Shown in pieces: positions 1 to 64,000 of a stretch of DNA of 64,000 nt. The notes beneath the pieces are model-generated. The model made no database searches and had not been told where the DNA came from. It saw only the letters and a list, made by a program, of their open reading frames with translations. The translations under genes were made by a program, and so were the position numbers. Numbering within the stretch: position 1 is the stretch's first letter; the number at the start of each line of letters is the position of its first letter. Origin of the DNA: Parcubacteria group bacterium Licking1014_17 (lineage in GTDB: Bacteria; Patescibacteriota; Minisyncoccia; 2-02-FULL-40-12; IGHO2-01-FULL-4-A); NCBI GenBank assembly GCA_007376485.1, contig VMGJ01000002.1, forward strand, positions 15,134 through 79,133, in the 5' to 3' direction.

Positions 1-706
1 TATCGCCGGGGAACAGTTTTTTATGTTCAAAATTGACATTCAGGGGATAAATAAAATCATTACCGTTGAAAAAAGCCCCCACGGCAACCTCCACGCCGAC
101 AGCCATTTTTTGGAGCTGGAATTTTTTTATCTTTTTTGCCCAGACTATTTTATTCTGCTCAAGAATTTCAATCAGATCTTTGCCGTCATCTTCCTGCGCT
201 AAAAACAATATTCCCTTCTGGTCTGAAGAAATATTGCCCGACGGCTTAAATACGTATCTGCCCGGGTTCGTTTTAATGAAATCTATGGCTGAATCAAAAC
301 TTGTGAAATCCCAGTGAGGAAGCGTGAGCATTCCTGCCCTTTTCATCTCGTCCTGCCCGAATTCCCTGTCTTTTTCCAGTTTGTCCGTGTATTCGCTGCC
401 CCCGACAACCAACTTCCCGGCGGCCCTCAAGGAATCGGCAATTTTCCCGAAGTCAACGTCATCAAATACAATAACATCCGCCCAATCCTTATATTTTCCC
501 CAATCATCGACTTTATCGAGTATCCCGTCGTAAACGTCCTTATCCCCTTCGCGTTCAATGTAGGCTTTTACTTCATGGCCTTCTTTTTTTACCTGCCAAG
601 CCAAATCACCGCTTAAACTTTCAAACGAAACAAATAAAAACTTCTTTGCCGGAAAAGAATTGGCGCCGTTGGTTTGTTCGTGATTGTTGTTTGAACCGTT
701 GGACAT
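1..706 (-). CDS. ATP-grasp enzyme, PurD-like (phosphoribosylamine-glycine ligase-like). It is 5' complete and its 3' end runs off the window.
   Basis: Reverse-complement reading from the ATG at 706 gives MSNGSNNNHEQTNGANSF...SLSGDLAWQVKKEGHEVKAYIEREGD...VVGGSEYTDKLEKDREFGQDEMKRAGMLT...YVFKPSGN. The GxxxLAW N-terminal motif and the ATP-grasp-like segment match PurD. The plus-strand ORFs 66..616 are low-complexity shadow ORFs. Confidence 0.5.
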   Translation of the reverse strand, partial: MSNGSNNNHEQTNGANSFPAKKFLFVSFESLSGDLAWQVKKEGHEVKAYIEREGDKDVYDGILDKVDDWGKYKDWADVIVFDDVDFGKIADSLRAAGKLVVGGSEYTDKLEKDREFGQDEMKRAGMLTLPHWDFTSFDSAIDFIKTNPGRYVFKPSGNISSDQKGILFLAQEDDGKDLIEILEQNKIVWAKKIKKFQLQKMAVGVEVAVGAFFNGNDFIYPLNVNFEHKKLFPGD

Positions 707-848
707 AACAAGCAAAATCAGATTAGCAACCTGATAGAAATTTTCTAAAAAGATTATCTATTTTCAGTACCGAGATTGCTTTCACTTATAATTAAAATAT
801 AGCGCAATAAAAAATACAGTCAATAACCAAAAGTTATTTTTCTGTTGA

Positions 849-1412
849 TTACTTTAAAAAAATTTCTCCGGGCTTGCATTCATTCCTGAAATATTTCCAC
901 TCTTCGCATTCAGAACCGTCTTTAAACACGCAGTAACCTGCTTGCCCGTCCTGCGTATTTCTAATATCCAGCTTGCCGCTCTGCCGTTCGCAGTAAACCG
1001 AAGCCGGATTGGCAAGCTGGGGCGCTTCGCCGCCGCTCTTTCCGTTCATATTTGTGCCGGGTGCGTTAGATTCAAACGCCGGTTTATTTTTATTCAAAAA
1101 ATAAATTGATGGGATTATAATTGCCAGTAAAACGGCAATCGTGCCGAAGGCAAAATAATACCGGCGCGATACGGGTAAAATGGCAGGTTTTTCGCCACTT
1201 TTTTGAGCATTTCTCAAATCGGCAATCTTGTCCAAAAGCTTGATTTTTAGTTCGTTTTTGAAATCTTGGTTCAGCTCGACATTCGGTTTAACTTCCATAA
1301 AAGCCGTAATTACTTTCATCCAAATTTGCTCTTCGCTTCTCAAAGACGGCTCTGATTTATACAGATTTTCCAAAATTTCTCTTATAAAATTGTTCTTTTC
1401 TTCCTGGTTCAT
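849..1412 (-). CDS. Membrane-anchored putative anti-sigma factor with a C-terminal DUF333 domain.
   Basis: The protein has an N-terminal cytoplasmic part, one transmembrane helix (FAFGTIAVLLAIIIPSIYF), and a C-terminal NPASVYCERQSG...GYCVFKDGSECEEWKYFRNEC segment typical of DUF333. Its start sits 7 nt downstream of the ECF sigma gene. Confidence 0.55.
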   Translation of the reverse strand: MNQEEKNNFIREILENLYKSEPSLRSEEQIWMKVITAFMEVKPNVELNQDFKNELKIKLLDKIADLRNAQKSGEKPAILPVSRRYYFAFGTIAVLLAIIIPSIYFLNKNKPAFESNAPGTNMNGKSGGEAPQLANPASVYCERQSGKLDIRNTQDGQAGYCVFKDGSECEEWKYFRNECKPGEIFLK

Positions 1413-1418
1413 AATTTT

Positions 1419-1976
1419 TTAAATATTTAACAAAAATAACAGCAGGCTCATCACAATTTTTCCGCGCAATTTATTGATGGCTCGCGAAAAAATCATTTTA
1501 CAATTGGTTTCGCTCTTGCCGACTATTTCCGTAATTTCCTTGTACAGTAATCCGTCCCAGATTCTCAATATTATGATTTCCTTCTGCTCCTCGTTCAGTT
1601 CCTTCAGATATTTTTTCACCTCATCCAATTTCATTCTGACATCCAGATCGCGGTTCATATCCTCTCCCGATGCCAAGTCCCAGAAATCATATATTTCAAC
1701 GTCGTCCTTTTTGGTCCGGTAGTAATCAATCACCGTATTTCGGGCAATTCTGTAAATCCATGAAGAAAAAGAACCTCTGCTTTCATCAAACGACATTAAT
1801 TTTTCAAGCGCTTTCATAAACGTCCGGCTTGTCAGGTCTTCGGCTGTTTCTTTCTGCCCCACCCGGTAGTAAATAAACCTGTAAATTTTCCCGAAATAGG
1901 CGTCGTAAAGCTTCCCGAATTCCTCCGACTGCCCTTCTTTGCACCGTCTGACAATTTGTGATTCTTCCGCTTCCAT
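1419..1976 (-). CDS. ECF-family RNA polymerase sigma-70 factor.
   Basis: Contains sigma-70 region 2 (YRIARNTVIDYYR) and region 4 (EQKEIIILRIWDGLLYKEITEIVGKSETNCKMIFSRAINKLR). Confidence 0.8.
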   Translation of the reverse strand: MEAEESQIVRRCKEGQSEEFGKLYDAYFGKIYRFIYYRVGQKETAEDLTSRTFMKALEKLMSFDESRGSFSSWIYRIARNTVIDYYRTKKDDVEIYDFWDLASGEDMNRDLDVRMKLDEVKKYLKELNEEQKEIIILRIWDGLLYKEITEIVGKSETNCKMIFSRAINKLRGKIVMSLLLFLLNI

Positions 1977-2015
1977 AGTTCATACGACAATCACGCCGAA
2001 AAGTGACATGACATA

Positions 2016-3287
2016 TCAAACCAAGCTCCAAATCAAGGCGATTGCCGCCGCCGCCATAATTACGGTTATGAGCCAGCCCAGGATATTCGAAAACCGGGAA
2101 TTCACGCGTTCGCCCATGATTTTTTTGTTGTTTGAAATCAACATTATCAGAATTAAAAGCGGCGGAGCAAGAACGCCGTTAAGAGCCGCGGCATAATAAA
2201 GTATTTTGAACGGCGGAATAGGCAAGAAATTGATAATCAAGCCCACGACGGTCGCGATGGTGATTACCCCGTAAAATCCGTGGGCTTGGGACAGCTTTTT
2301 GTATAATCCCTCTTTCCATTGGAACGCTTCCGAGCAGGCATAAGACGCCGAAGCGGCCAAAACCGGTACTACTAAAAGTCCGGCTCCGATTATTCCGATT
2401 GCGAATAAAATATAAGCGAAATTACCGGCGATTGGGCGCAATGCTTCGGCGGCTTTGCCGGCGGTATCAACGTTCATTATTCCTAATCGCCCCAACGTAG
2501 CGGCAGCGGTCAAGATTATGAAAAAAGTAATGAAGTTTGAAAAAAACATCCCGAATACCGTGTCGGTTTTCATTTTTTTTACATCACGCTCTGTTATCCG
2601 CGGTTTTCCCACGTCCATCTCTTTCAGCTTATGCTCAACAATTTCTTCCTCGACTTCTTCGTTTGACTGCCAGAAAAAGAGATAGGGAGAAATGGTGGTT
2701 CCCAGAAAAGCAACGATGTTCAACAGATAACTTTTACTCCAAACGATTGTCGGTTTAATTGTAGAAATAAATACTTCGCCCCAATTTTGCTTGACCGCGA
2801 ACGCGGTTATCACATATGCCAAAAGAGTCAGCGCCAGATATTTCAAAAATTTTACGTACGTTTTATAGGTGATGAAAATCTCAAGAATCAAAATCAGCGC
2901 GGTTGTTCCGAGCAGCAGTACGGCGAAGGGCAGTCCGATAATTAATTTTAGGGAAGAAGCCATGGCGCCCAAATCCGCCCCGATATTTACGGTGTTGGCG
3001 AACAATAGAATGGCGATTGCGGCATAGAGAATCTTTTTTGAGTAATGGTTTCTGATTACACCGGACAGCCCTTTGCCTGTCACCAGCCCGATTCTGCCAC
3101 AAATTTCCTGAACCACAACCATAAACGGAAAAGAGTAGAGCGCCGCCCATAATTGATGATAGCCAAATTGCGACCCGGATTGAGAATAGGTGGCGATTCC
3201 CGAAGGGTCATTATCCGAAGCGCCGGTTATAAACCCGGGTCCGAGAAATTTGAAAAACTTTTTGATTTTCTTCTTTATCTCCGACAT
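2016..3287 (-). CDS. mntH: NRAMP-family divalent metal (Mn2+/Fe2+) transporter.
   Basis: Carries the GPGFITGASDNDPSGIATYSQSGSQFGY...MVVVQEICGRIGLVTGKGL NRAMP signature. The protein is polytopic and 423 aa long. Confidence 0.85.
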   Translation of the reverse strand: MSEIKKKIKKFFKFLGPGFITGASDNDPSGIATYSQSGSQFGYHQLWAALYSFPFMVVVQEICGRIGLVTGKGLSGVIRNHYSKKILYAAIAILLFANTVNIGADLGAMASSLKLIIGLPFAVLLLGTTALILILEIFITYKTYVKFLKYLALTLLAYVITAFAVKQNWGEVFISTIKPTIVWSKSYLLNIVAFLGTTISPYLFFWQSNEEVEEEIVEHKLKEMDVGKPRITERDVKKMKTDTVFGMFFSNFITFFIILTAAATLGRLGIMNVDTAGKAAEALRPIAGNFAYILFAIGIIGAGLLVVPVLAASASYACSEAFQWKEGLYKKLSQAHGFYGVITIATVVGLIINFLPIPPFKILYYAAALNGVLAPPLLILIMLISNNKKIMGERVNSRFSNILGWLITVIMAAAAIALIWSLV

Positions 3288-3374
3288 CTACGATTATATT
3301 TTAGCACAAAACCGCAATTTATTAATAAAGACCGGGCGTGCGAAACCACCCGGTCTTAAAAAGGACAGTGCTTC

Positions 3375-3668
3375 TTAATGTCCTACCGATTCAACCAATG
3401 TGAAATAATAATTGAGCACCTCCGCCAGTTCACCCGTATCATCAATGAAGCCAATGAACACATCGCCCCCGTGTTTCAGAATTTCTGAAATTGTGAATGG
3501 ACCCCTGCCGTGTCCCCGAATTAATAATTCTATATCTGCTTTGATGCAACCCTGGTCAAATACTTTCGGGTCCAAAAAGCATATTTCATCCTCGATATGG
3601 ACTATTTTATTCATCCATCCACGAGAATCGCAAATGAAAGTTTCTTTTAACTTTACACAAGTTAACAT
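3375..3668 (-). CDS. Hypothetical protein of 97 aa.
   Basis: Clean ORF with no recognisable motif. Confidence 0.3.
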   Translation of the reverse strand: MLTCVKLKETFICDSRGWMNKIVHIEDEICFLDPKVFDQGCIKADIELLIRGHGRGPFTISEILKHGGDVFIGFIDDTGELAEVLNYYFTLVESVGH

Positions 3669-3893
3669 AGCCGTATCTCCTATTTCCGATTTCTGATTTA
3701 TTTAAGTTGACAAGGAACCAAAACCAAAATAGCACTTGCGCGCTACAAATGCAAATACCTCTATACACAAAAATTACCTCAAATAATCGGCTATATTAAT
3801 CCAATTGGCGAGTTCCGACGGATTTGACACATACCCGCGGGTGTCAATACTCGCGCCTTTATGGATTCCCAGATGCAGGTGTTTTCTTTTAAC

Positions 3894-4326
3894 TTACTGG
3901 CTGGGGGTTGGCGTCGGATTCGGTGTGCCGGTTGGAATTGGCCTGATTTGAATTGATTGGGCGGTAATACTGCCGTCCGAATTAGCCGTGCCGGTGATAG
4001 TCACGGATTTGCCGATTTCCAAATCGCTTGGCGTTCCGCCGGCAAACTTGCTTATCTCGGTAGTACCCGAATAAAAAACGATTTTGGATCCGCCGTCTCT
4101 TAATTTAACAGTGATGCTTTGATTGTCCTTGGCGATTATATCCCCAGCGGTAAAATTACCGCCGGCCGTGCCGCCCCTCGCGCCGCGAAGTCCGCTGAAG
4201 TTTGCCACGCCGGCTACGCCGGATTCCTTGAGGCAAACTACCCTTGGCATATTGCATCCCGCCGAAAAATCCGGCGCCTCCGAAAACAACCGCGGCGACA
4301 ACTGCCGCCAATACTGTCTTATTCAT
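3894..4326 (-). pseudogene. DUF5666-like secreted protein that appears frameshifted between its signal peptide and its mature domain.
   Basis: The ATG at 4326 encodes a signal peptide ([23 protein letters not shown]) and then stops after about 57 codons. The Gly-rich and beta-rich mature domain ([53 protein letters not shown]...[10 protein letters not shown]) continues in the -1 frame down to 3894. Confidence 0.4.
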
Positions 4327-4332
4327 TTTTTA

Positions 4333-5556
4333 TTATTCATAACGTAACGCCTCTATGGGATTAAGCCCTGCCGCGCGCCTCGCGGGGTAGTAACCGAAAA
4401 TAATCCCAATAGCCGTCGATACGCCGAACGCTAATATTATCGAAGATAAAGAAATAGAAGTGGTAATACCGCCGAACTTTGAAACCAATAGGCTGGTAAT
4501 CCAACCAACAATCACGCCCGCCGCACCGCCGATGAAGGTAAGCATCACCGCCTCGGCTAAAAATTGCTGGCTGATATCTTTACGTTTGGCGCCGACCGCC
4601 TTGCGAAGGCCGATTTCTCGGGTTCTTTCGGTAACCGTGGTCAGCATCATATTCATAATGCCGATTCCGCCGACTATGAGCGATATGCCGGCGACTGAAC
4701 CAAGAAGAATTGTAAATGTATCGGCGATAGACGATGCGGCGGCGACAATATCGGTCTGGTTCATAATGCTAAAATCGGCCAATGTCGGGTCGGAAATATT
4801 ATGCCGCCCCAAAAGCAGACTGGTTATCTGGCTTTGGGTTTCAGTCATTACCTTTTGGCTGGAGGCCTGCACACTTATCGTGCTCACATAATTGCCGCCC
4901 GACAGAAAACGCTGTGCCGAAGAAATTGGCACGAAAATCATATCATCCTGGTTACTGAAACCGCTCCCGCCCTTGCTTTTTGTAACGCCGATAATCTTGA
5001 ATTCGATTTTTTTAATGCGGATTGCCTGCCCAACCGGATCTACGCCTTCGCCGAAAAGATCATCTCTAACTGTCGGCCCTATCACAACCACCTTAGATAA
5101 ACTTCTTATGTGCTGGCCGGTGATAAAAGAGCCGGAATCAATCTCTATGTTCCTGATTTGTGGGTAGTCGGCAGTCGTACCCAAGACCTGCGTGTTAGTG
5201 TTTGTGCCTTTAGCTGCTATCTGGTAGCGGCCGCTTAATTCCGGCGCCACCGCTGCCACTGTCGGGATTTCCTGCCGAATGGCTTCGGCGTCATCCAGGG
5301 TTAAACTCTGGGCGCTGCCCCGACCAGAACTCACCTGGAAGCCCAGCCCGCGTTGAGTGCCGGGCATAACAATTATCAGATTTGAGCCAAGGGATTGGAT
5401 ATTATTTTCAATAGTGCTTTTGGCGCCCTGGCCTATGGAAATCATGGCGATAACCGAACCGATGCCGATGATAATGCCCAAAACCGTTAGGCCGGAACGG
5501 GCCTTGTTCACCAGAAGCGCCATAGATGTTTCTTTGAACAAGTCGGGATATTTCAT
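4333..5556 (-). CDS. ABC transporter permease of the MacB/FtsX family.
   Basis: Starts MKYPDLFKETSMALLVNKARSGLTVLGIIIGIGSVIAM (a MacB-type N-terminus) and has a C-terminal FtsX four-helix domain. Confidence 0.85.
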   Translation of the reverse strand: MKYPDLFKETSMALLVNKARSGLTVLGIIIGIGSVIAMISIGQGAKSTIENNIQSLGSNLIIVMPGTQRGLGFQVSSGRGSAQSLTLDDAEAIRQEIPTVAAVAPELSGRYQIAAKGTNTNTQVLGTTADYPQIRNIEIDSGSFITGQHIRSLSKVVVIGPTVRDDLFGEGVDPVGQAIRIKKIEFKIIGVTKSKGGSGFSNQDDMIFVPISSAQRFLSGGNYVSTISVQASSQKVMTETQSQITSLLLGRHNISDPTLADFSIMNQTDIVAAASSIADTFTILLGSVAGISLIVGGIGIMNMMLTTVTERTREIGLRKAVGAKRKDISQQFLAEAVMLTFIGGAAGVIVGWITSLLVSKFGGITTSISLSSIILAFGVSTAIGIIFGYYPARRAAGLNPIEALRYE

Positions 5557-5560
5557 TAAT

Positions 5561-6280
5561 TTACTTGAACGGGACTTTAGTTCTCAATTTATTTTGATTT
5601 TTTTTATCGCCGACAATCAGGCCATCGCGGATTTCAATGATACGATCGGCGTGTTCAGCCACATAACGCTCGTGGGTAATTAAAATAACCGTGCGTTTTT
5701 GTTTCTCGTTCAGTATTTGAAAAGTGTAAAGCACGACTTCGCCGGTCTTAGTGTCTAAATTACCGGTCGGCTCGTCGGCTAAAATTATAGAAGGGTTGTT
5801 CACCAGCGCCCGGGCGATAGCCACGCGCTGCATCTGGCCGCCGGAGAGCTGATTGGAACGGTGTTGGTAATGGCTTTCATCTAAGCCAGTATTTTTAAGC
5901 GCTTCCTTGGCGCGGGTTTCTCTTTTTTCCTCGGGCGTATTCGTATACATCAGAGGTAGCATGGCATTACGCAAAACTGTGGCCCTGGGCAGTAAGTTGA
6001 ACGACTGGAAAACAAAACCAAGCTTATCTTTGCGGATGTCAGCCAGTTCATCATCGGACAATTTGGAAACATCATGGCCATCGAGAATGTACTGGCCGCT
6101 GGTAGGCGTATCCAGTGCCCCGATAATATTCATAAGCGTTGATTTGCCCGAACCAGACGGTCCCATAATAGCCACGAATTCACCGTCTTTAATACTAAAG
6201 GTTAATCCTTTCAAGACGGTCGTTTCCACGTTGCCGTTGCCGCTTTTGTAAATTTTAGTAATATTTTTACAATCAATCAT
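5561..6280 (-). CDS. ABC transporter ATP-binding protein, MacB/LolD-like.
   Basis: Shows Walker A (GPSGSGKST), the [15 protein letters not shown] signature, and Walker B ([11 protein letters not shown]). The true start is the ATG at 6280 ([11 protein letters not shown]), which overlaps the upstream stop codon. Confidence 0.9.
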
Positions 6281-6284
6281 ATTT

Positions 6285-8051
6285 TTAACGGGAACCGTTA
6301 AGTCCTCTTGTTCCCCCGCCCGCATTAAGAATACTTCTGTTTTGAGTTGAACTTTGAGTACTGGCTGTTGAAGAAGTAATAGTGCGGGTAACAATCACAT
6401 CGCCTTCTTTTAGTCCGTCGGTGATTTCAGCATAAGAATCGCTGATTAGCCCGACTGTTATTGTTTGCCGCTTCGGTTGGGAATCAAGAACAATGCCGGC
6501 GCTGCTTGCGCTCTGGGCTAAAAGTTCATTGGCGGAACTGGAAGCCTCGCTCGGCATTTCCACGTAGCTGAAATCACTCGAAGTTTTAATCGCTGAGAGC
6601 GGCACCATGAGAACGTTTTGTTTTGAATCCGTGATAATGGATGCCGAAACGCTCATTCCCGGTTTAATCCGGCTATCTTCAGCGTCAAGGCCGATTTTGA
6701 TATTGTAGCTGACAACTCCCTGGCTCACCGCCCCGATAATATCCACATCAGCTACTTTGCCGGTGATGGTTAGATTTTCCACGGCATCAAACGTTAAAGT
6801 AACTTTTTGGTCAATTTTAATCTTAGCCACATCAACTTCATTGAGGGAAATCTCGGCAATCCTTTGATTAGAAATTACCGTGACTGCGGCAGTGCCTCCG
6901 GAAGCGGAGTCCCCGCGCTTAATATTTACCGCTGCTACCGTGCCGGCAAAAGGCGCCCGAACGTAATAATTAGCCAGATTATCCTTGGCGTCCTGCAGCA
7001 CTGCTTGCCGCTGCTGCACTGCTATTTGCTGGCTGGCTAAGTCGAGGGGGTTGCTTTGCTGAGCATTACTAAAATTTCTCTGGGCGCTGGCCAAATTCTG
7101 TTGATTTGAGGTGATTGAATTCTGGATATTCGCCAGTGTATTTATATGGCTGTTCAGTTTGCTTACATAGCCGGCGATATCGGATTGATATTGGGTGATG
7201 GCCGAAGGGATTGGTCGCGAAGTTTGATATTGTTTCATGCTTAAAACCACGGTATCAAGAATGTTCTGTTCGTCTTTAACCGTTTGGGCCATCAATTTGA
7301 CAGTTTCAAGCGTTTCATTAATGAGGACGATGATTTGCTCCGGTGAAGAATAGCGGCTGGTGTTTTTGTAGTTATCAAAATTAGCGCTGAATTTTGCCGC
7401 CGCCGTTTGATAGTTGCCCGCGGACTGATAAATCATAACGTCCATCTGAAAAACACTGTATTGATCCATTAAGTCCCGATAAGCGCCGGTGTTAGCCTGA
7501 GTTGAGCTGCCAACCTTGGCATCGTAAAGAATGCCGCGAATACCGGTTGAAATGTCGGGCAGGTCGAGAAAAGCGTTGGCTACGCCGTTGAATCCGTTTT
7601 GATAGGCCTGCCCCAAATTGCTCTGGGCGTTGGTAATCGTATCTTGCAATTGGGGGATACTGGAACTTTGGCTCAGTTTGGTTTTTTGTAAGCTTATTTG
7701 AGCATTTTCCAAACTAATTTCTGCGTCCCGGATGGCTTTCAAAGCATCTTGGGTATTAAGTTGAACCAGTAAAGTTCCGGCCCGGACGGCTTGTCCGTTT
7801 TTTACACCCACGTAGACCACGTCGCCGGAGACCTTTGGTTTTACATCCACCTGATTTGATGCCGAAATCTGCCCGCTTCCCGAAATGGAAGATATTATTG
7901 TTCCTTTTTGGACGCTGGCGAGTACATATTGAGATGCTGCCGTGCCGCCACTGCCTCTGACCAGCAAATAAATTATAACGATTACCACCAGCGCCGAAAC
8001 CGCGGAAATTACTTTGTGTTTGCTGATAATTTTTTTAATTTTTTGTATCAT
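6285..8051 (-). CDS. HlyD/MacA-type periplasmic adaptor (membrane fusion protein).
   Basis: Has an N-terminal transmembrane helix, biotinyl-lipoyl-like segments (VKPKVSGDVVYVGVKNGQAVRAGTLL and RAPFAGTVAAVNIKRGD), and a long Q/N-rich coiled coil. Confidence 0.8.
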   Translation of the reverse strand: MIQKIKKIISKHKVISAVSALVVIVIIYLLVRGSGGTAASQYVLASVQKGTIISSISGSGQISASNQVDVKPKVSGDVVYVGVKNGQAVRAGTLLVQLNTQDALKAIRDAEISLENAQISLQKTKLSQSSSIPQLQDTITNAQSNLGQAYQNGFNGVANAFLDLPDISTGIRGILYDAKVGSSTQANTGAYRDLMDQYSVFQMDVMIYQSAGNYQTAAAKFSANFDNYKNTSRYSSPEQIIVLINETLETVKLMAQTVKDEQNILDTVVLSMKQYQTSRPIPSAITQYQSDIAGYVSKLNSHINTLANIQNSITSNQQNLASAQRNFSNAQQSNPLDLASQQIAVQQRQAVLQDAKDNLANYYVRAPFAGTVAAVNIKRGDSASGGTAAVTVISNQRIAEISLNEVDVAKIKIDQKVTLTFDAVENLTITGKVADVDIIGAVSQGVVSYNIKIGLDAEDSRIKPGMSVSASIITDSKQNVLMVPLSAIKTSSDFSYVEMPSEASSSANELLAQSASSAGIVLDSQPKRQTITVGLISDSYAEITDGLKEGDVIVTRTITSSTASTQSSTQNRSILNAGGGTRGLNGSR

Positions 8052-8067
8052 TTATAAAATATTAATA

Positions 8068-8574
8068 TTAACGCGGCGCTAAAGGCATTGGCGACATTGG
8101 CATTGACGGCAACACTCTGATGAATTTCGCCATTATCTGGCCGGAATTGTCTGGATTGCCGATTATTACGATGTTATTGCCCACCTTCAAATCATTGGGA
8201 CTGACAGTATCCCGTAAATATCTGGTTACCGTGTCGTTTTCAACGATGACAATCTTTTCGACGTTATCCTGCCCCTTAATAATTAACGTCGGCCCTGATT
8301 TCTCCAGACTTGCCGGGGGGTCAATTTTAATAATCAAACCAGCCACGCCGTGGCCATCGGATAGATCTCCTCCGCCTAAACCACCGAATAAGCCGCCTCT
8401 GGGACCGCCGAAGTTCCGGTGATAGTTTTCAGCCCATGTGTATGAAAATCCCGCCTTGCGATATCCAATCATCATGCCGATACTAAACGTTCCTACCAGC
8501 ACAGCAATGCCAAACAACACAAGAATAATGACCATGAACATTTTTGATTTTAAAAATTGTATAAAATTGTCCAT
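8068..8574 (-). CDS. Membrane-anchored DUF5666-like protein, a paralog of the 3894..4326 gene.
   Basis: Has a transmembrane helix, a Gly-rich linker (GGPRGGLFGGLGGG), and a beta-rich domain (GLIIKIDP...TLIIKGQDNVEKIVIVENDTVTRY...LKVGNNIVIIGNPDNSGQIMAKFIRVL) that resembles the domain of the 3894 gene. Confidence 0.4.
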   Translation of the reverse strand: MDNFIQFLKSKMFMVIILVLFGIAVLVGTFSIGMMIGYRKAGFSYTWAENYHRNFGGPRGGLFGGLGGGDLSDGHGVAGLIIKIDPPASLEKSGPTLIIKGQDNVEKIVIVENDTVTRYLRDTVSPNDLKVGNNIVIIGNPDNSGQIMAKFIRVLPSMPMSPMPLAPR

Positions 8575-8588
8575 ATTATTATTAATTA

Positions 8589-9014
8589 TTATTTTTTATT
8601 ACGGGTAGATTTTATTAACGAAACAAACTTTTCGTAATTTGAGCCTACAAATTTCACAAACAGCAGCACAAAAGTCAGAGGGATTAAGAAAATAACTATG
8701 GAGCTTCCGGGCATCGATTCCAAGAGAGACAAAATAAAACTTTGCCAGTATTTAATCACTATGCCCGGGTCGGAATATATTAAAGACAAATAAGGGCCGA
8801 AACTGGATTCTGACAACACTTCCTTTAAACCGATAAACGCGAAAATTGACAGAAAAAGGAAAACCGCCGCGGCTGCGATAAAAACCCCCAAATGCCTCTT
8901 AACCAAGCGGATTCGTTTTTCAAGCCCCAGACGCCTGATTATCCGCGAAAAAAGACCATGGGGTGGTTCCATCGGAACAATATAGTCGTAATTTGTTTTC
9001 TCATTTTCCCGCAT
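8589..9014 (-). CDS. Membrane protein, possibly the anti-sigma factor for the adjacent ECF sigma.
   Basis: Lies immediately downstream of the ECF sigma gene and has a cytoplasmic N-terminus followed by transmembrane helices. There is no sequence-level motif. Confidence 0.35.
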   Translation of the reverse strand: MRENEKTNYDYIVPMEPPHGLFSRIIRRLGLEKRIRLVKRHLGVFIAAAAVFLFLSIFAFIGLKEVLSESSFGPYLSLIYSDPGIVIKYWQSFILSLLESMPGSSIVIFLIPLTFVLLFVKFVGSNYEKFVSLIKSTRNKK

Positions 9015-9174
9015 AAGCCCCTACGATATCAATACGACCGGCTTATGCCTTTTGGTTCATCCCGAACGAAGCAGCAACAGCCAGACATAAGTTAGCGTGT
9101 GTCTACTGGCTATTCATTTAATGACTATGATCAGCCATTTATGAACCCGCAAGGGCTACTTTGTACGGGATTCG

Positions 9175-9741
9175 CTATTTTGAGGTCAGTATCTTTTTCA
9201 ACAACAAAATACCCCTAAAATATTGAGTTTTGACGGTATTTATCGGCTTTTCAAGCAATTCCGCGATCTCCCGAAATTTCAAGCCGTCATTAATATGCAT
9301 ATTTATGACCGAGTTATACTGGGCCGGCAGTCTCGCCAACGCCAAAGATAATCCCCTTGCGGTTTCCTTTGATGATAAGAAATCAACAACCGACGGAGCC
9401 ATGTCCGGTATGTTGTCAACAAAACTATGCTCGCTCTGGTCATCTTTAATTTTCGAAAACGGCACCGCGGTTTTTTTCTTGAGCCAGTCAATGGCGGTAT
9501 GTTTGGCTATAGTAAAAATCCACGCCCTAAAGCTTTTAAACTCATCGAAACGCTTTAGGTTTCGCCATACCTTAATGAAAACTTCTTGGGTTATATCAGA
9601 GGCGTTGCCCGTGCTGCCCGTATATCTGCGGACAAATCCGTACACGAGAGGAAGATACCGCGCGACAAGACTCTCGAGAGCCGACTCATCGCTATCTTTT
9701 AAATAACGCGCGATTAATTGTTCATCTGTGAACTGATTCAT
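9175..9741 (-). CDS. ECF-family RNA polymerase sigma-70 factor.
   Basis: Contains region 2 (FRAWIFTIAKHTAIDW) and region 4 (INDGLKFREIAELLEKPINTVKTQYFRGILLLKK). The start was moved to the ATG at 9741 (MNQFTDEQLIARYL). Confidence 0.8.
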   Translation of the reverse strand: MNQFTDEQLIARYLKDSDESALESLVARYLPLVYGFVRRYTGSTGNASDITQEVFIKVWRNLKRFDEFKSFRAWIFTIAKHTAIDWLKKKTAVPFSKIKDDQSEHSFVDNIPDMAPSVVDFLSSKETARGLSLALARLPAQYNSVINMHINDGLKFREIAELLEKPINTVKTQYFRGILLLKKILTSK

Positions 9742-9825
9742 GATTAAAACAAAATTATAACATATCCGATCAAGAAACAGCAGTTGAGACAACAAGTCTC
9801 CCGCGCTCGGTTAATTAGAAAAGTT

Positions 9826-10302
9826 TTAGTAATGCACATACACCGGCGTTCCGACATCGGCGAAATTGTAAAGCTGTTCCATGTCGCGATACGAAACATT
9901 AACGCAGCCATGGCTTCGCGGTGTGCCAAAGGCGTTATGCCAATAAGCGCCGTGAATATAATAACGAGGAAGGAAAAGGAGATTCCACTTTGTGTGAGGA
10001 AAGTTATAATACGTCCCGTTGCTGTTGCGTCCGAAATAATTCACAAACGGGATTTTTTGGCGGACGGTGAATTCCCCCGGCGGGGTTGGATACCACTTTA
10101 CTCCGGAAGAAATCAGGATGTTGCCGACTTCCGCATCGCCGAGATAATAACGGAGCCTTTGTTCGGTTAAATTAATATCAATTTTTTTCTTCGGTAACAG
10201 TTCATTAGGCACGGAGGCCGGCGCGTTAGCTTCTGAAACTAATGGAATAAAAGAAAAGAATATCGCTACTATAATGCCTACTGTTTTTAGCTTTGCACTC
10301 AT
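9826..10302 (-). CDS. L,D-transpeptidase (YkuD domain), secreted.
   Basis: Has a signal peptide and the catalytic HGAYWHNAFGTPRSHGCVNV motif, with the His and Cys of the SHGC box. Confidence 0.8.
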   Translation of the reverse strand: MSAKLKTVGIIVAIFFSFIPLVSEANAPASVPNELLPKKKIDINLTEQRLRYYLGDAEVGNILISSGVKWYPTPPGEFTVRQKIPFVNYFGRNSNGTYYNFPHTKWNLLFLPRYYIHGAYWHNAFGTPRSHGCVNVSYRDMEQLYNFADVGTPVYVHY

Positions 10303-10379
10303 ATAAACTATGACGATTAATAACTCTCGGCGGTATGCCGTATTTTATCCGCCATAGCTTACCTATTGCACAATATCCC

Positions 10380-11036
10380 CTACTGCACAAGACGCGCCGA
10401 TACCACGAGGCGCTGTTTTGTTGAAAATAACGGCGTGCAGGTTATAAGCGTTAAATGAGGAGTGGGCGTGGGATTTAAAACGGAAACTTCGGTAGGCATG
10501 ACGGTTTTCACCTCATCAACCTCATAGGTATATCGCCCGCCCAGCCAGAGTACTATTATTCTGTCGCCTATCGCAACCGAATCCAGATTATAAAATGTTT
10601 TCTTGATCGGCGGGCGGTAAAGGAAGCGGTGTCCGAAAATAACCGTATTGCCGTTTTTGTCCGGTGTTGAAGTGCTCGGGTAAATCCAACCGCCTTTTGA
10701 AAGAGTGCCCGCATCCTTGCCGGTATAAATTGGCATATCAATATTCGCTTTCTCAATTATGACTCTGTTTGCCTGCGGCGCTTGGCCGGCTGTGCCGTTT
10801 GGCGCCTTATCACTGTTGCCAATTGCAGTATTTTGGAATGCCTCGACAACATCCGTCTGGCGCTGCAGTTCGGTAATCTTTTGAGACGTATCGCCCATAT
10901 ACCCGCCTCCGTGAAACAGATCGGGCATAAAAGGCAATAAAGCTAAAGCCGTCCCTGATACAACAAACACGATACCGATAATCAGGTATACTTTTCTTTT
11001 TTTAATCTTATTCTTTTTGGGCTTTAAAAAATTCAC
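10380..11036 (-). CDS. Sortase family transpeptidase.
   Basis: Has an N-terminal transmembrane anchor, catalytic His (GNTVIFGHRF), the TLITC motif (HLTLITCTP) and a conserved Arg (VVSARL). Confidence 0.8.
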   Translation of the reverse strand: MNFLKPKKNKIKKRKVYLIIGIVFVVSGTALALLPFMPDLFHGGGYMGDTSQKITELQRQTDVVEAFQNTAIGNSDKAPNGTAGQAPQANRVIIEKANIDMPIYTGKDAGTLSKGGWIYPSTSTPDKNGNTVIFGHRFLYRPPIKKTFYNLDSVAIGDRIIVLWLGGRYTYEVDEVKTVMPTEVSVLNPTPTPHLTLITCTPLFSTKQRLVVSARLVQ

Positions 11037-11112
11037 CTTTATTTTTAACCGCGCGCAAAAGAAGCCAAACCCCTCCTTTTGTGCGTATAAGCAACCCTTC
11101 TAATATTATAAG

Positions 11113-12882
11113 CTATTTGCCGATTTTCTTGAGAAACTTTCTTGGCGAAAATCCGATTCCGAAAGCAATCATCGCAAGTCCGGCTGTTATCATTGAAGCG
11201 AACATAGCGTAAAGCAATTCGAGATCGAGAGAAAAACCGGTATTCGGCAGGGTCGTGGCGGCGCCCAGCACTTCACCCGCTGGCGTGGGAGTGGGATATG
11301 CCGCCGCAATTACTATAGCAGGAGTTTCCGTGGGCGTCGGCTCGGGAATTTCTATGCTGGCACCGGCGACTGATCCGCCACTGCCGCCGCTGCTGCCATG
11401 ACTGGGATTATTGAACGCCCCGTTAATATCGCCGTTTACCAAAGTGCATATCTTATGGTCGCCGAAATTCAGAACTACCTGCCCGCCAGGAGCACAATCG
11501 TTTTCAAACCCTTTAAATTCATAGCCGCTGGGCGGACCATTTTCGCCTACATTGTAGGTCCCCGGCGCCAAGGAATAATAGGTACCTGCGCCCGAGCCGG
11601 CAGCTGGACTTCCGGAAACATCCGTACCGGAATTGTTCACATCAGCCAGTGTGGTTTTGATTAACATTCCTAAAATCCAATTCGGCTGAAGGAGCGTGGG
11701 TTGGAGAAGACTTCTCACATGAACAACGATATCCGAAGGCACGATTCCGCCGCCATGAGTGTTATTAACTACAGTGATGACAAAGAGAGTAGTGTCACCC
11801 GGCGGAGTTGGGGTCGGGGTCGGAGTTGGAGCTGGAGACACTGACCCTGATGGTGTGGGAGTGGGCGTAACACTGCCGGAAGGGGTAGGCGTGGGAGAAA
11901 CCGATCCCGAAGGCGTAGGTGTCGGTGTAACGCTGCCGGAAGGGGTAGGCGTGGGGCTGGAGGTTTCAGTCGGCGTGGGGGTAGGCGTGGGCGTTGGCGA
12001 AGGGCAGATAAATGTGGCTAACGACAAACCCGGAACATAATTGATTGTGGCATTGTTCCCGATATTAACTTTCTGGCCGTAGACAGCCGTGATATCACCA
12101 TTTGAAGATGGCTCCAGAAGTACGCCGCCATTTAAGGAATAAAAGACAACAGAATTGCCCGGGTTTGACTGGACATCAATAGAATTATCGCCGGTATTTT
12201 GCGATGAAACCAAAAGAAGAAATCCGGAACCGTTGGCGCCGGCTTTGGCATTTCCTTCCAATAGGATTGTGCCTTTTGCCATTACAACCGTGCCGGCAGC
12301 ACCGAACGAGGCGTCAATAAAGAAGCTTGAATTCATTCCTAAAATAATATTTCCGGTCACATAAATCGGTCCTTCAATTATGGCAGCTGCGCCAGGACCC
12401 AAAATTAAATTCCCATCAATTTTAACCGGACCTATAAAAGTGGGGTTGTTTAACATGGAAATAAGAACATCTCCAGTAATAGTTCCCCCTTCGGCGGCGG
12501 CATTTTCCCAATCGGATTCGCTGATTGGAGGAAGCGGCTCCGGAGCCGCGCCTTCGGTGACTGTGCCCGTAACTTTGATACCAAACGGCGGGATATTATT
12601 AATAGTTCCCGCGGCAGTGGCGTTCCCGTTTATTTTTGACCATGCTCCCGTAGCACCAACATTAGCATCTGAACGGACATTGCCATTCACCAAAGCATTA
12701 GCGCCTAAGCTGACATCTTTACTATCTGACTGTACCGCATAAGGAAAAGATATTGTCGTCCCCTGCTTACAGCTTGAATCCGCCCGGCTGTTTTGGGATT
12801 GGGCAATCAAAACAATGCCTACGACTATGGCAATTATTGAAAGAAAACTGACGCCGGTCCTCTTAATTGTTTTTGTGCTCAT
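11113..12882 (-). CDS. Cell-wall-anchored surface protein with a C-terminal LPNTG sorting signal, a candidate sortase substrate.
   Basis: Has a signal peptide, a Pro/Thr-rich stalk ([23 protein letters not shown]... with a tandem SGSV[T/S]PTPTP x4), and a C-terminus of LPNTG followed by a hydrophobic transmembrane stretch and the basic tail RKFLKKIGK. Confidence 0.75.
11815..11990. repeat. Tandem roughly 30-nt repeats encoding SGSV(T/S)PTPTP x4 plus PT dipeptide runs.
   Basis: The DNA and protein periodicity are visible directly. The plus-strand ORF 11759..12040 (GVGVG...) is the shadow of this repeat. Confidence 0.7.
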
Positions 12883-15800
12883 ACGCGTTTCCGGGTGGAA
12901 GGTTTTCTGACACGCCGTGTCGTTTTCCTTCCAGAACGGTTAATTAATTTTCTTTTTAATTTGGGTTTGCCCCTCGGCTTTCTTGACTTGCCCCGAATAT
13001 ATACCATTTCGTTGCCTATTGCAAAGAGCAATGCCAAGGCTGAAATAATTATCAATAAGGGGAAACTCTGGCTCTTGCCGCCAGGGGTTTTTGTTACCGG
13101 AACGTTTTGCCCGACTAGATCTGTTTGTGTAAGTTCAGCCGACTGATTTTCCGGGCTAAAAGTCGAGGCGCCTTTGACTTCGCCGCGCGAAGCAACACTA
13201 TCTGCGTTTGCCGCATTTGCCCCAATCGTATTGACCACGGCTTGAACAACTACCTTTTTTGCCTGCTCCTTCACTTTTTCAAGAACCGGCTCGTCTTTTT
13301 TGGGCTCGTCCAGATTCAACAGCTGGTTCTTTTGCCGTATTACTCCGTTATCGCTGTTGCCGATTATACTGAATGAACTTATAGCCGCCACTTCGGAAAT
13401 TACCTTCCTGAACGTGTAAGAATTAATTGCCTCAACATAAGCGGAATTCGTGTAAACCCCGGATTTCACATTTTCCGGAATCTCAAGCGAATAACTGATT
13501 TCAGCCTGTTCCCTGACGGCAAGCGTATCCAGCGGATAGGTGCTTTGAGCCATAATCTGCCCGTCAGGACCGCGCAGCGTGTCGTAAACTATGACGCTGT
13601 ACATGTCAATACCGCCGACGTTATGGGCGACGACAGTAAACTGAATCACGTCATGGGGACGAACGCCGGAGCTCGCGGCATCGTTTGTCTTGCTGACCAC
13701 AAGCGCCGCGGTTTGAACCGGTTCCGAGGAATATTGGGCGGCTTCCGTATAAGTTACGGTGGGATTCACGACCGGCATTACATTTTGATTTTGAGAATTT
13801 TGCGTTGATTCGTTATTTGGACCGTTCTGATTTGAATTATCCTGATTCTGGTTGCCACTCGGCGTTGACGAATCATTATTCTGCTGTTGGCTGTCCTGTT
13901 GATTTCCGGAGCTCCCAGAGTCCGGAGTCAACGCTGGCGATGTTGCCGGAGCCGGCGTCAACACTGTCTCGGTCAATACTGATTCGTTGTTTGATAAATT
14001 TTGCTCGGGTCCCATTCCACCTATGCGTGCGTAGGTTTGCACCGTCTCGCCGCCGGCAAAATCAGCGTTGGAATCCAAAGTAACGTCAAAACTGCTCTGG
14101 CTCTTGGGCGCTAATTTCCCGAGTGAAAATGTTATCATACCCAAGCTCTGACTGGCGGTGAAATCCTGAATGCCCGCCACGCTATCAAGCGTGAAAAATG
14201 AAGGATTGTAGCGCCATTCAAGGCTGGCGTCAGCCATGGAAGATTCCCCCTCATTTCCATAACCAATGCGGTATGTTACCGGCTGATTCTTGGCAGTCGG
14301 CAAGTCCGGAACCGGCTGTACGCGACTCTGGATGACGGACAAATCGGGATAACCAAAAATGACATTGCCGTCCCAAGTGCCAAAAATATTAATCATTCCA
14401 ATAAATAGGTCCGCGTTAATCAGATTCGTGTTGGCAAAATTGAGAATATTGGCGAGCGCCTTAGTGTTGCCGGAGAATATTTCGGCGTGCCTGATGCTCT
14501 CGGCTTCAACCGAGTTATTGCCCGAGTCGGTTCGTAGGTCAACATTATTATTAATATTTGCCGTATTTTCATTATCGATTGAAAACGAAGTTGACGAAGT
14601 TTCCGACGCCTGCACAAGGGTAGCTTCCATCAGTCCGTAATTGGGGCCGGTATCCTTAGCGCTTGCCGAGAAAAACGCCAGGCCGTTGGGCGTCTGGGCC
14701 AAAGCCACCTGGTCCGGGATAGAGTAAATACTGCCCGACCATGCACCCAAAGTGTTGACCATGCCCAAATACCATTTGCCGTTGTAAATCGTGCTGTCGG
14801 TGAAAGTGTTTACGTTGGAGACCGTCAGCGAGTCGCCGGTCTGGATATTTCCGTCGCGGATTTCACCGAGATCCTGGCTTGTGCTTCCCGTAGCCGCGAT
14901 TTCGTTGCCGCCGCTCGATGCGTCAACTAACACGTTATTGTTAATCGTTGATGTGTTCGTGTTCGCTATTTCCACATTGACCGTTCCCACGGTGTCGGCA
15001 TTGACATTTGTGCCGGTTACCGACGGTCCAATGCCGTAATGGTCGGCAAAATACATTTCGGACGGAAGCACCAAATCTCCCTTCCAGTCGCCGAAAATAT
15101 TTATTGACGAAATAGTCCAATGGGAATTAATAAGATTCGTGTTAACGATATTAAGAATATTGATAACCGCGTTAACGTCGCCCGTGTGAATATCGGCGGC
15201 GCGTTCGGTATTATTGATTTGATTCTCGCCCGAAACACCTAATGCACTCACGTTGTTCGTGATATTGGCGCTGTTTTTATTGGTAAGCTTGAATGAATTG
15301 ATGTTCTGGCACTGCGCGTCTCCGCACAAACCCTCGGCGAGAGTTTTTGTGATTTCGGATGAACCGGCGTCGGGATTATTGAGCAACAGGTCAGTCGAAA
15401 GATTATTGAAATTCTCAAATATCTGAGTGATGTCCGAATTTACGAGATTTGTGTTGACGACGTTCACGACGTTTGCATAGAGATTCACTTCGCCGCTGTT
15501 TATCTCGCTATATCTGCTTCCCGGCTCCGAATTAATCGCGTTCCGGCCGCTGATGCCCTGCACGTCCGCGTTGTTTGTGACTTTGACGTCGTTCGTGTTG
15601 ATAATTTCAACGACTGTCTGAAGATTCTGCCCCTCATCAACCACCAAACCATCAGGCTGGGTTATTTTCAGCTCGGAAGCGGGAACGCAGGTGTTTTGAG
15701 GCACATCCGACGGGCTTGGAGACGGAGACGGCGTCATTTCCGCGCTTAGCGAACTTACTAGAGCCAGCGAATCAAAACTCGGTGAAGCTAAAACTTCTGA

Positions 15801-16304
15801 ATTATCAGGCGAAGGAGTCGGTGTCGGGGTATGAATAATAACGCATGGCATTGCTTCCTGTCCTTCCGCTGATGAACTGGCTGTGCTCACAACCGGAGTA
15901 TCGCCGACACCGCCGGCATTTACATTCTGTTGGAGAACGGCATTGCCGCCAGCCGCCGATGCGTCATTTATTGTAATTGTGAAATCCGGAGTGCTTGAAA
16001 TCGGCGAGGGTGTCGGTGTCACCACGGTTTCGGATACATTTCCAGTATCGGGTTGGGTTTCAGGGCTCACTGCCGGAAATTGGCTTACTGACGGTTCCGG
16101 CGTGAGCGAAGGAATTGGCTCCACGACAACATTTACATCAACCAGTTGATCGGCAGGCGGTATCGTCTCCATGGCATAAACTTTTCCGGCGGAAATTATG
16201 AAAGGAAAGATAATCAGATTAAGTATGAAAATGGACGCCACAAAACGCCGCCCCAAGCGAACGAGATTTTTATTAAAAAGTAATTGTCGACCGGCTGTTT
16301 TCAT
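12879..16304 (-). CDS. Giant 1141-aa secreted surface protein with DUF11-like domains and four copies of a novel roughly 65-aa N/T-rich repeat.
   Basis: Has a signal-anchor sequence and a repeat reading NNxxV...SGxNxI...[36 protein letters not shown], present four times. Two DUF11-like segments are present ([24 protein letters not shown]... and [25 protein letters not shown]). There is a Q/N-rich low-complexity block, and a C-terminal hydrophobic segment with a very basic tail (PVTKTPGG...[15 protein letters not shown]...[12 protein letters not shown]). It overlaps the 11113..12882 gene by 4 nt. Confidence 0.7.
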
Positions 16305-16360
16305 GTCCTACCCGAACGTTCCCGGGGAGCGTTCAGCCCCCCGGGAACAATCCGTACGAG

Positions 16361-16957
16361 TTATTTAATCGTCTTCTTAACTATCTTATTGAAGAGATTG
16401 AAAACCGTGCTTGTCTGGGTGGCAGAATCGCTGGTGCCAGTCCACATGCTGGTCGCTTTCAGAGTACCATCGGCAAAAACGGTATTCGTTCCGGTATTGC
16501 CAAAAGCGCCGACCAAGGTCTTGAATGTGACTCCCTGAGTGGAGTCTGTGTCGGTTATTGCTTTGTCTTTGTTCTTGATTATGGCTTCCGAACCCGCGTC
16601 TACGGTCTCAATCTTGTCGGCGCTGGTGTTGCTCGACTCGACTGATACGTCAACGGACGTGCTGTTGGCGGCATCCTCGGTTGAAGTCGCGGCTTGCGTA
16701 TTGCCGGTAGACATTGATGTCGCGCTCTGGTCATCGGTTGATGACACGACGTTACTGCCTGAATTTGACGATGCCGAAACACTGGTGTGGGTAATGTTTG
16801 CCGTGTTCGCCGTATCCATGAACGCGCCGAAGAACACGCGATTCCTAATCTTGGCAAACGAACCTTCGGTAATGCCAGTGATTGTCGCGGCATGGGTGAT
16901 GCCCGCTGTAAAAGCGATCACTCCCAAGACCGTCAATAATACTGCTACTTTTTTCAT
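16361..16957 (-). CDS. Secreted 198-aa protein of a paralogous pair, built from the repeat module of the giant surface protein.
   Basis: Signal peptide, then ATITGITEGSFAKIRNRVFFGAFMD...ANITHTSVSASSNSGSNVVSS... Confidence 0.6.
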   Translation of the reverse strand: MKKVAVLLTVLGVIAFTAGITHAATITGITEGSFAKIRNRVFFGAFMDTANTANITHTSVSASSNSGSNVVSSTDDQSATSMSTGNTQAATSTEDAANSTSVDVSVESSNTSADKIETVDAGSEAIIKNKDKAITDTDSTQGVTFKTLVGAFGNTGTNTVFADGTLKATSMWTGTSDSATQTSTVFNLFNKIVKKTIK

Positions 16958-17059
16958 TTTTTACATGTCATCACGGGGAGGATAATGGCTATTCTGAAAT
17001 AGACACTATCCCGCGCCAAGATGACATTTTTTAAACACAAAAAATAACCCTTGTGGGTC

Positions 17060-17656
17060 TTATTTAATCGTACGCGTGATGGTGAAAGCCGAAATATTGA
17101 ACAGATTGGCTAAACCTGTCGCTGTTTGAGCTATGCCGGTCTTCATCACCGTATCCCTAAGTTTATCGCCGGAAATCACCGCATTGCTGCCTGTTGTGGC
17201 AATGGCAGCGATAGCATTGGTGTTCTTAATGTCGTTTTTATTATCCAGATCTATTTTAACTTCATCTTCGTTCTTAATTTTGGCATCGGAACCGTCGCTG
17301 ACATTGCTGATTGCATCATCCGTTGTCGAAGCCGATTCTACTGCCACGGCTGCTGTTGTTTCATTCGCTTCGTTTGTTACCATCGTCGCCGCTGTCGTAT
17401 CGCCGGTTGTAACACTGGTTGCTCTTTGTTCTCCGGCAGAGGTTACGGTGTTATTGCCCGAACCCGAGGAAGAAGTGACCGTGTTCGTGATGGTGGCTTT
17501 GTTGTTGTTGTCCAGGAAAACTCCGACAAAGAAAGAGTTGAATATCTTTCCTGTCGAACCTCCATTGATGCCGGTTATGGTCGAAGCCGAAACCGAGCCT
17601 GCAATCGCGAAAACGAATATAACTAAGGATACCACTAATAATTTTCTCATATACAC
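17060..17656 (-). CDS. Secreted 198-aa protein, paralog of the 16361..16957 gene.
   Basis: Signal peptide, then STITGINGGSTGKIFNSFFVGVFLD...ATITNTVTSSSGSGNNTVTS...TGDTTAA. It is the same length and layout as its paralog. Confidence 0.6.
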   Translation of the reverse strand: MYMRKLLVVSLVIFVFAIAGSVSASTITGINGGSTGKIFNSFFVGVFLDNNNKATITNTVTSSSGSGNNTVTSAGEQRATSVTTGDTTAATMVTNEANETTAAVAVESASTTDDAISNVSDGSDAKIKNEDEVKIDLDNKNDIKNTNAIAAIATTGSNAVISGDKLRDTVMKTGIAQTATGLANLFNISAFTITRTIK

Positions 17657-17989
17657 CTCCTTCCTATTAAACTAGTTACCTCCAGGTAAACTAGCGCGCA
17701 CTTTACTCTGGAAATAAATTTCCCAGATTTAACCCTTATAACACGACAACCTTTTTTTGTGCAAGATATTGACAAGAATAGATGTTGATAACTTAAAAAT
17801 AACAACAATATCGGCAAAAATATTTTAAACCACAGATTGTGATGAATTTATACTACGAAAAGGCTCTGGAATAAATTATTTTTCAACCTTCGACCTGTTT
17901 TAATCTTACTCATACAACGGCTAATCTTCAGAGTTCGTGACTGCAACGCGGATTCCGTGAAAATAATCAGAATTTTTTTCCTGCCGATG

Positions 17990-19321
17990 TTAGTTACCGT
18001 AACTGCATTGTTTAACGTAGCCAAACGCCGGATCTCTAAAAACATAATTTGAACAGGAAACACTATTGGTGTACGTGCCGTAGTAGAATATATTGTTGGC
18101 GCCATAACGCACCTGGTGTGTGCCGTTGAAGTAGCACATTTGGTTTTCACCGGCGCAGAATGTCCAACCGCTCTGATATGAACCGCTGCCGCCGATATTT
18201 ACATTCAAAGCTCCACAGCTGTTGGTTGAGGCGCAGATTACAACCACCGTGGCGCTGTTAGTCATGCCCGTAAGCGTCATATTACTGCCGCTAAGGTTTA
18301 CCTGCATCGAGCCCGGATTGGAATTATAAGCCGCGTAATAACTGCCGCCAGAACCGCCATAAATCGAGATGTTCATGCTCTGGCCTATGGTTAAGCTGGG
18401 ATTATTCTGGCTGAATGAAAGCTGATTATTATAATTATAGTTGTAGTTGTTGTAAGATGAGCCCGACCCAACGGTAATATAAAGCGTGCCACAATATGAC
18501 TGGTTGTAAGAGCAAACGCGGAGCGAGCCCGAGCCGGTATTTTTGCCGATAATCGTAATAGTGTTGTTGCCGATTACAGAGTCGAAGATATTAAGAGTGT
18601 CAGGAAACATGTTGTAAGGCGTGGCACCGCCGGAAATAGTGATGCTCGCCGTCCCGCCGATGTTGATGCTGACGTTATTCTGGCTGAATGAGATTTGACC
18701 GCCGCCCATATTGCCGCCGGATTGGTATTGAACAGTCACATAAATGCTGGCGCAATTGGACGAGTATGAACTTAAGCAGATGGTTATAGTCGCTGAACCG
18801 TAATTACTGCCATAAACGGAAATCTGACTGCCGCTGATGCTGGATGTGGCGACTGAAGGATTGGTATTTCCGGAAATATAAATCGAGGCACCGCTGTTAT
18901 AAGCCGTAATCGTAGACGACTGCCCGATCGTCAGCGTGAGATTCGTCTGGCTCAATGATAAACTGCCGCTTCCGCCCGTGCCGGGCCAGGTGACACTTGA
19001 CGACTGCTGGCTGTTAACCATGACATATGCCTGACTGCCGGGAATTACGCCGTAAAAAGATGTACTAAACACAATTGAGAAATATCCGTTATAATCCGTC
19101 ATTCCGATATACTGCGATTGCTGGCCGTAATAATTTTTCTGGTAATACAGCGTAACGCTCGAATTCGAGTCGCCGTTGACTGTCATTTGAACATTATCCC
19201 CGCTGCCGGTGGCGGAAACCGACAACACAGGACTCATGGCATGAACGCTCGCCGAAATAGCCCAAAAACCGCCGATAATAACCGTGCTTACAACAAAAAC
19301 CCGTAATATGTTTTTACACAT
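17990..19321 (-). CDS. Secreted protein with three roughly 78-aa Ig-like S/N/Y-rich repeats and a Cys-rich C-terminal domain.
   Basis: Has a signal peptide and repeats LSLSQTNLTLTIGQSSTITAY.../ISFSQNNVSINIGGTASITIS.../LSFSQNNPSLTIGQSMNISIY.... The C-terminus reads WTFCAGENQMCYF...SVSCSNYVFRDPAFGYVKQCSYGN. Confidence 0.6.
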   Translation of the reverse strand: MCKNILRVFVVSTVIIGGFWAISASVHAMSPVLSVSATGSGDNVQMTVNGDSNSSVTLYYQKNYYGQQSQYIGMTDYNGYFSIVFSTSFYGVIPGSQAYVMVNSQQSSSVTWPGTGGSGSLSLSQTNLTLTIGQSSTITAYNSGASIYISGNTNPSVATSSISGSQISVYGSNYGSATITICLSSYSSNCASIYVTVQYQSGGNMGGGQISFSQNNVSINIGGTASITISGGATPYNMFPDTLNIFDSVIGNNTITIIGKNTGSGSLRVCSYNQSYCGTLYITVGSGSSYNNYNYNYNNQLSFSQNNPSLTIGQSMNISIYGGSGGSYYAAYNSNPGSMQVNLSGSNMTLTGMTNSATVVVICASTNSCGALNVNIGGSGSYQSGWTFCAGENQMCYFNGTHQVRYGANNIFYYGTYTNSVSCSNYVFRDPAFGYVKQCSYGN

Positions 19322-19496
19322 AGTATTTAAATTATTGCTTATTACTATGAGTTATACTAAATGACAATATTTTGCAATAGCACGGGTAATATGGATACTT
19401 AGAGTCTAAAATAAACAAGGGATTGACAATAGAATACGGCACATATTAAAATCGCAGTGTGTAATTATGCACTTTTTAAAATTGGAGGTGAAAAAT

Positions 19497-19772
19497 ATGA
19501 GTTGGGTTGAAAGAACACGAAAACTCTCTAAGGGGGCCAGGAAATACTACAGAAATAAAAAGAAGAACGAGCGGCTTTCTGTCGAAGGAAAGGGCAACCG
19601 TTCGCGTGTCCAAGCCGACAAGTGGCTAACGGAGCACAAATTGCCCATCCCGCAAAATCCACTACCCAATAGGAAGCTAAAACCAAAACCGATCGCGTTG
19701 CCTCCTCCGCCACCCATACCACCTAAACGATTACTCGAAGACCCATGGGCTTGGCTTTGGCGCCAACTCTGA
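19497..19772 (+). CDS. Hypothetical basic, Pro-rich 91-aa protein.
   Basis: A GGAGGTG ribosome-binding site lies 7 nt before the ATG at 19497. There is no recognisable domain. Confidence 0.3.
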   Translation: MSWVERTRKLSKGARKYYRNKKKNERLSVEGKGNRSRVQADKWLTEHKLPIPQNPLPNRKLKPKPIALPPPPPIPPKRLLEDPWAWLWRQL

Positions 19773-19842
19773 GAGTATTTTTACTCTCTTCCCCAAAAAA
19801 GATATCGTCTCTACGATATCTTTTTTTCTTTTTTTCGGCCCC

Positions 19843-20331
19843 CTAAAACAATACTCCCCAGACAAAAATTACCGTCGCGACAGCCAGTATCAGCAGTTTT
19901 CCGAACGTTCCGAGGAAAAAACCGAATAAAGCGCCGGCTGCTACTTTAAGAGACTGCTTTACATTCTTGCTGGCCGCGAACTCCAAAATCGCGCCGCCGA
20001 ATATTGAACCAAGTATGAGACCAGGCAAACTAAAAAGGAGAGCGCCTACAATCCCGCCCAAAATTGAACCGATAATTCCGTATTTGCCGCCGCCGAATTT
20101 TTTCACGCTGTAAACTCCGGCTATCAGGTCGGCCAGCATGTAAAGCACGCAGAAAACAACAATCAGCCAGAAATTAATTTTTCCGAGAGAATTCATCCCC
20201 CATTGAGCTATGTAAATGCCAACGGCACCCAGAGTCAGTAGGGCTCCGGGGAAAACCGGAATTACGGTCACTACGAAAGCCGCGATGAGCAAAATTATGA
20301 TAGCAACCGCCAATGTAATTGAAGTAATCAT
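19843..20331 (-). CDS. DUF456-like polytopic membrane protein.
   Basis: Four Gly-rich transmembrane helices (FPGALLTLGAVGIY...GIIGSILGGIVGALLFSLPGLILG...). Confidence 0.5.
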   Translation of the reverse strand: MITSITLAVAIIILLIAAFVVTVIPVFPGALLTLGAVGIYIAQWGMNSLGKINFWLIVVFCVLYMLADLIAGVYSVKKFGGGKYGIIGSILGGIVGALLFSLPGLILGSIFGGAILEFAASKNVKQSLKVAAGALFGFFLGTFGKLLILAVATVIFVWGVLF

Positions 20332-20332
20332 A

Positions 20333-20833
20333 TTACGGTTGGAAAAGCTCCTCCGGAGAAAAGCGAACCTGTTTTACTTCGGGAAATTGTTTTGCGGTGG
20401 CTTCGATTTGAAACCAAAGTATGCCCGCGCGGCATGATCCCCCGCTGGTACGGTTCACCGGGTCGTCAAACGTCAGTATGAGTGTCCCACCCGATAATGA
20501 CGCGGCTTTCAGCGCAAATCCCGGCAATGGATATTCCGTGCTGATGCCTTGGGCTTTTTCCTCCGGAGTCAGCGCGCCGGAAATAAGCAAACGGACAGTG
20601 TCCTGAATCGGCGTCTGCGTTACCGGAATACTTCTTTCTATAGAAACAAGCCCTTGGCGGCTACACTGAATATTACCCGAGGCGTCTTGGTCCTTTTTCG
20701 CGTTATAATAGTACAACAGCATGGTTCGCGTCGGACTTTCTTTTTCCCCGCCCTTAGGTATTTTATAAATCCACACACCTAAACCAACAAGAATAATAAC
20801 CGCCGGCACAATAAAAAGTAGTTTTGTTTTCAT
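20333..20833 (-). CDS. GerMN-domain (sporulation/germination-like) membrane-anchored protein.
   Basis: Has an N-terminal transmembrane helix and LYYYNAKKDQDASG...TVRLLISGALTPEEKAQGISTEYPLPGFALKAASLSGGTLILTFDD...FPEVKQVRFSPEE. Confidence 0.6.
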   Translation of the reverse strand: MKTKLLFIVPAVIILVGLGVWIYKIPKGGEKESPTRTMLLYYYNAKKDQDASGNIQCSRQGLVSIERSIPVTQTPIQDTVRLLISGALTPEEKAQGISTEYPLPGFALKAASLSGGTLILTFDDPVNRTSGGSCRAGILWFQIEATAKQFPEVKQVRFSPEELFQP

Positions 20834-20987
20834 ATAACAATTATAACATTACGGCGGAAGATTTACCGAAACCGCTTGCCATTTTACTTTCCGTGTTTTA
20901 GTATTGGCTGTGACTTATAAAAGAAGTTAACCATTATTTACTGATACCCACAGCACATTGTTATTTTACGTAAAGGAGGTGAGAAAG

Positions 20988-21242
20988 TTGGAATTGTTAG
21001 TTCTACAAGATAGCGATGACAGCACGCTTTCCGGCACGGACCCAGAGTCAATACTTCTCAATGCGGAAACTAAAAGAATAATAGCCGTTGAGATCATCAA
21101 AGGAAAAAAGAAATGCAGGATTATTTACCAGGGATCGAGTTTTTCAGAAGAAGATTTTGAAGAAAAGATGGAGAAATTTGACAAACCACCGGGAAGTTTT
21201 TCACGAGCCATTTCTCTGGACACAGAACTGATAAAACCATAA
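20988..21242 (+). CDS. Hypothetical 84-aa protein.
   Basis: An AAAGGAGGTG ribosome-binding site sits 6 nt before the TTG at 20988. A rho-independent terminator follows. Confidence 0.35.
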   Translation: MELLVLQDSDDSTLSGTDPESILLNAETKRIIAVEIIKGKKKCRIIYQGSSFSEEDFEEKMEKFDKPPGSFSRAISLDTELIKP

Positions 21243-21278
21243 CCTGCCCAGGTTCGCATCCGCCATTTTTATTCTTTA

Positions 21279-21308
21279 AAAAGCCGCTTAATCGCGGCTT
21301 TTTTATTT
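21279..21308 (+). terminator. Rho-independent terminator.
   Basis: A GC stem (AAGCCGC-ttaat-GCGGCTT) is followed by TTTTTATTT. Confidence 0.6.
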
Positions 21309-21369
21309 CAAATAAAAAGAAAGCCCACCCCATGTGAAACGCGCGTGGGGCAGGCGTAATGTTTGGAAG

Positions 21370-21672
21370 TTATGAATGGAGATTTTGGCTGGGACTCTTC
21401 CGCCTGATGCTCCGCCACGCCAGAAATATTCCGAACAAAACTGACACGGCGATAGACGGCAGGGTGGCACGAGAAAGAACCCACATAGACACCACCTTAA
21501 TAACTTCCCTGGTGGGAACTATCTCTTCATTTGTTAGTTGGGGCTTGTTAAACACCAACCCACCAAGAGAAAAAAGAATCAAAAGAAAAAGAAACACGGT
21601 TATCATGTCTCTCCAAATCTCTTCTCTCCTTATAACCCTTACTACCAGATTTACCCTCCCTAATGTTTTCAC
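21370..21672 (-). CDS. Hypothetical small membrane protein.
   Basis: ORF with two hydrophobic helices and weak coding signal. Confidence 0.25.
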   Translation of the reverse strand: MKTLGRVNLVVRVIRREEIWRDMITVFLFLLILFSLGGLVFNKPQLTNEEIVPTREVIKVVSMWVLSRATLPSIAVSVLFGIFLAWRSIRRKSPSQNLHS

Positions 21673-21829
21673 GCGAATCTCCTTTCTCTGTGCTAGGGTT
21701 AAAAACTATTTATCTTCGTTAAAACCATCAGTAAAAGAGCTGCAAGAAGACATTACATCATAATTCAGATAAAAAAGCAAATTTCCTAAGCTATCCCAAA
21801 GAAAAGCCGACGTTGCCGGTTTGGTATTA

Positions 21830-22291
21830 TTACCCCAGCGGCTTTTTAATAACATTGGGTTCTTCCGCTGATTCGTTAAAAATTTTAGCACTTTTTTTGA
21901 TCAGATTTTTGTCGCTCACTTGTTTTATGGTAATACCGGCCTCTTTTAATCTTTGCTTCGTTATTTGGCTATGCATAGGATCTCTTGCCCCATAAACAAC
22001 ATGTTTTATCCCGCTTCTAATTATTCGACTTACGCAATCCGCCATTCCCTCTGTGGCACGTTTACTGCATGGTTCCACGGTACAGTATAATATGGAGGAC
22101 CCATCTATCAGATTTTTATTTTCCACTTCGCTTATTACCCTGTCTTCCGCGTGAATCTTCCCGTCATCGCCGCTTGGAAAAGATACCACAATTTTGCTGT
22201 CGGTTATTAGGCAAGCGGAAACAATCCCTCTCGGATCTTTTGACTTTTTTGCCGTTGCGAAAAGATGTTGAAATATTTTTTTGTCGTTCAC
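21830..22291 (-). CDS. CMP/dCMP-type zinc deaminase.
   Basis: Shows HAEDRVI...CTVEPCSKRATEGMADCV (the H-A-E and P-C-x-x-C zinc ligands) and IIRSGIKHVVYGARD. Confidence 0.75.
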   Translation of the reverse strand: MNDKKIFQHLFATAKKSKDPRGIVSACLITDSKIVVSFPSGDDGKIHAEDRVISEVENKNLIDGSSILYCTVEPCSKRATEGMADCVSRIIRSGIKHVVYGARDPMHSQITKQRLKEAGITIKQVSDKNLIKKSAKIFNESAEEPNVIKKPLG

Positions 22292-22418
22292 ATTAAAAAA
22301 TCAATGCCTAATTTACAAAACTGACCTATTTGCATTTTAACACGGAAATAAACAGAAAGCCCGCCTTCCGGCGGGTTTCCGTTTCCGTATCCTTAACTCC
22401 TTAATTTAAAGTTTATTT

Positions 22419-22727
22419 CTATTTTTTAACAATCCAAACTGGTGAAGCTATATCCCATCCGACCAAGTCATTGCCAAACTGCCTTTTCAAAGAATCCGAC
22501 ACGGGATCCATATACTCGGCAAGTTGGTTTTCCTTTGATTCCCGATCTGATATGTCATAGGTGAATCCTATGCCAAACTGATTCTTTGACACTCTTCTGA
22601 TATACAGCTGAAGATATTTTGGGTCTTCAGCCGCCCACTTTTTCGCGACTTCTTCAAGCTGTTCTATGGAAATTTTGTCGTTGAATTTCCATAATCCCAT
22701 AATGTAATTAGTGGAATCTTTTTCCAT
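22419..22727 (-). CDS. Hypothetical 102-aa protein.
   Basis: Clean ORF with a downstream hairpin terminator at about 22345-22380 on the minus strand. Confidence 0.4.
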   Translation of the reverse strand: MEKDSTNYIMGLWKFNDKISIEQLEEVAKKWAAEDPKYLQLYIRRVSKNQFGIGFTYDISDRESKENQLAEYMDPVSDSLKRQFGNDLVGWDIASPVWIVKK

Positions 22728-22892
22728 GGAAGTGAAAGAAAAGGAATGGAAAGGAACGGAATGTTTTGATTATATCATATTTTATGGTTTACACAACTAT
22801 TAATCCCCCGCCGTCAACGGCTATCTTTAGGCAATAAAAGAATCCCCGGTTGGCTGACCGGGGGAAATGGGATAGTGACTATTAGGTTACAT

Positions 22893-23354
22893 TTACTCTT
22901 CGGGCGGCTTTTCCGCCGGAAGAGTATTGCTCAAGATTGCCGGAGGCATTTGCATCAGGGCGTAGAAGATGTCCCCCGCGATCTTGACGGTAGCCCTGAT
23001 TTCCTCCTCAAGGTTGGTATCCCCTCGAAGTGGACGTACAACCTCCCGGGCAATATCTAATGCTTTTTGATAGTTTTTTCTAGCTACTTCAGCCTGCTGC
23101 GGACTCGCCGGGACGAGAATACTTTTGTCGTTCTGTTTTAGAAGATCAGCTACCCGTTTTTGAAGATCGGCTACCTGACGCTGGAGCTGCTGATTTTTCT
23201 CCCACAGGGTCCTGTTGGCTTGTCTGACCTTGGCCAACTGTTCTTCACACCCGGCGGTAGTAGACTGGCTCGATGGAGCTCCCTGCCCCAGCACCGGCAA
23301 TCCGCTCGCTACAAATACCAAAAACATAACAGAGAAAAACAAGAACTTTTTCAT
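22893..23354 (-). CDS. Secreted coiled-coil protein.
   Basis: Has a signal peptide and a heptad-like Q/L-rich segment (QLQRQVADLQKRVADLLKQ). The local GC content is higher than in the flanks. Confidence 0.45.
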   Translation of the reverse strand: MKKFLFFSVMFLVFVASGLPVLGQGAPSSQSTTAGCEEQLAKVRQANRTLWEKNQQLQRQVADLQKRVADLLKQNDKSILVPASPQQAEVARKNYQKALDIAREVVRPLRGDTNLEEEIRATVKIAGDIFYALMQMPPAILSNTLPAEKPPEE

Positions 23355-23477
23355 TTTCCACTCCTTTTGTTCGTGGATAAACTACTACACGATTCTGACC
23401 GCCTCACGGGCGATGTTATTCATGAATTCCGGGTCGGAGTGCGGCAGTGCTTTCTGCAGATATTGAAGGTGTTCCCT

Positions 23478-23849
23478 CTAGTCCGGCGGGAACACGAAGA
23501 CATCAAGGTCATTAACCCCCGTGATAATTTGCGCCTCTATACACAAATCGTTAAAATTCTCACCGAGAATATCCCAAGCCGTCTCAATGCGAATGTATTT
23601 ATTGAAATACATCCCACCAAGGACTAGGGATCTCCGATTCCAAACATCTCCTTCGCGATTAGAGCATTCCGTCCTTTCTTTTACAAGAGTGACAAACTCA
23701 CTCGCCCTTTCATCATCAGTGATGATAATCAGATCAACATCCTTACCCCAATCGTCTCGAACAAGGCTGCCAAAAAGCCATATTTCACACACATGCATGT
23801 GTGTGATGAGAATTTTTGCCAACGAGATCGCTGCCGTGCGACTTACCAT
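23478..23849 (-). CDS. Nucleotidyltransferase-domain (Pol-beta superfamily, MNT-like) protein, solitary.
   Basis: LFGSLVRDDWGKDVDLIII matches the GS...D.D minimal nucleotidyltransferase motif. No adjacent HEPN partner is present. Confidence 0.55.
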   Translation of the reverse strand: MVSRTAAISLAKILITHMHVCEIWLFGSLVRDDWGKDVDLIIITDDERASEFVTLVKERTECSNREGDVWNRRSLVLGGMYFNKYIRIETAWDILGENFNDLCIEAQIITGVNDLDVFVFPPD

Positions 23850-23948
23850 TTCCGACTCCTTTCGTTTATGTCGTTTATGGATAATTTAAACCCAATTTTC
23901 AAAAAACAACCTAACTGTTTTATATTAACACAAGATTAAAAAACAATC

Positions 23949-23993
23949 AAGAGCTTGTCATGGTTCAATACCTTGGAACCATGACAAGCTCTT
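23949..23993. promoter_or_regulatory. Perfect 18-bp inverted repeat with a 9-nt loop, 50 nt upstream of typA.
   Basis: AAGAGCTTGTCATGGTTC-aataccttg-GAACCATGACAAGCTCTT. Confidence 0.5.
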
Positions 23994-24041
23994 TCCTTAT
24001 TATAAAAATTATGGTATCATATATCGCTTGCTTATAATCCG

Positions 24042-25886
24042 ATGAAAGAGAAATTATCAAATTTAAGAAATATAGCCATCATCGCCCATGTTGACCACGG
24101 CAAAACAACGCTGGTTGATTTTTTATTGAAACAATCGAACACTTTTCATGCCAAAGCGGAAGAATTAGGCAAGGATTTAATTATGGATTCCAATGATTTG
24201 GAGAAAGAAAGGGGTATAACGATCCTGGCAAAGAATACCTCGGTCAATTATAACGGCACTAAAATTAATATCATTGATACGCCGGGCCACGCCGATTTCG
24301 GAGGAGAGGTAGAACGGACTCTAAATATGGCTGACGGGGCTCTATTGTTGGTGGATGCCCAGGAAGGCCCGATGCCTCAAACAAAGTTTGTTCTTAAAAA
24401 AGCGATTGATTTGAATCTGAAGATTATTGTCGTTATAAATAAAATCGATAAACCGGGCGCCGACCCCAAGCGGACCATCGGTGAAGTGTCCAACCTTTTT
24501 CTGAATCTTTCTACGCATGAAAGCCATCTGGATTTTCCAATTATTTATGCCATCGGCCGCGAGGGAAAGGCATGGGATCATGAGCCGACGGCTGAAGAAA
24601 AATCAGCCGAAGGAAATCTTGAACCGCTTTTCAAGAAAATAATAGAATGCATCCCGGCGCCGGAAGTTGACGCAGACGCGCCCCTGCAAATGCTCGTTTC
24701 AAACTTGGATAGGGATAATTATCAGGGTAAATACACCATCGGCCGGATTGCCCGCGGAAAAATCAAAATCGGCCAGGCGGTGACGCTCATCGACCTGACT
24801 GGCAATAAAGAAAACGGGAGAGTAGATAAAATTTTCACGTTTCAGGGATTGGTCAGGACGGAAGTTTTCGAAGCCTCTGCCGGAGATATAGTCGCGGTCA
24901 CCGGAATCCCAAATTCCCACATAGGCATGACGGTCGCCGATTTCGATTCGCCTGAAGCGCTGCCAACCATAACAATAGAGGAACCGACATTAAGAATAAG
25001 AATCGGACCGAACACGTCCCCTTTCAAGGGCAAGGAAGGCACGATTTTTACGTCGCGGCAAATTGCTGAGCGGCTTCATCGGGAAGTAGAGACGAACGTG
25101 GGCATGAGATTGCAGGAGCTTGGCGGAACTGATTTTTTGGTTTCGGGCCGCGGAGAACTGCACCTGTCAATTTTAATTGAAACCTTAAGGCGCGAGGGAT
25201 TTGAAATGGAAATTTCAAAGCCGGAAGTCATTATAAAAGAAATCGACGGCGAGAAAATGGAACCATTCGAAGAAGTGACAATTGACGTGCCGGAAGAATA
25301 TGTGGGGGTCATTACGGCGGAATTCGGAAAAAGAAAAGCAAACTTAATTGATTTGGCCAATCACAATAATGGATATTCGAGGCTTGTTTATCACATTAGC
25401 ACCCAGGCATTTCTGGGCTTGCGGAATATTCTGGTCGTGGATACAAAAGGAACGGCAATTATCAACAGCGTATTGCTTGGCTACAAGGATCTTGCCGGCA
25501 GCGTGCCCAGAATAAGAAACGGCGCCCTCATAGTTTCTGAAACGGGAAAGGCGGTGGCTTTCGGTCTTCAAGTAGCGCAGGGCAGGGGCATTGTTTTTAT
25601 TCCGCCAACTATTCCTGTCTACGAAGGAATGATAATAGGTTTAAATAGCCGGAAAGAAGATATAGAAATTAACGTATGCAAAGGCAAAGAACTTACGAAT
25701 ATGAGGTCAAAATCTTCCGACGAAGCGATTGTCCTTGCCCCGCCTCTTGTATTTACTTTAGAGCAGGCAATAGATTTTATTGAAGACGACGAGCTTCTTG
25801 AAGTAACCCCGCAATCTTTGCGTTTAAGAAAAAAACATCTCACAAAAAACGACAGAGTCCGCGTTAAAAGAGAAAACAGAGAATAA
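24042..25886 (+). CDS. typA: Translational GTPase TypA/BipA.
   Basis: Has the G1-G4 motifs ([18 protein letters not shown]), the EF-G-like domain layout, and a BipA-specific C-terminus. The protein is 614 aa long. Confidence 0.9.
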
Positions 25887-25917
25887 CAGGCGCCCCTCCT
25901 TTGTCGGGATAAACTCC

Positions 25918-25952
25918 GCGCCGAGGCGATAAACTCGCAACATACAATTTGG
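25918..25952. repeat. Left copy of a 35-bp imperfect direct repeat flanking the toxin-antitoxin module.
   Basis: CGCCGAGGCGATAAACTCGCAACATACAATTTGGC here, against CGCCGAGGCAACAAACTCACAACATACAACTTGGC at 26793..26827. Confidence 0.6.
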
Positions 25953-26079
25953 CATGTGCACTGAGCTTGTCGAAGTGCTCCACACTGTGGACGACGTTAG
26001 AACCAGAACACAGAAATCCACGGGGTATATTCACATACCAAACATAGCTTTTTGATTTTGTCCTACCCTTTCACAACCA

Positions 26080-26406
26080 CTATTTTTCCGATAGAGCCTT
26101 CCCGAGTTCAGGAATATCTTTTTGTATAGTCTTCCAAACTTCTTCAAGGTCAACTTCAAAATATCCATGAATAAGCATATTTCTCATCCCTATTATTTTA
26201 TCCCAAGGTACATGCTTATTGCTCTCGTGAAATCCAGAAGAAAGACGATTTGATGCCTCACCTACAATTTCAATTTCGCGTATTACAGCGTCCTGAAGTA
26301 ATTTGTTCTTCAGAAATTCATCACGATTCACATCACCTATGTGTTCAACTATTGTTTTTATCGCATCTTTGATGTGTTGTACAAAAACAGAATCACTTTT
26401 TTCCAT
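26080..26406 (-). CDS. hepT: HepT-like HEPN (DUF86) toxin.
   Basis: Carries the RNMLIHGY motif (R-x4-HxY) and overlaps the mntA gene by 14 nt. Confidence 0.8.
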   Translation of the reverse strand: MEKSDSVFVQHIKDAIKTIVEHIGDVNRDEFLKNKLLQDAVIREIEIVGEASNRLSSGFHESNKHVPWDKIIGMRNMLIHGYFEVDLEEVWKTIQKDIPELGKALSEK

Positions 26407-26680
26407 AGAATATCTTTAAATCATGCATTACATTATCCTTAATATACGGGCTTAAAAATCCTTCTGTTAATAGGTCCACCTCAATCCCCAGTTTCTCTGA
26501 TAATTCATTCTTAAACCCTGCAAAATCAAATAAACCCAAAGGTTCTTTGAGTTTAACAAGTATATCAATGTCACTATCTTCATTTGCTTCTCCTCTGGAG
26601 TGTGAACCGAAAAGTCCGGCATAAACAACGCCATATTTGTCCAGAATAGGCTCTATTTTTTGAACATTAACTCTATCCAT
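26393..26680 (-). CDS. mntA: MntA-like minimal nucleotidyltransferase antitoxin.
   Basis: Has GLFGSHSRGEANEDSDIDILV (the GS-x9-DxD motif) and is 95 aa long. Confidence 0.85.
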   Translation of the reverse strand: MDRVNVQKIEPILDKYGVVYAGLFGSHSRGEANEDSDIDILVKLKEPLGLFDFAGFKNELSEKLGIEVDLLTEGFLSPYIKDNVMHDLKIFYGKK

Positions 26681-26699
26681 ATTGTTAATGTATCACATA

Positions 26700-27295
26700 A
26701 GAAAGCATGAATCCAGCCCATGGGCTACTCACTCCCCGCCACGGTGGGGTCGGCAGGCAAATTCTATACAATCTGCCTGCCGAGGCGCGAAGCGCCGAGG
26801 CAACAAACTCACAACATACAACTTGGCTCCCTCTGTTTGAAAAAATACGAACTTTTTTCCGCGAAAATCTTGATGCTGAATTCTAACGCTCGGGCGAGGC
26901 GGAATTCCCCCCACACCCCCCTTCCGCCTCGCTCATGATCATGATTGAGTTCTGTTGGAGGTGGAAGCGCGCCGGCCAATAACAAAAAGGATATGGCGGG
27001 TCTTTGGCGTGGCGGCACCCGCTCGGCGATTCTCGGAGAGTTATGTGGTCATTTTACCGCGTAGTGGCGCTACACGTCCACTCTCCTTCGTCGCCTCGCG
27101 TGTCAGGCGTCTTTGCACATTTTATCTGTGCTTGCCCCGCCCCCCTGTGCGCGCACAAGAGAGCCGCCTGCTGGCGGCTCTAAGCTCCCCTAATTTGTTA
27201 TTATCCACAGCTAGTTGACCTCAAACCAAAAATTTGCTAGTCTTATTAGGTAACAAAATTGATAAAACCTCGCCGTATTTAATACAAGGTTTTGT
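26700..27295 (+). ncRNA. GC-rich (roughly 58% GC) structured non-coding block, possibly an unclassified ncRNA. Its strand is uncertain.
   Basis: There is no credible ORF on either strand. Many perfect hairpins are present (GGCAGGC...GCCTGCC; GCGAGGCGGAA...TTCCGCCTCGC; GAGCCGCC-tgct-GGCGGCTC). It ends at a strong terminator hairpin at 27297..27343. Confidence 0.3.
26793..26827. repeat. Right copy of the 35-bp direct repeat flanking the toxin-antitoxin module.
   Basis: See the 25918..25952 entry. Confidence 0.6.
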
Positions 27296-27296
27296 A

Positions 27297-27343
27297 CCAA
27301 AAGAGCGTGTCCTAGGTCTAGGGCCCGCTCTTTTGGTTTTTAC
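27297..27343 (+). terminator. Rho-independent terminator.
   Basis: ACCAAAAGAGCG...CGCTCTTTTGGT 12-bp stem followed by TTTTT. Confidence 0.6.
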
Positions 27344-28014
27344 CAGATTTTGTAGAGATATTTCTTATCAATTACCTTTCGTAAATCCTTGTTTTTGCCG
27401 GTAAAATAATCTTTGATCGCTCCGCTTGCAAGATCAGATAATTGCATGGCATTCACATATTCTGAATTTACATGGGTGATGTGCTTGATTCGTTCGATCG
27501 TTTTGGTGTTTACTCGCCCAAACAAGTATTCATCAAAACTTTTGAAATAATCGCCGTTGTACATTCTCCTGTCGGCTCGATCAATCACCACTTCCACTCC
27601 GGTAAGATTTTGCTTATTTGTGGCAAATAGTACGAGTTTTGATAAATTGTAATCGTCAAAAATGTTATGCAGTTTTGCGTGTCCGGCGGTTGCAAATTTG
27701 CCTTTGTAGGTTCGCTTGTCTACGAGGCGGTAATAAATCGGAATTTGCAACTTATTTACGATACCGAGCATGTCTTTGTACATGGTCAAAGGAATAATCG
27801 TGGACTTGATCTCGCTTCTAAATCCGTATTTTTGCCTGATCTCCATAATCTCATTTTCTACCGCGAACAATTTCACAGAATCCAAACAAATCGCGGTAAG
27901 GATATAAAACAGACTTGCTCCAGTCGGGATTTTATTTCCGTCCGGATCTGTTTCAAATGGCTTTCCTGGATCGCCTGACTCATCTATAAAAATGTAATGC
28001 TGTATATTGGCCAT
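27340..28014 (-). CDS. DUF3800 family protein.
   Basis: The N-terminal YIFIDESGDPG motif is typical of DUF3800. The protein is 224 aa long and is the last gene of a four-gene operon. Confidence 0.7.
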   Translation of the reverse strand: MANIQHYIFIDESGDPGKPFETDPDGNKIPTGASLFYILTAICLDSVKLFAVENEIMEIRQKYGFRSEIKSTIIPLTMYKDMLGIVNKLQIPIYYRLVDKRTYKGKFATAGHAKLHNIFDDYNLSKLVLFATNKQNLTGVEVVIDRADRRMYNGDYFKSFDEYLFGRVNTKTIERIKHITHVNSEYVNAMQLSDLASGAIKDYFTGKNKDLRKVIDKKYLYKIW

Positions 28015-28019
28015 AAATC

Positions 28020-28229
28020 CTAGTGTTTTGTTGCGTCTACTAATTTATAGGATGATTTTGCCTTCGGTGTAGGCGGCAACGTTTTACCTTTAACCCCTGT
28101 AATTTCCTCACCTGTTTTACCCCCTCTCGGCCCAATAATTTCATACTGGCCAGATCGAGGCACTGCTTGTCCCGGTTTTAGTTTAGGCTTCATCATTCTC
28201 TTGATTATTTTTACAATATTTTTCTGCAA
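28020..28229 (-). CDS. Small basic hypothetical protein of 69 aa.
   Basis: Sits with small gaps on both sides inside the operon. Sequence reads GQYEIIGPRGGKTGEEITGVKGKTLPPTP. Confidence 0.4.
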   Translation of the reverse strand: MQKNIVKIIKRMMKPKLKPGQAVPRSGQYEIIGPRGGKTGEEITGVKGKTLPPTPKAKSSYKLVDATKH

Positions 28230-28256
28230 AATCTGACAGTTGTTTAGTCAAAGATT

Positions 28257-28802
28257 TCATATCATCAGCGATCTCGCCACCAAACGCCATTCTTCCATGG
28301 ATTCAATCTCTTTATTACCTACTTCCGATTTATTTCTTATATATAAAGCCCCGTGGCGTAGGCCAATATTTTGAGAGAATGCTTGCACCTGAGGATTGAT
28401 TAGAGCGTGGCTACTCGTATATATAACCGGGAATTCTTTACTTTCAGAAATTTGGATAAAAACAAAGTTCTTTTCGACTTTATCCTCTTTATCAATATGC
28501 TTGTGCTTCTCAATTTTACACTGAATTTTTTGGTTGCTTTTATTATTTAAAAAGCTACTGATTTGATCATGGGTAAAAGTGCCAAAATTAGCATCTGAGA
28601 GTCCCGCACGCTTACCGTCTTTATCTACTCCAATAATAACAATGCCACCACCGCTCTCATTGGCCATGGCAAATATTGTTTTTATGATTTCTAACTTCTT
28701 CGCTATATCAGTCCAGGGGATGTCTCCCTTATATTCCAGATAAACTTCCTCTTGGTCATGGTAGAGTGCTTCGAGTAACTCATTTGGTATTTCGTCTATC
28801 AT
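28257..28802 (-). CDS. AlbA_2 (Schlafen-like divergent AAA) domain protein, stand-alone N-terminal domain.
   Basis: EYKGDIPWTDIAKKLEIIKTIFAMANESGGGIVIIGVDKDGKRAG matches the AlbA_2 core. It overlaps the upstream phosphatase gene by 4 nt. Confidence 0.6.
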   Translation of the reverse strand: MIDEIPNELLEALYHDQEEVYLEYKGDIPWTDIAKKLEIIKTIFAMANESGGGIVIIGVDKDGKRAGLSDANFGTFTHDQISSFLNNKSNQKIQCKIEKHKHIDKEDKVEKNFVFIQISESKEFPVIYTSSHALINPQVQAFSQNIGLRHGALYIRNKSEVGNKEIESMEEWRLVARSLMI

Positions 28803-29383
28803 GGTCGTATTGCTTCTAATTTATATTCCCAGCCAGGCTGCCAAGAGTGAGTCTTACGCCAATCTTCGGCAAAAGCCTGTTGCCATGTTTTATTCTTAAG
28901 CAAAACATCGAGAGCAAGTTGGGGTGCTTTATGAGCTACAATGGCAACCGATTTACCATTATAGTTCTGTTTCAAGAATTCTAAAAAATCGGAAAGTCTA
29001 GTTTTAACGTCTTCGTAGCTTTCGCCATTAGGAAACCTCTTCATGATCATGTCCTCTTGCATCGGCTCTACAATAGATGACGGCTTGGCATTATAATCGC
29101 CGTAGTTACATTCTCTAAGCCTTGCATCTGGAATAATTGGCATAATGCCTCCCCATGTTAGCTTGGCTGAATTATAAGCTCTTTTTAGATCAGAACAGAA
29201 AACAACATCAAATTTCTTGTCTTTAGTTTGACTTTTGAGGTCTTTTGATTGTTGAATTCCTAGTTCAGATAGCTCGACATCATACCAACCGGATGAAACG
29301 TTTTTCTGATTATCGGTGGTTGTACCATGAACAAAGTAAGTAATCTTTACAGACATATTTATTGGGATTCTATCAAAAATCAA
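28799..29383 (-). CDS. Histidine phosphatase (phosphoglycerate mutase-like) family protein.
   Basis: Has the Y(F)VHGTTTDN catalytic His motif, CSDLKRA, and IVAHKAPQ. Confidence 0.7.
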   Translation of the reverse strand: MIFDRIPINMSVKITYFVHGTTTDNQKNVSSGWYDVELSELGIQQSKDLKSQTKDKKFDVVFCSDLKRAYNSAKLTWGGIMPIIPDARLRECNYGDYNAKPSSIVEPMQEDMIMKRFPNGESYEDVKTRLSDFLEFLKQNYNGKSVAIVAHKAPQLALDVLLKNKTWQQAFAEDWRKTHSWQPGWEYKLEAIRP

Positions 29384-29409
29384 GGGAAATTTAAAGTTTT
29401 CTGGAAATA

Positions 29410-29476
29410 GGACTCGAACCAGAAAAGGTGAATAAAATAAAGGAAAGCGATTTTTGACAGGAATTGGACTGGAACC
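29410..29476 (-). repeat. Two degenerate copies of a tRNA 3' end (T-arm/acceptor), candidate att-site remnants.
   Basis: GGACTCGAACCAGAA at 29410 and GGACTGGAACCAAGA at 29466, against the genuine T-arm/acceptor at 29583..29593 of the adjacent tRNA. Confidence 0.45.
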
Positions 29477-29505
29477 AAGAGCTGATTGCGCCAGAACACG
29501 AAACT

Positions 29506-29536
29506 AAAAAGTGCCAATAATATCGGCACTTTTTAG
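29506..29536 (-). terminator. Rho-independent terminator immediately 3' of the tRNA-Asn gene, with bidirectional shape.
   Basis: AAAAAGTGCCAATA-at-ATCGGCACTTTTT. Confidence 0.55.
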
Positions 29537-29571
29537 GACGCATATCGGTCGCTTGGAACCTGACCTAAATG

Positions 29572-29908
29572 CTCCGGCGCCTGGACTCGAACCAGGAACC
29601 ATCTCCTTACACATAATCCATTACTTTCGTAGTGGGGTGGACTATATCTTACCCGTGTCCCGTTGTTAGCGGATTTAGGGTTTTCGGTATCTAGTCTCTA
29701 CGGTGTCCCCTCGATTCGGGCTCGCCCTGGGCGAGCTTGTCCTGAGCTCGTCGAAGGACGAAGCGAGTCGAAGGGTTCCCACGGTATTACCCATTCGCCT
29801 ATTGGCAAATTAGGGCTTCACCGTTATCCCGAAAAGTTTCAACCTAAGTTTCCTTAGGAAGCTGCGATAAATTCACAGGGAGCCGCTCTACCATTGAGCT
29901 ACGCCGGA
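29572..29908 (-). tRNA. tRNA-Asn(GUU) interrupted by a roughly 265-nt group I intron in the anticodon loop.
   Basis: The 5' exon (29908..29875) reads TCCGGCG-TA-GCTC-AATGGTA-GAGC-G-GCTCC-CTGT. The 3' exon (29609..29572) reads TAA-GGAGA-TGGTT-CCTGG-TTCGAGT-CCAGG-CGCCGGA-G. Joined, they give the anticodon loop CUGUUAA with a perfect 7-bp acceptor stem. The intervening 265 nt ends in G, follows an exon U, and contains the group I P7 motif GUAGAGACUAGA...AUAGUCC. Confidence 0.6.
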
Positions 29909-29940
29909 ATCTTTTTTATTTAAGGTGCTGCCCATTTCGC

Positions 29941-29986
29941 CCCTCGACCAGCTCGGGGCAAGCCCTTCGACAGGTTCAGGGCAAGC
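29941..29986. repeat. Two tandem units of the dispersed 23-24-nt repeat family.
   Basis: CCCTCGACCAGCTCGGGGCAAGC followed by CCTTCGACAGGTTCAGGGCAAGC. The same family occurs at about 25947, 29700-29770 (inverted, inside the intron) and 49532-49656. Confidence 0.6.
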
Positions 29987-30480
29987 TACGTCGGAATATT
30001 CAGTTTTACATTCAAAGTTTAGCAGATTAAAAACAGAGACACAAGAAGGCAAAATCGTGCGGACTTGACAAAAAAGTAGATATAAGCAAGTATTGAGTCA
30101 GCTGTTTTACAATTCAGCGGAAAGGAGCATGAATTGAGCACAAGGGATTTTCTCGACAGAGAAAAATATAAAGCACCGCTAACTCTCAACCTTTGGATTT
30201 TCTGTGCCAAGGCCGGCCGGTTTTTGAAATACGGGGTGCCGTTGAACTTCTTGCTTAGTTGCCAGCGGGTATGCAAATGGATTTACAGACACACCGGCTT
30301 GTGGCCGAGGCATGAAAGCTTTGGTTTTAAGTGGCGCCAACGCCTCACACGGCTCAAAAAAAAATTGGCCGACGAGGAATACATCCTACAGATTACCAAC
30401 CAGCACGTCCGCGGAGTTGGACTTGGTCGGTATCTAAATCTGAAGTGGATAAGACGACGTTTTTCCAGAATTACCTCCCA

Positions 30481-31524
30481 CTAGTTGGAATGGATAGCCA
30501 AAAGAGACCGAAAAACGGTGTCCGTGTGAGAAATCTTTTCCGTCCACATTTCTATCAGCGCTTTCTCCGAAGGGAAAGGCGCTTTTGTTTTTTTGTATTC
30601 TGGTGTTTTTTCATAATCCAGTTTCAGCTGAGGGTAGATTTTATTCCTATATAATGCCAAAATATTCTCTGCCGCTCCTTGATACTGAGTTTCAATGTGC
30701 CGCAAAACGCCTTCGGAAATTTTATTCCCCTTCTTAATCTCTTCTTCCACATAATTTGACCAGAAGTCTGGAATTTTTATTCCCATGATTACGAAGGCCA
30801 TCTTACTCCAATGGCTGGCTAAATTTTTCTTGTCCAAGCCGATATTATCATCGGCATGGATTTTCAACCCCATCAGTTCCAGCATATTTTTCTGCTCAAG
30901 CCCTATTATTATTCTGCAAACCTCCCCACTGAAGGCCGCGAATTTGCCGTATTTAATATTTGCCATTTTACCCTTTTCTATCTCTTCGGCTATATTATTA
31001 AATTTTCTGGCGATCCAATTGGCGTTGTTAGAGTTAGTAAAATCCACGGCTACCACAACCGGATTTTCGCCGTTTATCTTTAAGATTACATCAACACCAT
31101 TCTCTAAATCATCATATTCCGAGGCCGGATATGCCTCAATGTTGCCTTTAAACCATTCATTCATCAGCCCTATAAATAACGCCTCGGATATTTTGGAATA
31201 CAGATAATTTTTAAGCTCTTCCTCTTTTTCTTTTTCGCCAAATTTCTCGGCGAGGGTTTCCTTAAGCGCTTCAACCCGCTGAATATCCTGTAGTTTCTCC
31301 CGCTCTAAATCTCCCGAATCTTCGGGGTTAACGACTATTTTGGGACGATTATTTTCTAAACCACCGGGGCCAAGAACATATTTTTCGTAAAATTTCCCCT
31401 GCAATTCACTAAGCAAATGTTTGCCTTTTTTATAAGCCATTTCCTCTAAAGAAACATCGCTCTCTTCCGGAGATTTTTCTAACAGCGTAATAACAGTATC
31501 AGAACTTGCAAATTTTTCTCTCAT
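30481..31524 (-). CDS. Hypothetical 347-aa protein, fourth gene of the dnaG/rpoD operon.
   Basis: Begins 8 nt after the rpoD stop. It is acidic and lysine-rich with no motif. Confidence 0.5.
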   Translation of the reverse strand: MREKFASSDTVITLLEKSPEESDVSLEEMAYKKGKHLLSELQGKFYEKYVLGPGGLENNRPKIVVNPEDSGDLEREKLQDIQRVEALKETLAEKFGEKEKEEELKNYLYSKISEALFIGLMNEWFKGNIEAYPASEYDDLENGVDVILKINGENPVVVAVDFTNSNNANWIARKFNNIAEEIEKGKMANIKYGKFAAFSGEVCRIIIGLEQKNMLELMGLKIHADDNIGLDKKNLASHWSKMAFVIMGIKIPDFWSNYVEEEIKKGNKISEGVLRHIETQYQGAAENILALYRNKIYPQLKLDYEKTPEYKKTKAPFPSEKALIEMWTEKISHTDTVFRSLLAIHSN

Positions 31525-31531
31525 ATAATCT

Positions 31532-32758
31532 TTAATATCCTTTTAATTTTTCAGATTTATGATGCTGGCGGATTTTTTCGAGAGCTTTGGCTTCGATTTG
31601 GCGGATTCTTTCGCGGGTGACGCCGAAAACTTTGCCCACTTCTTCCAGAGTATGAGTCACGCCGTCGGCAAGCCCGAAACGCATTTCAAGAATTTTTTGT
31701 TCGCGCGGCGAGAGGTCACTGATGATTTCTTTTAAGTGGTCGCGTAGGATTCTCCTGCCGGCGGTCATTTCGGGCGAAACCGAATCTTCGTCCGCCACAA
31801 AATCGGCCAAGAGCGAATCATCGCCGTCATCCCCTACCGGCGCCTCAAGCGATACGGTGTCCTGCGAGATTTTCATGATGTGCCGGATTTTATCAATATC
31901 TATATTCATCTCGGCGGCAACTTCCTCCGGCAGCGGCTCGCGCCCCAAATCCTGTATCAGCCGGCGCACCACTTGCTGGTATTTGTTTATGGTTTCAATC
32001 ATATGCACCGGAATGCGGATAGTCCGCGCCTGGTCGGCGAGGGCGCGCGTAATCCCCTGCCTGATCCACCAAGTGGCGTAAGTTGAAAATTTAAATCCCT
32101 TTTTGTAATCGAATTTCTCGACGGCGCGGGAAAGACCGATATTTCCCTCCTGAATCAAATCAAGCAGGGTTAGATTCGGGGAACGCCCGACGTATTTTTT
32201 GGCGATAGACACCACAAGGCGGAGGTTCGACAGCATCAGTTTCTGTCTTGCCGATTCGTCTTTCTTTTCAATGCGCTTGGCAAGTTCCGCTTCTTCATCG
32301 CCGGTCAGTAGCGGATATTTCCCGATTTCGCGAAGATACATTTGCACGGAATCCGAACCCGCCTCCAGCTGTTCGGTTTCCAGTTTTTTCTTTTCCTCGT
32401 GTTCCTTGCCCATTCCTTCGGAAAATATCTTCCCGGTATCAAGGATGTTGATGTTGGCGGCTTTCAGCCTTTCATAAAGATATTCAATGCCCTTGACATC
32501 GTCTTCTACATTGGGAAAAGTGTGCAAAATCTCGTATTCCGTGATAAAACCGCGGTGCCTGCCTTTGTCTATCAGGCGTTCAATCATTTCTTCGGCAACA
32601 ACCTGCCTTTTGTGCCTTTTTGCGGGCGCGTTTTTCATCGCCGCCTTTGAAGCGGTTTTTTTTGATATTTTTTTCTTCCGAGCCGGCTTCCTTGTTTTCC
32701 GGGCTTTCCTTGCCGTTCCCGCTTTCTTTTTTTTCTTGGGGCGTGATTTTTTTGCCAT
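31532..32758 (-). CDS. rpoD: Primary sigma factor RpoD with an N-terminal Lys/Arg-rich extension.
   Basis: Contains regions 1.2 to 4, including [27 protein letters not shown] and [21 protein letters not shown]. Confidence 0.9.
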
Positions 32759-32796
32759 AATTTGTAATTAATAAAAAATAAAAACTCTAAAAAATA

Positions 32797-34611
32797 TTAT
32801 TGGACCAGTTCTTTGGTGAGAGAAGAAAATTCCGCCAGTAATTTAGCCAGTGAAGTTTTGTCGCATGCCTTCTCGGCTCCTTTAATATCATACTCGAGAG
32901 AACCGAGTTTTGCCATAATCCCCTTTCTCTTTATGTGGCAAAGGATATTTTTGAATTCCTCCTCAAGGTGCTCTATGTTCCTGTCCTTCCACAATTCGTC
33001 GGATTTCAGATAAGCAACTTCGATATTCATCGAAATCGGGCTGAACACCGGGTTTCCGGTCAAAGTTTTTACGGCCCAATCGGGCCTATCTTTTTTTACG
33101 GACTCGTCGCCCGCCATAATTTTCAGATGTTCGGCAATGCTTTTGAACGTAGAGGATAAAAACGGAATCGCGGACTCGGGTATTGAGCCGGCTAAGCATG
33201 GCTCTTTTATCAGCAAAGAAATCAAATCCTCTTCAGCCGGGCTTAAAGCGCCGGTAACTTCATGGGCGGTAACGGCTTCCCCCTTCGCCTCCTCGGGCGT
33301 ATAGCTTCTTCGGGCCTTCACATTTGCCAGCTCGCTGTAAATAAAATCATCTTTTACTTTAAGCGCCAAAGCGGCTTCAGCCACCCAGTGAGACTGCTCG
33401 ATTTTATTCGCGATTGACGCCACTAATGGCAATATTTTTTGGGCGAACAACTTTTTCCCCAGAGCAGTTGAAGTATCAAAAACCTTTTTTGATAAATCAA
33501 AAAAGTACGCCATGAACGGCACCGATTTTGAAGCAATCTCCGTCCATCTATCTCCGTATTTTCTTACGTAGTCGGCAGGGTCCTTAATACCTTCTTCGTC
33601 TATTGGTATAACGCCCACGTTTAACCCATGTGACAAGGCAAGGTCAACGCCGCGTTCAAGAGCTATGGCTCCGGCGCTATCGGCATCAAAGCACAAATCA
33701 AGATTGTCGGTGTATCTCTTTATAAGACGAAGCTGGCCATCGGTAAAGGCGGTTCCGGATGATGCGACGGAGTTATCCGCACCCGCCTGATGGGACATAA
33801 TGACATCCATATTACCCTCAACCACCACACAGCGCCCTTTCTGCCTTATCGCCATTTTAGCGTGGTTTAATCCGTAAAGAATTCTGCCTTTGTCATAAAT
33901 CGGTGTCTGTGGGCTGTTCACATATTTCGCCGGGGTTTCCCCCGCCGCTGTGTCTTTACTACCGGTTTCAAAAACTCTGCCGGCAAAACCGACTACTTGG
34001 CTGTTTAGGTCGAAAATCGGAAACATTATCCGCGAGCGGAAACGGTCGTAGTCTTCCCCGCTATTTTCCCTTCTTACGCTCAAACCGGCATCCCGGATTT
34101 CATTACTGTTGAATTTCCTGCCAAGAAAATCTTTAAGCGAACGCCAGCTGTCGGGTGCGAAACCGAGCCGGAATTTTTCTATGGACTCACCGGTAAGTCC
34201 CCTGCCGTAAAGATATTCAAGCGCGCGCTTGCCTGTGGCTGATTCATGAAGCTGTTTTTCAAAAAACTTTGCTGAAAGCTCGCAGATTTCGTAAAGGCGC
34301 GATTTAAGATTCTGGAATTCCGGACGGACGGGTTCAAGCTCCACTCCGGCGCGCGCCGCCAGAATTCGCAGAGCTTCGGGAAATTCCACGCCTTCAATCT
34401 GCCTTATAAAACCAAAAATATCCCCGCCCAGCCCGCAACCGAAGCAATGCCAAATCTGTCTTTCGGGAGAAACAAAAAATGAGCCAGTTTTCTCGTTATG
34501 AAACGGGCACCGGGCTTTGTAATTAATCCCCGCTTTCTGAAGTTTGACATAGCCGCCAATAAGCTCAACTATATCAACCCTGTCTTTGATTTTAGAAATA
34601 TTGTCTTCCAC
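32797..34611 (-). CDS. dnaG: DNA primase DnaG.
   Basis: Has the CHC2 zinc finger (CPFHNEKTGSFFVSPERQIWHCFGCGLGGD), a TOPRIM domain (VVVEGNMDV...DADSAG), and a C-terminal helicase-binding region. Confidence 0.9.
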   Translation of the reverse strand: MEDNISKIKDRVDIVELIGGYVKLQKAGINYKARCPFHNEKTGSFFVSPERQIWHCFGCGLGGDIFGFIRQIEGVEFPEALRILAARAGVELEPVRPEFQNLKSRLYEICELSAKFFEKQLHESATGKRALEYLYGRGLTGESIEKFRLGFAPDSWRSLKDFLGRKFNSNEIRDAGLSVRRENSGEDYDRFRSRIMFPIFDLNSQVVGFAGRVFETGSKDTAAGETPAKYVNSPQTPIYDKGRILYGLNHAKMAIRQKGRCVVVEGNMDVIMSHQAGADNSVASSGTAFTDGQLRLIKRYTDNLDLCFDADSAGAIALERGVDLALSHGLNVGVIPIDEEGIKDPADYVRKYGDRWTEIASKSVPFMAYFFDLSKKVFDTSTALGKKLFAQKILPLVASIANKIEQSHWVAEAALALKVKDDFIYSELANVKARRSYTPEEAKGEAVTAHEVTGALSPAEEDLISLLIKEPCLAGSIPESAIPFLSSTFKSIAEHLKIMAGDESVKKDRPDWAVKTLTGNPVFSPISMNIEVAYLKSDELWKDRNIEHLEEEFKNILCHIKRKGIMAKLGSLEYDIKGAEKACDKTSLAKLLAEFSSLTKELVQ

Positions 34612-34717
34612 GCTGGAGGGATAGTTTCTGAATTATAACACAGGCTGTCAAGGGATTGCAAAAAGGAAAAGAGTTCCCAGGCATCGGGGAACTCTTTAAA
34701 AACTCCACACAAAAGAC

Positions 34718-35134
34718 TTATTTCGGGAGATGAAACCGGAAAAGAACCGGTTCCACGGAGTCAGCTCCGGCAAGCACAACGATGGTTTTACCGTCGGCTC
34801 GAATAAGCTTGGGAAACTTATCTATCCCGTAATGAATTGCATTGAGAATTCTCCCAATATCCACATCTTTCAGAACGCCAATCCCTGAACCTTGTGATTT
34901 CCAGTCTTCCGCCGTAGGGTCCGCAACGACGCAGTCGGCTGTCAACATGTTAGTCATGTTTAATTTATATTCCGAAGTTGTGCCAATGTACATCTCCACA
35001 CTTGTCACAATCAGTTCCCGCGTGAAAATAGAACCCGGCATTTCTTTCAAAAGATTCAAAATCCTTTCTTTCTTTTTTGCTGGGAATTGTTGTTCTTTCT
35101 TTTGCATCACCTCGATGCCCTTTCTGATCAACAT
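34718..35134 (-). CDS. Hypothetical 138-aa protein.
   Basis: Clean ORF with no motif. Confidence 0.4.
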   Translation of the reverse strand: MLIRKGIEVMQKKEQQFPAKKKERILNLLKEMPGSIFTRELIVTSVEMYIGTTSEYKLNMTNMLTADCVVADPTAEDWKSQGSGIGVLKDVDIGRILNAIHYGIDKFPKLIRADGKTIVVLAGADSVEPVLFRFHLPK

Positions 35135-35220
35135 AAATCCCCCCTATTTTCTACTCTTCGGCAATTTAGGTAGTGAATAATCTACGGATTGCTTTCGGGA
35201 AAATTTGAATTTATATCCCG

Positions 35221-35415
35221 TCAAAATCCAAAAAATATCCACCAAGTAATCCACAGAGAAAGCCGTAAAAAGTAACCCGCAGAGAACAAAAAACACTTTC
35301 CCCCCATAGTTAAATTTTCGCCGTCCAATACCTCCAGAAAAAAGAATACCACTAATGCATAGCAGATAATCAACAAAACCAAATCAACAATCAAGTCTTT
35401 TCTTTTGGGACCCAT
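35221..35415 (-). CDS. Small two-helix membrane protein, the duplicated copy.
   Basis: A GGGAGG ribosome-binding site lies 5 nt before the ATG at 35415. It is a distant paralog of the 35494..35805 gene. Confidence 0.35.
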   Translation of the reverse strand: MGPKRKDLIVDLVLLIICYALVVFFFLEVLDGENLTMGGKCFLFSAGYFLRLSLWITWWIFFGF

Positions 35416-35425
35416 CTTCGCCTCC

Positions 35426-35509
35426 CTATTTTCTGCCCTCAACAACTTGGGCGGTTATGTTCTGTGGTACCTCTTCGTAAGATTGGAACTCTATTATTTG
35501 TAGAATATC
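35426..35509 (-). pseudogene. Duplicated fragment of the fusA 3' end.
   Basis: Encodes ...[21 protein letters not shown] against the fusA C-terminus [21 protein letters not shown]. The post-stop CCCTATTT(T/C)C(T/C)GCCC sequence is duplicated too. Confidence 0.6.
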
Positions 35510-35805
35510 CTAAGCCTGGGATTCAATATTCTCATAACCTCCAGAATCCATCCCTTGGGATCCTTGCCTGTAAAAAGGCTACGGACCAAGACGGCGAATA
35601 GCCCAACTAACATGGCAGGTGGAATTATGCAACAAATGATTTCGGCGATTCTCCGCTGGGTATCAACTTTATACCAATCCACTAAGATTTCGGTTTTGCA
35701 CATGTAAAACCACATGAGCAAAAGAACTGCGCAAATGACTATATCTGCGGCACCTAGGTACTTAAGCATCTTGCGATTCCGATCCATTGTTTCCTGATCC
35801 ATCAA
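35494..35805 (-). CDS. Small membrane protein of 103 aa.
   Basis: An AGGAGG ribosome-binding site precedes its start. It has two transmembrane helices with cysteine pairs and sits directly after the fusA stop. Confidence 0.4.
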   Translation of the reverse strand: MMDQETMDRNRKMLKYLGAADIVICAVLLLMWFYMCKTEILVDWYKVDTQRRIAEIICCIIPPAMLVGLFAVLVRSLFTGKDPKGWILEVMRILNPRLRIFYK

Positions 35806-35811
35806 CCCCTC

Positions 35812-37923
<2,112 letters not shown>

Positions 37924-37972
37924 TATAAACTACGCCGGATTTCGCTCCGTTCATCCGCTTTAATATATTTAT

Positions 37973-38440
37973 TTACCACGCAAAATGGGCGAACGCTTTG
38001 TTGGCTTCCGCCATCCTGTGCATATCCATTTTCTTTTTTACGGCCGTGCCGGTGTTGTTGACCGCGTCAATTATTTCTTTAGCCAAAAGTTCCGCCATCG
38101 GCTTCCCTTTGCCGTTTCTTGCGCTTTCGATAATCCAGCGCAAAGCCAGGAGAATTTTTCTTTCCGCCCGAACCTCGTAAGGCACCTGGTAATTGGCGCC
38201 GCCGATTCTGCGAGATTTTAATTCAAGCTGGGGACCGGCGTTTTCAATAGCCAAAGCCATAACTTCCAGCACCGGTTTTCCGACTGCTTTTTCGGCTTTT
38301 TCCAACGCGTCATAAACAATTTTCTGGGCAATGGATTTCTTACCCGCCTGCATCACCATATTTATAAGCTTGGCGACAATCGGCGAAGCAAAACGCAGGT
38401 CAGGCTTAGTAATTATTTTATGTTTAATCTTTTTCCTCAT
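37973..38440 (-). CDS. rpsG: 30S ribosomal protein S7.
   Basis: 155 aa with conserved ...GKKSIAQKIVYDA...RRIGGANYQVP... Confidence 0.95.
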   Translation of the reverse strand: MRKKIKHKIITKPDLRFASPIVAKLINMVMQAGKKSIAQKIVYDALEKAEKAVGKPVLEVMALAIENAGPQLELKSRRIGGANYQVPYEVRAERKILLALRWIIESARNGKGKPMAELLAKEIIDAVNNTGTAVKKKMDMHRMAEANKAFAHFAW

Positions 38441-38448
38441 CCCGTTTA

Positions 38449-38859
38449 TTATTTAGGTCTTTTCACTCCGTACTTACTCCTCCCTCTTTTGCGGTTCTCA
38501 ACGCCCGCGGCGTCAAGCATGCCGCGGACAATGTGATATTGGACGCCCGGCAAATCTTTCACCCTTCCGCCGCGGACAACGACGATTGAGTGTTCCTGCA
38601 AATTATGTCCGACACCCGGTATGTATGCCGTAATTTCCATTCCGTTCGTAAGACGGACGCGAGCGATTTTCCGCAGAGCCGAATTCGGTTTTTTCGGCGT
38701 GACAGTCGTTACCTTGGTCAGAACACCCCTTTTAAAAGGAGAAAATCTGCTTATGGGCCGGTTTTTGATGGTATTAAAATTAAAAGACAGCGCGGGCGAA
38801 CGCGATTTTGTTTTCTGCCCTTTTCTGGCGCCTTTTAATAATTGATTAAATGTCGGCAT
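38449..38859 (-). CDS. rpsL: 30S ribosomal protein S12, with a roughly 12-aa insertion near the N-terminus.
   Basis: Has the [10 protein letters not shown] motif and ...[19 protein letters not shown]. Confidence 0.95.
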
Positions 38860-38910
38860 AACGCTCTTTTTTGACTTTATAAAAGCCGCCGCGTGGCGGA
38901 CTTATTGGAT

Positions 38911-39549
38911 TTATCCTGTCCCTATAATAAGTCCAAACAGAAAATTAATCAAGGGGTAAAATAACGGGAATATGAAGAATATGAAAAGCACGAAAATTAT
39001 CATACTGTACCGCAGAAGAAAATACTTGAAAGCGTCATATTTACTGGAAAGAAAAGTAAACAACAGCCAGTGGCCGTCAAGAGGCGGAATCGGTATTATG
39101 TTAAATATCGCCAATAAAATATTCATCCAGACGATATAGCCGAATAACTGGAATAAGTTGCTGTTGCCGTTCAGGGGTGTATGAGCCAGCACTCTCCATA
39201 GAACACCGAATATTACCGCAAGGATAATATTGGATAACGGACCCGCGAGCGCCACTTTGAAAGTCCCCCACTTTTTGTCGCGGAGATTGTTGGGATTATA
39301 CGGCACCGGCTTTGCGTAGCCGAAAACAAATCTGCCTATGCCCAAGCCGCTACTGGCAATTATGAACAATATCGGCAAAATAACGGAACCGAACAAATCC
39401 AGGTGCTTCAACGGATTAAGCGTCAGCCTGCCCTGGTTTTTGGCCGTCGGGTCTCCTAAACTGTTGGCGACGACGCCGTGGGACAGTTCATGGAGGACAA
39501 CCGAAAACAAAATCACTATGATTTGGAAAACAATAATCATAAAACCCAT
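38911..39549 (-). CDS. Site-2 protease-like M50 family membrane metalloprotease.
   Basis: Has the HELSHG zinc motif inside a transmembrane helix and is polytopic, 212 aa. Confidence 0.7.
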   Translation of the reverse strand: MGFMIIVFQIIVILFSVVLHELSHGVVANSLGDPTAKNQGRLTLNPLKHLDLFGSVILPILFIIASSGLGIGRFVFGYAKPVPYNPNNLRDKKWGTFKVALAGPLSNIILAVIFGVLWRVLAHTPLNGNSNLFQLFGYIVWMNILLAIFNIIPIPPLDGHWLLFTFLSSKYDAFKYFLLRYSMIIFVLFIFFIFPLFYPLINFLFGLIIGTG

Positions 39550-39756
39550 TGTATTGTAAAATTAGCAGTTTTTTGCTAATATGTAAACATAATATTAATA
39601 GTTTATTGAATAATGCCTTATAGCACCGTTGGAATCATAAATTGCACGGTCTTGAGCTCTTGGCGAAAGAATTTATGATTTCACCGGAACGAGCAAACCT
39701 CGCCGGGGTTTGCGAGTGGTGATAAAAGGCGTTATTCAATTATATTAACGACATTC

Positions 39757-39945
39757 ATGACCCGTTGTCCCAAATGCGGCAAAAAACCAATGACGGCGAA
39801 CAAGCGCAAACTCTTGCGCGGTCATTATAATCCCGTAAACAGGTACCGCAAATATCCAAATCTCCAGTGGGCGTTGGTTGGCGGCAAGCGGATGAAAATC
39901 TGCACGTCTTGCATCCGGACTCTCTCAAAAACAAAATCCGCTTAA
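39757..39945 (+). CDS. rpmB: 50S ribosomal protein L28 (zinc-ribbon form).
   Basis: MTRCPKCGKKP...RKYPNLQWA...GKRMKICTSCIRTL, a C4-type bL28. Confidence 0.75.
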   Translation: MTRCPKCGKKPMTANKRKLLRGHYNPVNRYRKYPNLQWALVGGKRMKICTSCIRTLSKTKSA

Positions 39946-39992
39946 TCCGGAGATGTTTTCTTATGGACAATCGCCCTCCAGGGCGGTATTTT

Positions 39993-40030
39993 TATATTAT
40001 CGGGCTGTGGTGTAATGGCAGCACGAGTCC
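39993..40030 (+). other. tRNA 5'-half-like fragment. Its acceptor strand is complementary to the fragment at 40193..40232.
   Basis: CGGGCTG-TG-GTGT-AATGGCA-GCAC-G-AGTCC-ATGGGGG, with an intact acceptor strand and D-arm. No matching anticodon 3' stem follows. Confidence 0.4.
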
Positions 40031-40099
40031 ATGGGGGTTGAAGTAAACGATTTTACTTCAACGGGAATTTTAGAAAAATTTATTTTTCGTCGTCGCGGT

Positions 40100-40174
40100 C
40101 GGGCCGTAGTGTACCGGTAACATACACCCTTGGGGTGGGTGCGATAGCGGGTTCGATTCCCGCCGGCCCGACCA
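40100..40174 (+). tRNA. tRNA-Pro(GGG), with the CCA encoded.
   Basis: CGGGCCG-TA-GTGT-ACCGGTA-ACAT-A-CACCC-TTGGGGT-GGGTG-CGATA-GCGGG-TTCGATT-CCCGC-CGGCCCG-A-CCA. Confidence 0.8.
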
Positions 40175-40192
40175 GGGCGACGAAAATTCCCC

Positions 40193-40232
40193 GGAGGTTG
40201 TAGACCGGGTCCAACTCCCGGCAGCCCGACCA
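40193..40232 (+). other. tRNA 3'-half-like fragment (T-arm plus acceptor plus CCA) pairing with the 39993..40030 fragment.
   Basis: ...CCGGG-TCCAACT-CCCGG-CAGCCCG-A-CCA. CAGCCCG is the exact complement of CGGGCTG at 39993. Confidence 0.4.
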
Positions 40233-40242
40233 ATTCAATTTC

Positions 40243-41148
40243 TCATTTTCTTCCTATCGAAAAAACAAACGTTTTATAATACCGCGCGGGGAGAAATTGT
40301 TTTTTGAAGTCCAAGGGACTGCCTTTTTCGACGCCGCCCATATCAACGGTTTTATATCCCGCTTTTTTCAGCCATTCAAGGTCCTCCAGATAAAGCATCA
40401 AACCCAAATCATGGACGGAGTAATCATGGATGCCGATAGCGGCATAAAAATCGGTTGAATTCGGAATCGGCCAACCGGCGTTGAAACCAACAACTCTTCC
40501 GCCAACAATCATAGCTCGGGCAGTTTTGGCACAGCGGAAATTTGCGTCAATAATTGAATGATATTCATGGGCATAAGCCCTATCCCCGTATTTTCTGTGT
40601 TTTTTCCATTCATCAACAATCCGATACAGTTCTTCTTTCGGCGTTTTTGAAATATCCAAAATTTCGACTTTATGCTCGCGGTAGAATTTGCTTTTCGCGT
40701 TGCGGATTGATTTAAAATGGCTGCCGGGCAGAGCCGGATCAAATTTGTCCATATTCATAATCGGCCAGACTAAAGTGTAAGCGATGGGACGTGCCCGCAG
40801 GTTTTTGGGCATAAGCTGCAAAATCTGCCGCCTGACTGTTTCAGAGACTTCGGTCCAGAATTTTTCCGTTTCCGGGCTTTTGAACACTTCCCCACAAAAA
40901 TCTATTATTTTCCTGCCACCGTCCAAAATCGGAGCGATAGGTTCGGAAAATGTGCACCATTCTTTTTTTCTGCGGGTCAAAAAAAGCATTTCACCGCCAG
41001 GCCAAAAAGCAAAATATCTTTTTTCTTTGGGACTTGAATAAATATGGAACCATTCTAAATTGTGTTCCGGGGCGTAACCGAATTTTGCGATTGACGATTG
41101 CGCGCGGCCCGTTATTTCTTTGCTTCCGTCATCTTCAACCAGTTCCAT
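40243..41148 (-). CDS. DUF2156-like (MprF C-terminal / aminoacyl-tRNA-dependent transferase-like) protein. The assignment is tentative.
   Basis: 301-aa soluble protein next to the tRNA-Pro gene. The call rests on weak similarity in motif spacing only. Confidence 0.35.
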   Translation of the reverse strand: MELVEDDGSKEITGRAQSSIAKFGYAPEHNLEWFHIYSSPKEKRYFAFWPGGEMLFLTRRKKEWCTFSEPIAPILDGGRKIIDFCGEVFKSPETEKFWTEVSETVRRQILQLMPKNLRARPIAYTLVWPIMNMDKFDPALPGSHFKSIRNAKSKFYREHKVEILDISKTPKEELYRIVDEWKKHRKYGDRAYAHEYHSIIDANFRCAKTARAMIVGGRVVGFNAGWPIPNSTDFYAAIGIHDYSVHDLGLMLYLEDLEWLKKAGYKTVDMGGVEKGSPLDFKKQFLPARYYKTFVFSIGRK

Positions 41149-41254
41149 AAATTCAATATACCAAAAAAATCCCGGTATTCATATGATACTTTTTATAAAA
41201 AATAAAAAGAGCCGACCCGGGCTGTCGGCTCTCAAATCCTTTATTCTGATGCTG

Positions 41255-41610
41255 TTGCTATAAGGCGGGAAATGATTGCGCGGACAAACATTCCCCAGTT
41301 TAATATCAATGCCGTACTTCCACGCCCGGGCTCTTAAAAAAAGAGGGGTGAAAGTTGGGGGCATTAAACCTCGCGAGCAAGGTACTGATGACCTTTACCC
41401 GCAAGATTCCGCGATGGAACGCGTCGACCCCATATGCATAGGCAAACGGGGTTTTGGCGAGGAGGATTTAGCAGAGCTGACTCGCCCCGCAATCCATCCT
41501 CACTGTTCGCGTCCCAAAAAGAACTGTGGGTCGGGGCAAGCTCCCCAAGAGAATTTACCCCGACCCCTTTCTCTGAAACGGTAAACCACCATGCATTATT
41601 TAGTATATGA
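41255..41610 (+). ncRNA. rnpB: Candidate structured ncRNA, possibly a reduced RNase P RNA (rnpB). Strand and identity are tentative.
   Basis: A roughly 350-nt GC-rich gap with no protein-like ORF. It contains GGGGUGAAAG...GGGGCAUUAAACCUCGCGAGCAAGG, resembling the conserved RNase P GGUAAAC.CC...GAGCAAGG block, and CCCGGGCUC, resembling the P4 5' strand. Several long hairpins are present. Confidence 0.3.
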
Positions 41611-41634
41611 GATCGTCAAGTAAAGTCAATAGTT

Positions 41635-42225
41635 CTAAAATATTGTGTCTTCGTCAGCCCTTTTGTAAGAAAATATCTCTTTTTTTGAAAACCAATGACT
41701 GATTTCTCTTTTAGCTTCGGGAATAGAACCGGATGCGTGGACTATATTCCTGACTGTCCTTTTATTTTTGTTAGCAAGCGCTGGCGAATCAACGGAAAAA
41801 TCACCCCTTATGGTGCCCAAATCGGCGTTCGCCGGAATAGTTGAACCCACTATTTTTCTGCTCATTTCCACGGCATGAAGCCCTTCAAAAACCATAGCTA
41901 CAACCGGTCCAGAAGATAAAAACTCAATATTCCACTTATGGATAATTTCTCCGATTTTATAAGGATTATCGCTCCCCATTTCCTTTACTGGGTCCTTGCC
42001 ATATTTTTTGAAACTCTCAAGCGTTTTATTGCCCATTCCTTCCAGTTGTTCCTTCGTCGGCAAATAATGTTTGGCAATATGCGCGGGCGTGGGCTTGACC
42101 AATTTTAAGCCAACAAGCTTCAACCCTCTTTTTTCAAACCGCTGGATTATCTCCCCCACAATACCCCTTTGGACCGCGTCGGGTTTCGCCAAAATAAGTG
42201 TCTGCTCTTTCAATAAATTGCTCAT
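41635..42225 (-). CDS. ndk: Nucleoside diphosphate kinase, with insertions.
   Basis: EQTLILAKPDAVQRGIVGEIIQRFEKRGLKLVGLK and NIVHASGS (active-site His). Confidence 0.85.
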   Translation of the reverse strand: MSNLLKEQTLILAKPDAVQRGIVGEIIQRFEKRGLKLVGLKLVKPTPAHIAKHYLPTKEQLEGMGNKTLESFKKYGKDPVKEMGSDNPYKIGEIIHKWNIEFLSSGPVVAMVFEGLHAVEMSRKIVGSTIPANADLGTIRGDFSVDSPALANKNKRTVRNIVHASGSIPEAKREISHWFSKKEIFSYKRADEDTIF

Positions 42226-42230
42226 AAAAA

Positions 42231-43124
42231 TTATTTTATGCTCTTGATGGAGTAATTTTCCCCATCAAGCGTTAATTCAATTAAGCCGTTCTTATCAGTA
42301 CGATAATACGGAATGTGATTTTGGGCAAGACGGTCCAGAATTATCTGGCTGGGCAAATTATAGCGATTATTCTCGCCCACCTCAATAAACGCCGCCTTTG
42401 GTTTGACCGCGTTGAGAAATCTTTCCGATGTCGAGGTCTTGGAGCCGTGATGGGCGACTTTCAAAAAATCGCTGCTCAAACTGGCGTGGGAAGCGATTAA
42501 TTTATCTTCGACCTGCGACCCAATATCACCCGGAAATAAAACCGACTGCTTGCCGTATTCCAATCTTAGCACCGCCGAACTATTGTTCGTGGAGCTGACG
42601 GGCGCGTCTTTTTGGTTTTCAAACGGGTATAAAACCACCAGTTTCGCGCCACCGCCGATATCTACCGTCATTCCCCTCTCAACAGTTTCATCTTCAACTT
42701 TCTTTACACTCTCTTCTTTGTGCCATTCGTCACACAGCGAGGTTACGCAACGAACACCGGTTTCCAGAATTTCCCCGACGCTGTATCTGTCCAGAACACT
42801 TATCAATCCCGTCAAATGGTCGCTATCGGTGTGGCTTAAAACCAGCGCGTCAATTGACCGGTCAAAAAATGGCATAACTTTCCCGATTTCTTCCACCACC
42901 TTATTATCAGGTCCGCCGTCAATCAAAACCTGATTGCCGTTCGGCGATTCAATCAAAACGGCGTCGCCCTGTCCGACGTCAAGAAAATAAACTTTCAGCA
43001 ACCCTTTGCGGTCGGATACCGCGCGATAGCCGAGAAAACTGGCGGCGGCTATTAATACTAAAACCAGAAACGCCAGCCATTGCGCTTTCGGTATGCCGAC
43101 TGCTTTTTTGTTTTCTTCATTCAT
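42231..43124 (-). CDS. comEC: ComEC C-terminal metallo-beta-lactamase domain protein, encoded as a separate gene.
   Basis: VYFLDVGQGDAVLIE...LVLSHTDSDHLTGL (the HxHxDH motif). It overlaps the upstream ComEC membrane gene by 8 nt (ATGAATGA). Confidence 0.75.
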   Translation of the reverse strand: MNEENKKAVGIPKAQWLAFLVLVLIAAASFLGYRAVSDRKGLLKVYFLDVGQGDAVLIESPNGNQVLIDGGPDNKVVEEIGKVMPFFDRSIDALVLSHTDSDHLTGLISVLDRYSVGEILETGVRCVTSLCDEWHKEESVKKVEDETVERGMTVDIGGGAKLVVLYPFENQKDAPVSSTNNSSAVLRLEYGKQSVLFPGDIGSQVEDKLIASHASLSSDFLKVAHHGSKTSTSERFLNAVKPKAAFIEVGENNRYNLPSQIILDRLAQNHIPYYRTDKNGLIELTLDGENYSIKSIK

Positions 43125-44685
43125 TTTCAGGAACCGGTGGTTTCCCGCGCCAGCTTAAAAATAAAACAACGACAGCCGCCAGATAAAAAACAAAAACCGC
43201 CTGCCACGGAATTTTGACCGTTACATTGCCGCCCGGAATGGAACCGCCGATTTTTATTACTTTTATGACAAACTCCGACACCACCCAAGATAAACTGCCC
43301 AATATCTTTCCCAAAAAAGGAATTATTATGCCTAAAACGCCGGTGGCGAAACCCATTATCATTATTACGGGTATCAATGGCAGTATAATGGCGTTGACGG
43401 GCACGGAAATCAGAGAAAAACTTCCGAAACTGAATATGATTAAAGGCAGCACTGCCATTTGCGCCGAAATTGTCATGGCTAAAGTTTCGCGAAAATTGTA
43501 AACCGAGGGAGCCCAAAGAAAATATTTTTCAATCAGCGGACTGATGTAAACCAGCCCGAGCGTCGCGAGAAACGAAAGCTGAAAGCCGACGTCATAGCGC
43601 AAAATCAGCGGTTGGATAAGCACCATAACCGCCGCGGCGCCGATAATCGCCGTGCCCGGACTGCTTAGTCTGCCGTTCCGCCGTGCTATGAGGACGAGGA
43701 CGCCCATTATCGCCGCCCGGATTACCGAGGCGGCGGCTCCGACAAATATTGAAAAAACTGCGATGCCGATTATGGAAAATAACATCGCTCTCTTCCGCCC
43801 CAACACCGCCAAAAATATGAAAAGGAAAAATTCGGCGATAATAGTGATGTTGTATCCGGACACAGCCAGAATATGGGAAGTGCCGGTGCGCTTGAAATCG
43901 TTGGTCAGCGTTTCATTCTCAAAAACTCTGCCGCCTAAAAGCGTTCCGCCGACAAAAGAGGCGTTGGGCTCGGAGATCGAACGGGTAATTGAGTTTTCAA
44001 AAACATTGCGAACGGCGTAAATCGGCTTCAGAACGGATATTTTCACTTTGTCGGGAAAAGGGATTCCCGCCTGGTTGTTTATCACGGATATTTCGGGAAA
44101 ACTCATGGTTGTATAAATGCCGTCCTTCGCCAGATAAGATTTGTAATCAAACCCCTCAATAAAACCCGGCAGAAGTGGCACGCCATCCACGGATATGGTC
44201 TGCCCGAATTTATATTCCGGATAAGTATCCGATATGACGAGAACTTTCTCGTTCAATGAAATAGCGTGGTTACCGCTTATCAGTTGTCTGGCGCCGACAA
44301 TTATATTCCGCTTGCCGTTGTGAACACGCGTCGGTTCAGCCACATAACCTAAAATTGTTATCGTAACTTTCGGTTTTCCGCTTGTCTGTTTAACCTCCGC
44401 AAGCGACGCCGCTATTTCGGAAAGTCCGCGCATGCTGTAGCTGACTGATTGAAAACGCCAAATTCCCATAACCGCCACGACAAGTGCGAAACCGGCGACT
44501 AAGGGAATCAATTTTTTATCTTTCAACAGCGGTATCTTGCGCCAACTTAAAGCAACCAGAAAAACCCCCAGAGAAAAAAGGACAAACATAACATTTGCCG
44601 GCACCGAAAAAAAAGACGCTATAAAAACGCCTAAGACAAATGATAAGGATAAAACAATAAATACACGCGACGGATGCATAATCAA
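43117..44685 (-). CDS. comEC: ComEC/Rec2 competence membrane channel (DUF4131 plus competence domain).
   Basis: Polytopic 522-aa protein with an N-terminal OB-like DUF4131 and a competence-domain helix bundle. Confidence 0.75.
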   Translation of the reverse strand: MIMHPSRVFIVLSLSFVLGVFIASFFSVPANVMFVLFSLGVFLVALSWRKIPLLKDKKLIPLVAGFALVVAVMGIWRFQSVSYSMRGLSEIAASLAEVKQTSGKPKVTITILGYVAEPTRVHNGKRNIIVGARQLISGNHAISLNEKVLVISDTYPEYKFGQTISVDGVPLLPGFIEGFDYKSYLAKDGIYTTMSFPEISVINNQAGIPFPDKVKISVLKPIYAVRNVFENSITRSISEPNASFVGGTLLGGRVFENETLTNDFKRTGTSHILAVSGYNITIIAEFFLFIFLAVLGRKRAMLFSIIGIAVFSIFVGAAASVIRAAIMGVLVLIARRNGRLSSPGTAIIGAAAVMVLIQPLILRYDVGFQLSFLATLGLVYISPLIEKYFLWAPSVYNFRETLAMTISAQMAVLPLIIFSFGSFSLISVPVNAIILPLIPVIMIMGFATGVLGIIIPFLGKILGSLSWVVSEFVIKVIKIGGSIPGGNVTVKIPWQAVFVFYLAAVVVLFLSWRGKPPVPENE

Positions 44686-45356
44686 CTTACCGCACTGATT
44701 TCCTTCAAAACTTTTTCAAAAACATTGACGGCTACGACCGCCTGGTTGTGCTTCAAACTGAAACCGGCATCATGAACGATTAAATTTCTAAGTTTATGGG
44801 CGTCCCAGAGTTCCTGCAAACTGACCAAATTACCCGGCTTGATTAAAATAAGCCGTTCACCCATAGTTTCTCCCTGATAACCGGCGGCTTTAAGCGCATC
44901 ATCAACAAATTTATCCGCCTCAATGACGGCAATTTTCCATTCCGCTTCGTTGTATGACTGGGCTTTTGCTTTTATCGCTTCCCAACTGCCCTGTTTCAGG
45001 GTTGTTTGCATGATGGCGGGCGCGCCATCGCTTCCCGCGGGCGGCGTTTGAGTAGTTCTCGTTGCTTCGCCCATGGCTTTATTAATGGCGCGGATTCTGA
45101 AGAAAAGATATACCAGAACGAATATGAAGAAAATAATAAAAGCAATCGCGACTTTTTTCGCCGTGGCGATGAGGTCAGGGTCAGTTAAATCTAAGTGGAA
45201 GAAATTGCCGATGTTCCTGAAAAAATTTATTATCGGCTCAAAAATATTCGGGAGATTGATATCGGTTCTCAACCCGCTAAAATTCGGACCCCGCGGAGCC
45301 GAGGATTGTCCCAGCGTGAATACCCATGATGGAATTGTTGGCTGTGGTAAAAGCAT
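44682..45356 (-). CDS. Hypothetical membrane protein of 224 aa.
   Basis: One transmembrane helix and a soluble C-terminal domain. It overlaps the comEC start by 4 nt. Confidence 0.4.
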   Translation of the reverse strand: MLLPQPTIPSWVFTLGQSSAPRGPNFSGLRTDINLPNIFEPIINFFRNIGNFFHLDLTDPDLIATAKKVAIAFIIFFIFVLVYLFFRIRAINKAMGEATRTTQTPPAGSDGAPAIMQTTLKQGSWEAIKAKAQSYNEAEWKIAVIEADKFVDDALKAAGYQGETMGERLILIKPGNLVSLQELWDAHKLRNLIVHDAGFSLKHNQAVVAVNVFEKVLKEISAVS

Positions 45357-45365
45357 ATTTATAAT

Positions 45366-46769
45366 TTAACGTGATAATTCATAAGCATGGGCAACGCGCA
45401 AAATGGTTGCTTCGTCAAAATGCCTGCCCATTATTTGAAAACCGACCGGCAATTCTTTGCCGTCAATCAGTACAGTCCCGCAGGGCACGGAAATCGCCGG
45501 GATGCCGACAAGATTCGCCTGAACCGTAAACATATCAGCCATGTAAGCCGACAGCGGATCCGTCAGCTCCCCTATTTTCGGCGCAACCATCGGCGCGACC
45601 GGACCGACAATAACGTCAAAATTTTTATAAACTTTTTCAAAATCTTTCCGTAAGAGAGTCCTGACTTTCTGCGCCTTTAAATAATAGGCGTCGTAGTAGC
45701 CGGCGGACAACGTATAGGTGCCGATAATTACCCGGCGCCGCACTTCCGGACCCAAAAATTCGGCGCGGGTATGCAAATAGGAATCAATGTAAGAATCGCC
45801 ATCCGATGAAACCTTGCCGTATTTGATGCCGTCGTAGCGCGCCAAGTTTGAAGAAACTTCTGACGGAACAAGGATATAATAAGCCGCCAAAGCGTATTCA
45901 GCCGTTGGGATATTTACATAATCAACATAAATGCCGAGCTTACCCAGCACGCTTATCGCTTTTTCAACGGAAATTTTAATATCCGGGCTGATGCCTTCGC
46001 CGAAATACTCTTTCGGAACCGCGGCTCGCAAACCCTTAACGGGCTTATCCAATTCTTTGACAAAATCCGGAACTTCCGCCGGCGAGCTTGTAGAATCCAT
46101 CGGATCGCGCCCGGAAATGACATTCAATACTATTGCCGCGTCCTCGACAGTTTTTGTTATCGGACCGATTTGGTCAAAACCGGAAGCCATGGCAATTAAG
46201 CCGTGGCGCGACACTCTGCCATAAGTCGGCTTTAATCCGACAACGCCGCACAATGACGCCGGCATTCTGATTGAGCCCCCAGTGTCGGAGCCCAGAGCAA
46301 AAACCGCCATGTCCGCCGCTACTGCCGCCACAGAGCCGCATGAAGAACCACCGGCGATGCGCTTGTCGTCGTAGGGATTCAGGGTCGGACCAAAAGCTGA
46401 ATTTTCGCCGGTCGTACCCATGGCAAATTCATCCAAATTTGTTTTGCCAAGAATAACGGCCCCCGCGGCTTTTAACTTTGACACAGCCGTAGCGTCGTAA
46501 GCCGCTGTATAATTTGAAAGGATTTTAGAGCCGGCAGTGCAATGCTTTCCTTCCACAAGAATGGAATCTTTAACAGCGCAGGGAATACCGGCAAGCGCGC
46601 CGCCTGATTTTTCCGCTTTTTCATCACCTTTATAAACCTCCAGATAGGCGTTTAATTTTTTATCGTGAAGTTCAATTTCGCGCAAAAATCCCTGCCTGAT
46701 TTCCTCGGCACTCGCCTCGCCGTTCTCTATCATGTGCAGGACTTTTTTAATTGTCAGGTCGCTGTTCAT
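45366..46769 (-). CDS. gatA: Glu-tRNA(Gln) amidotransferase subunit A.
   Basis: Has the amidase signature (GGSSCGSVAAVAA, the Ser-cisSer-Lys triad region). The start was set at the ATG at 46769 (MNSDLTIKKVLHMIENGE). Confidence 0.9.
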   Translation of the reverse strand: MNSDLTIKKVLHMIENGEASAEEIRQGFLREIELHDKKLNAYLEVYKGDEKAEKSGGALAGIPCAVKDSILVEGKHCTAGSKILSNYTAAYDATAVSKLKAAGAVILGKTNLDEFAMGTTGENSAFGPTLNPYDDKRIAGGSSCGSVAAVAADMAVFALGSDTGGSIRMPASLCGVVGLKPTYGRVSRHGLIAMASGFDQIGPITKTVEDAAIVLNVISGRDPMDSTSSPAEVPDFVKELDKPVKGLRAAVPKEYFGEGISPDIKISVEKAISVLGKLGIYVDYVNIPTAEYALAAYYILVPSEVSSNLARYDGIKYGKVSSDGDSYIDSYLHTRAEFLGPEVRRRVIIGTYTLSAGYYDAYYLKAQKVRTLLRKDFEKVYKNFDVIVGPVAPMVAPKIGELTDPLSAYMADMFTVQANLVGIPAISVPCGTVLIDGKELPVGFQIMGRHFDEATILRVAHAYELSR

Positions 46770-46790
46770 AAATACTAAGTAAAATATTAA

Positions 46791-46930
46791 TTGAGAAATA
46801 CGTTTTTGAGCAGTACAGCGAGCCAGTTTTGCTTGGTCCCGCACCGGTATGGTGCGGGAAAACTGGCGAGGTATAAGTGAGGGCTTCGCTGGAAAGCCCG
46901 AACATCTGCGAAAAAATGTATTTCTCAATG
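46791..46930 (-). ncRNA. Copy A of a three-copy, roughly 140-nt structured RNA element, lying between gatC and gatA.
   Basis: Core GAGCAGTACAGCGAGCCAGTTTTGCTTGGTCCC.CACC...GGTG.GGGAAAACTGGCGAGGTATAAG...CGCTGGAAA...CATCTGCGAAA. The closing stem is TTGAGAAATAC/GTATTTCTCAA. It starts 12 nt after the gatC stop. Confidence 0.55.
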
Positions 46931-46941
46931 CTAAAGAACCC

Positions 46942-47247
46942 CTACTTTGCTTCTAAAATTGACTTCACTTTTACGAAATTCTCTTTTCGGCGCGGCGCCT
47001 GTCCGACAAGTTTTTCGGTATTTTCTAATGACGGCTCTATGGAATTCGTATCATCGCGGAAAACATTTTCCATGCCCGTTACCTGCGCCGTCGGCTCCAC
47101 ACCCGCCAAATCAAGTTCACCTATTTTATTGACGTAATCCAAAATCGGCTCCAACTCTCCGGTCAGTTTTTCCCGCTCTTTCGCGGTCAATTTTATCCGC
47201 GCCAAATGAGCGACATATTCAACTTCTTTTTCGGTAATACGAGACAT
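46942..47247 (-). CDS. gatC: Asp/Glu-tRNA amidotransferase subunit C.
   Basis: 101 aa, ...ITEKEVEYVAHLARIKLTAKEREKLTGEL... Confidence 0.85.
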   Translation of the reverse strand: MSRITEKEVEYVAHLARIKLTAKEREKLTGELEPILDYVNKIGELDLAGVEPTAQVTGMENVFRDDTNSIEPSLENTEKLVGQAPRRKENFVKVKSILEAK

Positions 47248-47377
47248 AAGTTAAAAATAGCACAAAAAATACAAAACCTAAAGATATTTGACGTTACTCA
47301 TTAATAATGTTATTATTAACACAGCCCACAAAGATTGTTGATTCCTTGACAATTTGGTTTAAGAAACGAGGTGTAAC

Positions 47378-47791
47378 ATGACACGCATTCTTTTTTCTGT
47401 TTTGGGGGTTTACATCCTGTTGTTATCTGTTTCCTGTGGTCCTACCCCACCGACCGTCCTGATTACAACATCACAGACGGAGACAAAGGTAAATCTAGAT
47501 GCTGCAATCACGATCGGTAATCACACGTGGCTGCCTCTTAATTTAGAGCAGGGCAAGCCCTTTGGGGAGCCGGCACGCCCTATTAACCACGTTCTGGACA
47601 TTCTCAATATTCTTAAAGCATTTGAGGATGCCCACCCGGAGTTGGAGACCACCGGGTGGTTCATTGAGAAGGAACAGCGTGCAAGTGGGACTATGAGGAA
47701 TATATTTGGTATCTGGGTTGATCATAGACCCAAACAGGCTTGCATATGCGACTGCAATTGCGGGCCCACACCAAAACTCGAAAAAGAGTAG
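47378..47791 (+). CDS. Hypothetical lipoprotein-like secreted protein.
   Basis: GAGGTG ribosome-binding site, a signal peptide with LSVSC, and a C-terminal CICDCNC. Confidence 0.5.
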   Translation: MTRILFSVLGVYILLLSVSCGPTPPTVLITTSQTETKVNLDAAITIGNHTWLPLNLEQGKPFGEPARPINHVLDILNILKAFEDAHPELETTGWFIEKEQRASGTMRNIFGIWVDHRPKQACICDCNCGPTPKLEKE

Positions 47792-47876
47792 GAGATAACG
47801 ACAAATCGGTTAGGGATTGCGGTATTTTGATAAGAAGCCACCATCCCCGGCCGATTTTTTTATTGATACAGCTCAT

Positions 47877-48030
47877 AGCCGAAGCCAAACTGCTTTTGAG
47901 CAGTACAGCGAGCCAGTTTTGCTTGGTCCCCCACCGGCACGCCGGTGGGGGAAAACTGGCGAGGTATAAGCGGAGGTTTTCGCTGGAAAAACCGGAGCAT
48001 CTGCGAAAGGGCAGTTTGACTTTGGCGCCA
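47877..48030 (-). ncRNA. Copy B of the structured RNA element, immediately 3' of ligA.
   Basis: Same core as copy A. The closing stem GCCAAACTGC/GCAGTTTG(A)C has different sequence but is still complementary. It abuts the ligA stop codon at 48031. Confidence 0.55.
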
Positions 48031-50178
48031 TTATTTTACCATCCTCAAAAACTCCCCTTCCGAGATTATTTTCACTCCCAGTTTTTTGGCTTTATCAAAT
48101 TTTGAGCCCGGTTCGTGGCCGGCGACGACATAGCTGGTTTCCTTGGATATCGACGATAAGGCGTCGCCGCCATTTTCGCGGACGAGTTTTTCGGCATCCT
48201 CGCGAGTAATGGTATCAAGCGAACCAGTGAAGATGAACGACAGTCCTTTCAATTTCTGCGATTTTTGCGATTTGCTTTGCGCCAGCACTTTCACCCCGGC
48301 TTTTTTGAATTTTTCCAAAAGTTTTTTGCTGTATGGTTTTTTGAACCACTTATAAATTTCTTCAGCCGTAACATCACCGATGTCTTTTATTGAATTCAAT
48401 TCTCCGGCTTCGGCACCGGCGATTTTTTCGATTGTGCCGAACTGGCGCGCCAAATCAACAGCCGTTTCAATGCCTACGTGCGGAATCCCCAAACTGAAAA
48501 CAAATCTATCCAGCGTCACGGTTTTGTGCGACTGAATGGCGCCAATTGTATTTTCGGCGGATTTGTCGGCAAATCTTTCCAGGTTCATCAGGTCTTCTTT
48601 TTTTAATTTATACAAATCAGTAACATCCCTGATTAAGCCGGCATCAACAAGCTGGTCAATTATTTTCGGACCGACACCGTCTATATTCATCGCTCCTTTG
48701 GAAACAAAATGATACATATATTCCCTTTTTCTCGCTGGACAGTTCTCGTTGACGCATTTGTGCGCGGCATAACCCTCTTCCCTGACAATCGCGCCCTCGC
48801 AGGCGGGACATTTTTTGGGAAAATGAAATTCTTTTTCCTTGCCAGTTCTCAATTCCTTCAAAACTTTTTTTATGTCCGGAATGACATCGCCCGCCCTTCC
48901 GACAACCACCGTATCGCCTATTTTCACTCCGAGCCGTTTTATTTCATCTTCGTTGTGGAGGGTGGCGCGCGATATCGTTGTCCCGCCGATTTCCACCGGC
49001 TCAAGCACCGCTACCGGCGTGAGCGTTCCGGTACGCCCGACGCTGACAATGATGTCATTCAATTTTGTCGTTGATTCGCGTGGAGAAAACTTGTAAGCAA
49101 CAATTGCTCTCGGTGCTTTGCCGATAATGCCCAGCTTTTTTGACATTTTATTGTCGTTGATTATTACAACCGTGCCGTCAATTTCATAAGACAGCTTTTC
49201 GCGGTGTTTTTCCCAGTAGTCGCGGAAACCGCCGACTTCGTCAATCGTGCGGCAATATTTATTGTTTGGATTGGTTTTAAAACCAAGCGCCTTGAGAATC
49301 AGATGCTCCTCTTCATGGGTTTCCTGCCCGAAATTTGTGAGCAACGAATACGCGTACGAATCAAGTTTGCGCGAAGCGGTCAGTTTGGGGTCAAGCTGTC
49401 TGATGGAACCGGCGGCAAGATTGCGAGGGTTTTTATAAGTTGCCTCTCCGGCTTTTTTCTGTTCGGCGTTCATGCGCTCAAATTCTTTTTTGCTCAAAAA
49501 AACCTCACCTCTCACAATAATTTCTTCCGGCAGCCCCTTCGACAAGCTCAGGGCAGGCTCCTTCGACAAGCTCAGGGCAGGCTCCTTCGACAAGCTCAGG
49601 GCAGGCTCCTTCGACAAGCTCAGGGCAGGCTCCTTCGACAAGCTCAGGGCAAGCCCTTTTTCCCCCATTTCCTTCAAAAATTCTTCTCTGCTATTCAACT
49701 TCAGCGGTATGGCTTCAACTGTTTTCAGGTTTTGAGTAACATTTTCACCGATAAAACCGTCGCCGCGGGTGGCGCCGACAGCCAAGCTCCCGTTTTTATA
49801 AATCAGCTCAATCGCTAAGCCGTCTATTTTTAATTCGCAGAAAAATCCGGAATCAATAGCGCGGCTATCCAATCTTTTTACGCGGTCTATCCAGTCGTTT
49901 AAATCATCTTTATTAAAAACATCATTGAAAGAAAGCATCCTTCCCGGATGGGTAAACTTTTCAAATTTATCCAACGGCTTGCCGGCAACGCGCTGGGTCG
50001 GCGAATCGGGGGTCACGATTTTTGGGAATTGCTGCTCTAAATCAAATAGTTCCTTTTTGAGCGAGTCCTCAACCGATTCTTCGATTATCGGCGCGTCCAA
50101 AACCAGCCGGTGATAACGGTATTTATTGATTAAAACCCTTAATTTTTCAGCCCTTTGAGCGGCTTCTTTTGTGGTCAT
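48031..50178 (-). CDS. ligA: NAD-dependent DNA ligase LigA, carrying an in-frame (EPALSLSK)x5 insertion.
   Basis: Has the KxDG adenylation motif region (ELKIDGLAIEL), the OB domain, a Zn finger (CPACEGAIVREEGYAAHKCVNENC), an HhH domain and a BRCT domain. The protein is 715 aa. Confidence 0.9.
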   Translation of the reverse strand: MTTKEAAQRAEKLRVLINKYRYHRLVLDAPIIEESVEDSLKKELFDLEQQFPKIVTPDSPTQRVAGKPLDKFEKFTHPGRMLSFNDVFNKDDLNDWIDRVKRLDSRAIDSGFFCELKIDGLAIELIYKNGSLAVGATRGDGFIGENVTQNLKTVEAIPLKLNSREEFLKEMGEKGLALSLSKEPALSLSKEPALSLSKEPALSLSKEPALSLSKGLPEEIIVRGEVFLSKKEFERMNAEQKKAGEATYKNPRNLAAGSIRQLDPKLTASRKLDSYAYSLLTNFGQETHEEEHLILKALGFKTNPNNKYCRTIDEVGGFRDYWEKHREKLSYEIDGTVVIINDNKMSKKLGIIGKAPRAIVAYKFSPRESTTKLNDIIVSVGRTGTLTPVAVLEPVEIGGTTISRATLHNEDEIKRLGVKIGDTVVVGRAGDVIPDIKKVLKELRTGKEKEFHFPKKCPACEGAIVREEGYAAHKCVNENCPARKREYMYHFVSKGAMNIDGVGPKIIDQLVDAGLIRDVTDLYKLKKEDLMNLERFADKSAENTIGAIQSHKTVTLDRFVFSLGIPHVGIETAVDLARQFGTIEKIAGAEAGELNSIKDIGDVTAEEIYKWFKKPYSKKLLEKFKKAGVKVLAQSKSQKSQKLKGLSFIFTGSLDTITREDAEKLVRENGGDALSSISKETSYVVAGHEPGSKFDKAKKLGVKIISEGEFLRMVK
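49532..49656. repeat. Five tandem copies of a 24-nt unit (CCTTCGACAAGCTCAGGGCAGGCT) inside ligA.
   Basis: The repeat is in frame. It encodes EPALSLSK x5 on the coding strand and SFDKLRAG x5 / LRQAQGRL x5 in the shadow frames. It belongs to the dispersed repeat family. Confidence 0.8.
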
Positions 50179-50318
50179 TTACTCTAAGAATATAACATAA
50201 AATAGCGTAAATGCGAGCGACACCGAGCCTAAACTACCTTTAGGCAGCACAGCGCTATTTGCTAACAATCATTCCATATGTTATTAAACAATCAGTCGGA
50301 AAATTGAAAGGAGTTACT

Positions 50319-50531
50319 ATGAAAGCGACCGTAAGCGCAGTCTTTGAAGCTTATCAAAGAGCAGTGGCGGAACGGGAGAAAGCAAGAAACGGTGATAGAG
50401 AACCCGGCAGCTACGGCGAAATGCTTGTGTTAACCGTACGTCTCGAAAAAGTTCTCCTGGAATGTGATGTTAAAATTGAACTACCCCAAGGGACAGAAAC
50501 GTTCATAGCCCCCGCGCTGAGCAAGCTATGA
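50319..50531 (+). CDS. Hypothetical 70-aa protein.
   Basis: AAAGGAG ribosome-binding site plus an ATG at 50319 (MKATVSAVFEAYQRAVAEREK...). Confidence 0.3.
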   Translation: MKATVSAVFEAYQRAVAEREKARNGDREPGSYGEMLVLTVRLEKVLLECDVKIELPQGTETFIAPALSKL

Positions 50532-50641
50532 AAAGCTTCAATCCCAACATCAAAAGTCCCCCATTTATTGGGGGCACTTTTTTTATTCCTATCATACTTT
50601 ATTCGAGATACAAGACTATTTTCTTTCAGACGATTCCATAA

Positions 50642-50789
50642 CCGAAGCCAAACTGCCTTTGAGCAGTACAGCGAGCCAGTTTTGCTTGGTCCCCCACCAG
50701 CGTGCTGGTGGGGGAAAACTGGTGAGCTATAAGCGGAGGTTTTCGCTGGAAAAACCGTAGCATCTGCGAAAAGGCAGTTTGGCTTCGGC
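50642..50789 (-). ncRNA. Copy C of the structured RNA element, 10 nt 3' of the pilX-like gene.
   Basis: Same core as copies A and B. It has a 20-bp closing stem CCGAAGCCAAACTGCCTTT/AAAGGCAGTTTGGCTTCGG and an internal compensatory stem GGTTTT/AAAACC (GGGCTT/AAGCCC in copy A). Confidence 0.55.
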
Positions 50790-50798
50790 TATAAATTA

Positions 50799-51185
50799 TT
50801 ATTCTGGCGTGCTTATTTCAAGCGTCCTTGTTACGCCCATGTATCTGCCTGTCGCGCGGAGAGGGTTTTTCGCGCACATTGTGACGGCATCCCCCGGAGG
50901 AAACGTTTCGGTCGGAACGTTCGGGTCAAAAAGAAAATATTGGATTCCTTCAATAGACATTACTGGCGGTTCTACCGCGTCGCCGGCTTTATTGACATAA
51001 AGGCAATATTCCATGGCGGAGTCGGCGGCGTAAATAGCCGCCGACGAATACCTTACGTCGCGGGCGGTTTTGATTTTCGGAACGAATATCGCGGAGAGTT
51101 CAATCGTAATCAACATCAAGAAAGAACAGAAAAGCAGTGTTGTCAGGAGAATCGAACCTCTGTTGTTTTTTAATTTTATTCCCAT
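50799..51185 (-). CDS. PilX-like minor pilin or pilus assembly protein.
   Basis: N-terminal hydrophobic segment (RGSILLTTLLFCSFLMLITIEL) and AADSAMEYCLY, a PilX_N-like pattern. Confidence 0.5.
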   Translation of the reverse strand: MGIKLKNNRGSILLTTLLFCSFLMLITIELSAIFVPKIKTARDVRYSSAAIYAADSAMEYCLYVNKAGDAVEPPVMSIEGIQYFLFDPNVPTETFPPGDAVTMCAKNPLRATGRYMGVTRTLEISTPE

Positions 51186-51186
51186 A

Positions 51187-51738
51187 TTACTGTGACTGAA
51201 GTTGTCTTAATGAAACCGTTGTCTGAAAATTTTCAACACTGTCCGAGCCCGTTGCCCTGACCGCCCCGATTATAGTTACTCGCGGCTGATAGCTGTCGTC
51301 CGGGTCCTGCCCGAAGATGCAGAATTTCAAATCCACGACCTCAACCAAATTAAAATTAAGAATCGACGATTCGGTGACAGGACCAGCGAGCGAAGACAAA
51401 ACATCGCGATTTGCTTCGAAAGTTCCGTCGGTTTTATAATATTTCACGATTCCGTTGTCAGGATGCTGAATAGTAATTGACGACACGCAATCGCCCATCG
51501 TTGCGGGTTCCAGAATTTCGCTGACCCTGATTTCCTTTGTCATTCTTTCAATCATATAGGTCATTGTCTCCTGAACCTGCTGGGTATCAAAGGATCTTCT
51601 CTGTTCCTTGAGAGCGCTGACAAAAACGCCAGATACCACGACAATAATCGTGGCAAAAATGGTGGACGCGACCAGTATTTCAACCAGGGTGAACCCCGCA
51701 CGATTGTTCTTTTTTAATTTAACATTAATACCAGTCAT
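51187..51738 (-). CDS. Type IV minor pilin, PilW-like.
   Basis: Prepilin leader plus G|FTLVEILVAS and 183 aa. Confidence 0.6.
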   Translation of the reverse strand: MTGINVKLKKNNRAGFTLVEILVASTIFATIIVVVSGVFVSALKEQRRSFDTQQVQETMTYMIERMTKEIRVSEILEPATMGDCVSSITIQHPDNGIVKYYKTDGTFEANRDVLSSLAGPVTESSILNFNLVEVVDLKFCIFGQDPDDSYQPRVTIIGAVRATGSDSVENFQTTVSLRQLQSQ

Positions 51739-52252
51739 ATAAATGTTCCTCGGCTCTTATTTCCATCCTGTTATCGCTTTTTTCCAGCCACCAAACGGTC
51801 ACAATCACGATTTTCTCGGAACCTGATGTGCCGGTGGTTATGCTGACTTCCCTGTTATAAATTGTTTTATCACTGTTGCCGGAGTTATGAACGTAAGCGT
51901 TTAAAGATCTATTGAGATACAAAGCCGATTCTTCGGAAGCCGCCAATGGCGTTAATTCCTGCGAACTCCACGCAACCGTGTAATTCCCGTCAATAACGCG
52001 CTGGCTCGAACCGAAAGAGCCGAAATCACGCCCGGCTATCCAGTCGCTGTCGCGAAGATTCCTCACGACTTCTATGCCCTCCTGCGCCAAACCGCTGGCG
52101 ATAAACGAATGACGGGTCCTTAGGGCAATATTCCTGTTCATGGAAAAAATCGAAAACGTTCCCGCAAGCACCGTGCTGATTACGAAAGACGCCACCAGCA
52201 CTTCCATTAGCGTGAACCCCCGACTGTATTTTTTTGCCGTCCGGCTATTCAT
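51725..52252 (-). CDS. Type IV minor pilin, PilV-like.
   Basis: RG|FTLMEVLVASFV prepilin N-terminus. It overlaps the downstream gene. Confidence 0.65.
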   Translation of the reverse strand: MNSRTAKKYSRGFTLMEVLVASFVISTVLAGTFSIFSMNRNIALRTRHSFIASGLAQEGIEVVRNLRDSDWIAGRDFGSFGSSQRVIDGNYTVAWSSQELTPLAASEESALYLNRSLNAYVHNSGNSDKTIYNREVSITTGTSGSEKIVIVTVWWLEKSDNRMEIRAEEHLYDWY

Positions 52253-52256
52253 ATAG

Positions 52257-52841
52257 TTAGTTTAAAAGCTGCATCGTGCCGCCGTTGGATATAATCAAAG
52301 CGGAACACTCCCCCGCATCGGCGGCGCTGGCGCAATTTACGCTTTTGAAAACGGGACTGATGAAGTAGCGTTCTTCGGCAATAGCTGGATCGTTATCGAT
52401 AAATATTGTCGGGTTCGGCGGTTCATAAAAAACGTCGGCGGGCTTGTTGCCGGTTGGGTCTATCACCTCGAAATTTTTATTGCTGATAATTATCGTATCA
52501 ACTACGGGATCGCCGTTGTCGAAATTCCGGTTTATGCCGGCGCAGGATCCGCTCATAGGCTTTTTGGCGTACATAACATAGACTGTCTTATCGGAAAAGT
52601 GTATGCCGTAGCCGCACATAAAATCGCCCAGATAAGGGCTACCTGCCAGCGCGAAAGATTGTGCCTGCCTCAAGTCAGCCATCAGCTTATTCGCGATTTG
52701 ATGGCGGGCGGATTTATTTTTCCCGGCATCCCTGAAGTTAAAAAAAATCAAAGTCATCAGAAGAGTCATAATAGCCATCGTCGTAATCATTTCCACGAGG
52801 GTAAACCCCGACTGGCTGGTTCTTTTAAGTGGATAATCCAT
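52257..52841 (-). CDS. Type IV minor pilin, FimT/GspH-like.
   Basis: SG|FTLVEMITTMAIMTLL prepilin N-terminus. Confidence 0.65.
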   Translation of the reverse strand: MDYPLKRTSQSGFTLVEMITTMAIMTLLMTLIFFNFRDAGKNKSARHQIANKLMADLRQAQSFALAGSPYLGDFMCGYGIHFSDKTVYVMYAKKPMSGSCAGINRNFDNGDPVVDTIIISNKNFEVIDPTGNKPADVFYEPPNPTIFIDNDPAIAEERYFISPVFKSVNCASAADAGECSALIISNGGTMQLLN

Positions 52842-52973
52842 TAACTATTATTATAATTCTTTGCCTCGTACCACGCAAAAGGTTCACGTGTTAACAATAG
52901 GGATAAATCCCTAAAAATACGCAAAGCGTAATACCCCAAAGCCACGCCCGTAAAGGCGTGGTTCGGGGTTTAC

Positions 52974-53753
52974 CTACCGGAAAAAAAGGGAAACAAAATC
53001 GCGGAGCACAACACCGAGAAAAATATAGGCGATGGCGGCAACGCCCAAAAAACTGCCGAAGGGAAGACGGGTTTTCAGATTGGCTTTGCGAAAAATCAGC
53101 AATACTATGCTCGCGACGGCGCCCAGAATAAAGGCAAGATACAGCGTAATCAATCCACCCAGAACGCCGAAAATAAAACCGGCGACCGCGGCAAGTTTAA
53201 CGTCGCCTAAACCGATCCCCTTGCCCCTGGTAACAAGCCATGCCGCCAAAAGCGGAGCCGCCATGACGGCCGCCGCCAGCAGTGAATACAAACTCAACTG
53301 CCCGAAAGGGCCTGCCGTGTGGGACAGTCGCGCCAGTATTCCAAAAGCCGCCGAAATTGCGAAAAGAATGATTATCAGCGAATCCGGAATAACATAATTG
53401 AAAAAATCAATCGCCGCGATAATCAAAAAAATCTGGAAAAGAAAAATAGAATACAGCCACACCGTAAATCCGTAATCACTCAAAATAAAATACGACAACA
53501 GCCAGCCGACGGCTGATAATAACTCAACGACCGGATACGTAAGCGAAATCCGCTGCCGGCACTGCCGGCAGCGGAATCGCAATAACACAATGCTAACTAT
53601 CGGAACAAGGTCATACCATTTTATTTCCGTCCCGCATTTTGGGCATTTTGATTTTCCCCGGACGAAACTTAGCGACCGAGGCAAGCGATATATAACCGAA
53701 TTGGAAAAACTGCCGAATATTAAACCCAAAACACCCAAAACGGCATAAACCAT
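52974..53753 (-). CDS. pilD: Prepilin peptidase (A24 family) PilD.
   Basis: N-terminal Cys box (CPKCGTEI...CRQCRQRI) and polytopic membrane topology with the conserved Asp pair. Confidence 0.85.
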   Translation of the reverse strand: MVYAVLGVLGLIFGSFSNSVIYRLPRSLSFVRGKSKCPKCGTEIKWYDLVPIVSIVLLRFRCRQCRQRISLTYPVVELLSAVGWLLSYFILSDYGFTVWLYSIFLFQIFLIIAAIDFFNYVIPDSLIIILFAISAAFGILARLSHTAGPFGQLSLYSLLAAAVMAAPLLAAWLVTRGKGIGLGDVKLAAVAGFIFGVLGGLITLYLAFILGAVASIVLLIFRKANLKTRLPFGSFLGVAAIAYIFLGVVLRDFVSLFFR

Positions 53754-53769
53754 TTAGTTGGAGAAATAA

Positions 53770-54348
53770 TTACTGATTCTGACCTAAGTCAAAGATGCAA
53801 CTTGGGATTGTGGCCGGATTGCAGGTTTCTTTCAATGGGCCGCCATCAATTTTAGCCCCACCTCCCCCACTCCAAAGACTGCTGTTTATATCGGCATCTG
53901 AATTAAGCCCAGTGCTTTTCTTTTCTAATTCAGCCCAAACCTGATATTGAGTAGCGCTACCATAAGCGTAGCCATAGCATCTGCTTGTCGCACTCGTACC
54001 GGTATAGCCAGTGCATGCGCTCGCCAACGGATCCTGCGGAACTTTTGTCAGGTAAGGCGCCAGCTTGTCCATCTCGGTTTGTGTGTTATTGACAGGATAG
54101 TGGCTGTTGTCATCAAAATACTGTTCTATGGCTGTTCTCACCTGCGTGATATCGGCAATTCTCTTGGTATCCCTTGATTTCGCGCGGGCGGTGCCTAATT
54201 GCAGAAGCAATATTGTGGCTAAAATAGCAATAATGGCTATAACCACGAGAAGTTCCACCAAAGTGAAACCCTGATTCTTGTTTCTCTTCGCAAATTTTGT
54301 GAGTATTGACACTATTTTTTGGAAAACAACCTGCCGGCGGAACTTCAC
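53770..54348 (-). CDS. Major type IV pilin, PilA-like.
   Basis: Leader ...KRNKNQG|FTLVELLVVIAIIAILATILL with Glu5. The C-terminal domain has two Cys pairs. The exact start is uncertain (GTG at 54348). Confidence 0.7.
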   Translation of the reverse strand: MKFRRQVVFQKIVSILTKFAKRNKNQGFTLVELLVVIAIIAILATILLLQLGTARAKSRDTKRIADITQVRTAIEQYFDDNSHYPVNNTQTEMDKLAPYLTKVPQDPLASACTGYTGTSATSRCYGYAYGSATQYQVWAELEKKSTGLNSDADINSSLWSGGGGAKIDGGPLKETCNPATIPSCIFDLGQNQ

Positions 54349-54434
54349 GCCTCATTGCTTGAAGCCAGCCGAGCTGGATGTTTTCAGTTATTGTCTTTTA
54401 AAATTATAAGGTGCCGGCGCTAACTTTTCAAATA

Positions 54435-55643
54435 TTATCCTCCACCGACAAGGCTGTAAATAGGCATCAGAACGGCCGCCACCAGAAAAGCCACGCCGAC
54501 GCCAAGAACAACTATTATAATTGGCTCCAGAAGCTGGGACAGATTTTGGATGCTGGTTTCCGCTTCCGACTTGTAAAACTTGAATATATTTTCAAACATG
54601 TAATCGGTCTTGGCGGTTTTTTCTCCGGTTTCAATCATTGACGAAGCCAGAGGCGGAAATTCCTTGTATTTTCTGAACACCTCGGAGATGGTTCCGCCGC
54701 CTTGTACGCTTTCTTTCGCCTTAAGAAGAATATCCTTATAAACCGCGTTCCCGACCGAATCGGCGGCGATGGTAAGCCCGTTCAGTATTGGCACGCCCGC
54801 TCTAATCAGGGTTGAAAGGGTTTCGGAAATTCTCGCCAGATAAAGATTTCTCACTATAGAGCCAAAGCGGGGCATATGAATTTTTAGATTATCAAGCCGG
54901 TATTTGCCCGATTCCGTCCGTAAATAAAAGTAAATGGAAATTACAGCGGCAAGAAACAGTGTAATCAGCAGAAACGCGTTTCCGTTGATAAAATTCGACA
55001 GCCACATAAGAACTCTGGTGGTCATAGGTATTTCGGTAACGCCGGATTCCTCTATCACCACCAACAATTTGGGAATTATCGTTGTCATCATAATAATGCC
55101 CACAATGGACATTACCACGAGCACGAATGCCGGATAATAAAGCGCGCTTTTGATTTTGGACGCCAACCCGGCGCTGCGTTCCAGATAATCCGCGAGATAC
55201 ATAAGCGACCCCTGAAGTTTTCCGGAAACTTCCCCGATTTTAACCAAACTTATGTAAAGATCGTTAAAAACATAATCGTAATCCGACAGCGCCATGGACA
55301 GCGACGTTCCGCCTTCAACGGACGCGGCTATGTTCAAAATAATTTTGGCGAACGAGGCTTTCTGAGTCTGTTCCCCTAAAATCTTCAGTCCTTCCAAAAG
55401 CGGCATCCCGGCGTCAATAAGTGTTGCCAGTTGGCGCGTAAATATCACCAGATCGCGGTTGTTGGGACCCGAAAACCAACCAAGAACGTCTCTTATGAAA
55501 GCATTTTCTTTTATCTGCTCAAGGGAAACTACCGTCAGCTTTATCTGCTGGAGAGTGTTAATAGCGACGGTATCAGTCGCGGCCTCTATTTTTCCCGCTA
55601 TCAGCTTCCCCGCTTCATCTTTTGCTTTATATTTAAATTCCAT
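54435..55643 (-). CDS. pilC: Type IV pilus platform protein PilC (GspF family).
   Basis: Two T2SSF repeats and a 402-aa polytopic protein. Confidence 0.9.
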   Translation of the reverse strand: MEFKYKAKDEAGKLIAGKIEAATDTVAINTLQQIKLTVVSLEQIKENAFIRDVLGWFSGPNNRDLVIFTRQLATLIDAGMPLLEGLKILGEQTQKASFAKIILNIAASVEGGTSLSMALSDYDYVFNDLYISLVKIGEVSGKLQGSLMYLADYLERSAGLASKIKSALYYPAFVLVVMSIVGIIMMTTIIPKLLVVIEESGVTEIPMTTRVLMWLSNFINGNAFLLITLFLAAVISIYFYLRTESGKYRLDNLKIHMPRFGSIVRNLYLARISETLSTLIRAGVPILNGLTIAADSVGNAVYKDILLKAKESVQGGGTISEVFRKYKEFPPLASSMIETGEKTAKTDYMFENIFKFYKSEAETSIQNLSQLLEPIIIVVLGVGVAFLVAAVLMPIYSLVGGG

Positions 55644-55645
55644 TT

Positions 55646-57427
55646 TTATTCGATTACTTCGTCATTTTTGTTTTCGCCGCTCTCAATTTCATTGGCGACC
55701 TGCAAAAGTTCCTCAAAAGTTGAAACGCCGTTAAGCACTTTCATTACCCCGTCTTCATACATCGTTATCATTCCCTGATGCCGGGCCTCATCGCGTAATT
55801 TCTTTTCCGAAATATCAGTAAGAATCACTTTTTCCAGTTCGTCGGTCATTGCCAATGTCTCGACAATCGCTATTCTGCCTTTATATTGCTTCCCGTTGCA
55901 TTCTTTACAGCCCCCGCCCGCGCGAAAAATTTTAAAACCGTCGGCTTTCAGGTATTTCGCGCTTACATCCTTAGGCAAATTGGCGAGAACTTTTTTAATC
56001 AAAGCTTCCTCGCCGAGATTCGCTTTATCCGGAACCTTGCACGAAGAGCAAAGCCTCCGCAGCAACCTTTGGGCGACTACGAGATTCAGCGCCGGGGCGA
56101 TTAAGTATTTTTCAACACTCATATCAATAAGCCGGGGAATGACGCCGATGGTGTTGTTGGTGTGAATCGTGGACAAAACTATATGTCCCGTCAATGCCGC
56201 CTGTATCGCCAGTCCAGCTGTCTCTTTGTCTCGGATTTCACCGACCATTATCACGTCCGGGTCCTGGCGCAATATATGCCTTAGACCGCTGGCGAAAGTA
56301 TATCCGATTTCTTCATGAACCTGGGACTGGTTCACGCCGGTCACGTAATATTCTATCGGATCTTCCAGGGTGACGATGTTGATAACCTCATCGTTCATTT
56401 TGCGCAGGATTGCCGCCAATGTCGTGGATTTGCCGGAACCGGTCGGTCCGGTAATTAGAATGGAGCCGAAGGGCTTGGCGATATTTTCAAGGATGAGATT
56501 CAAATTGCGCCCTTCAAGACCCAAATCCGTCAGTTCTATGTCACCCACGAACGGATCCAGAATACGCAAAACCACTTTTTCTCCGGTTCTCGTGGGGAAA
56601 GTGGAAACGCGGAAATCAACCGTTCTGCTTCCGATGGTCGTTGAAAACCTTCCGTCCTGAGCCAATCTTGTTTCGTCAATTTTCATGTCGGATAAAACTT
56701 TAATCCGGCTTATCAGCGATGAAAGCAGGCTCGAAGGCAAAGTTAGGGAAGTTTGCAAATCGCCGTCAATTCTGAACCGCACCCTGATTTCACTGCCAAA
56801 AGGTTCGATATGGATATCGGACGCCTTATTTTCAACGGCGTATTTGACTACAATCGCGACCACTCTCGTCGCCGGCGCTTCGGCGGTTATATCCTCCAGT
56901 TTTCCCGTTTTTTCATCAATTGATAGTTCCTTATCAAGCTGGTCTTTTGAAAATGTTTCCAAAGCCCTGCCGACTTCCTGTGTCAAAGTTTTAAAATTCC
57001 TGCTCAGCGAATCGAAATCTTTCTGCCCGATGACGTATTTTTCCACGGTTACGTCCATGTCGGCGGAAATAAATTTCAGGGCTTCCATGCCTCTCGCGTT
57101 CTCCGGGTCCATTACGCCCACTTTCAATAACTGGTCCGTTTTCGCGAAAGGAACTATTTTATAGACAGAAACCAAATTATCCGGGAAATTTTTAAAAGAT
57201 TCCTTGTCTATTTCCGCGCTCGACAAATCGGCCGCCGGAAGTTGATAAAGTTCCGATTTCAATTGGAGCAGGGCTTTATCACTAATTAAATTCTTATGAA
57301 CCAGAAGCTCCCCGAAACTTTTGCCGGTATCAACGGATTCCTGTTCAATTTCGGCCGCCGCCTCCGGAGTTATGATGTTTTGGCTGACAAGAACCTCAAC
57401 AAGCAATTTTGGGGATGAAGAAGTCAT
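55646..57427 (-). CDS. pilB: Type IV pilus assembly ATPase PilB (GspE family).
   Basis: Walker A (GPTGSGKSTT), Asp box, His box, tetracysteine motif (CSSCK...CKEC) and an N-terminal GSPII_E_N domain. Confidence 0.9.
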   Translation of the reverse strand: MTSSSPKLLVEVLVSQNIITPEAAAEIEQESVDTGKSFGELLVHKNLISDKALLQLKSELYQLPAADLSSAEIDKESFKNFPDNLVSVYKIVPFAKTDQLLKVGVMDPENARGMEALKFISADMDVTVEKYVIGQKDFDSLSRNFKTLTQEVGRALETFSKDQLDKELSIDEKTGKLEDITAEAPATRVVAIVVKYAVENKASDIHIEPFGSEIRVRFRIDGDLQTSLTLPSSLLSSLISRIKVLSDMKIDETRLAQDGRFSTTIGSRTVDFRVSTFPTRTGEKVVLRILDPFVGDIELTDLGLEGRNLNLILENIAKPFGSILITGPTGSGKSTTLAAILRKMNDEVINIVTLEDPIEYYVTGVNQSQVHEEIGYTFASGLRHILRQDPDVIMVGEIRDKETAGLAIQAALTGHIVLSTIHTNNTIGVIPRLIDMSVEKYLIAPALNLVVAQRLLRRLCSSCKVPDKANLGEEALIKKVLANLPKDVSAKYLKADGFKIFRAGGGCKECNGKQYKGRIAIVETLAMTDELEKVILTDISEKKLRDEARHQGMITMYEDGVMKVLNGVSTFEELLQVANEIESGENKNDEVIE

Positions 57428-57451
57428 TACAATTTAATGGCGCACTCCCCC

Positions 57452-57721
57452 TTAGGGGGTAAACGGATTATTTTTGCCCGGCGTGCCTGGATTCACTGGA
57501 GCTTCGCCAAACATTCTTAAGTTCTTAAAAGACGCCTTGCTGAATAAGTCGTAGTCCAGGGAAAAACTTTTGAACTTCAGAAAATCGCCGCTATTCTGCA
57601 CTGGTACCTGATTGGGCTGGGTAATGAACGGTTTTAGAAACTGCAAGTAATAAAACAGACCGAATACCGCTCCCAGTAATATTATCGCCAAGCTTATGAA
57701 AGGATTTGTTCTTGAAGCCAT
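57452..57721 (-). CDS. Small membrane-anchored protein in the pilus operon (PilP-like?).
   Basis: 89 aa with one transmembrane helix, positioned between pilO and pilB. Confidence 0.3.
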   Translation of the reverse strand: MASRTNPFISLAIILLGAVFGLFYYLQFLKPFITQPNQVPVQNSGDFLKFKSFSLDYDLFSKASFKNLRMFGEAPVNPGTPGKNNPFTP

Positions 57722-57722
57722 A

Positions 57723-58253
57723 TTATTTCAGATTATAAACAACGATGGTTAAACTGGCGCTCATGGAAAGAGCCCCATCGCCCGCGCCCGAGCCCTTGGA
57801 AACTCTTATTTGGGCCACATCGGACAGCCTTAGATTTTTTTCTATATTATCCAAAAAAGATATCAAGCTGCCGTAATTGCAATACAGGTCAACGAGGACT
57901 GTTCTTTGTTCATAAGGCCCTTCCGACTGGTCATTCTGGCTGCTTATGGATATGTTGGTGAGCTGCGTACCCGATTGGGCCGCCGCTTCGTGGACGCTGA
58001 AAATAATCTGGTCGGTCTGCTCCGATTTCGGAAGCAAAACGGAAAGTTTGTCTATGCTGGCTTTATTCTGGTTGTATTTCATGTCCAGCTCGCTGAATTT
58101 CTGGTTAGCCGACTCGTAATCGGCAAGAAGGTTTTCCCGCTCGGTGATGGTTGCTTTCGCCAGTTTAATTTCATCATATTTGGGCGCCACCAAAATAAAC
58201 AACAGCACTACAGCCAGTCCGAATATTATTGATGAAATTAAACCCTTGCTCAT
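57723..58253 (-). CDS. pilO: PilO-like pilus assembly protein.
   Basis: N-terminal transmembrane helix, coiled coil and C-terminal ferredoxin-like part. Assigned from position in the pilMNO order. Confidence 0.55.
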   Translation of the reverse strand: MSKGLISSIIFGLAVVLLFILVAPKYDEIKLAKATITERENLLADYESANQKFSELDMKYNQNKASIDKLSVLLPKSEQTDQIIFSVHEAAAQSGTQLTNISISSQNDQSEGPYEQRTVLVDLYCNYGSLISFLDNIEKNLRLSDVAQIRVSKGSGAGDGALSMSASLTIVVYNLK

Positions 58254-58259
58254 AATTTT

Positions 58260-58823
58260 TTATTTCGCGCTTTTTAACAAAAAGCCGGCGGCATCTATTT
58301 TTATCACAGCGCTGAATTCAACCCTGCCCCCGGATTGCGCGCTCACGCCGTTAATAACCACATCTTTTACCGAACTGTCCCCATAAAAAGCGGCCATTTG
58401 CCTTGCCACCGTCACGAAACTGTCCGCGCTCGCGGAAAAATTTATGGATTTCTGGTCGGAATTGACATCAACCGACCCCAGAATTACCTGCGGCAGCAAA
58501 AGCTTACTGAATTTTTCAAGCCCCTGCGACCAGCTTATATGGGCGTCCAGTAGTTTGCTGACGTTAGAAAGCTGCTTGCCCACCACCACAAGCCTGGCTT
58601 CCTTGTTTTTATCGCGGTTCTTATCGATATCGCCGATTTTCGCGTTAAGTTCGTCAACTCTGCCGAAAAGATTGGCGCGGTAATTCAAAAGCACAAAATA
58701 GCCGGCGGCAACAATAAATAAAACCACAAAACCGATAACCAGATTCCTGGTTTGACCGGGAATTTCAACCTCTATCTTCCTTCGTGTCTGCGGAAGAATT
58801 TGTAATCCTCCATTATCCACCAA
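58260..58823 (-). CDS. pilN: PilN-like pilus assembly protein.
   Basis: Cytoplasmic N-terminus, transmembrane helix and periplasmic domain. Assigned from position. Confidence 0.55.
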   Translation of the reverse strand: MVDNGGLQILPQTRRKIEVEIPGQTRNLVIGFVVLFIVAAGYFVLLNYRANLFGRVDELNAKIGDIDKNRDKNKEARLVVVGKQLSNVSKLLDAHISWSQGLEKFSKLLLPQVILGSVDVNSDQKSINFSASADSFVTVARQMAAFYGDSSVKDVVINGVSAQSGGRVEFSAVIKIDAAGFLLKSAK

Positions 58824-58909
58824 TTTTTTGTTTAATTATTATTGCCCGTAATCCCGCTATAAGGTTATTTTAACAAATTCAAACGGCTTGGTTATGCACA
58901 TGTGCGGTT

Positions 58910-60004
58910 TCAAACTCCCCTCATCGCCAAGCCGACGGCCACAGCCAGCGTGGAGCTTAAATCGTTTCTCAAAGTCTCCAGCTCCGGCGCGATAACAACC
59001 CGAGCCAAAGCGTTTCCGATATCCACTGTTCCTCCAACGCCGGACCTAAAGTATTCAAGGAAACCCGGCATGCTTAATATCCCGCCGATAACGATAACTT
59101 TTGACATCTTAACGCCCCTGGAATTTTCGTAATTCTGCGCGATTCTAAGAGTTTCGGTGATGATTTTATCAACACTGGCGGAAATGACACCCGCTACGGC
59201 CGGATTATCAGGCAGTAGTCCGTTTGTTTTCTTGATATCGTCGGCTTTCGCGAAACTTGCTTTCATCGCCAGAGCGATATTTTTCGTAATTTCAAAACCG
59301 CCGAAATCTATATTCTGGTTTATTCTCTCAACGCCGTTGTCAACCAGCATGATTGCCGTCCCCTTGCTGCCGATGTTCACGATGGCAACCGGCGACAAGT
59401 CATTGCCGACCAGGGAACGTATCAGTGCGAAACTTTCCGTTTCCAACACCTTCATGTTCAGCCCCGCTTTTTTCATAATCCGCTGGTATTTTTCAATTTC
59501 GCTTTTCGGCACCGCCACCAAAAAAACTTCCACATTGGCCGGTTTCTTTTTCTCGGTTTCGGCGTCAGGAACAATTTGCCTGGATTCCCCGACTACGTTT
59601 ATTATTGACCAGTCAAGCATGACTTCGCTTACCGGAACGGGCACATATTTTCTCGCTTCAAATGAAACGGCGTTCGCAAGTTCCTCCTCGGAAACATAGG
59701 GCATGTTGATAACGGTGGAAAACGTCAGATACGACGGGATCGACAGTACTGCGTCTCTCGTCGTAATCCCCGTCCGTCTGAGAATCTCGATAATTCCTCC
59801 GGCGGCTTCGTCCTCGGACAAGCGGGGCTGTTTGGCACCGGCCGTCTGGATGGCTTCATTCATTGCTTCGCCGCTCCTGCCTACTTCTATAATTCCGTAA
59901 TTTTCCAGCTTGTAGCGGCCGGATGATTTCGACATTTCAACCACCTTGATTGAGGACGTGCCAATATCAACACCCAGTATTTTGTTGGAACCGAAGAATG
60001 ACAT
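58910..60004 (-). CDS. pilM: PilM, an actin-like ATPase of the pilus inner-membrane complex.
   Basis: ILGVDIGTSSIKVVEM phosphate-1 motif with actin/FtsA fold motifs. Confidence 0.8.
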   Translation of the reverse strand: MSFFGSNKILGVDIGTSSIKVVEMSKSSGRYKLENYGIIEVGRSGEAMNEAIQTAGAKQPRLSEDEAAGGIIEILRRTGITTRDAVLSIPSYLTFSTVINMPYVSEEELANAVSFEARKYVPVPVSEVMLDWSIINVVGESRQIVPDAETEKKKPANVEVFLVAVPKSEIEKYQRIMKKAGLNMKVLETESFALIRSLVGNDLSPVAIVNIGSKGTAIMLVDNGVERINQNIDFGGFEITKNIALAMKASFAKADDIKKTNGLLPDNPAVAGVISASVDKIITETLRIAQNYENSRGVKMSKVIVIGGILSMPGFLEYFRSGVGGTVDIGNALARVVIAPELETLRNDLSSTLAVAVGLAMRGV

Positions 60005-60142
60005 GGTTTATATCTTAATAATAACACAAGCTCTCTGAAAAATATCAACATTTTGGTATGATATGAAAAATAGCTCCCGAATTGCCGCCTCAAGACACTC
60101 CGCGAATGATTTCCCGCGGCGGCAATTTGAGAAATATAAAAC

Positions 60143-60868
60143 TTGCCTGACAATATTTACCCGCTAATTTTGGACATTATTTTCCCCAGATATTGTTTAT
60201 CCTGCGGCGTTATTCTATGGCGGGAAGAATTTGTTTACTTGTGCGATAATTGCGCCCAAAAAATAAAATTAAACGACTCCCCCGCGCGCTGCGCTTTTTG
60301 TCACGCCGACAGCAAAAACGGGTTGACCTGCCGGGTTTGCTCGAGAAAATACGATTTGGACGCGCTTTTGGTGGCGGCTTATTATGAAAATCCGCTCGTC
60401 CAGAAAATGATAAAGCTGGTCAAATATCAATTCGCCTATACCATTGCCGATGATATAGCCAAACTAATGGACAAATATCTGCTGAAAATAAAAATAAAAG
60501 GCGGCTTGGACAAAAATTTTCTTTTGGTTCCGGTGCCGCTGGACAAAAAGCGCCGCGCATGGAGGGGCTTCAACCAATCGGAAATAATTTGCGATTTTCT
60601 TTCGAAACAAATTCCCTGCAACTACGCTAAAAACATTCTCGCCAAAAAAAGCGGCTTGACGCCCCAGGTACACGTCGCCGAAAGAAATTCGCGGCTGGCA
60701 AATGTTGTCGGGGCTTTCGGCTGTTTGGACACTGAACTGGTCAAAAATAAAAATATTCTTCTCGTTGACGACGTAGCGACGACTTGCGCCACTTTGAACG
60801 ACTGCGCGCGGGCGCTGAAGTCCGCCGGTGCACGGTATGTCGCGGGATTCGCTTTTGCGAGAAACTAA
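60143..60868 (+). CDS. comFC: ComF family protein (double zinc ribbon plus phosphoribosyltransferase domain).
   Basis: CLSCG...CDNC...CAFCH...CRVC followed by the PRTase motif ILLVDDVATTCATL. Confidence 0.75.
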   Translation: MPDNIYPLILDIIFPRYCLSCGVILWREEFVYLCDNCAQKIKLNDSPARCAFCHADSKNGLTCRVCSRKYDLDALLVAAYYENPLVQKMIKLVKYQFAYTIADDIAKLMDKYLLKIKIKGGLDKNFLLVPVPLDKKRRAWRGFNQSEIICDFLSKQIPCNYAKNILAKKSGLTPQVHVAERNSRLANVVGAFGCLDTELVKNKNILLVDDVATTCATLNDCARALKSAGARYVAGFAFARN

Positions 60869-60928
60869 ACATCAAGCCGACGAGTTGACGCTTTTTGGCA
60901 CTATTAAAGTCGCAAATTAAATTAACTA

Positions 60929-61810
60929 CTAGTCCAATAGCAATTTTACTATCCCGTTCAATTCTTCCAAAGTGGCGAACCTGATGACGATATTGCCTCC
61001 AGAGGCGCCGTTTTTAATCAGCACCGGCACGCCCAGATTCTTGGATAAATTATCCTGCAATTCGATAAATTTCCTGCCGCCGGTAATTACCGGCTTTCTG
61101 CCGCTCCTGTTTTTCCGCGCTTCTTCTTCGGCGTCTTTAATGACCGCCTGCCCGCTTAACATCTGCCTGAACATGTTTTTCTGGGACGCCTCGTCCTTAA
61201 AAGCCAAGAGTGTTCTCGCCTGGGTTCGGGAAAGCTTGTTGCTTCTCAACGCCTGCTTGATTTCCGCCGGCAAACCCAAGAGGCGTATCGTGTTTGCCAC
61301 TACTTCCCTGCTCTTTCCAACCTTTGTGGAAATTTCTTTCTGGGTCAGCTTGAATTCTTCCGCCAATCTGTTGTAAGCCTCCGCCTCTTCCATCGGATTT
61401 AAATCCTCGCGCTGGACGTTTTCAATAAGCGCCACTTCCAGTTTCATCCTATCCTCGTCAATATTATCTTTTATTATAACCGGCACCGTCGGTAACCCGG
61501 CAAGTTTCGCCGCCCGCCAGCGCCTTTCGCCGGCAATCAGCTCGTAATTCACATTTATCCCCTTTTCGGTTTCCTCCGTAATTTTTGAAACCAAAAGCGG
61601 CTGAAGAACTCCGTATTTTTTGATGGACGACGCCAGTTCATCCAGGGCGTTCTTATTGAAATCGCGCCTCACCTGGCTCGGGTTCGACTTGATTTTTCCA
61701 GTTTCAACATAAAAAATATTACTGCTCCGCGGCTCCGCTGCGCTCTTTCTTGCCATGGTTGGTATTAGCGATTCAAGCCCCCGACCAAGACCGCTGTTTG
61801 TTTTTTTCAT
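60929..61810 (-). CDS. parB: Chromosome partitioning protein ParB/Spo0J.
   Basis: ParB box LIAGERRWRAAKLAGL and an HTH. Confidence 0.9.
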   Translation of the reverse strand: MKKTNSGLGRGLESLIPTMARKSAAEPRSSNIFYVETGKIKSNPSQVRRDFNKNALDELASSIKKYGVLQPLLVSKITEETEKGINVNYELIAGERRWRAAKLAGLPTVPVIIKDNIDEDRMKLEVALIENVQREDLNPMEEAEAYNRLAEEFKLTQKEISTKVGKSREVVANTIRLLGLPAEIKQALRSNKLSRTQARTLLAFKDEASQKNMFRQMLSGQAVIKDAEEEARKNRSGRKPVITGGRKFIELQDNLSKNLGVPVLIKNGASGGNIVIRFATLEELNGIVKLLLD

Positions 61811-61811
61811 T

Positions 61812-62573
61812 TTATATAAGATTTAAAATTTCTCTGGCTAATTGATGATAAGCTTTGGCTCCCTTCGACCCGGGATCAAATTGAAACACCGTCTTGCCGT
61901 AACTCGGCGCTTCCGCCAAAGACACGCAACGCGGGATGATAGTCTCAAAAACCGGCCCCGGAAAATTTTTTTCCACTTCATTGGCAACCTGCCGCGACAG
62001 GGTATTACGCCTATCAAACATTGTAAGCAGAACTCCGTAAATTTTCAATTGCGGATTGAGAGATTTCCTCACAAGCTCGATTGTCTGCAGTAATTGCCCC
62101 AGCCCTTCCAGCGCGAAATATTCGCACTGAACCGGAATAACCAGCCCTTCGGAAGCCACAAGCCCGTTTATCGTCAAAAGCCCGAGCGACGGTGGGCTGT
62201 CTATAATAATGTAATCGTAATTGGTCCTAATTTTGTCCAAAACTTTTTTCAGGCGCGACTCGCGTTCGTCAACTCCAACCAGCTCCACTCCGGCTCCCGC
62301 CAGGCTTGACGCCGCCGGCAGAATGTCAAAACCCATCAGCCGCGATTTTCTGATAATCGCCTCTGGTTCCTGCCCGTCAACAAGGGCGTGATAAAGATTC
62401 AGGTGGTCATCCGCCAAGTGGACATCCAAAGCAGAAGTGGCGTTCGCCTGCGGATCTAAATCCACCAGCAGGACGTATTTGCCCATCGCCGAAAGATACG
62501 CCCCCAAATTGCTGGCAGTCGTGGTCTTTCCCACTCCCCCTTTCGCGTTGATTACTCCAATAATCCGAGCCAT
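61812..62573 (-). CDS. parA: Chromosome partitioning ATPase ParA/Soj.
   Basis: Deviant Walker A KGGVGKTTT. The start is adjacent to the parB stop. Confidence 0.9.
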   Translation of the reverse strand: MARIIGVINAKGGVGKTTTASNLGAYLSAMGKYVLLVDLDPQANATSALDVHLADDHLNLYHALVDGQEPEAIIRKSRLMGFDILPAASSLAGAGVELVGVDERESRLKKVLDKIRTNYDYIIIDSPPSLGLLTINGLVASEGLVIPVQCEYFALEGLGQLLQTIELVRKSLNPQLKIYGVLLTMFDRRNTLSRQVANEVEKNFPGPVFETIIPRCVSLAEAPSYGKTVFQFDPGSKGAKAYHQLAREILNLI

Positions 62574-62725
62574 ATGATTTTATTGTAACGGATTATTTTT
62601 CTTTTACAACAATCTTGTAGGCTAGAACCCATGAATGTTGACAGATACCAATTTTATTAGTATGTTATGTCTGTTTTTGCACCTAGTTCCCGAACAACAA
62701 TTCTTTTAGAAACGGAGGATTTATC

Positions 62726-63235
62726 GTGGAAAAAACGAAAGTTGACTGGAAGGTTATCAAGTCGTTTTTCTTTGAGGCAATGCTCAAAGGGTGGGTTGAT
62801 GGTTTTGAAGTCAAACCTGACTACCTCGGCCTCTATGAGATATCCCACACCAACCAGGAGGGTACTCTACTACTCAAAGATAAGTGGCACGCCCCGGGCG
62901 ATAAGTTCTTTGGTTCAACGCGGATATGGGTAAGGAATGGGGATTGGGTCTTGATCTAGGCAATGGCCTATATGGGTTCATACCCCAAAGAAATAAACCC
63001 ATTTCTTAGGAACGCCCTAAAAAACGCCTACCAAAGCAGAAGATTTCACGGGGGTCGTGGGTTCATGTACAGTGGTAATATCGATGGGAAACATTACCGC
63101 TACGAAAACGAAAGCTACCCCGATACGATCTGGGAATTCCATGGAAGTGAGACAATTTTTGAACGGAAATGGACAGACCGTGAAGTAGAAGATAGAGTCG
63201 GGGGATGTACTTTTTTCGGCGGGTCAATGATTTAA
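62726..63235 (+). pseudogene. Gene split by a single in-frame TAG (62960..62962) into 77-aa and 90-aa ORFs. It is either a nonsense-mutated pseudogene or a readthrough candidate.
   Basis: ORFs 62726..62959 and 62963..63235 share one reading frame and are separated only by ...GAT TGG GTC TTG ATC TAG GCA ATG GCC.... Confidence 0.45.
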
Positions 63236-63257
63236 ACACCTCTGAATCTCCCTGTTT

Positions 63258-63293
63258 ACGGCTGCGGCTTCGCGCGCAGCCGTTTTCATTTTT
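63258..63293 (+). terminator. Rho-independent terminator.
   Basis: ACGGCTGCG-gcttcgcg-CGCAGCCGT followed by TTTTCATTTTT. Confidence 0.65.
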
Positions 63294-63321
63294 CCAAATA
63301 ATTGGTATAAAATATCTGTAT

Positions 63322-63406
63322 GCCTGGGTGGCGGAACTGGCAGACGCGCACGACTCAAAATCGTGTGCCGCAAGGCATGGGAGTTCGACTCTCCCCCCAG
63401 GCACCA
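63322..63406 (+). tRNA. tRNA-Leu(CAA), class II with a long variable arm and the CCA encoded.
   Basis: GCCTGGG-TG-GCGG-AACTGGCAG-ACGC-G-CACGA-CTCAAAA-TCGTG-TGCCGCAAGGCAT-GGGAG-TTCGACT-CTCCC-CCCAGGC-A-CCA. Confidence 0.85.
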
Positions 63407-63475
63407 AATGTAACTTCGTTTTTTTATTTTCCTAAATGTGTTAAGATATTTTTAATAAAATAAACCTAATATAAT

Positions 63476-63955
63476 ATGCCAATGGAAAAACCAGATTTAA
63501 ATTCGGGGGACGAAGGGAATAAAGATAAAAAAGAAAGTATTGAGGAACCCCATTATGAAGAAGCGATAGTTAAGGGTGTTGATTTAAGAGCCGGTTGGAA
63601 TGAAAGAAGAAAACAACATGAAATAAGATTTATTCAAATTGACACGGAGAAAAAATATGCGCTTGAATCCATTGAAAAAGCCATAAAAAATCGGCAGGGA
63701 GGCAATTTTGACGTGAGCGCAGAGATAGCAAGAAAGGCGGTCATTGAGGCAGCTAAAGAGATAATAAAAATATCCGACGACATCAAAGACACTGATTTGG
63801 CGCGCAAAGTTATGGAAAAAGCGAAAGAGATAGCGCTCGAAAATGCGCGAAAAAAAGACAAGGGTTTACCCGGCGGCGCCCCATTGGCTAATGCCGACCC
63901 CTATGAAGTATCCTTGAAAGTAGAGGAATTCGTGAAAACTCTCAAAAACTCCTGA
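63476..63955 (+). CDS. Hypothetical charged (K/E-rich) 159-aa protein.
   Basis: Clean ORF downstream of tRNA-Leu. No motif. Confidence 0.4.
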   Translation: MPMEKPDLNSGDEGNKDKKESIEEPHYEEAIVKGVDLRAGWNERRKQHEIRFIQIDTEKKYALESIEKAIKNRQGGNFDVSAEIARKAVIEAAKEIIKISDDIKDTDLARKVMEKAKEIALENARKKDKGLPGGAPLANADPYEVSLKVEEFVKTLKNS

Positions 63956-64000
63956 TTATTTTTTCCGCGCCGCGTTTTATAGCAATCGCCGTGAGTATCC

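Follow-up and report, generated by a model that had tools for sequence, protein, structure and literature searches.

The CPR (Patescibacteria) account for a large share of bacterial diversity, and those that have been cultured live attached to other microbes. To our knowledge, almost nothing is known of CPR surface structures beyond type IV pili. In a genome window of Parcubacteria bacterium Licking1014_17 (the whole stretch of 64,000 nucleotides analysed here), two small secreted proteins (smA and smB) share a repeat module with a giant protein encoded downstream of them, an arrangement that recalls several described surface systems.

Curli pair a secreted subunit (CsgA) with a cell-bound nucleator (CsgB), and one imperfect repeat with much N, G, A, S and T is common to the two, as is the case for the small proteins and the giant. 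Both repeats show alternating conserved residues with Gly turns (SGxN and TGxAxA here, GxGNxA in curli), stacked beta rungs are predicted here as well, and CsgA is among the weak Foldseek matches. Despite this general similarity, there is no sequence relation between the two (neither a Pfam match nor a profile match in the PDB), and the rung comprises about 80 aa here, whereas it comprises about 22 aa in curli. Furthermore, no secretion genes of the CsgG, CsgE or CsgF type are found among the Pfam-scanned neighbouring genes, and the role of anchor falls to a giant with CLIPPER stalks and a transmembrane tether, not to a small CsgB-like protein. The Fap system of Pseudomonas (FapC/FapB) likewise has multi-strand rungs formed from long imperfect repeats and provides the top, non-significant Foldseek match of both structural models (9nqd, E 0.045; 9u4u, E 0.023); however, the Foldseek TM is 0.07-0.13, sequence similarity is absent, and the Pfam-scanned neighbouring genes include no outer-membrane export genes of the FapF type.

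The chaplins of Streptomyces comprise anchored multi-domain forms (ChpA-C) and short secreted forms (ChpD-H) sharing one domain, and equally to the present locus a sortase is encoded with the surface proteins. Their domain is hydrophobic and only about 40 aa long, though, with no similarity or Pfam match here; the long chaplins are anchored by LAXTG, whereas the giant has a transmembrane helix, and the sortase substrate here is a protein other than the multi-module giant. Concerning the CLIPPER (DUF11) fibrillar adhesins (PMC12617251), Ig-like CLIPPER/DUF11-type domains lie between the distal block and the anchor, as the CLIPPER/DUF11-like domains do in the giant family. Unlike in these adhesins, the distal block is an undescribed array of four modules and small paralogs are always co-encoded, and the giant of the window falls below Pfam detection of DUF11 (PF01345) at E<=0.1. 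SpaA-type sortase pili also combine a sortase, an LPXTG protein and CnaA-like stalk domains in one locus, but the repeat proteins found here possess neither a pilin motif nor LPXTG, and the single sortase scores below the class cutoffs. Finally, TasA/TapA of Bacillus is a system of a monoderm-type envelope in which a Sec-secreted subunit and a cell-associated partner are co-encoded, as they are here; in contrast to it, a Peptidase_M73/TasA match is lacking, another fold is predicted, and the Pfam-scanned neighbouring genes include no SipW-like peptidase.

Organization of the locus

A contiguous, co-oriented cluster of seven genes had been described in the earlier note, and all seven open reading frames are indeed present on the minus strand with the same boundaries. 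They encode a YkuD L,D-transpeptidase (9826..10302; Pfam PF03734, E 9e-23, 81.9 bits vs a cutoff of 23.4), a sortase (10380..11036; PF04203, E 4e-28, 98 bits vs a cutoff of 26.6), a PT-rich LPNTG protein of 589 aa, which is the sortase substrate (11113..12882), the giant of 1141 aa (12879..16304), smB, the small secreted paralog of smA (16361..16957), smA itself (17060..17656), and a secreted protein of 443 aa with Ig-like repeats (17990..19321). An export or envelope character is common to all of these proteins. A GC-rich stem-loop (16317..16349, minus strand) is situated between the stop codon of smB and the ATG of the giant.

Other CPR genomes contain module-bearing small genes together with a multi-module giant in 21 independent loci (L001-L022, of which L003 repeats L002), hosted by Saccharibacteria, Yanofskybacteria, Doudnabacteria, Curtissbacteria, Daviesbacteria and others. 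In all 20 loci with upstream DNA present, the giant is immediately preceded on the same strand by one or two module-bearing small genes; L020 is cut at the contig start. Mostly these are genes of the small family encoding about 200 aa; in L001, L002/L003, L004, L019, L021 and L022 the small genes are shorter or longer and their HMM scores are weaker. Gene order is conserved in part: in a portion of the CPR loci, the giant is followed by a sortase-anchored LPXTG adhesin and then a sortase, so that the whole series of small genes, giant, LPXTG protein and sortase is found again, whereas the invariant core of the operon is the small gene or genes plus the giant.

The L,D-transpeptidase and the 443-aa protein, which had been counted as members of the island, have a counterpart in none of the 22 related loci and are thus mere neighbours. 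The three Ig-like repeats ascribed to the 443-aa protein do exist as three repeats of about 80 aa (33-38% identical, E 1e-7 to 1e-9), and its C-terminal domain is Cys-rich.

Concerning the stem-loop, the hairpin of the window has a GC-rich stem of 14 bp, lacks a U-tract, and reaches a dG of -36.1 kcal/mol (z -5.3). Each of the 17 related loci examined has, like the window, an equivalent GC hairpin of 12-16 bp behind its last small gene, and in 11 of these 17, again as in the window, it is among the one or two most stable 50-nt windows of the locus (about 20 kb). Its function may be that of an attenuator or 3'-end stabiliser, through which small protein would be made in high excess over the giant.

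The repeat module of the giant

The giant begins with a signal peptide and a disordered, PT-rich region, behind which lie four modules and then two CLIPPER/DUF11-like domains separated by a Q/N-rich linker. The four repeats reported previously are real, with a pairwise identity of 25-44%; their conserved unit, however, measures about 80 aa and not the 65 aa first assumed. All on the minus strand, they occupy 15390..15620 (module 1, aa 229-305), 15060..15302 (module 2, aa 335-415), 14721..14984 (module 3, aa 441-528) and 14349..14594 (module 4, aa 571-652), such that their starts are spaced by 106-130 aa. Conserved and variable positions alternate along the module with a strict two-residue periodicity, G25 and G43 are invariant, and seven Asn columns (N10, N16, N27, N50, N53, N56 and N70) are conserved at 69-94%. 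The periodicity and the seven conserved Asn suggest a wide-rung, curli-like stack.

The proposal that the repeat fits no named family was borne out. The proteins of the window were scanned with Pfam and NCBIfam at E<=0.1, and in the giant, the small proteins and 10 relatives the module has no match to either; nor is there a PDB sequence match at profile level. The curlin repeat (PF07012), chaplin (PF03777) and TasA/camelysin (Peptidase_M73) families equally give no Pfam or NCBIfam match at E<=0.1. An identity with CARDB, CnaB or TIGR01451/DUF11, which the earlier note had named as the outcome that would speak against a new family, was rejected, as no such match lies on the module region of the window giant or the 10 relatives. 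The DUF11 and CARDB matches in these proteins fall C-terminal to the modules, and DUF11 constitutes a separate domain in the giant family.

At least 38 giants carry three or four position-specific modules. The first stalk domain (13950..14342, minus strand, aa ~655-785) aligns with the DUF11 regions of the giant relatives P0007, P0008, P0010 and P0026 (hhalign probability 96.3%), which themselves rest on Pfam matches, and the second (13365..13709, minus strand, aa ~866-980) with residues 320-432 of P0006, the site of its DUF11/DUF7507 match (phmmer E 1.5e-17). The DUF11-like domains claimed for the giant are therefore not found by direct Pfam match and are recovered only through transitive homology (aa ~650-790 and ~866-980). 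At its C-terminus, the giant has a transmembrane segment (nt 12996-13064) followed by a basic tail; a transmembrane-like segment with such a tail is also found in 37 of 44 giant relatives, in these as in the window giant without a preceding LPXTG.

The small proteins

smA and smB are 42% identical (E 4e-38). smA has a signal peptide of the Sec type with cleavage at VSA|S, and its translation probably begins at the ATG at 17650, which yields 196 aa in agreement with the NCBI record. Each of the two proteins contains two copies of a core of about 58 aa (module positions ~3-60). On the minus strand, these are found at 17354-17512 (aa 49-101) and 17087-17248 (aa 137-190) in smA, and at 16649-16816 (aa ~48-103) and 16385-16513 (aa ~149-191) in smB.

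That the small proteins and the giant share the module, as had been proposed, holds beyond chance by HMM search, shuffling and profile-profile comparison. An HMM built from 113 module units matches smA twice and scores it at 28.9 bits, the maximum among 1000 composition-matched shuffles being 1.5 (z = 12); for smB, the shuffle test gives z = 4.8. In hhalign, the halves of the small proteins match the module with probabilities of 96.3% (E 1.5e-9) and 93% (E 3.4e-7). The small proteins are thus true relatives of the giant modules on proper alignment. By contrast, the circularly shifted order attributed to them was not confirmed: both copies run from N to C just as the modules of the giant do, and the N-terminal TITGI..GKIF segment of the small proteins does not match the INIFGxWxG tail of the module.

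A two-sequence profile of the small proteins recovered, library-wide, only small proteins and no giants, such that the link to the giant needs deeper profiles; with an HMM of 48 sequences of the small family, related giants score up to 134 bits. The family comprises 57 representative clusters, nearly all of 195-204 aa. PDB searches with the profiles of both families remained empty at E<=1 or 10, with CsgA, FapC and TasA among the entries searched. By profile scores, the small units are only marginally nearer to module 1 of the giant than to the other modules. In loci with two small paralogs, these pair within the locus, so that a conserved division into a major and a minor small protein does not exist.

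Predicted structure

The structure prediction proposed for the repeat yielded confident, all-beta AlphaFold2 models. The region of the four giant modules reaches a pLDDT of 82.9 and a pTM of 0.80, and a pattern of strands of 22, 3, 5, 11, 3 and 9 residues recurs in every module. For smA, the pLDDT is 82.7 and the pTM only 0.53, with identical strand lengths in both halves; the first strand is longer in the small proteins (32 residues) than in the giant modules (22 residues). Foldseek searches of the PDB with both models gave nothing significant (best E 0.02-0.05, TM < 0.15). All weak matches are parallel beta-solenoids or functional amyloids, among them FapC, CsgA, ice-binding proteins, SufD and bactofilin, and further pectate lyase, tapirin and SRRP. 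From the strand lengths and the pTM, together with the pattern of conservation and the nature of these weak matches, a parallel stacking of the modules is proposed.

The sortase and its substrate

The catalytic residues of the sortase are canonical, with His in FGH, Cys in LITCTP and Arg in RLVV, and its single transmembrane segment is N-terminal. It reaches 88.8 bits against class C (NCBIfam NF033745) and 78.3 bits against class E, each with a cutoff of 160, so that no class cutoff is attained. The 589-aa protein ends in GEVLGA..LPNTG (nt 11236-11250; LPNTG at aa 545), a transmembrane segment and the basic tail RKFLKKIGK, and is the only protein within the 64-kb window with such a tripartite sorting signal. 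A head bracketed by Cys and resembling a beta-helix (aa ~30-300, nt 11983-12795) precedes a PT linker and a second domain in this protein. This head appears to be related to the DUF7305 domains of PilX-like proteins: while the N-terminal domain itself has no direct Pfam match to DUF7305 (PF23981), its homologs (E down to 1.5e-35) match DUF7305, DUF5649 and PilX_N at, just above or below the cutoffs. The LPXTG homologs in L007 and L008 bear DUF11 in addition.

Possible assembly and function

The most probable product of the pairing of small proteins and giant is a surface fibre or adhesin anchored to the cell. We tentatively favour, at somewhat less than even odds, a CPR-specific surface-structure operon in which two-rung small subunits stack non-covalently on the membrane-anchored four-rung giant. 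Each module would form one wide rung of a parallel beta-solenoid-like stack held by Asn ladders, and the four rungs of the giant, carried by the CLIPPER/DUF11-type stalk and the C-terminal transmembrane helix, would provide a stable base or template at the cell. The small proteins would be made in excess over the giant because the stem-loop, as we propose, attenuates read-through or stabilises the upstream transcript. They would then stack onto the base and onto one another and so lengthen the fibre, a logic like that of CsgB/CsgA in curli, FapB/FapC in Fap, and the long and short chaplins. The LPNTG protein would be a separate adhesin linked to the wall by the adjacent sortase, with a type of beta-helix head that also occurs on PilX-like type IV pilus proteins. 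The system would probably serve for attachment to a host cell or surface, or for forming a matrix there.

The giant might, with a lower but still appreciable probability, be a stand-alone fibrillar adhesin whose four modules form a ligand-binding head on the CLIPPER stalk, the small proteins being non-polymerising paralogs, either soluble or bound loosely, that serve for instance as secreted lectins, decoys or edge-capping partners. Carbohydrate binding is frequent among beta-solenoids, and the weak Foldseek matches to pectate lyase, tapirin, SRRP and ice-binding proteins would agree with such a head, as would the fixed number of position-specific modules, which resembles a folded domain. The layout of signal peptide, head, DUF11/CLIPPER stalk and anchor also fits what has been described of fibrillar adhesins among the CLIPPER proteins (PMC12617251). 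This reading, however, leaves unexplained why small proteins with the same module are so tightly co-encoded, why their length keeps so closely to about 197 aa and why a conserved hairpin precedes the giant. It is rather improbable that the small proteins are stoichiometric cap or completion partners of the giant stack in a defined hetero-complex, for example through beta-sheet augmentation of an incomplete first rung. In many relatives (P0002, P0007, P0015, P0018, P0022, P0023, P0026 and P0027) the first module matches only HMM positions ~30-78 and lacks the long first strand, the corresponding strand of the small proteins is the longer one, and their units score slightly best against the module-1 profile; but module 1 of the window giant is complete, and a 1:1 partner would need no strong hairpin ahead of the giant.

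Covalent routes have far less in their favour. The Ldt enzymes of E. coli attach Braun's lipoprotein (Lpp) to peptidoglycan via its C-terminal lysine, and as smA and smB both end in -TIK and a YkuD gene stands in the same string, a similar linkage could be imagined for the window alone. The C-terminal Lys is not conserved in the small family, though, most members ending otherwise, and a YkuD homolog is present in no related locus, so that we regard such a linkage as very improbable. The system had been described as sortase-assembled, and a sortase and an LPNTG protein do occur in the same gene string; of the 21 independent related loci, 7 likewise have a sortase homolog downstream of the giant or in its vicinity. 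In the other 14, the pair of small protein and giant occurs with no sortase in the DNA examined. The sortase, besides scoring below the class C cutoff, has neither a DPW-type lid motif nor a C-terminal transmembrane segment; smA and smB have neither a sorting motif nor a transmembrane segment, the giant carries no LPXTG-type signal or pilin-motif lysine, and a pilin motif with PK is absent from smA, smB and the LPNTG protein. Because small proteins and giant have no sorting signal, a pilus in which the sortase covalently joins module-bearing subunits is already contradicted for these proteins and retains scarcely any probability.

Within the favoured stacking model, it is possible, albeit doubtful, that the operon represents a third, structurally distinct and CPR-specific class of functional-amyloid-like fibres, in which the membrane-tethered, four-rung giant would nucleate and hold a fibre of very wide Asn-ladder rungs of about 80 aa, two-rung subunits overexpressed through the conserved attenuator hairpin would extend it, and these ultra-small epibionts would thereby attach to host cells.

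What is defined here is a conserved, unannotated two-component surface system ranging from Saccharibacteria to Parcubacteria, with the genetic signature of small gene or genes, hairpin and giant. Cultured Saccharibacteria are now genetically tractable, and if the operon is present in a cultured strain, the hypothesis would be directly testable. Should the stacking model hold, functional amyloids and self-assembling beta-solenoid materials would gain a new architecture; should it fail, the family would still constitute a new adhesin head domain that merits a family model.

Organization of the gene cluster

Seven ORFs, separated by short gaps or overlapping, occupy the minus strand between positions 9826 and 19321 of the window, in agreement with the inventory of the earlier note. 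They encode a 443-aa secreted protein (17990-19321) with three repeats of around 80 aa (33-38% identity), the small proteins smA (17060-17656) and smB (16361-16957), which are paralogs of 42% identity (E 4e-38), the 1141-aa giant (12879-16304), a 589-aa PT-rich protein ending with LPNTG, a transmembrane (TM) segment and a basic tail (11113-12882), a sortase (10380-11036; PF04203), and an L,D-transpeptidase (Ldt) with a YkuD domain match (9826-10302). Directly downstream and in the same orientation follows an ECF sigma factor (9175-9795, minus strand); two small TM or unknown proteins, an HlyD-type adaptor, an ABC ATPase and a MacB/FtsX permease are likewise situated on the minus strand within 4333-9795.

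The smA sequence matches CEN90_211 of Parcubacteria group bacterium Licking1014_17 at 100% identity (neighbours TSC91743-TSC91748). GGAGG is found 6 nt ahead of an ATG at 17650, such that smA probably comprises 196 aa. A promoter-like TTGCAC-18-TATAAG was noticed by eye around 85 nt upstream of smA (17735-17764, minus strand), and just after its stop codon follows a weak hairpin that has a T-run and resembles a terminator (17046-17059, minus strand; z only -1.85); a scan for consensus promoters and terminators yielded no more sites than expected by chance. No entry of the protein collection matches the 1141-aa translation of the giant exactly, whereas all of its neighbours are present, and a word-index search with its module region did not return the giant itself; its deposited annotation probably has a different start or a split gene. 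In the 443-aa protein, each Ig-like repeat contains a Cys pair, and the last 60 or so residues (aa ~384-443; 17990-18180, minus strand) form a Cys-rich domain, WTFCAGENQMCYFNG...VRYG...CSNYVFRDPAFGYVKQCSY, without Pfam match.

Modules of the giant

The giant contains four modules (aa 229-305, 335-415, 441-528 and 571-652; pairwise identity 25-44%), among which a unit of around 80 aa is conserved, its consensus beginning with NxNxAxIxNNVxxxAxSGxNxI. The word-index search with the module region produced 38 relatives of 600-750 aa with 3-4 modules each. Modules are position-specific, with four distinct consensus sequences among 42 four-module proteins. The first module of eight relatives (P0002, P0007, P0015, P0018, P0022, P0023, P0026 and P0027) matches only HMM positions ~30-78, and such a half-matching first module, as seen in many relatives, would constitute an incomplete first rung. 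Neither in the window giant nor in ten relatives did the module region match Pfam or NCBIfam, and sequence searches of the PDB, including those at profile level, were empty.

C-terminal to the modules, the relatives possess DUF11, recently renamed CLIPPER, which serves fibrillar adhesins as a CnaA-like stalk domain (PMC12617251). In the window giant, the Pfam threshold for DUF11 is missed, but two of its regions (aa ~650-790 and ~866-980) are homologous to the DUF11 regions of the relatives. Its C-terminus consists of a TM segment followed by a long basic tail; a similar segment terminates 37 of 44 relatives, and none exhibits a canonical LPXTG. In one subfamily, (P)EVQA(A/V), often followed by GEILG, is situated 30-60 aa before the C-terminal TM segment (C-terminal regions of P0011, P0017, P0021, P0022, P0026, P0032, P0034 and of locus L021). 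This context resembles GEVLGA..LPNTG in the sortase substrate of the window and may be a vestige or serve as an alternative site of processing. As a conserved sorting-like motif it was rejected, VQA(A/V) being found in 11/44 giants only (background 0.02 per 110 aa) and being absent from the last 110 aa of the window giant. Among 34 giants, 19 have a CxxC to Cx4C pair, whose position varies; that of the window giant (aa 327-332, nt ~15309-15326) is located in the stretch linking module 1 to module 2. The pair may act as a disulfide staple.

The module in the small proteins

Among 1.84 billion representative proteins, a profile search assigned 57 clusters to the small family, nearly all of them 195-204 aa long. 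Their alignment reveals an internal duplication, [IxxVxDxSxA, ~12 aa, NxNxAxIxNxVxSxxNSGGNxxxS...TGxAxAxxxVxNxAN] x2. The relationship to the giant is visible only by HMMs, because BLASTP of the small proteins against it gave weak, non-significant matches (E 0.24 or worse); a word-index search with smA found nothing but smA itself, and when the whole library was searched with a profile of two sequences, small proteins were retrieved but not giants. The 113-unit module HMM, however, matches smA twice (aa 49-101 and 137-190; total 28.9 bits, compared to a maximum of 1.5 bits in 1000 shuffles). Profile-profile comparison of the small proteins with the module reached probabilities of 96.3% (E 1.5e-9) and 93% (E 3.4e-7), and related giants score up to 134 bits with a 48-sequence small-family HMM. 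On these scores, the shared module is real, and the small proteins carry its ~58-aa core as two copies in the same order as in the giant. A circularly shifted order, as previously suggested, did not hold, since no profile match exists between the N-terminus of the small proteins and the module tail. A conserved pair of A-type and B-type small paralogs was also rejected, as paralogs group within their own locus.

Predicted structure

AlphaFold2 predicts the module region of the giant (aa 225-655) confidently as all-beta (pLDDT 82.9, pTM 0.80), with a strand pattern of ~22, 3, 5, 11, 3 and 9 residues recurring in every module. In the model of smA (pLDDT 82.7, pTM 0.53), both halves agree in strand lengths, including two strands of 32 residues. 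Foldseek found no match at E<=0.001 in the PDB and BFVD; the weak matches are all parallel beta-solenoids or functional amyloids, headed by FapC (E 0.02-0.05, not significant) and followed by CsgA, ice-binding proteins, SufD, bactofilin and pectate lyase. Along the module, conserved and variable columns alternate, G25 and G43 are invariant, and N10, N16, N27, N50, N53, N56 and N70 are conserved at 69-94%. Such a pattern is consistent with a buried face with Asn ladders.

Related loci

Three metagenome loci and 18 loci from GTDB genomes, the latter found with a four-sequence alignment of module 4, were examined. The GTDB loci belong to Saccharibacteria, Yanofskybacteria, Doudnabacteria, Roizmanbacteria, Curtissbacteria, Daviesbacteria and unclassified Patescibacteria. 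Wherever upstream DNA is present (L020 is cut at its contig start and lacks it), 1-2 module-bearing small genes are situated directly upstream of the giant on the same strand. Most encode small-family members of ~200 aa; in L001, L002/L003, L004, L019, L021 and L022, the variants are shorter or longer and score more weakly with the HMM. The same operon was encountered on two short contigs (~12 kb) assigned to non-CPR MAGs, L017 (Candidatus Binatia) and L019 (Gammaproteobacteria), which are likely mis-binned CPR.

Neither the YkuD gene nor the 443-aa protein has a counterpart in the related loci. For these two, as for the MacAB-like genes and the ECF sigma factor, a linkage to the system was rejected, since they do not lie beside it elsewhere.

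Between the smB stop and the ATG of the giant, a 14-bp GC stem-loop is found (16317-16349; dG -36.1 kcal/mol, z-score -5.3). All 17 related loci examined in this respect possess a comparable hairpin of 12-16 bp after the last small gene, and it ranks with the 1-2 most stable 50-nt windows of the locus in 11 of these and in the window. This conservation in position, not in sequence, points to attenuation or 3'-end stabilisation, either of which would favour the transcript of the small genes over that of the giant.

Sortase and sortase substrate

The window contains, within its 64 kb, one sortase and one LPXTG substrate. Catalytic residues of the sortase are canonical, and no class cutoff is reached. 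Sortase homologs are found downstream or nearby in L004, L008, L012, L013, L014, L020 and L022. In those beside the most similar operons (L008 ~13700-14158, L012 13763-15331, L013 8354-9109, L014 11822-12472), LQTS[YW]P stands at the expected TLxTC cysteine, with Ser for Cys; His and Arg are retained there, and the Cys is retained in the window sortase and in L004, L020 and L022. The Ser-for-Cys enzymes may represent a CPR sortase lineage that either uses a serine nucleophile or is inactive.

In L007, L008 and L012, the gene after the giant encodes a homolog of the 589-aa protein, there with DUF11, which bears an LPRTG signal in L008 and L012. In these latter two, substrate and sortase domain share a single stop-free frame (L008 11681-14158, one 826-aa ORF). 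For L012 (6593-13633 and 13763-15331), a stop-free ORF additionally spans both giant and LPXTG homolog. These frames may be real fusions or contain internal starts.

The head of the 589-aa protein (aa ~30-300; 11983-12795, minus strand) is homologous to CPR proteins of 380-430 aa, some with DUF7305, DUF5649 and PilX_N, and some named PilX or PilV by JGI. The same adhesin-like head thus appears to be placed on type IV pilus-like or wall-anchored protein scaffolds. NCBI names the 589-aa protein 'polymorphic outer membrane protein', and PDB searches with it returned PT-linker noise only. Most simply, it would be a separate adhesin.

Proposed assembly of the system

The earlier note envisaged a sortase-assembled fibre, and such a pilus conflicts with the missing sorting signals and pilin motifs. 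Concerning smA and smB, both end with -TIK (17060-17062 and 16361-16363), with the YkuD gene in the same gene string, which recalls the attachment of Lpp by Ldt enzymes via its C-terminal Lys. An Ldt anchoring of these termini would be specific to the window and is not conserved: the terminal Lys is not kept across the small family, and YkuD occurs in no related locus.

What fits best is a two-component, non-covalent surface assembly. The giant would provide a membrane-tethered base of four rungs, raised on CLIPPER stalks, onto which abundant secreted two-rung subunits with the same rung would stack. Its remaining rivals are a giant acting as stand-alone adhesin, with the small proteins as soluble paralogs, and a defined complex in which the small proteins cap or complete the giant.

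The repeat was rightly thought to fit no named family, as neither curated families nor solved structures nor the literature searched cover the module or the operon; no paper was found to connect CPR with beta-solenoid or amyloid surface fibres, or with the module family. That the module system constitutes a genuinely novel class of functional-amyloid-like fibre is less likely than not. An anchored base with added subunits has parallels in CsgB/CsgA, in FapB/FapC, and in the long and short chaplins, to none of which a sequence relationship exists; the logic of the proposed two-component assembly resembles that of known anchored-nucleator fibre systems and of fibrillar adhesins.

Follow-up and report, generated by a model that had tools for sequence, protein, structure and literature searches.

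Very short hairpin repeats in a Parcubacteria genome: a likely selfish family, common to many bacterial phyla and elsewhere associated with a single-domain GIY-YIG nuclease gene

The DNA analyzed here (hereinafter the window) is a 64-kb stretch of the metagenome-assembled genome of a CPR bacterium, Parcubacteria Licking1014_17. Scanning the window for the core TCGACAAGCTC with a flanking stem, we located nine repeat units at four loci, namely a spacer between two convergent genes, the P6 hairpin of a group I intron within a tRNA gene, the region immediately upstream of that tRNA gene, and the coding sequence of ligA. The features concerned are the following.

25957..25979, minus strand: single unit GCACT-TCGACAAGCTC-AGTGC (core and stem scan), in the spacer that separates the convergent genes typA (24042-25886, plus strand) and hepT (26080-26406, minus strand)
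29571..29908, minus strand: split tRNA gene hosting the intron, with the splice register deciding between the anticodons GTT (Asn) and TGT (Thr)
29610-29874, minus strand: group I intron of 265 nt (RF00028)
29712..29772, minus strand: extra ~54 nt of the P6 hairpin, with one full unit and half-unit fragments
29739-29759, minus strand: the full P6 unit, GTCCT-TCGACGAGCTC-AGGAC (core and stem scan)
29939..29984, plus strand: two tandem 23-nt units (TRF)
48031..50178, minus strand: ligA, encoding an NAD-dependent DNA ligase of 715 aa with all Pfam domains, the host of the array
49529..49658, plus strand: array of 5.5 copies of the 24-nt unit GGCAGGCTCCTTCGACAAGCTCAG (TRF, 96% matches)

A sequence-only reading of this DNA had proposed a dispersed family of 23-24-nt repeats, and this family is real: a 22-mer searched with up to 3 mismatches yielded 7 matches in the window compared to 0 in 100 shuffles, and all nine units possess stems. 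The copy that had been placed near 25947 exists but is located at 25957-25979, with a 36-nt direct repeat ending 4 nt before it. The several inverted copies assigned to positions 29700-29770 of the intron do lie inside P6 but amount to one full unit and half-units (CCCTTCGAC... and ...AGGACAAGCTCGCCC); the segment as a whole folds into a single long hairpin (-39 kcal/mol, z -3.4). The two tandem units beside the tRNA, GCCCC-TCGACCAGCTC-GGGGC-AA followed by GCCCT-TCGACAGGTTC-AGGGC-AA, were recovered as described, 30-75 nt upstream of the tRNA 5' end, and so was the tandem array inside ligA. The local arrays have a period of 23-24 nt, the unit variants differ among the four loci, and all copies in the window represent an untagged variant with the 3' flank CARGC. 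The shadow peptides FDKLRAG, LRQAQGRL and PELVEGR are indeed present in spurious open reading frames.

The unit consists of a 4-5-bp stem that closes a near-invariant loop of 11-13 nt, T-TCGACARGCTC-A (TTCGACARGCTCA), and the stem sequence varies with compensatory changes. Among 147 independent units that were not part of the seed, 85.3% of the stem cells are paired compared to 60.8% after shuffling, the covariation score is 0.566 versus 0.153, with the slid controls all far lower, and 14 stem types are represented. Units from Proteobacteria, Dehalococcoidia, a cyanobacterium and others carry a 3' tag, GAACGG, and such tagged units form inverted doublets and arrays. In the searched literature, the unit DNA strings and the shadow peptides gave only chance matches to primers or peptides. 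A resemblance of the unit to the terminal repeats of the Tn3 family, integron attC sites or tRNA T-loops was also considered and dropped.

The exact 19-mer is present in at least 120 genome loci from ~20 phyla or classes, isolates included, and in 54 finished plasmids or chromids, where most matches overlap no annotated feature; it was found in 0 of 5,426 E. coli genomes. Many of the copies are located in intergenic or intra-operon spacers, both orientations occur, and repeats of the family are frequently found at contig ends. In the contigs of related CPR bacteria (705 kb), the units are ~10-fold rarer. We detected neither a target-site duplication nor an excision footprint. The 94 matches in viral contigs have a recurring set of genes for the head and portal in common and resemble homologous prophage or GTA-like head clusters, and hence do not count as evidence of phage vectors.

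Apart from the array, LigA is intact, with the KxDG motif at positions 117-120 and motif III (VRGEVF) immediately after the insert. Read on the minus strand, the array encodes four ALSLSKEP repeats followed by ALSLSKG, that is, a 40-aa in-frame insert at residues ~175-214. This insert is missing from all 119 nearest homologues, in which the respective loop varies between 0 and ~36 aa; the HMMER alignment to the E. coli LigA (2OWO) breaks exactly at the insert, and in the AlphaFold model, pLDDT drops below 50 only at residues 177-210. Judging from this model, the array probably forms a 40-residue disordered loop in a length-variable surface region preceding motif III. Five of the six reading frames of the 24-nt unit are open. 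The identity of four ligA units indicates recent expansion, which might have occurred by replication slippage. When proteins were searched for the ALSLSKEP array peptide, only 3 matches were obtained, and these were uninformative.

In other phyla, in-frame copies were detected in genuine, Pfam-confirmed genes, namely those for DnaG, AlaRS, M17 peptidase (PepA), a beta-CASP protein, PolX, E2, Obg and XseB. In the case of DnaG, the loop of the window and the unit-bearing loop of locus L307 are equal in length but dissimilar in sequence, so that an ancient insertion common to both cannot be claimed. Rickettsia palindromic elements are reportedly selfish and occupy surface loops of essential proteins, in frame and without destroying the protein; the units described here resemble them in keeping the reading frame intact, in LigA of the window and in DnaG, AlaRS, PepA, PolX and Obg elsewhere, but are much shorter (21-27 nt compared to 100-150 bp), differ in sequence, form a perfect tandem array in ligA and inhabit hosts from many phyla rather than from one genus. 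Perfect tandem repeats that lie in frame and give rise to disorder in the encoded protein are also said to occur, for example, in Borg elements. The ligA array is likewise a perfect nucleotide tandem repeat inside a reading frame, its period is divisible by 3, and the encoded segment is predicted to be disordered; unlike the locus-specific Borg repeats, however, its unit belongs to a dispersed, cross-phylum hairpin family.

Elsewhere in bacteria, the units bracket a gene for a ~95-aa single-domain GIY-YIG nuclease of a YhbQ/UPF0213-like clade and often overlap its 3' end; at locus L094, units are located on both sides of the GIY-YIG gene, which was identified with phmmer. Unit-derived peptides are present in the C-terminal extensions of 95 of 120 nuclease homologues, compared to 0 of the 119 LigA controls, although these homologues comprise a narrow clade (74-100% identity), so the 95 cases are not 95 independent events. 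Across 8 independent DNA contexts, all of which contain units within 500 nt of the GIY-YIG gene, 40 units fall within this distance (10.5 kb in total) compared to 3 in the other 64.5 kb, which translates into densities of 3.8 and 0.047 per kb, respectively, a ~80-fold difference; this association pertains to the GAACGG-tagged class only, the copies in the window belonging to the untagged CARGC class. No gene for a GIY-YIG nuclease, RAYT or another transposase was found in the 64-kb window, where ten open reading frames were checked against Pfam for transposases. Clustering of the neighboring open reading frames from 120 genome loci revealed neither a recurrent transposase or nuclease family nor a RAYT-like cluster because dispersed copies swamp the few that are adjacent to the nuclease gene.

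Taken together, these observations make it likely that the units comprise a pan-bacterial family of very short, selfish, REP-like hairpin DNA repeats that is linked to a nuclease. The suggestion that they are short mobile or recombinogenic elements has held up: the copies are both dispersed and tandem, the inserts in ligA and in P6 are missing from the 119 LigA homologues and the nearest introns, respectively, many phyla are involved, and the nuclease gene is associated. A precedent for the mechanism exists in the NTS/SRM-SsnA system, which involves a GIY-YIG nuclease acting on single-stranded DNA (Chenal et al. 2025, PMC11893778). With NTS/Ssn (CGTC-REPs, dRS3), the present family shares a short hairpin repeat, a flank that confers orientation, hundreds of copies and presence in many phyla; the repeat-gene-repeat arrangement around a ~100-aa single-domain GIY-YIG gene is common to both as well, and repeats lie near the nuclease gene in 8 of 8 contexts (within 500 nt) here versus 71% for ssnA (PMC11893778). 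The unit sequence, however, is different, with no match to the SRM pattern HGTCWY...RNCYNB in the canonical units or in the whole window; moreover, conservation resides here in the large loop and variation in the stem, whereas in NTS, loop identity is reportedly not essential and the upstream flank is crucial (PMC11893778).

By analogy with NTS/SRM-SsnA and REP-RAYT, the nuclease would recognize the hairpin in single-stranded DNA and nick beside it. In this scheme, the autonomous form would be the unit-gene-unit cassette, with solo units or doublets as non-autonomous copies, and the copies in the window, which are untagged and nuclease-less, might persist only at harmless sites. The nuclease activity, its strand specificity and the role of the enzyme in the spread of copies are predictions derived from Ssn. 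The observed pattern is explicable without any cellular function; alternatively, the identity of the loop across phyla could reflect a conserved host function.

The latter possibility amounts to the proposal that the hairpins are functional cis-elements, such as 3'-UTR stabilizers, terminators, or protein or RNA binding sites, in which the loop is the recognition site and the association with the nuclease is incidental. The near-invariance of the loop across phyla along with the covariation of the stems, the numerous REP-like copies in intergenic or intra-operon spacers and the position of the 25957 copy between convergent genes are all compatible with such a role, but it appears unlikely given that no T-run follows the hairpins at the window copies inspected, that the units matched no Rfam family at gathering or E-value thresholds (in the window and 18 foreign loci) and that the RNA fold of a single unit is weak (-7.4 kcal/mol, z -1.8). 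The presence of copies in either orientation and in settings as varied as the upstream region of a tRNA, an intron and coding loops of unrelated proteins also speaks against a host function, as does the ~10-fold difference in copy number among related CPR genomes.

Even less probable, in our assessment, is that the units are ordinary members of the described REP superfamily, that is, GTAG-REPs moved by RAYT or CGTC-REPs/SRM cut by Ssn (cd10448). The size, the hairpin, the inverted doublets, the clusters and the intragenic copies are all REP-like (PMC3733652). Two of the Rickettsia palindromic elements, RPE-4 and RPE-6, are CGTC repeats (PMC3733652). Like REP/REPIN/BIME elements, the units are short imperfect palindromes with many dispersed copies, fall within the range of 20-40-nt hairpins organized in inverted doublets and clusters, are mostly intergenic and flank the gene of an enzyme thought to move them; like that of Ssn, the associated gene encodes a single-domain GIY-YIG protein. 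However, neither the unpaired GTAG nor the CGTC tag is present, the unit flanks being GAACGG or CARGC, and both the canonical units and the two strands of the window fail the published SRM pattern. The stem is only 4-5 bp long with a conserved 11-13-nt loop, one unit is common to many phyla in contrast to the species-specific REPs, and clustering of the neighbors of the units at the 120 loci revealed no recurrent transposase or nuclease family. At locus L163, a unit is located ~350 nt from an Ssn-like gene, but the gene is directly flanked by different repeats (of the GTCATCCCGG type). The unit-associated clade is 30% identical to this Ssn-like protein and 39% identical to what we take to be the E. 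coli YhbQ sequence, which places it closer to YhbQ/UPF0213.

An assembly or binning artefact, affecting either the ligA array or the entire pattern, could be suspected in a metagenome-assembled genome, particularly with family repeats so often at contig ends; nevertheless, the array keeps the reading frame open over all of its 130 nt, within a continuous and conserved ligA, different unit variants are found at the four loci, and the family is also present in isolate and complete genomes, all of which renders this explanation highly improbable.

Finally, the family had been suggested to derive from, or to target, the group I intron, which matches RF00028 with 42.2 bits (E 3e-9), under the gathering cut-off. 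This idea does not survive comparison with homologous introns: in the nearest ones, P6 is ~54 nt shorter and devoid of the unit, unit-like hairpins are present in only ~3 of 120 (in P5 of L303, where the unit forms the loop, and of L271, where it is degenerate, and in P6 of the window), and the unit density in these introns is not above that of the whole window. At least 120 genomes contain units, and in 18 loci with repeats that were taken from other genomes and scanned with Rfam, no group I intron was detected. The native P5 (GCCC/GGGT) and P6 (CCCTTCGA) stems are similar to unit stems, and small GIY-YIG open reading frames adjoin some related introns, but these reading frames are only distantly related to the clade associated with the units, and no units adjoin them. 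A BLAST search of the tRNA and intron region against phages produced no match. An intron origin or specific intron targeting merits hardly any credence; the loop of the intron is best viewed as just another site where an extra hairpin does no harm.

If the units are indeed selfish hairpin repeats linked to a nuclease, selfish elements inside essential enzymes are tolerated even in the tiny genomes of CPR bacteria. The units also account for a class of junk 'hypothetical proteins' that is very common in metagenomes, those containing FDKLRAG, LRQAQG, SLSKG, PELVEG or PSTSSGQ, as well as for many contig breaks. Going further, we tentatively propose, as a possibility that we would not yet call probable, a third REP-enzyme system, in addition to GTAG-REP/RAYT and CGTC-REP/Ssn, in which the loop-specified hairpin TTCGACARGCTCA would have a YhbQ/UPF0213-like single-domain GIY-YIG nuclease as its partner across ~20 phyla or classes including CPR. 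Should this be the case, short in-frame peptides (ALSLSKG, PSTSSGQ, RPELVEG) would be repeatedly written into essential proteins, and the widespread YhbQ-type proteins would acquire their first concrete substrate. The link to the nuclease gene predicts a new sequence- or structure-specific nuclease that acts on single-stranded DNA with a 21-27-nt substrate, such as CCGTTCGCCCTGAGCTTGTCGAAGGGCG, and nucleases of this kind are of practical interest, as shown for the Ssn family in 2025.

Scanning the window for the core TCGACAAGCTC, with at most 2 mismatches and with complementary flanks demanded, yielded nine units at four loci:

25957-25979, minus strand: single unit
29739-29759, minus strand: unit in the tRNA intron
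29939-29984, plus strand: two tandem 23-nt units
49529-49658, plus strand: ligA array (TRF: period 24, 5.5 copies, 96% matches)

The consensus 22-mer (up to 3 mismatches) gave 7 matches in the window and none in 100 dinucleotide-preserving shuffles. The dispersed 23-24-nt repeat family proposed in the sequence-only reading is thus real and non-random, with coordinates that are correct to within about 10 nt and with shadow peptides that are found in spurious ORFs of the window. The 'several' copies placed in the intron reduce to one full unit with half-unit fragments beside it.

In every window unit, 4-5 complementary bases flank the core on each side, and these stems vary between copies in a compensatory manner (GCCCT/AGGGC, GTCCT/AGGAC, GCCCC/GGGGC and GCACT/AGTGC). 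For the covariation analysis, units at foreign loci were picked by the 13-nt loop alone (at most 1 mismatch), as a guard against selection bias, and the exact 19-mers that had served to fetch these loci were left out. All four stem pairs were Watson-Crick in 69 of the 169 distinct foreign units, compared to 12 expected from shuffling, and 14 stem types were represented. For 147 of these units, 85.3% of the stem cells were paired (60.8% after shuffling), double-change cells numbered 185 (64 after shuffling), and the covariation score was 0.566 versus 0.153, with far lower values for every slid control. This excess of pairing, together with the compensatory changes, indicates that the family consists of small hairpins in which the loop, T-TCGACARGCTC-A, is near-invariant and the stem is free in sequence yet paired. 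The predicted RNA fold of a single unit is weak (-7.4 kcal/mol, z -1.8). The unit matched no Rfam family, and neither the unit nor its peptides were found in the searchable literature.

The exact 19-mer CCTTCGACAAGCTCAGGGC is present in at least 120 species genomes, against a chance expectation that we estimate at a handful at most. Sorting by hand the titles of the first 80 listed loci gave about 20 phyla or classes, including isolates of Microbacterium, Microlunatus, Sphingomonas, Moraxella and Crenothrix. Among these 80 loci, a 3' GAACGG tag occurs in Alpha-, Beta- and Gammaproteobacteria, Dehalococcoidia and Campylobacterota, where inverted doublets with a spacing of 25-60 nt are common, as are arrays with periods of 24, 37, 54, 61 or 127 nt. 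A CARGC flank characterizes Acidobacteriota, the PVC and FCB groups, Saccharibacteria and the window genome. Finished chromids of Sphingobium contain as many as 22 places per Mb, almost none of the matches overlying an annotated feature, and the unit is absent from all 5,426 E. coli genomes searched. The 705 kb of mostly CPR contigs that carry a homologous intron contain only 3-4 unit loci, compared to 4 loci in the 64-kb window; the window genome therefore carries a lineage-specific bloom of units. In the viral-collection contigs (L121-L214), the 94 matches share recurrent head-module ORF families that we read as portal- and capsid-like, and in at least one case (L170) a doublet lies just upstream of a protease-like ORF.

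The tRNA gene at 29571-29908 (minus strand; ARAGORN, Rfam) is split by a 265-nt group I intron and, depending on the splice register, is assigned an Asn-GTT or Thr-TGT anticodon by ARAGORN, the default settings of which it escapes; the intron scores 42.2 bits, under the Rfam gathering cut-off of 50 bits. At least 120 homologous introns were identified in metagenomes by searching for the conserved P7 region together with the tRNA T-arm. In the nearest of these (L300, L307, L302 and L320), the alignment continues on either side of the repeat and the P6 hairpin is shorter by about 54 nt, so that the unit and its half-unit fragments are, by this comparison, an insertion in the peripheral P6 loop. 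Unit-like hairpins were detected in two other introns (L303 and L271), both at P5, and are no more frequent in introns than across the whole window. The idea that the family derives from or targets the intron is accordingly rejected; the repeats are not intron-derived.

Sixteen nucleotides of the tRNA T-arm (GGACTCGAACCAG; 29583-29598) recur at 29410-29425, about 150 nt past the tRNA 3' end and at the edge of an accessory stretch (25.9-29.4 kb; His phosphatase, Schlafen/AlbA_2, DUF3800 and HepT/MntA); this copy may have been left behind by integration at the tRNA. The HepT/MntA toxin-antitoxin cassette (26080-26680) is bracketed by a 36-nt direct repeat (25918-25953 and 26792-26827, 89% identical), which suggests that it was inserted or duplicated via recombination at this repeat; a hairpin unit begins 4 nt after the first copy. 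Downstream of a DUF3800 gene, a GC-rich, hairpin-rich non-coding stretch of 660 nt (26680-27340), without an Rfam match at E <= 1, may represent an undescribed RNA or gene remnants.

The LigA encoded in the window is 100% identical to that of the CPR bacterium 'Parcubacteria group bacterium Licking1014_17', which identifies the organism. The product of the ligA array, ALSLSKEP four times followed by ALSLSKG, lies between IPLKL and VRGEVF (motif III). This insert is absent from all 119 nearest LigA homologues, in which the loop at the same site ranges from 0 to about 36 residues. Query residues 164-214 correspond to one single residue of E. coli LigA (2OWO), and in the AlphaFold model (mean pLDDT 84) values below 50 are confined to residues 177-210. 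The insert measures exactly 120 nt and has KGL at either end, and four array units are identical; the array would have originated by a single in-frame insertion followed by recent slippage. The unit can be read through in five of its six frames, so in-frame survival is unsurprising. Units also lie in frame in other proteins, the hosts being confirmed by Pfam: DnaG (L307, a related CPR contig), AlaRS (L062), M17 aminopeptidase and PolX (L010 and L059, both Saccharibacteria), a beta-CASP nuclease (L097), an E2 linker (L056), the XseB tail (L070) and, as an array of five 24-nt units, the Obg tail (L074). The units match in this respect Rickettsia palindromic elements, likewise described as inserting in frame in proteins. 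The same LigA loop contains unrelated odd inserts in the CPR homologues P0099 and P0042 (PARNASHSDAGG; GGLSEARPEGGPFS) that resemble translated members of other repeat families; repeats may thus land in this loop recurrently.

Inspection of the ORFs between neighbouring units revealed a 99-aa GIY-YIG gene with flanking units (contig L094). Among the best 120 of its 1,927 homologues, a narrow clade, 95 have a C-terminal extension with peptides encoded by units (ALRQAQGER... or VRPELVEGQ...HPSTSSGRTE, the latter from an inverted doublet), compared to none of the 119 LigA controls, which implies that a unit or doublet overlaps the end of the gene. At the DNA level, eight contexts independent of one another were compared, among them two complete genomes (CP010554.1 and CP136572.1) and an isolate of Neisseriaceae; 40 units lie within 500 nt of the GIY-YIG gene (10.5 kb) versus 3 in the other 64.5 kb, an approximately 80-fold difference in density. 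This association is demonstrated for units of the GAACGG-tagged class; the window copies belong to the CARGC class. No GIY-YIG, RAYT or other transposase gene was detected in the window. The partner protein shares 39% identity with what we take to be the sequence of E. coli YhbQ, and 30% with the Ssn-like protein of L163, whose gene has another repeat, of CGTC type, on its flanks. In an alignment by eye, the partner protein retains residues at the catalytic Y/Y/E positions that were mutated in the ssDNA nuclease SsnA; by analogy with Ssn, it is predicted to be a nuclease and may have a role in unit spread. Four different genomes (L337, L339, L344 and L350) have the gene (5001-5390 or 1979-2398), together with its units, embedded in a type I restriction-modification operon, with hsdM on one side and hsdS or hsdR on the other; the hsdR product of L344 gives a GIY-YIG match as well. 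Next to several of the closest intron homologues lie ORFs of about 90 aa (L300, 4446-4727; L302, 2157-2432; L320, 3424-3765) that encode a different type of GIY-YIG protein (…KSGQGRKWL); in these contigs the alignment does not include the 5' tRNA exon, and the ORFs may be intron-associated endonuclease genes.

The unit-gene-unit layout parallels NTS-ssnA-NTS, for which ssDNA-specific cleavage adjoining the hairpin has been demonstrated (PMC11893778), and REP-RAYT-REP (PMC3733652); the published SRM pattern has no match in the units or anywhere in the window. Conservation of the hairpin loop might instead reflect a host function, a reading disfavoured by the scatter of units over varied contexts and orientations and by copy numbers that differ widely between relatives. 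The reading that best fits the family is one of selfish hairpin DNA that is associated with a nuclease and survives in permissive sites, an essential enzyme included; the earlier suggestion of a mobile element stands in this form, without the intron origin. The units belong with the REP/SRM/RPE kind, as a variant not described before, and one that comes with a candidate enzyme open to test.

Follow-up and report, generated by a model that had tools for sequence, protein, structure and literature searches.

Background

Nakagawa et al. (2026, mSystems; PMC13011429) described group I introns inserted at 35/36 of tRNA-Asn(GUU) genes in Patescibacteria, with tRNA-Tyr(GUA) as a further host at the same position; reported insertion sites elsewhere include 34/35 in tRNA-Leu and 33/34 in tRNA-fMet. 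One Asn and one Asp intron were found to self-splice accurately in vitro, as judged from sequenced spliced products, and a mutant in which the terminal G was changed to C lost exon ligation. Long members carry HNH endonuclease genes. Covariance models placed 25 of the 28 introns at 35/36 in subgroup IA and no Patescibacteria tRNA intron in IC. Annotation tools missed such genes or mis-called them as Thr(UGU) or Ala(UGC), and tFind work cited in the same study had earlier listed them as 'Asn.4Ug'. Among the sequences of that study compared here, a compact-type tRNA-Asn intron occurs in Table S3 (GCA_030583765.1; core ...CGUAGAGACUAGAUACC...), and the tested Asp intron (GCA_001029755.1), which spliced in vitro, is likewise compact.

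Peripheral helices of such introns can acquire repeated sequence. Kaasalainen et al. (2015; PMC4476775) describe a P6b stem-loop built from repeats in the group I intron of Nostoc trnL(UAA).

We have analysed a 64,000-nt stretch of DNA from Parcubacteria group bacterium Licking1014_17 (hereafter, the window). It is highly probable, judging from the sequence and its relatives, that a tRNA-Asn(GUU) gene in the window is split between U35 and U36 by a compact, ORF-free, self-splicing group I ribozyme. The intron type is already described; the peculiarity of the present locus is an unusually long P6 hairpin built from a dispersed repeat.

Methods

In order to find relatives, a search pattern that joins the 3' core of the intron to the G|UAA 3' exon was run against a collection of species-representative genomes. 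Covariation was assessed in 16 short introns of compact architecture (the window and 15 others), onto which P1 to P9 were mapped from the window.

Results and discussion

The interrupted tRNA-Asn gene

Coordinates of the gene, intron, helices and repeat copies are collected in Table 1. The 5' exon (UCCGGCG UA GCUC AAUGGUA GAGC G GCUCC CUGU) and the 3' exon (UAA GGAGA UGGUU CCUGG UUCGAGU CCAGG CGCCGGA G) join into a 72-nt cloverleaf with 7/7 acceptor, 4/4 D-stem, 4/5 anticodon-stem and 5/5 T-stem pairs. The spliced tRNA has the loop CUGUUAA, a discriminator G and, in the anticodon stem, a G27.A43 mismatch that is also present in several relatives. ARAGORN reads the spliced product as tRNA-Asn(gtt). 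Coordinates, cloverleaf and ARAGORN call bear out the claim of a first-pass annotation of this DNA that exons of 34 and 38 nt assemble into a tRNA-Asn with this loop, and its description of an intervening sequence of about 265 nt that follows an exon U and ends in G holds at 29874-29610. The intron begins with GAAUUU, is preceded by an exon U, ends in ...AUGUG and lies between anticodon nucleotides 35 and 36. CCA is not encoded, CAU being the bases directly after the tRNA 3' end.

A promoter scan recognised no sigma-70-like promoter upstream of the tRNA gene. Its one sigma-70-like match falls within the intron, and such matches occur at chance frequency.

Table 1. Positions of the interrupted tRNA-Asn gene, its predicted intron helices and the dispersed repeat copies in the window
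Feature	Position	Strand	Evidence or remark
Interrupted tRNA-Asn(GUU) gene, 337 nt	29572..29908	minus	exon/intron reading and family data
5' exon, 34 nt, tRNA positions 1-35	29875..29908	minus	3' end C32 U33 G34 U35 (...CCCUGU)
Group I intron, 265 nt, ORF-free	29610..29874	minus	omega G = 29610; RF00028 match, covariation, 88/88 conserved positions
3' exon, 38 nt, U36 A37 A38 to discriminator G73	29572..29609	minus	5' start UAAGGAG
P1	29861..29878	minus	exon CUGU (29878-29875) and intron GA (29874-29873) with guide UCGCAG (29867-29862)
P2 hairpin CCUAAG-GAAA-CUUAGG	29843..29858	minus	GNRA loop; compensatory changes in 6/6 pairs
P3 5' strand UUUUCGG	29829..29835	minus	pairs with CCGAAAA (29687-29681); compensatory changes in 5/7 pairs
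P4	29781..29824	minus	29824-29820 with 29785-29781, around P5/P5a (29816-29789)
P6 with extended hairpin	29702..29780	minus	~50 nt (roughly 29767-29715) missing in closest relatives
P7 5' strand GACUA	29692..29696	minus	pairs with UAGUC (29644-29640); 5 pairs invariant in 16/16, an invariance that carries no covariation information
P8 hairpin	29652..29680	minus	compensatory changes in 2/3 basal pairs
P9 hairpin	29618..29635	minus	GAAA loop, then AUUAUGUG as far as the terminal G
Repeat copy CCUUCGACGAGCUCAGGACA in P6 extension	29738..29757	minus (gene strand)	1 mismatch in 20
Two repeat copies, 33-75 nt upstream of tRNA 5' end	29941..29983	plus	antisense to intron copy
Repeat copy, intergenic	25957-25976	minus	
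Five tandem 24-nt repeat units within ligA	49536-49651	plus	
Terminator-like hairpin, 15 pairs then U-run, 36 nt 3' of tRNA end	29504..29536	minus	such sites in the region number at chance level

Predicted fold and splicing pathway

In P1, C32-U33-G34 pair with G-A-C of the guide, U33 with A, and the splice site is marked by the wobble U29875.G29865, which is U.G in all 16 compact-class members. Across the same set, changes at the first intron base are matched by changes in the guide (GC in 7, CG in 6, AU in 2 and UG in 1). P7 forms a pseudoknot with P3. P5 contains a tetraloop-receptor-like internal loop (CCUAA.../...AUGG) and P8 an internal loop of the same type; the G and A that bound the GNRA loops on P2 and P9 are invariant in 16/16 compact members. 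Docking of these P2 and P9 loops in the receptor-like loops of P5 and P8 would, in the modelled structure, hold the compact fold together. A canonical P10, in which the 3' exon would pair with the guide, could not be drawn.

From this fold a conventional group I pathway can be proposed. C32-U33-G34-U35 and the first two intron bases would pair with the guide UCGCAG, presenting U35.G as the reactive wobble, while the intron folds into P2-P9, with P7 (GACUA/UAGUC) as the expected guanosine-binding helix. An external guanosine held at P7 would attack after U35; the terminal G29610 would then occupy the site, and the freed 3'-OH of U35 would attack after G29610, so that the exons are joined into the loop CUGUUAA and the intron is released. 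Processing of the 5' end (presumably by RNase P) and of the 3' end would finish the tRNA together with CCA addition, which would be needed because no CCA is encoded. By analogy with the related introns, we infer that the window copy itself splices.

Relatives and covariation

The search pattern matched at least 120 loci, mostly in Patescibacteria/CPR lineages with some in Omnitrophota and Elusimicrobia. Among the matches listed, 100 of 121 sequences (window included) have the layout of an acceptor UCC...GGA plus G73 with CUGU|intron|UAA, and in these 100 resolved genes the guide GCAGC is conserved, the intron ends in G without exception (100/100) and intron length ranges from 180 to 630 nt. 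The same gene layout is thus present in at least 100 species-representative genomes, mostly of Patescibacteria. Several published tRNA-Asn introns (GCA_016700035.1, GCA_016700015.1 and GCA_030583845.1, among the published sequences compared) have GAGAUAGUCC rather than GAUAUAGUCC in P7'; because the pattern misses introns with GAGAUAGUCC there, the family must be larger than the 100 loci counted.

Two architectures are apparent. Hairpins follow the 5' strand of P7, in the place of P7.1/P7.2, in 72/100 members among the matches listed; 20/100, the window included, are of a compact type in which GACUA is followed by 4 nt and then P3', and 8/100 are of neither type. The compact architecture also occurs in at least 120 metagenome contigs.

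Standard pairs fill 88.1% of cells in the alignment of the 16 compact members, vs 33-45% when the 3' partners are slid by 1-3 columns. Compensatory changes occur at 28 pairs, the helices richest in them being P2, P3, P6a and P9, and the observed covariation score was reached by none of 500 shuffles. The window agrees at 88/88 positions that 14 or more of the other 15 compact members conserve. Its spliced tRNA shares 97% identity with the tRNA of L040, which lies on an 888-kb chromosome of an uncultured bacterium, and the gene is adjoined by rpoD (67-73% identical at the DNA level), an arrangement seen in many Patescibacteria loci; together these observations make a Patescibacteria origin very probable.

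In the 120 fetched loci ARAGORN detected no tRNA-Asn gene free of an intron, and a BLAST search with the window gene produced no match in phage or plasmid collections. The interrupted gene is probably the only tRNA-Asn gene of its genome. To the published cases in which highly reduced Patescibacteria keep a self-splicing ribozyme in what is usually the only gene for that tRNA, the locus adds one more.

Several further features of the relatives were recorded. In the window the interrupted gene is adjoined by dnaG-rpoD (31532-32758 and 32797-34611), and rpoD lies within a few kb of an interrupted tRNA-Asn in many Patescibacteria loci (L081, L094, L103, L067, L065 and others), a conserved neighbourhood. 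The compact core also occurs in tRNA-Asp(GUC), at CUGU|CAC, in 13 metagenome contigs vs at least 62 with tRNA-Asn (L121-L240); both this host and tRNA-Tyr(GUA) at 35/36 would be explained by a guide that reads only C32-U33-G34-U35. Introns of 511-630 nt (L037, L056, L076, L078, L070, L093, L032, L075, L010 and others) have a conserved ORF of ~100-120 aa in the P1 loop, often with a TATAAT-like hexamer ahead of it; its motif CxxCGY...HH...CANCH would fit the published HNH homing endonuclease.

The Bacteroidales pattern matches (L004, L011, L028, L044, L050, L077, L080, L114 and L116) share one common 3' exon-like sequence and are probably false positives. ARAGORN finds an ordinary uninterrupted tRNA-Thr(UGU) in L004, L077 and L080; the tRNA-Thr gene of L004 is preceded, at a distance of ~22 nt, by GATATAGTC.

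Detection by Rfam and annotation tools

A sensitive local scan matched Intron_gpI (RF00028) to 29884-29618 over the entire model (1-253 of 253) with E 3.1e-9; the score, 42.2 bits, is lower than the 50 bits of the curated gathering cut-off. The group I assignment of the first-pass annotation is therefore supported by a full-length match, with the score falling short of that cut-off. Only 1 of the 15 compact relatives reaches 50 bits with RF00028; for three introns of the other class the scores are 84-100 bits. Because so few relatives of the same architecture reach it, a cut-off of 50 under-calls the compact class, and the sub-threshold score is a property of that class. An architecture that mostly lies below the cut-off is thus widespread. 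Other weak Rfam matches in the vicinity, with E 2-9, were to permuted tmRNA and lncRNA fragments and were set aside as chance.

Neither a default ARAGORN run nor Rfam at the gathering threshold makes a call at the tRNA-Asn locus, and these blank scans are what would be seen if a pair of tRNA pseudogene pieces, or an unrelated intron-like sequence, merely resembled an interrupted gene by chance. Against this stand the E value of the match across the whole model, at least 100 homologous genes with the same boundaries, and strong covariation, and we give a chance resemblance virtually no credence. On the comparative evidence, the interrupted tRNA-Asn gene is real and conserved, and very probably functional.

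Annotation with default tRNA and Rfam settings overlooks the gene, and a genome of this kind would be scored either as lacking tRNA-Asn or as having a spurious extra tRNA-Thr, which would distort completeness estimates of small uncultured bacteria.

Asn or Thr

A 7-nt anticodon loop, U at position -1 and G at the intron end together leave two phasings: Asn(GUU) with the intron at 35/36, and Thr(UGU) with the intron at 33/34, that is, 2 bases further 5' (...CU | GUGAA...AUG | UGUAAGG). The second phasing would make the gene a tRNA-Thr(UGU). It gives a 7-nt loop with the same two boundary bases, ARAGORN accepts the product as tRNA-Thr(tgt), and introns ending in GUG make the ambiguity common to most of the family (74/100 members among the matches listed). 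ARAGORN and tFind are documented to mis-call such genes as Thr (PMC13011429). ARAGORN takes almost any exon junction, and a scan over all phasings has no discriminating power.

The family itself discriminates between the two. In 26/100 members among the matches listed the intron ends in ATG, TTG or otherwise, and the shifted 3' site would be without its G. The register of P1, from the model alignment and our own helix assignment, places the invariant U.G wobble at U35. U1-A72, C2-G71 and G73 are constant in the family, whereas uninterrupted tRNA-Thr(UGU) genes of the fetched loci begin GC...; the U1-A72 and G73 combination is the same as in E. coli tRNA-Asn. L103 has a canonical tRNA-Thr(UGU) besides its interrupted gene. 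The sequenced in vitro products of related introns record excision at 35/36 (PMC13011429). The different tRNA that an alternative phasing could have produced, a point already raised in the first-pass annotation, is in this way excluded by family data, P1 register and identity elements, so that tRNA-Thr is left as a very improbable reading and tRNA-Asn(GUU) is retained.

Subgroup and comparison with described introns

The architecture of the intron bears on its subgroup. Subgroup IA is distinguished by P7.1/P7.2 between the 5' strand of P7 and P3'. In the window this hallmark is absent, since only 4 nt (GAUA) separate GACUA from P3'. Subgroup IC3, to which the introns of Azoarcus tRNA-Ile and of cyanobacterial and plastid tRNA-Leu(UAA) belong, has a compact core without P7.1/P7.2, in which the GNRA loops of P2 and P9 dock in receptor-like loops of P8 and P5. 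Relative to IC3 structures, the window intron is alike in being small, in passing from P7 straight into P3', in its GNRA loops on P2 and P9, in its receptor-like P5 and P8 loops, in its anticodon-loop site and in its proposed splicing chemistry; it is unlike the IC3 tRNA introns in its insertion at 35/36 rather than at the 34/35 published for tRNA-Leu.

The first-pass annotation had seen in the intron a close match to the P7 core of Azoarcus and cyanobacterial tRNA introns. The strings are where they should be (GUAGAGACUAGA at 29701-29690 and AUAGUCC at 29645-29639), and GACUA/UAGUC within them is P7. The subgroup likeness is not diagnosed by them, because AGACUA and GAUAUAGUC are both near the Rfam consensus of the whole family. 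A likeness to the Azoarcus type is reasonable as a statement about architecture, not as demonstrated membership.

With the introns of Nakagawa et al. the window intron shares the host tRNA, the insertion site, the CUGU|...G|UAA boundaries, the Asn/Thr trap and the host at phylum level. In the tRNA-Asn intron tested in that study (GCA_016700035.1), P7 and P3' are separated by an additional hairpin; the window intron is without it. The window locus was not found among the table sequences of PMC13011429 that were compared, and the dispersed-repeat motif of the window P6 is in none of the sequences of that study compared. The locus changes no concept.

The P6 extension and the dispersed repeat

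The variable part of P6 is 69 nt long, vs a median of ~20 nt in 120 listed metagenome members. It contains a copy of a repeat (CCUUCGACAAGCUCAGGGCAGGCU; unit 24 nt) that is dispersed in the window, where the motif CCTTCGACAAGCTCAGGRCA occurs 9 times vs 0 expected. Inverted copies of a 23-nt repeat had been claimed for the intron: one clear copy is present, inverted with respect to the plus-strand copies, and the opposite arm of the P6 hairpin consists of a degenerate partner in inverse orientation. The claim therefore holds in part, and the unit length is 24 nt. Folded on its own, the P6 extension gives a single uninterrupted hairpin (-39 kcal/mol) on the normal base of P6. The ~50-nt extension is a peripheral insertion derived from the dispersed repeat, which makes the hairpin longer and leaves the core untouched. 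No very close relatives of the window intron, with or without the P6 insertion, were found in the metagenome scan.

The nearest precedent is the Nostoc trnL P6b (PMC4476775), in which repeat-derived sequence likewise accumulates in the P6 peripheral hairpin with the core undisturbed. The Nostoc repeats are described there as intron-specific motif classes, whereas the window repeat is dispersed in the genome and is found in a protein-coding gene and intergenic DNA as well.

When the leader and gene are folded together (29995-29560), the upstream repeats are paired with the P6 extension in the structure of minimum energy, and native-like helices are kept in the centroid. The model hints that upstream repeats could pair with P6, if the leader is transcribed.

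These observations bear on whether the intron, though genuine, is crippled in this copy, with the P6 insertion or the upstream antisense pairing blocking folding and the gene a decaying pseudogene or one spliced conditionally. The length of P6 at the extreme of the family range, a minimum-energy fold in which pairing with the upstream repeats disrupts native helices, and the Rfam score below threshold could all be read in this way. The low score, however, is common to the whole compact class, P6 varies widely in length among members (11-68 nt), the extension folds by itself on a normal P6 base, the centroid keeps the native-like helices, and all 88 of the 88 class-conserved positions are intact. 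A crippled copy therefore seems quite unlikely, and the intact, self-splicing intron remains the preferred reading.

Copies of the repeat in other genomes were noted in homologous introns, in either orientation: L103 has the repeat in its P5 loop, and L079 and L008 have it in the loop of P1, with degenerate versions in P6 of L183, L206 and L087 and a full or degenerate copy in P6 of L226. Of the motif matches, 4/15 in the genome loci and 1/16 in the metagenome loci fall within introns, the latter vs ~0.8 expected; enrichment of the repeat in introns is unsupported, since the metagenome count is near expectation.

In the window the repeat is also found within ligA (ORF 48031-50178, minus; NAD-dependent DNA ligase), where the five units are in frame and are translated as (ALSLSKEP)x5. 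The alignment with E. coli LigA (2owo) covers residues 8-163 and 215-714 of the window ligase, which has ~51 residues where E. coli LigA has one, just before the EVRGEVF motif. Nothing relevant was found in the literature for the repeat peptide translations FDKLRA, LSLSKG and LRQAQG.

Speculatively, the repeat might be an actively spreading micro-element that is kept only where an extra hairpin or loop is tolerated, such as the peripheral loops of ribozymes (P6 here, P5 in L103, P1 in L079 and L008) and, in frame, a loop of the essential DNA ligase, and the antisense copies upstream could pair with the intron copy, so that the tRNA-Asn precursor would fold and splice only under certain conditions. 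We consider this idea unlikely.

Other observations

LOOT RNA (RF03000) scores above the Rfam threshold at L009 1-120 and at L013 7814-7918, in both loci at a distance of a few kb from tRNA-Asn. In the window, a hairpin, UUUUCUGG-UUCGAGUCCUAUUU-CCAGAAAA, lies on the minus strand at 29400-29432, ~150 nt downstream of the tRNA-Asn gene; it includes a 15/16 match to the T-arm of that gene, which may be accidental or may mark a piece of a tRNA.

Follow-up and report, generated by a model that had tools for sequence, protein, structure and literature searches.

The bcr1 repeat of the Bacillus cereus group, about 155 bp long, is predicted to fold as RNA into a closing stem with two independent stem-loops, and carries compensatory changes (PMC3184786, PMC6542083). 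ERIC/IRU repeats and the Neisseria Correia (nemis) repeats have been described in general terms (PMC3184786), and REPs are palindromes of 20–40 nt with a GTAG/CGTC head, REPINs simple hairpins (PMC3733652). The repeats reported here, found in a 64,000-nt window (the whole stretch of DNA analysed) of Parcubacteria group bacterium Licking1014_17 and beyond it, are a lineage-restricted family of non-coding insertions in Parcubacteria that has not previously been described. By analogy, bcr1, ERIC and Correia repeats would be their closest counterparts.

The likeness to bcr1 comprises similar size, non-coding and multicopy character, lack of synteny between relatives, and a closing stem with two stem-loops bearing compensatory changes; it is one of analogy and not of membership, and no sequence relationship is detectable. 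TTTAT direct repeats and known transcription belong to bcr1, whereas the Parcubacteria family, known from sequence alone, shows no consistent duplication, and unlike bcr1 it has two subtypes with opposite gene-end preference and deeply conserved unpaired motifs. ERIC and Correia repeats are likewise intergenic inverted-repeat elements, 100–170 bp in length, whose folds are long hairpins; they are transcribed together with the neighbouring genes, and their effect on these genes depends on orientation. They differ in having conserved terminal inverted repeat sequences, TA duplications (Correia) and an action within the host mRNA, whereas the termini of the Parcubacteria family diverge in sequence but stay complementary, and in its type A copies selection acts on the strand that is antisense to the host mRNA.

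REPs and REPINs share with the family an intergenic location, often between convergent genes, a hairpin on one strand, the lack of an ORF and a mobility thought to be provided in trans. Among the three roles put forward by an earlier, sequence-only reading of the window (3′-UTR stabiliser, terminator or REP-like element), the last comes nearest, but what defines a REP is lacking: the fold is branched and 135–160 nt long, no GTAG/CGTC head occurs at its ends, and the ~105 kb examined holds no RAYT gene or Y1_Tnp domain. Membership was thus rejected. Integron attC sites, which are recognised by R″(RYYYAAC)...R′(GTTRRRY) core sites, cassette arrays and an integrase, were rejected as well; the repeat ends (GTTGAG...CTCAAC or CCGAAG...CTTCGG) have inverse polarity or are unrelated, housekeeping genes in conserved synteny flank the repeats, and no integrase was seen in the examined DNA.

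Copies and shared fold of the repeat

The plus strand of the window holds the three copies of the sequence-only reading (c1–c3), where none is expected by chance; a 33-nt core, GAGCAGTACAGCGAGCCAGTTTTGCTTGGTCCC, has exactly three exact occurrences, against an expectation of 0 from shuffles. Bounds were set by covariance models (R1, R2 and R3; Table 1), which leave out a few flanking bases of the 47877–48030 first proposed for c2. Model scores were 138 bits (R1) and 139 bits (R3) for c1 and 140–178 bits for c2. The three copies align with column identities of 82–89%, and each is much more stable than its shuffles (z from −6 to −10), with c3 reaching −87.4 kcal/mol (z = −10). A fourth copy, c4, was detected by R1 (E = 0.0095) and scored 89 bits with R2 and R3; it is only ~50% identical in sequence to c1–c3 and their kin (type A) but has an identical architecture, and represents a second type (B).

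A search of ~93 kb of the genome and of relatives with covariance models, along the lines that the sequence-only reading had proposed as a check, returned further copies with the fold and its covariation in common. The family numbers 11 copies of ~135–160 nt, seven of type A and four of type B: four in the window, five within ~19 kb beyond its end, and two (d1 and d2) in GCA_041499075.1 (L087). This corresponds to nine copies per ~93 kb in Licking1014_17 and two per 20 kb in the second genome, and the former are clustered, with 0 in 48 kb followed by 9 in ~44 kb. Type A cores are ~95% identical. The motifs are conserved between the two genomes, whose proteins are only ~60% identical. Model searches of the relatives L089, L092–L095 and L097 gave no copy. 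An Rfam 15 scan of the window at gathering thresholds reported two tRNAs only and no repeat copy, and permissive scans (E up to 10) of c1–c3, c5–c8, d1 and d2 gave no match.

Table 1. Repeat copies in the window and structural parts of copy c3 (positions counted from the first letter of the window)
Feature	Position	Strand	Neighbouring or pairing elements
c1, type A	46790–46930	+	gatC stop 46942–46944 (minus); gatA start 46767–46769 (minus)
c2, type A	47879–48026	+	ligA stop 48031–48033 (minus)
c3, type A	50642–50789	+	pilin-like gene 50799–51185 (minus)
c4, type B	39604–39742	+	M50 peptidase start 39547–39549 (minus); rpmB start 39757 (+)
c3 P1, 5′ arm (19 nt)	50642–50660	+	partner 50770–50788
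c3 tandem G.A zone and P2, 5′ strand	50661–50667	+	read from alignment; GA 50661–50662 faces GA 50768–50769; P2 GCAG 50663–50666 pairs with CUGC 50764–50767
c3 unpaired bulge GCUUGGU, 5′ side of P3	50684–50690	+	from alignments
c3 hairpin P3b	50691–50714	+	from alignments
c3 hairpin P4b, GGUUUU/AAAACC	50738–50756	+	7-nt loop CGCUGGA at 50744–50750

All 11 copies share one architecture, in which a closing stem of 15–20 bp (P1) leads through a conserved zone of G.A mismatches and a 4-bp helix (P2) to a three-way junction with two arms, P3 and P4. P3 combines the bulge UGCNNGGU, an unpaired motif near-invariant in 11 of 11 copies across both genomes and both types, with a hairpin that is free to vary; this hairpin, P3b, is present in every copy but is hypervariable in length (5–12 bp) and sequence. 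P4 carries purine-purine mismatches, a covarying stem (P4b) and the loop CGCYGG, which is kept in nine of the 11 copies, d1 and d2 included; c6 and c9 have CGCUCGG followed by a hairpin insert. Among six type A copies, identity is 100% in P2, 88% in P3a and 86% in the unpaired core, as against 62% in P1, 54% in the P3b stem and 21% in its loop. P1 is thus the fastest-evolving helix, yet it is complementary in every copy. Such uneven rates across helices and loops indicate a constrained functional fold and not uniform decay. In type B, the P4 loop may kiss the P3b loop to form a pseudoknot, a proposal resting on two type B variants; the type A version is broken by c7.

Covariation and strand asymmetry

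The case for a structured element first made from c1–c3 was borne out, including both stems quoted for it: the closing stem reads TTGAGAAATAC/GTATTTCTCAA in c1 and CCGAAGCCAAACTGCCTTT/AAAGGCAGTTTGGCTTCGG in c3, and the internal stem GGGCTT/AAGCCC is replaced by GGTTTT/AAAACC. Four substitutions in the same closing stem of c2 yield three G.U pairs on the plus strand and one C.A mismatch, and further compensated pairs among c1–c3 lie in the GC-rich hairpin. The evidence is much stronger across the 11 copies, where 46 of the 50 modelled pairs show double (compensatory) changes, 20 of 22 in P1. Paired cells make up 97.6% of 420, compared with 38–47% in controls with partners slid, and the observed covariation values were reached by none of 500 shuffles. 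Pairs were counted in alignments that the covariance model itself had fitted, and independent MFE folds yield the same architecture.

On the sense strand, stem cells aligned in 10 copies comprise 437 Watson-Crick pairs, 27 G.U, 1 A.C and 11 others (mostly purine-purine). The ratio of 27 G.U to 1 A.C shows that pairing is selected on one strand. The sense strand is also the more stable by 4–15 kcal/mol in all copies tested on both strands (eight copies together with d1 and d2), for instance −66.5 versus −57.5 kcal/mol in c1 and −55.4 versus −40.9 kcal/mol in c4. Since the selected strand in the window is the plus strand, it is absent from the mRNAs of the adjacent minus-strand genes.

Insertion sites and orientation

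The sequence-only reading had placed the repeat always immediately 3′ of a minus-strand gene. This holds for c1–c3, which lie 11, 4 and 9 nt from the gatC, ligA and pilin-like stops, but it is incomplete: c1, within the gatCA operon, is also 20 nt upstream of the gatA start, the fold is selected in antisense, and c4 lies upstream of a plus-strand gene, rpmB, which begins 14 nt downstream of it. Across the family, every type A copy (7/7) has its 3′ end towards a stop codon, with its sense strand in antisense to the neighbouring genes, and every type B copy (4/4) has it towards a start codon, which lies 6–52 nt downstream of the copy and in sense orientation (exact test for orientation versus type, 1/330, a statistic resting on 11 copies). 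Copy c8 is inverted along with the genes around it, with no change in the sign of GC skew.

Comparison with relatives identifies the copies as insertions. There, ligA, gatC and gatA are contiguous, with 5 nt between ligA and gatC and an overlap of gatC with gatA, so c1 and c2 are insertions. The L28–M50 gap measures 43 nt in L087 versus 207 nt, containing c4, in Licking1014_17, and the rpsG–fusA gap 49 nt in Licking1014_17 versus 384 nt, containing d1, in L087. Relatives that share the synteny have none of the copies at the corresponding site. Short target duplications are candidates at c7 (CATA/CATA) and c3 (CCATAA/CTATAA), where AT-rich flanks make such matches weak; none was seen in the flanks of c1, c2, c4, c5, c6 and c8. 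In the ~105 kb examined from the two genomes, no domain of a transposase, reverse transcriptase, integrase or HUH enzyme was found.

For four type A copies, no gene lies upstream in the same orientation that could supply a sense transcript, nor does a promoter occur at a consistent position ahead of type A copies. Orphan ORFs on the same strand lie 87 nt upstream of c2 (47378–47791) and 110 nt upstream of c3 (50319–50531), the latter with a terminator-like hairpin at 50556–50575. Promoter-like hexamers upstream of c4 and c6 were read by eye and were not reported by the promoter scan. A terminator scan of 39400–51300 found no terminator at any copy, and the flanks of c1–c8 have no T-run after P1 on either strand; d1 is the only copy with such a run, TTTTTT, 6 nt away on its antisense side. 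The genes examined in Licking1014_17 have no visible Shine-Dalgarno sequences.

Possible origins and roles

The explanation we favour, though tentatively, is a mobile non-coding element whose selected form is a single folded strand, most probably RNA, and which passes a type-specific orientation filter and bears candidate docking motifs. The selected molecule would most likely be RNA read from the sense strand, in preference to single-stranded DNA, and its two conserved unpaired motifs could form a docking site for a trans-acting factor. The family would spread by a copy-and-insert process, and an insertion would persist only where it is compatible with transcription at the site. Copies of type A sit at the 3′ ends of genes, in antisense to the operon around them, and those of type B just upstream of starts in sense, where they would form a highly structured 5′ leader with a possible regulatory effect.

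Unlikely, but first among the alternatives, is that the fold serves as a single-stranded DNA transposition substrate for a trans-acting HUH/Y1-type enzyme (IS200/IS605-derived PATE or REPIN/RAYT-like), its structure being selected for mobility and not for RNA function. Selection on one strand with tolerated G.T-type wobble would suit such a substrate, as would unconserved terminal sequence, inconsistent target duplication, insertion sites that differ between genomes, clustering of copies, and type A copies with no associated promoter or terminator. However, the ~105 kb examined is devoid of a Y1/HUH transposase domain, and hairpins of the IS200/IS605 type are subterminal, whereas here a 15–20 bp closing stem is terminal and encloses a three-way junction. 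Transposition of single-stranded DNA is expected to track the lagging-strand template, but orientation follows local transcription and not the replichore, as c8 shows, and the precise placement of type B copies in 5′ leaders in sense is likewise unaccounted for.

Next in rank, and also unlikely, are resident non-mobile functional RNAs, with type B as riboswitch-like or protein-binding 5′ leaders of rpmB, folD, comEC and a PMT glycosyltransferase, and type A as sibling small RNAs or insulators against antisense transcription at converging 3′ ends. Conserved junction and loop nucleotides, covarying helices, one freely varying, decorative hairpin and a possible loop-loop pseudoknot recall the conservation pattern of riboswitches and ribozymes; the position of all four type B copies in sense before start codons, and the hexamers upstream of c4 and c6, point the same way. 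Unlike conserved leaders, the copies are insertions with no counterpart at orthologous sites in syntenic relatives, and are thus not ancestral; upstream of L28, L087 has 43 nt and L089 has 150 nt of unrelated AT-rich sequence, by which a conserved cis-regulatory leader was rejected. Moreover, the genes to be regulated are functionally unrelated, Rfam offers no match even at E = 10, no gene follows type A copies on their own strand, neither a ligand nor a cleavage site can be deduced, and type A cores ~95% identical suit recent spread better than ancient paralogy.

An ordinary DDE-type MITE, with P1 as a terminal inverted repeat bound as double-stranded DNA and the internal structure incidental, would match the size, copy number, intergenic location, inverted ends, the possible duplications at c7 and c3 and the presence or absence of copies at orthologous sites (ligA-gatC-gatA, L28–M50, and d1 in L087 only). 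It is nevertheless very improbable: a repeat bound by a transposase should conserve its sequence, whereas P1 is 62% identical in six type A copies and kept complementary by double changes, the excess of G.U over A.C is unexpected in a duplex site, internal helices covary, unpaired motifs are among the most conserved parts, and no target duplication was seen at most copies. The earlier argument against a simple MITE is partly borne out, in that the ends keep complementarity and not sequence and target duplications are inconsistent; mobility itself is indicated by insertions that break conserved synteny.

Least probable of all is that the repeat stabilises the 3′ UTR, or acts as the intrinsic terminator, of gatC, ligA and the pilin-like gene. 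The location 4–11 nt past stop codons and the stable hairpin that a minus-strand transcript would form (−57 to −83 kcal/mol) speak for this role. Against it, pairing is selected on the opposite strand, the minus strand is the less stable in every tested copy, no U-tract follows the closing stem in c1–c8, including the minus strand of c2 and c3, termination at c1 would silence gatA, and the placement at 3′ ends does not extend to type B.

Returning to a mobile element selected as RNA, a bolder and rather improbable form of it is that the family constitutes a novel functional RNA class, mobile in its own right, in bacteria of the Candidate Phyla Radiation, for example a small RNA with a three-way junction and a loop-loop pseudoknot that processes itself or recruits protein. 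If so, its activity would make insertion in sense orientation within operons lethal, which would explain the antisense rule, and type B copies would be derivatives co-opted as 5′ leaders in an organism whose genes examined here have no visible Shine-Dalgarno sequences.

Copies and covariation of the element

Three plus-strand copies of a ~140-150-nt element (c1, c2 and c3) lie within 46600-51000 and are also picked up by a repeat finder (families D2 and D4). The three-copy structured element proposed by the sequence-only reading exists: a 33-mer, GAGCAGTACAGCGAGCCAGTTTTGCTTGGTCCC, is invariant and occurs exactly three times (0 in shuffles), and alignments of the copies show 82-89% column identity. 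Searching with a covariance model built from these copies (R1), a check that reading had suggested, turned up a fourth copy within the window, c4, diverged to only ~50% sequence identity. Five further copies (c5-c9) were found past the window end, on L085 and L103 of an ENA assembly of the same organism. The copies are clustered, nine within ~44 kb, and none was found in window positions 1-39600 or in the 9 kb preceding the window.

The source is the MAG "Parcubacteria group bacterium Licking1014_17", whose nearest relatives share ~57-63% protein identity. One of them, GCA_041499075.1 (L087), has conserved synteny and an M50 peptidase 61% identical, and carries two copies (d1 and d2); a truncated d1 orthologue is present in the independent Logan assembly L088. 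Five other relatives gave nothing above chance, and 80 GatA-anchored GTDB loci (1.24 Mb) searched with the covariance models R1, R2 and R3 gave no copy, GatA being too conserved to pick close relatives. No Rfam family matched a copy, at gathering thresholds over the window or at permissive ones (E = 10) over c1-c3, c5-c8, d1 and d2. Exact-pattern scans for the type A core (defined below) gave no match in GTDB species representatives and three chance matches, in coding DNA, in JGI metagenomes; IMG/VR scans returned none, or five chance matches without an element-like fold, and blastn of plasmids and phages found no copy. As far as these databases reach, the family is, in sequence, a new one.

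The closing and internal stems quoted in the sequence-only reading are present, including the swapped c1 closing stem and GGGCUU/AAGCCC against GGUUUU/AAAACC. For c1-c3 alone, RNAalifold reported 9 pairs with double changes, fold z-scores were -6 to -10 for each copy, and the plus strand was 4-9 kcal/mol more stable than the minus. In the nine-copy alignment, which is model-fitted and whose architecture is reproduced by single-sequence MFE folds, standard pairs occupied 97.6% of 420 cells and 46 of 50 pairs showed both-side changes. None of 500 covariation shuffles attained any observed measure, and sliding the 3' partners by 1-3 columns left pairing at only 38-47%. Stem cells over ten copies comprised 437 Watson-Crick, 27 G.U, 1 A.C and 11 other combinations (mostly purine-purine). 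A transition within a stem produces G.U in one strand's fold and A.C in its complement's, so the 27:1 ratio indicates selection for pairing on the sense strand alone; that strand was 4-15 kcal/mol better folded in every copy tried on both. The covarying pairs and the G.U excess thus support the earlier claim of selection on folded structure.

Features in the window and in related loci (window coordinates unless an L-handle precedes)
Feature	Position	Strand	Remark
c1	46790-46930	+	type A
c2	47879-48026	+	type A
c3	50642-50789	+	type A
c4	39604-39742	+	type B
gatA	45366-46769	-
gatC	46942-47247	-
gatC leader	47248-47275	
ligA	48031-50178	-
ligA leader	50179-50200	
Pilin-like gene	50799-51185	-
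Orphan ORF, 137 aa	47378-47791	+	element copy follows, same strand
Orphan ORF, 70 aa	50319-50531	+	element copy follows, same strand
Orphan ORF	L085 12465-12953	+	element copy follows, same strand; c6(-) and c7(+) on either side
Orphan ORF	L087 2723-5080	+	element copy follows, same strand
Widened gatC-gatA gap	L087 405-642		small antisense ORF inside
Widened gatC-gatA gap	L097 1670-1951		small antisense ORF inside
Tandem repeat in ligA	49533-49659	-	five head-to-tail copies, in frame
CTTCGAC-N2-3-GCTCAG	25961-25975	-
CTTCGAC-N2-3-GCTCAG	29742-29756	-
CTTCGAC-N2-3-GCTCAG	49537-49647	+	x5
CTTCGAC-N2-3-GCTCAG	L085 12047-12062	-	in c6
CTTCGAC-N2-3-GCTCAG	L103 21579-21594	+	in c9
CTTCGAC-N2-3-GCTCAG	L087 16444; L026 11025; L043 7462		other loci
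Intron_gpI match	29618-29884	-
tRNA acceptor/D-arm-like sequence	~29880-29908	-	CCGGCGTAGCTCAATGGTAGAGC
Match to c3 P1 5' arm	22474-22488		15 nt, exact (GCCAAACTGCCTTT)
Second GCCAAACTG...CTTTGA	22572-22590
Possible type B fragment	L085 ~13095-13140	+	GGGCTGTTGTTTCGAAGCACCGCTGATCATTGC
parA	61812-62573
parB	60929-61810
Gene-orientation switch	62600-63500

Fold, subtypes and inserted sequences

Inward of the outermost helix, P1 (15-20 bp), comes a zone of purine-purine mismatches (tandem GA/GA for type A, a single G.A beside P2 for type B) and then the 4-bp P2, which leads to a three-way junction. One arm runs from P3a through a 5' bulge, UGCUUGGU (elsewhere UGCACGGU, UGCAUGGU or UGCUAGGU), to the hairpin P3b. 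The other consists of a 2-bp P4a, a GA/GA or GGA/GNA internal loop and P4b, capped by the loop CGCUGGA, which is UCGCCGG in c4 and CGCUCGG with a hairpin insert in c6 and c9. In type A (c1, c2, c3, c5, c7 and c8, with d1 A-like) the P2-P3 joining strand J2/3 reads UACAGCGAG and P3b is long; in type B (c4, c6 and c9, with d2 B-like) J2/3 is short and the P3b loop large. Because MAFFT failed to align a type B copy with type A, covariance-model alignment was used. Folded independently by MFE, c4 takes the same architecture, and its plus strand (-55.4 kcal/mol) is more stable than its minus strand (-40.9).

The six type A copies are 100% identical in P2, 88% in P3a and 86% across the unpaired core, but only 62% in P1, 54% in P3b and 21% in the loop of P3b. 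The unpaired motifs are kept between genomes sharing only ~60% protein identity. Judged from the aligned copies, junctions and loops are under sequence constraint and helices under complementarity constraint only. In type B, the 5' end of the P4 loop and the 3' end of the P3b loop are complementary (UCGCC/GGCGA in c4, UCGGU/GCCGA in c6 and c9), and two of the positions covary; this is suggestive of a loop-loop contact. For type A we hypothesize a pseudoknot between the P4 loop and J2/3 (CAGCGA/UCGCUG), which are complementary in 5/6 copies, shifted in d1 and broken in c7. An ORF conserved within the element was rejected, minus-strand ORFs changing frame from copy to copy.

Other repeats were noticed alongside the element. 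The motif CTTCGAC-N2-3-GCTCAG has seven matches in the window against 0 expected, occurring in a ligA tandem repeat, after typA and within a group I intron; in c6 and c9 it belongs to a 28-nt palindrome inserted into the P4 loop, and other CPR genomes have it too. Its appearance is that of a small palindromic insertion, distinct from the element, which would enter structured-RNA loops and even coding DNA. The ligA repeat, with the 24-nt unit GCTCCTTCGACAAGCTCAGGGCAG, adds LSLSKEPA five times to the DNA ligase, and L004, a contig of the independent ENA assembly, starts exactly at it. The Rfam Intron_gpI match scored 42.2 bits (E = 3.4e-9), below the gathering score of 50, and has a tRNA-like sequence directly upstream on the same strand; a group I intron probably interrupts a tRNA gene here, the tRNA gene being uncalled by ARAGORN and by the Rfam gathering scan. 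The match to the c3 P1 arm may be chance (blastn E = 0.008); it and the second sequence near it lie inside an apparent small minus-strand ORF. Just upstream of c7, GGGCTGTTGTTTCGAAGCACCGCTGATCATTGC resembles the 5' part of c6 (GGGCTGTTGCTTTAAAGCAC...CGCTGATTGC) and may be a decayed type B fragment.

Insertion and orientation

By comparison with relatives, the copies are insertions. In L005, L006, L092 and L095, gatC overlaps gatA and ligA abuts gatC, whereas in Licking1014_17 c1 splits gatC from gatA and c2 with an orphan ORF splits ligA from gatC. The gene map places c1 inside the gatC-gatA junction and c2 and c3 in convergent intergenic regions. L28 and M50 are separated by 43 nt in L087 and by 207 nt, including c4, in Licking1014_17; conversely, the rpsG-fusA spacer is 49 nt in Licking1014_17 and 384 nt with d1 in L087. 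Lineage-specific ORFs that lack Pfam domains precede c2, c3, c7 and d2 on the same strand, at distances of 35-221 nt, and themselves break the conserved ligA-gatC-gatA-X-comEC synteny; a cassette-like association of orphan genes and element is possible. The gatC-gatA junction, 237-280 nt in L087 and the relative L097 against an overlap in other relatives, seems to be a recurrent insertion site, its widened gaps there holding an ORF and not the element.

Placement 3' of a minus-strand gene, as the sequence-only reading had it, holds for c1-c3 but leaves out c4, which lies upstream of a plus-strand gene. All seven A-type copies point their 3' end towards the stop codon of a converging gene 4-56 nt away (gatC, ligA, the pilin-like gene, folD, SHMT, a GIY-YIG gene and rpsG). 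All four B-type copies instead point it towards a gene in their own orientation, at its start codon: rpmB (14 nt, downstream of c4), folD (6 nt), comEC (35 nt) and a PMT glycosyltransferase (52 nt). The exact probability of this 7/0 against 0/4 division is 1/330. Where flanking genes both run one way (c1, c5, c8 and d1), the element is antisense in 4/4 cases; the antisense rule of type A is most readily read as a filter, sense insertions within transcription units not being tolerated. From -9 kb to +73 kb the GC skew is always negative, and c8 is reversed along with its local genes, so orientation tracks transcription and not replication direction. parA, parB and the nearby gene-orientation switch had hinted at a replication origin; the skew, negative over the whole 83 kb examined, places neither origin nor terminus in that stretch.

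A role as terminator or 3'-UTR stabiliser of the minus-strand genes, proposed earlier, fails, since the opposite strand is selected, there is no U-tract and c1 lies within an operon. A conserved leader was likewise rejected, orthologous sites being without the element. A promoter scan of type A copies found no consistent upstream promoter, with -10-like boxes of identical spacing at c1 and c5 only. Type B 3' ends carry a candidate hybrid promoter (GTGAT-N16-17-TAnnnT), whose geometry at c6 is incompatible with the folD start. The leaders of gatC, ligA, gatA, rpmB and folD are short and AU-rich, and no Shine-Dalgarno-like sequence was seen before these starts, which bears on how a structured element 6-20 nt before a start codon might affect initiation.

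Nature of the selected strand

The element is most likely mobile, non-coding and selected as a folded single strand. We tentatively favour RNA as that strand, short of confidence, because 6% G.U is spread over ~50 bp of helices, the purine-purine mismatch motifs are conserved, and a riboswitch-like conservation pattern goes with the 5'-leader position of type B copies. Both conserved unpaired motifs would be the obvious places at which a protein or a tertiary contact might dock; we infer both function and mobility mechanism. The main rival, a single-stranded DNA substrate for an HUH-type enzyme, would explain the missing promoters and non-conserved termini, but we consider it unlikely given the terminal closing stem, the transcription-linked orientation and the lack of any HUH-type gene in the ~105 kb examined. 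The earlier argument against a simple MITE stands in that terminal repeat sequence is unconserved and possible target duplications flank two copies only, and gives way in that the copies are, by synteny, insertions. Defining motifs or partner genes being absent from the DNA examined, REPs were rejected (a REP-like role being the nearest of those suggested earlier), as were integron attC sites, DGR template/variable repeats, retron msr-msd RNA, and hammerhead, twister, 5S-like and Y-RNA-like RNAs.

The closest described analogue is the bcr1 repeat of the Bacillus cereus group, ~155 bp, transcribed and non-syntenic between strains, with a closing stem and two stem-loops maintained by compensatory changes (PMC3184786; PMC6542083). 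ERIC and Correia elements come next, and the family differs from the known structured repeats in several of the respects tested.

To our knowledge, non-coding RNA and mobile DNA of CPR bacteria are almost unexplored. CPR genomes are small and streamlined, which makes a non-coding element with about one copy every 5-10 kb over part of a genome a notable investment. The family is an unusually clean example of strand-specific structural selection. If it is RNA, it would be a candidate for a new class, with a docking site (protein or tertiary) open to testing; if single-stranded DNA, it would point to an unrecognised transposition system in CPR bacteria. Either way, it corrects the natural but wrong annotation of such repeats as terminators of neighbouring genes.
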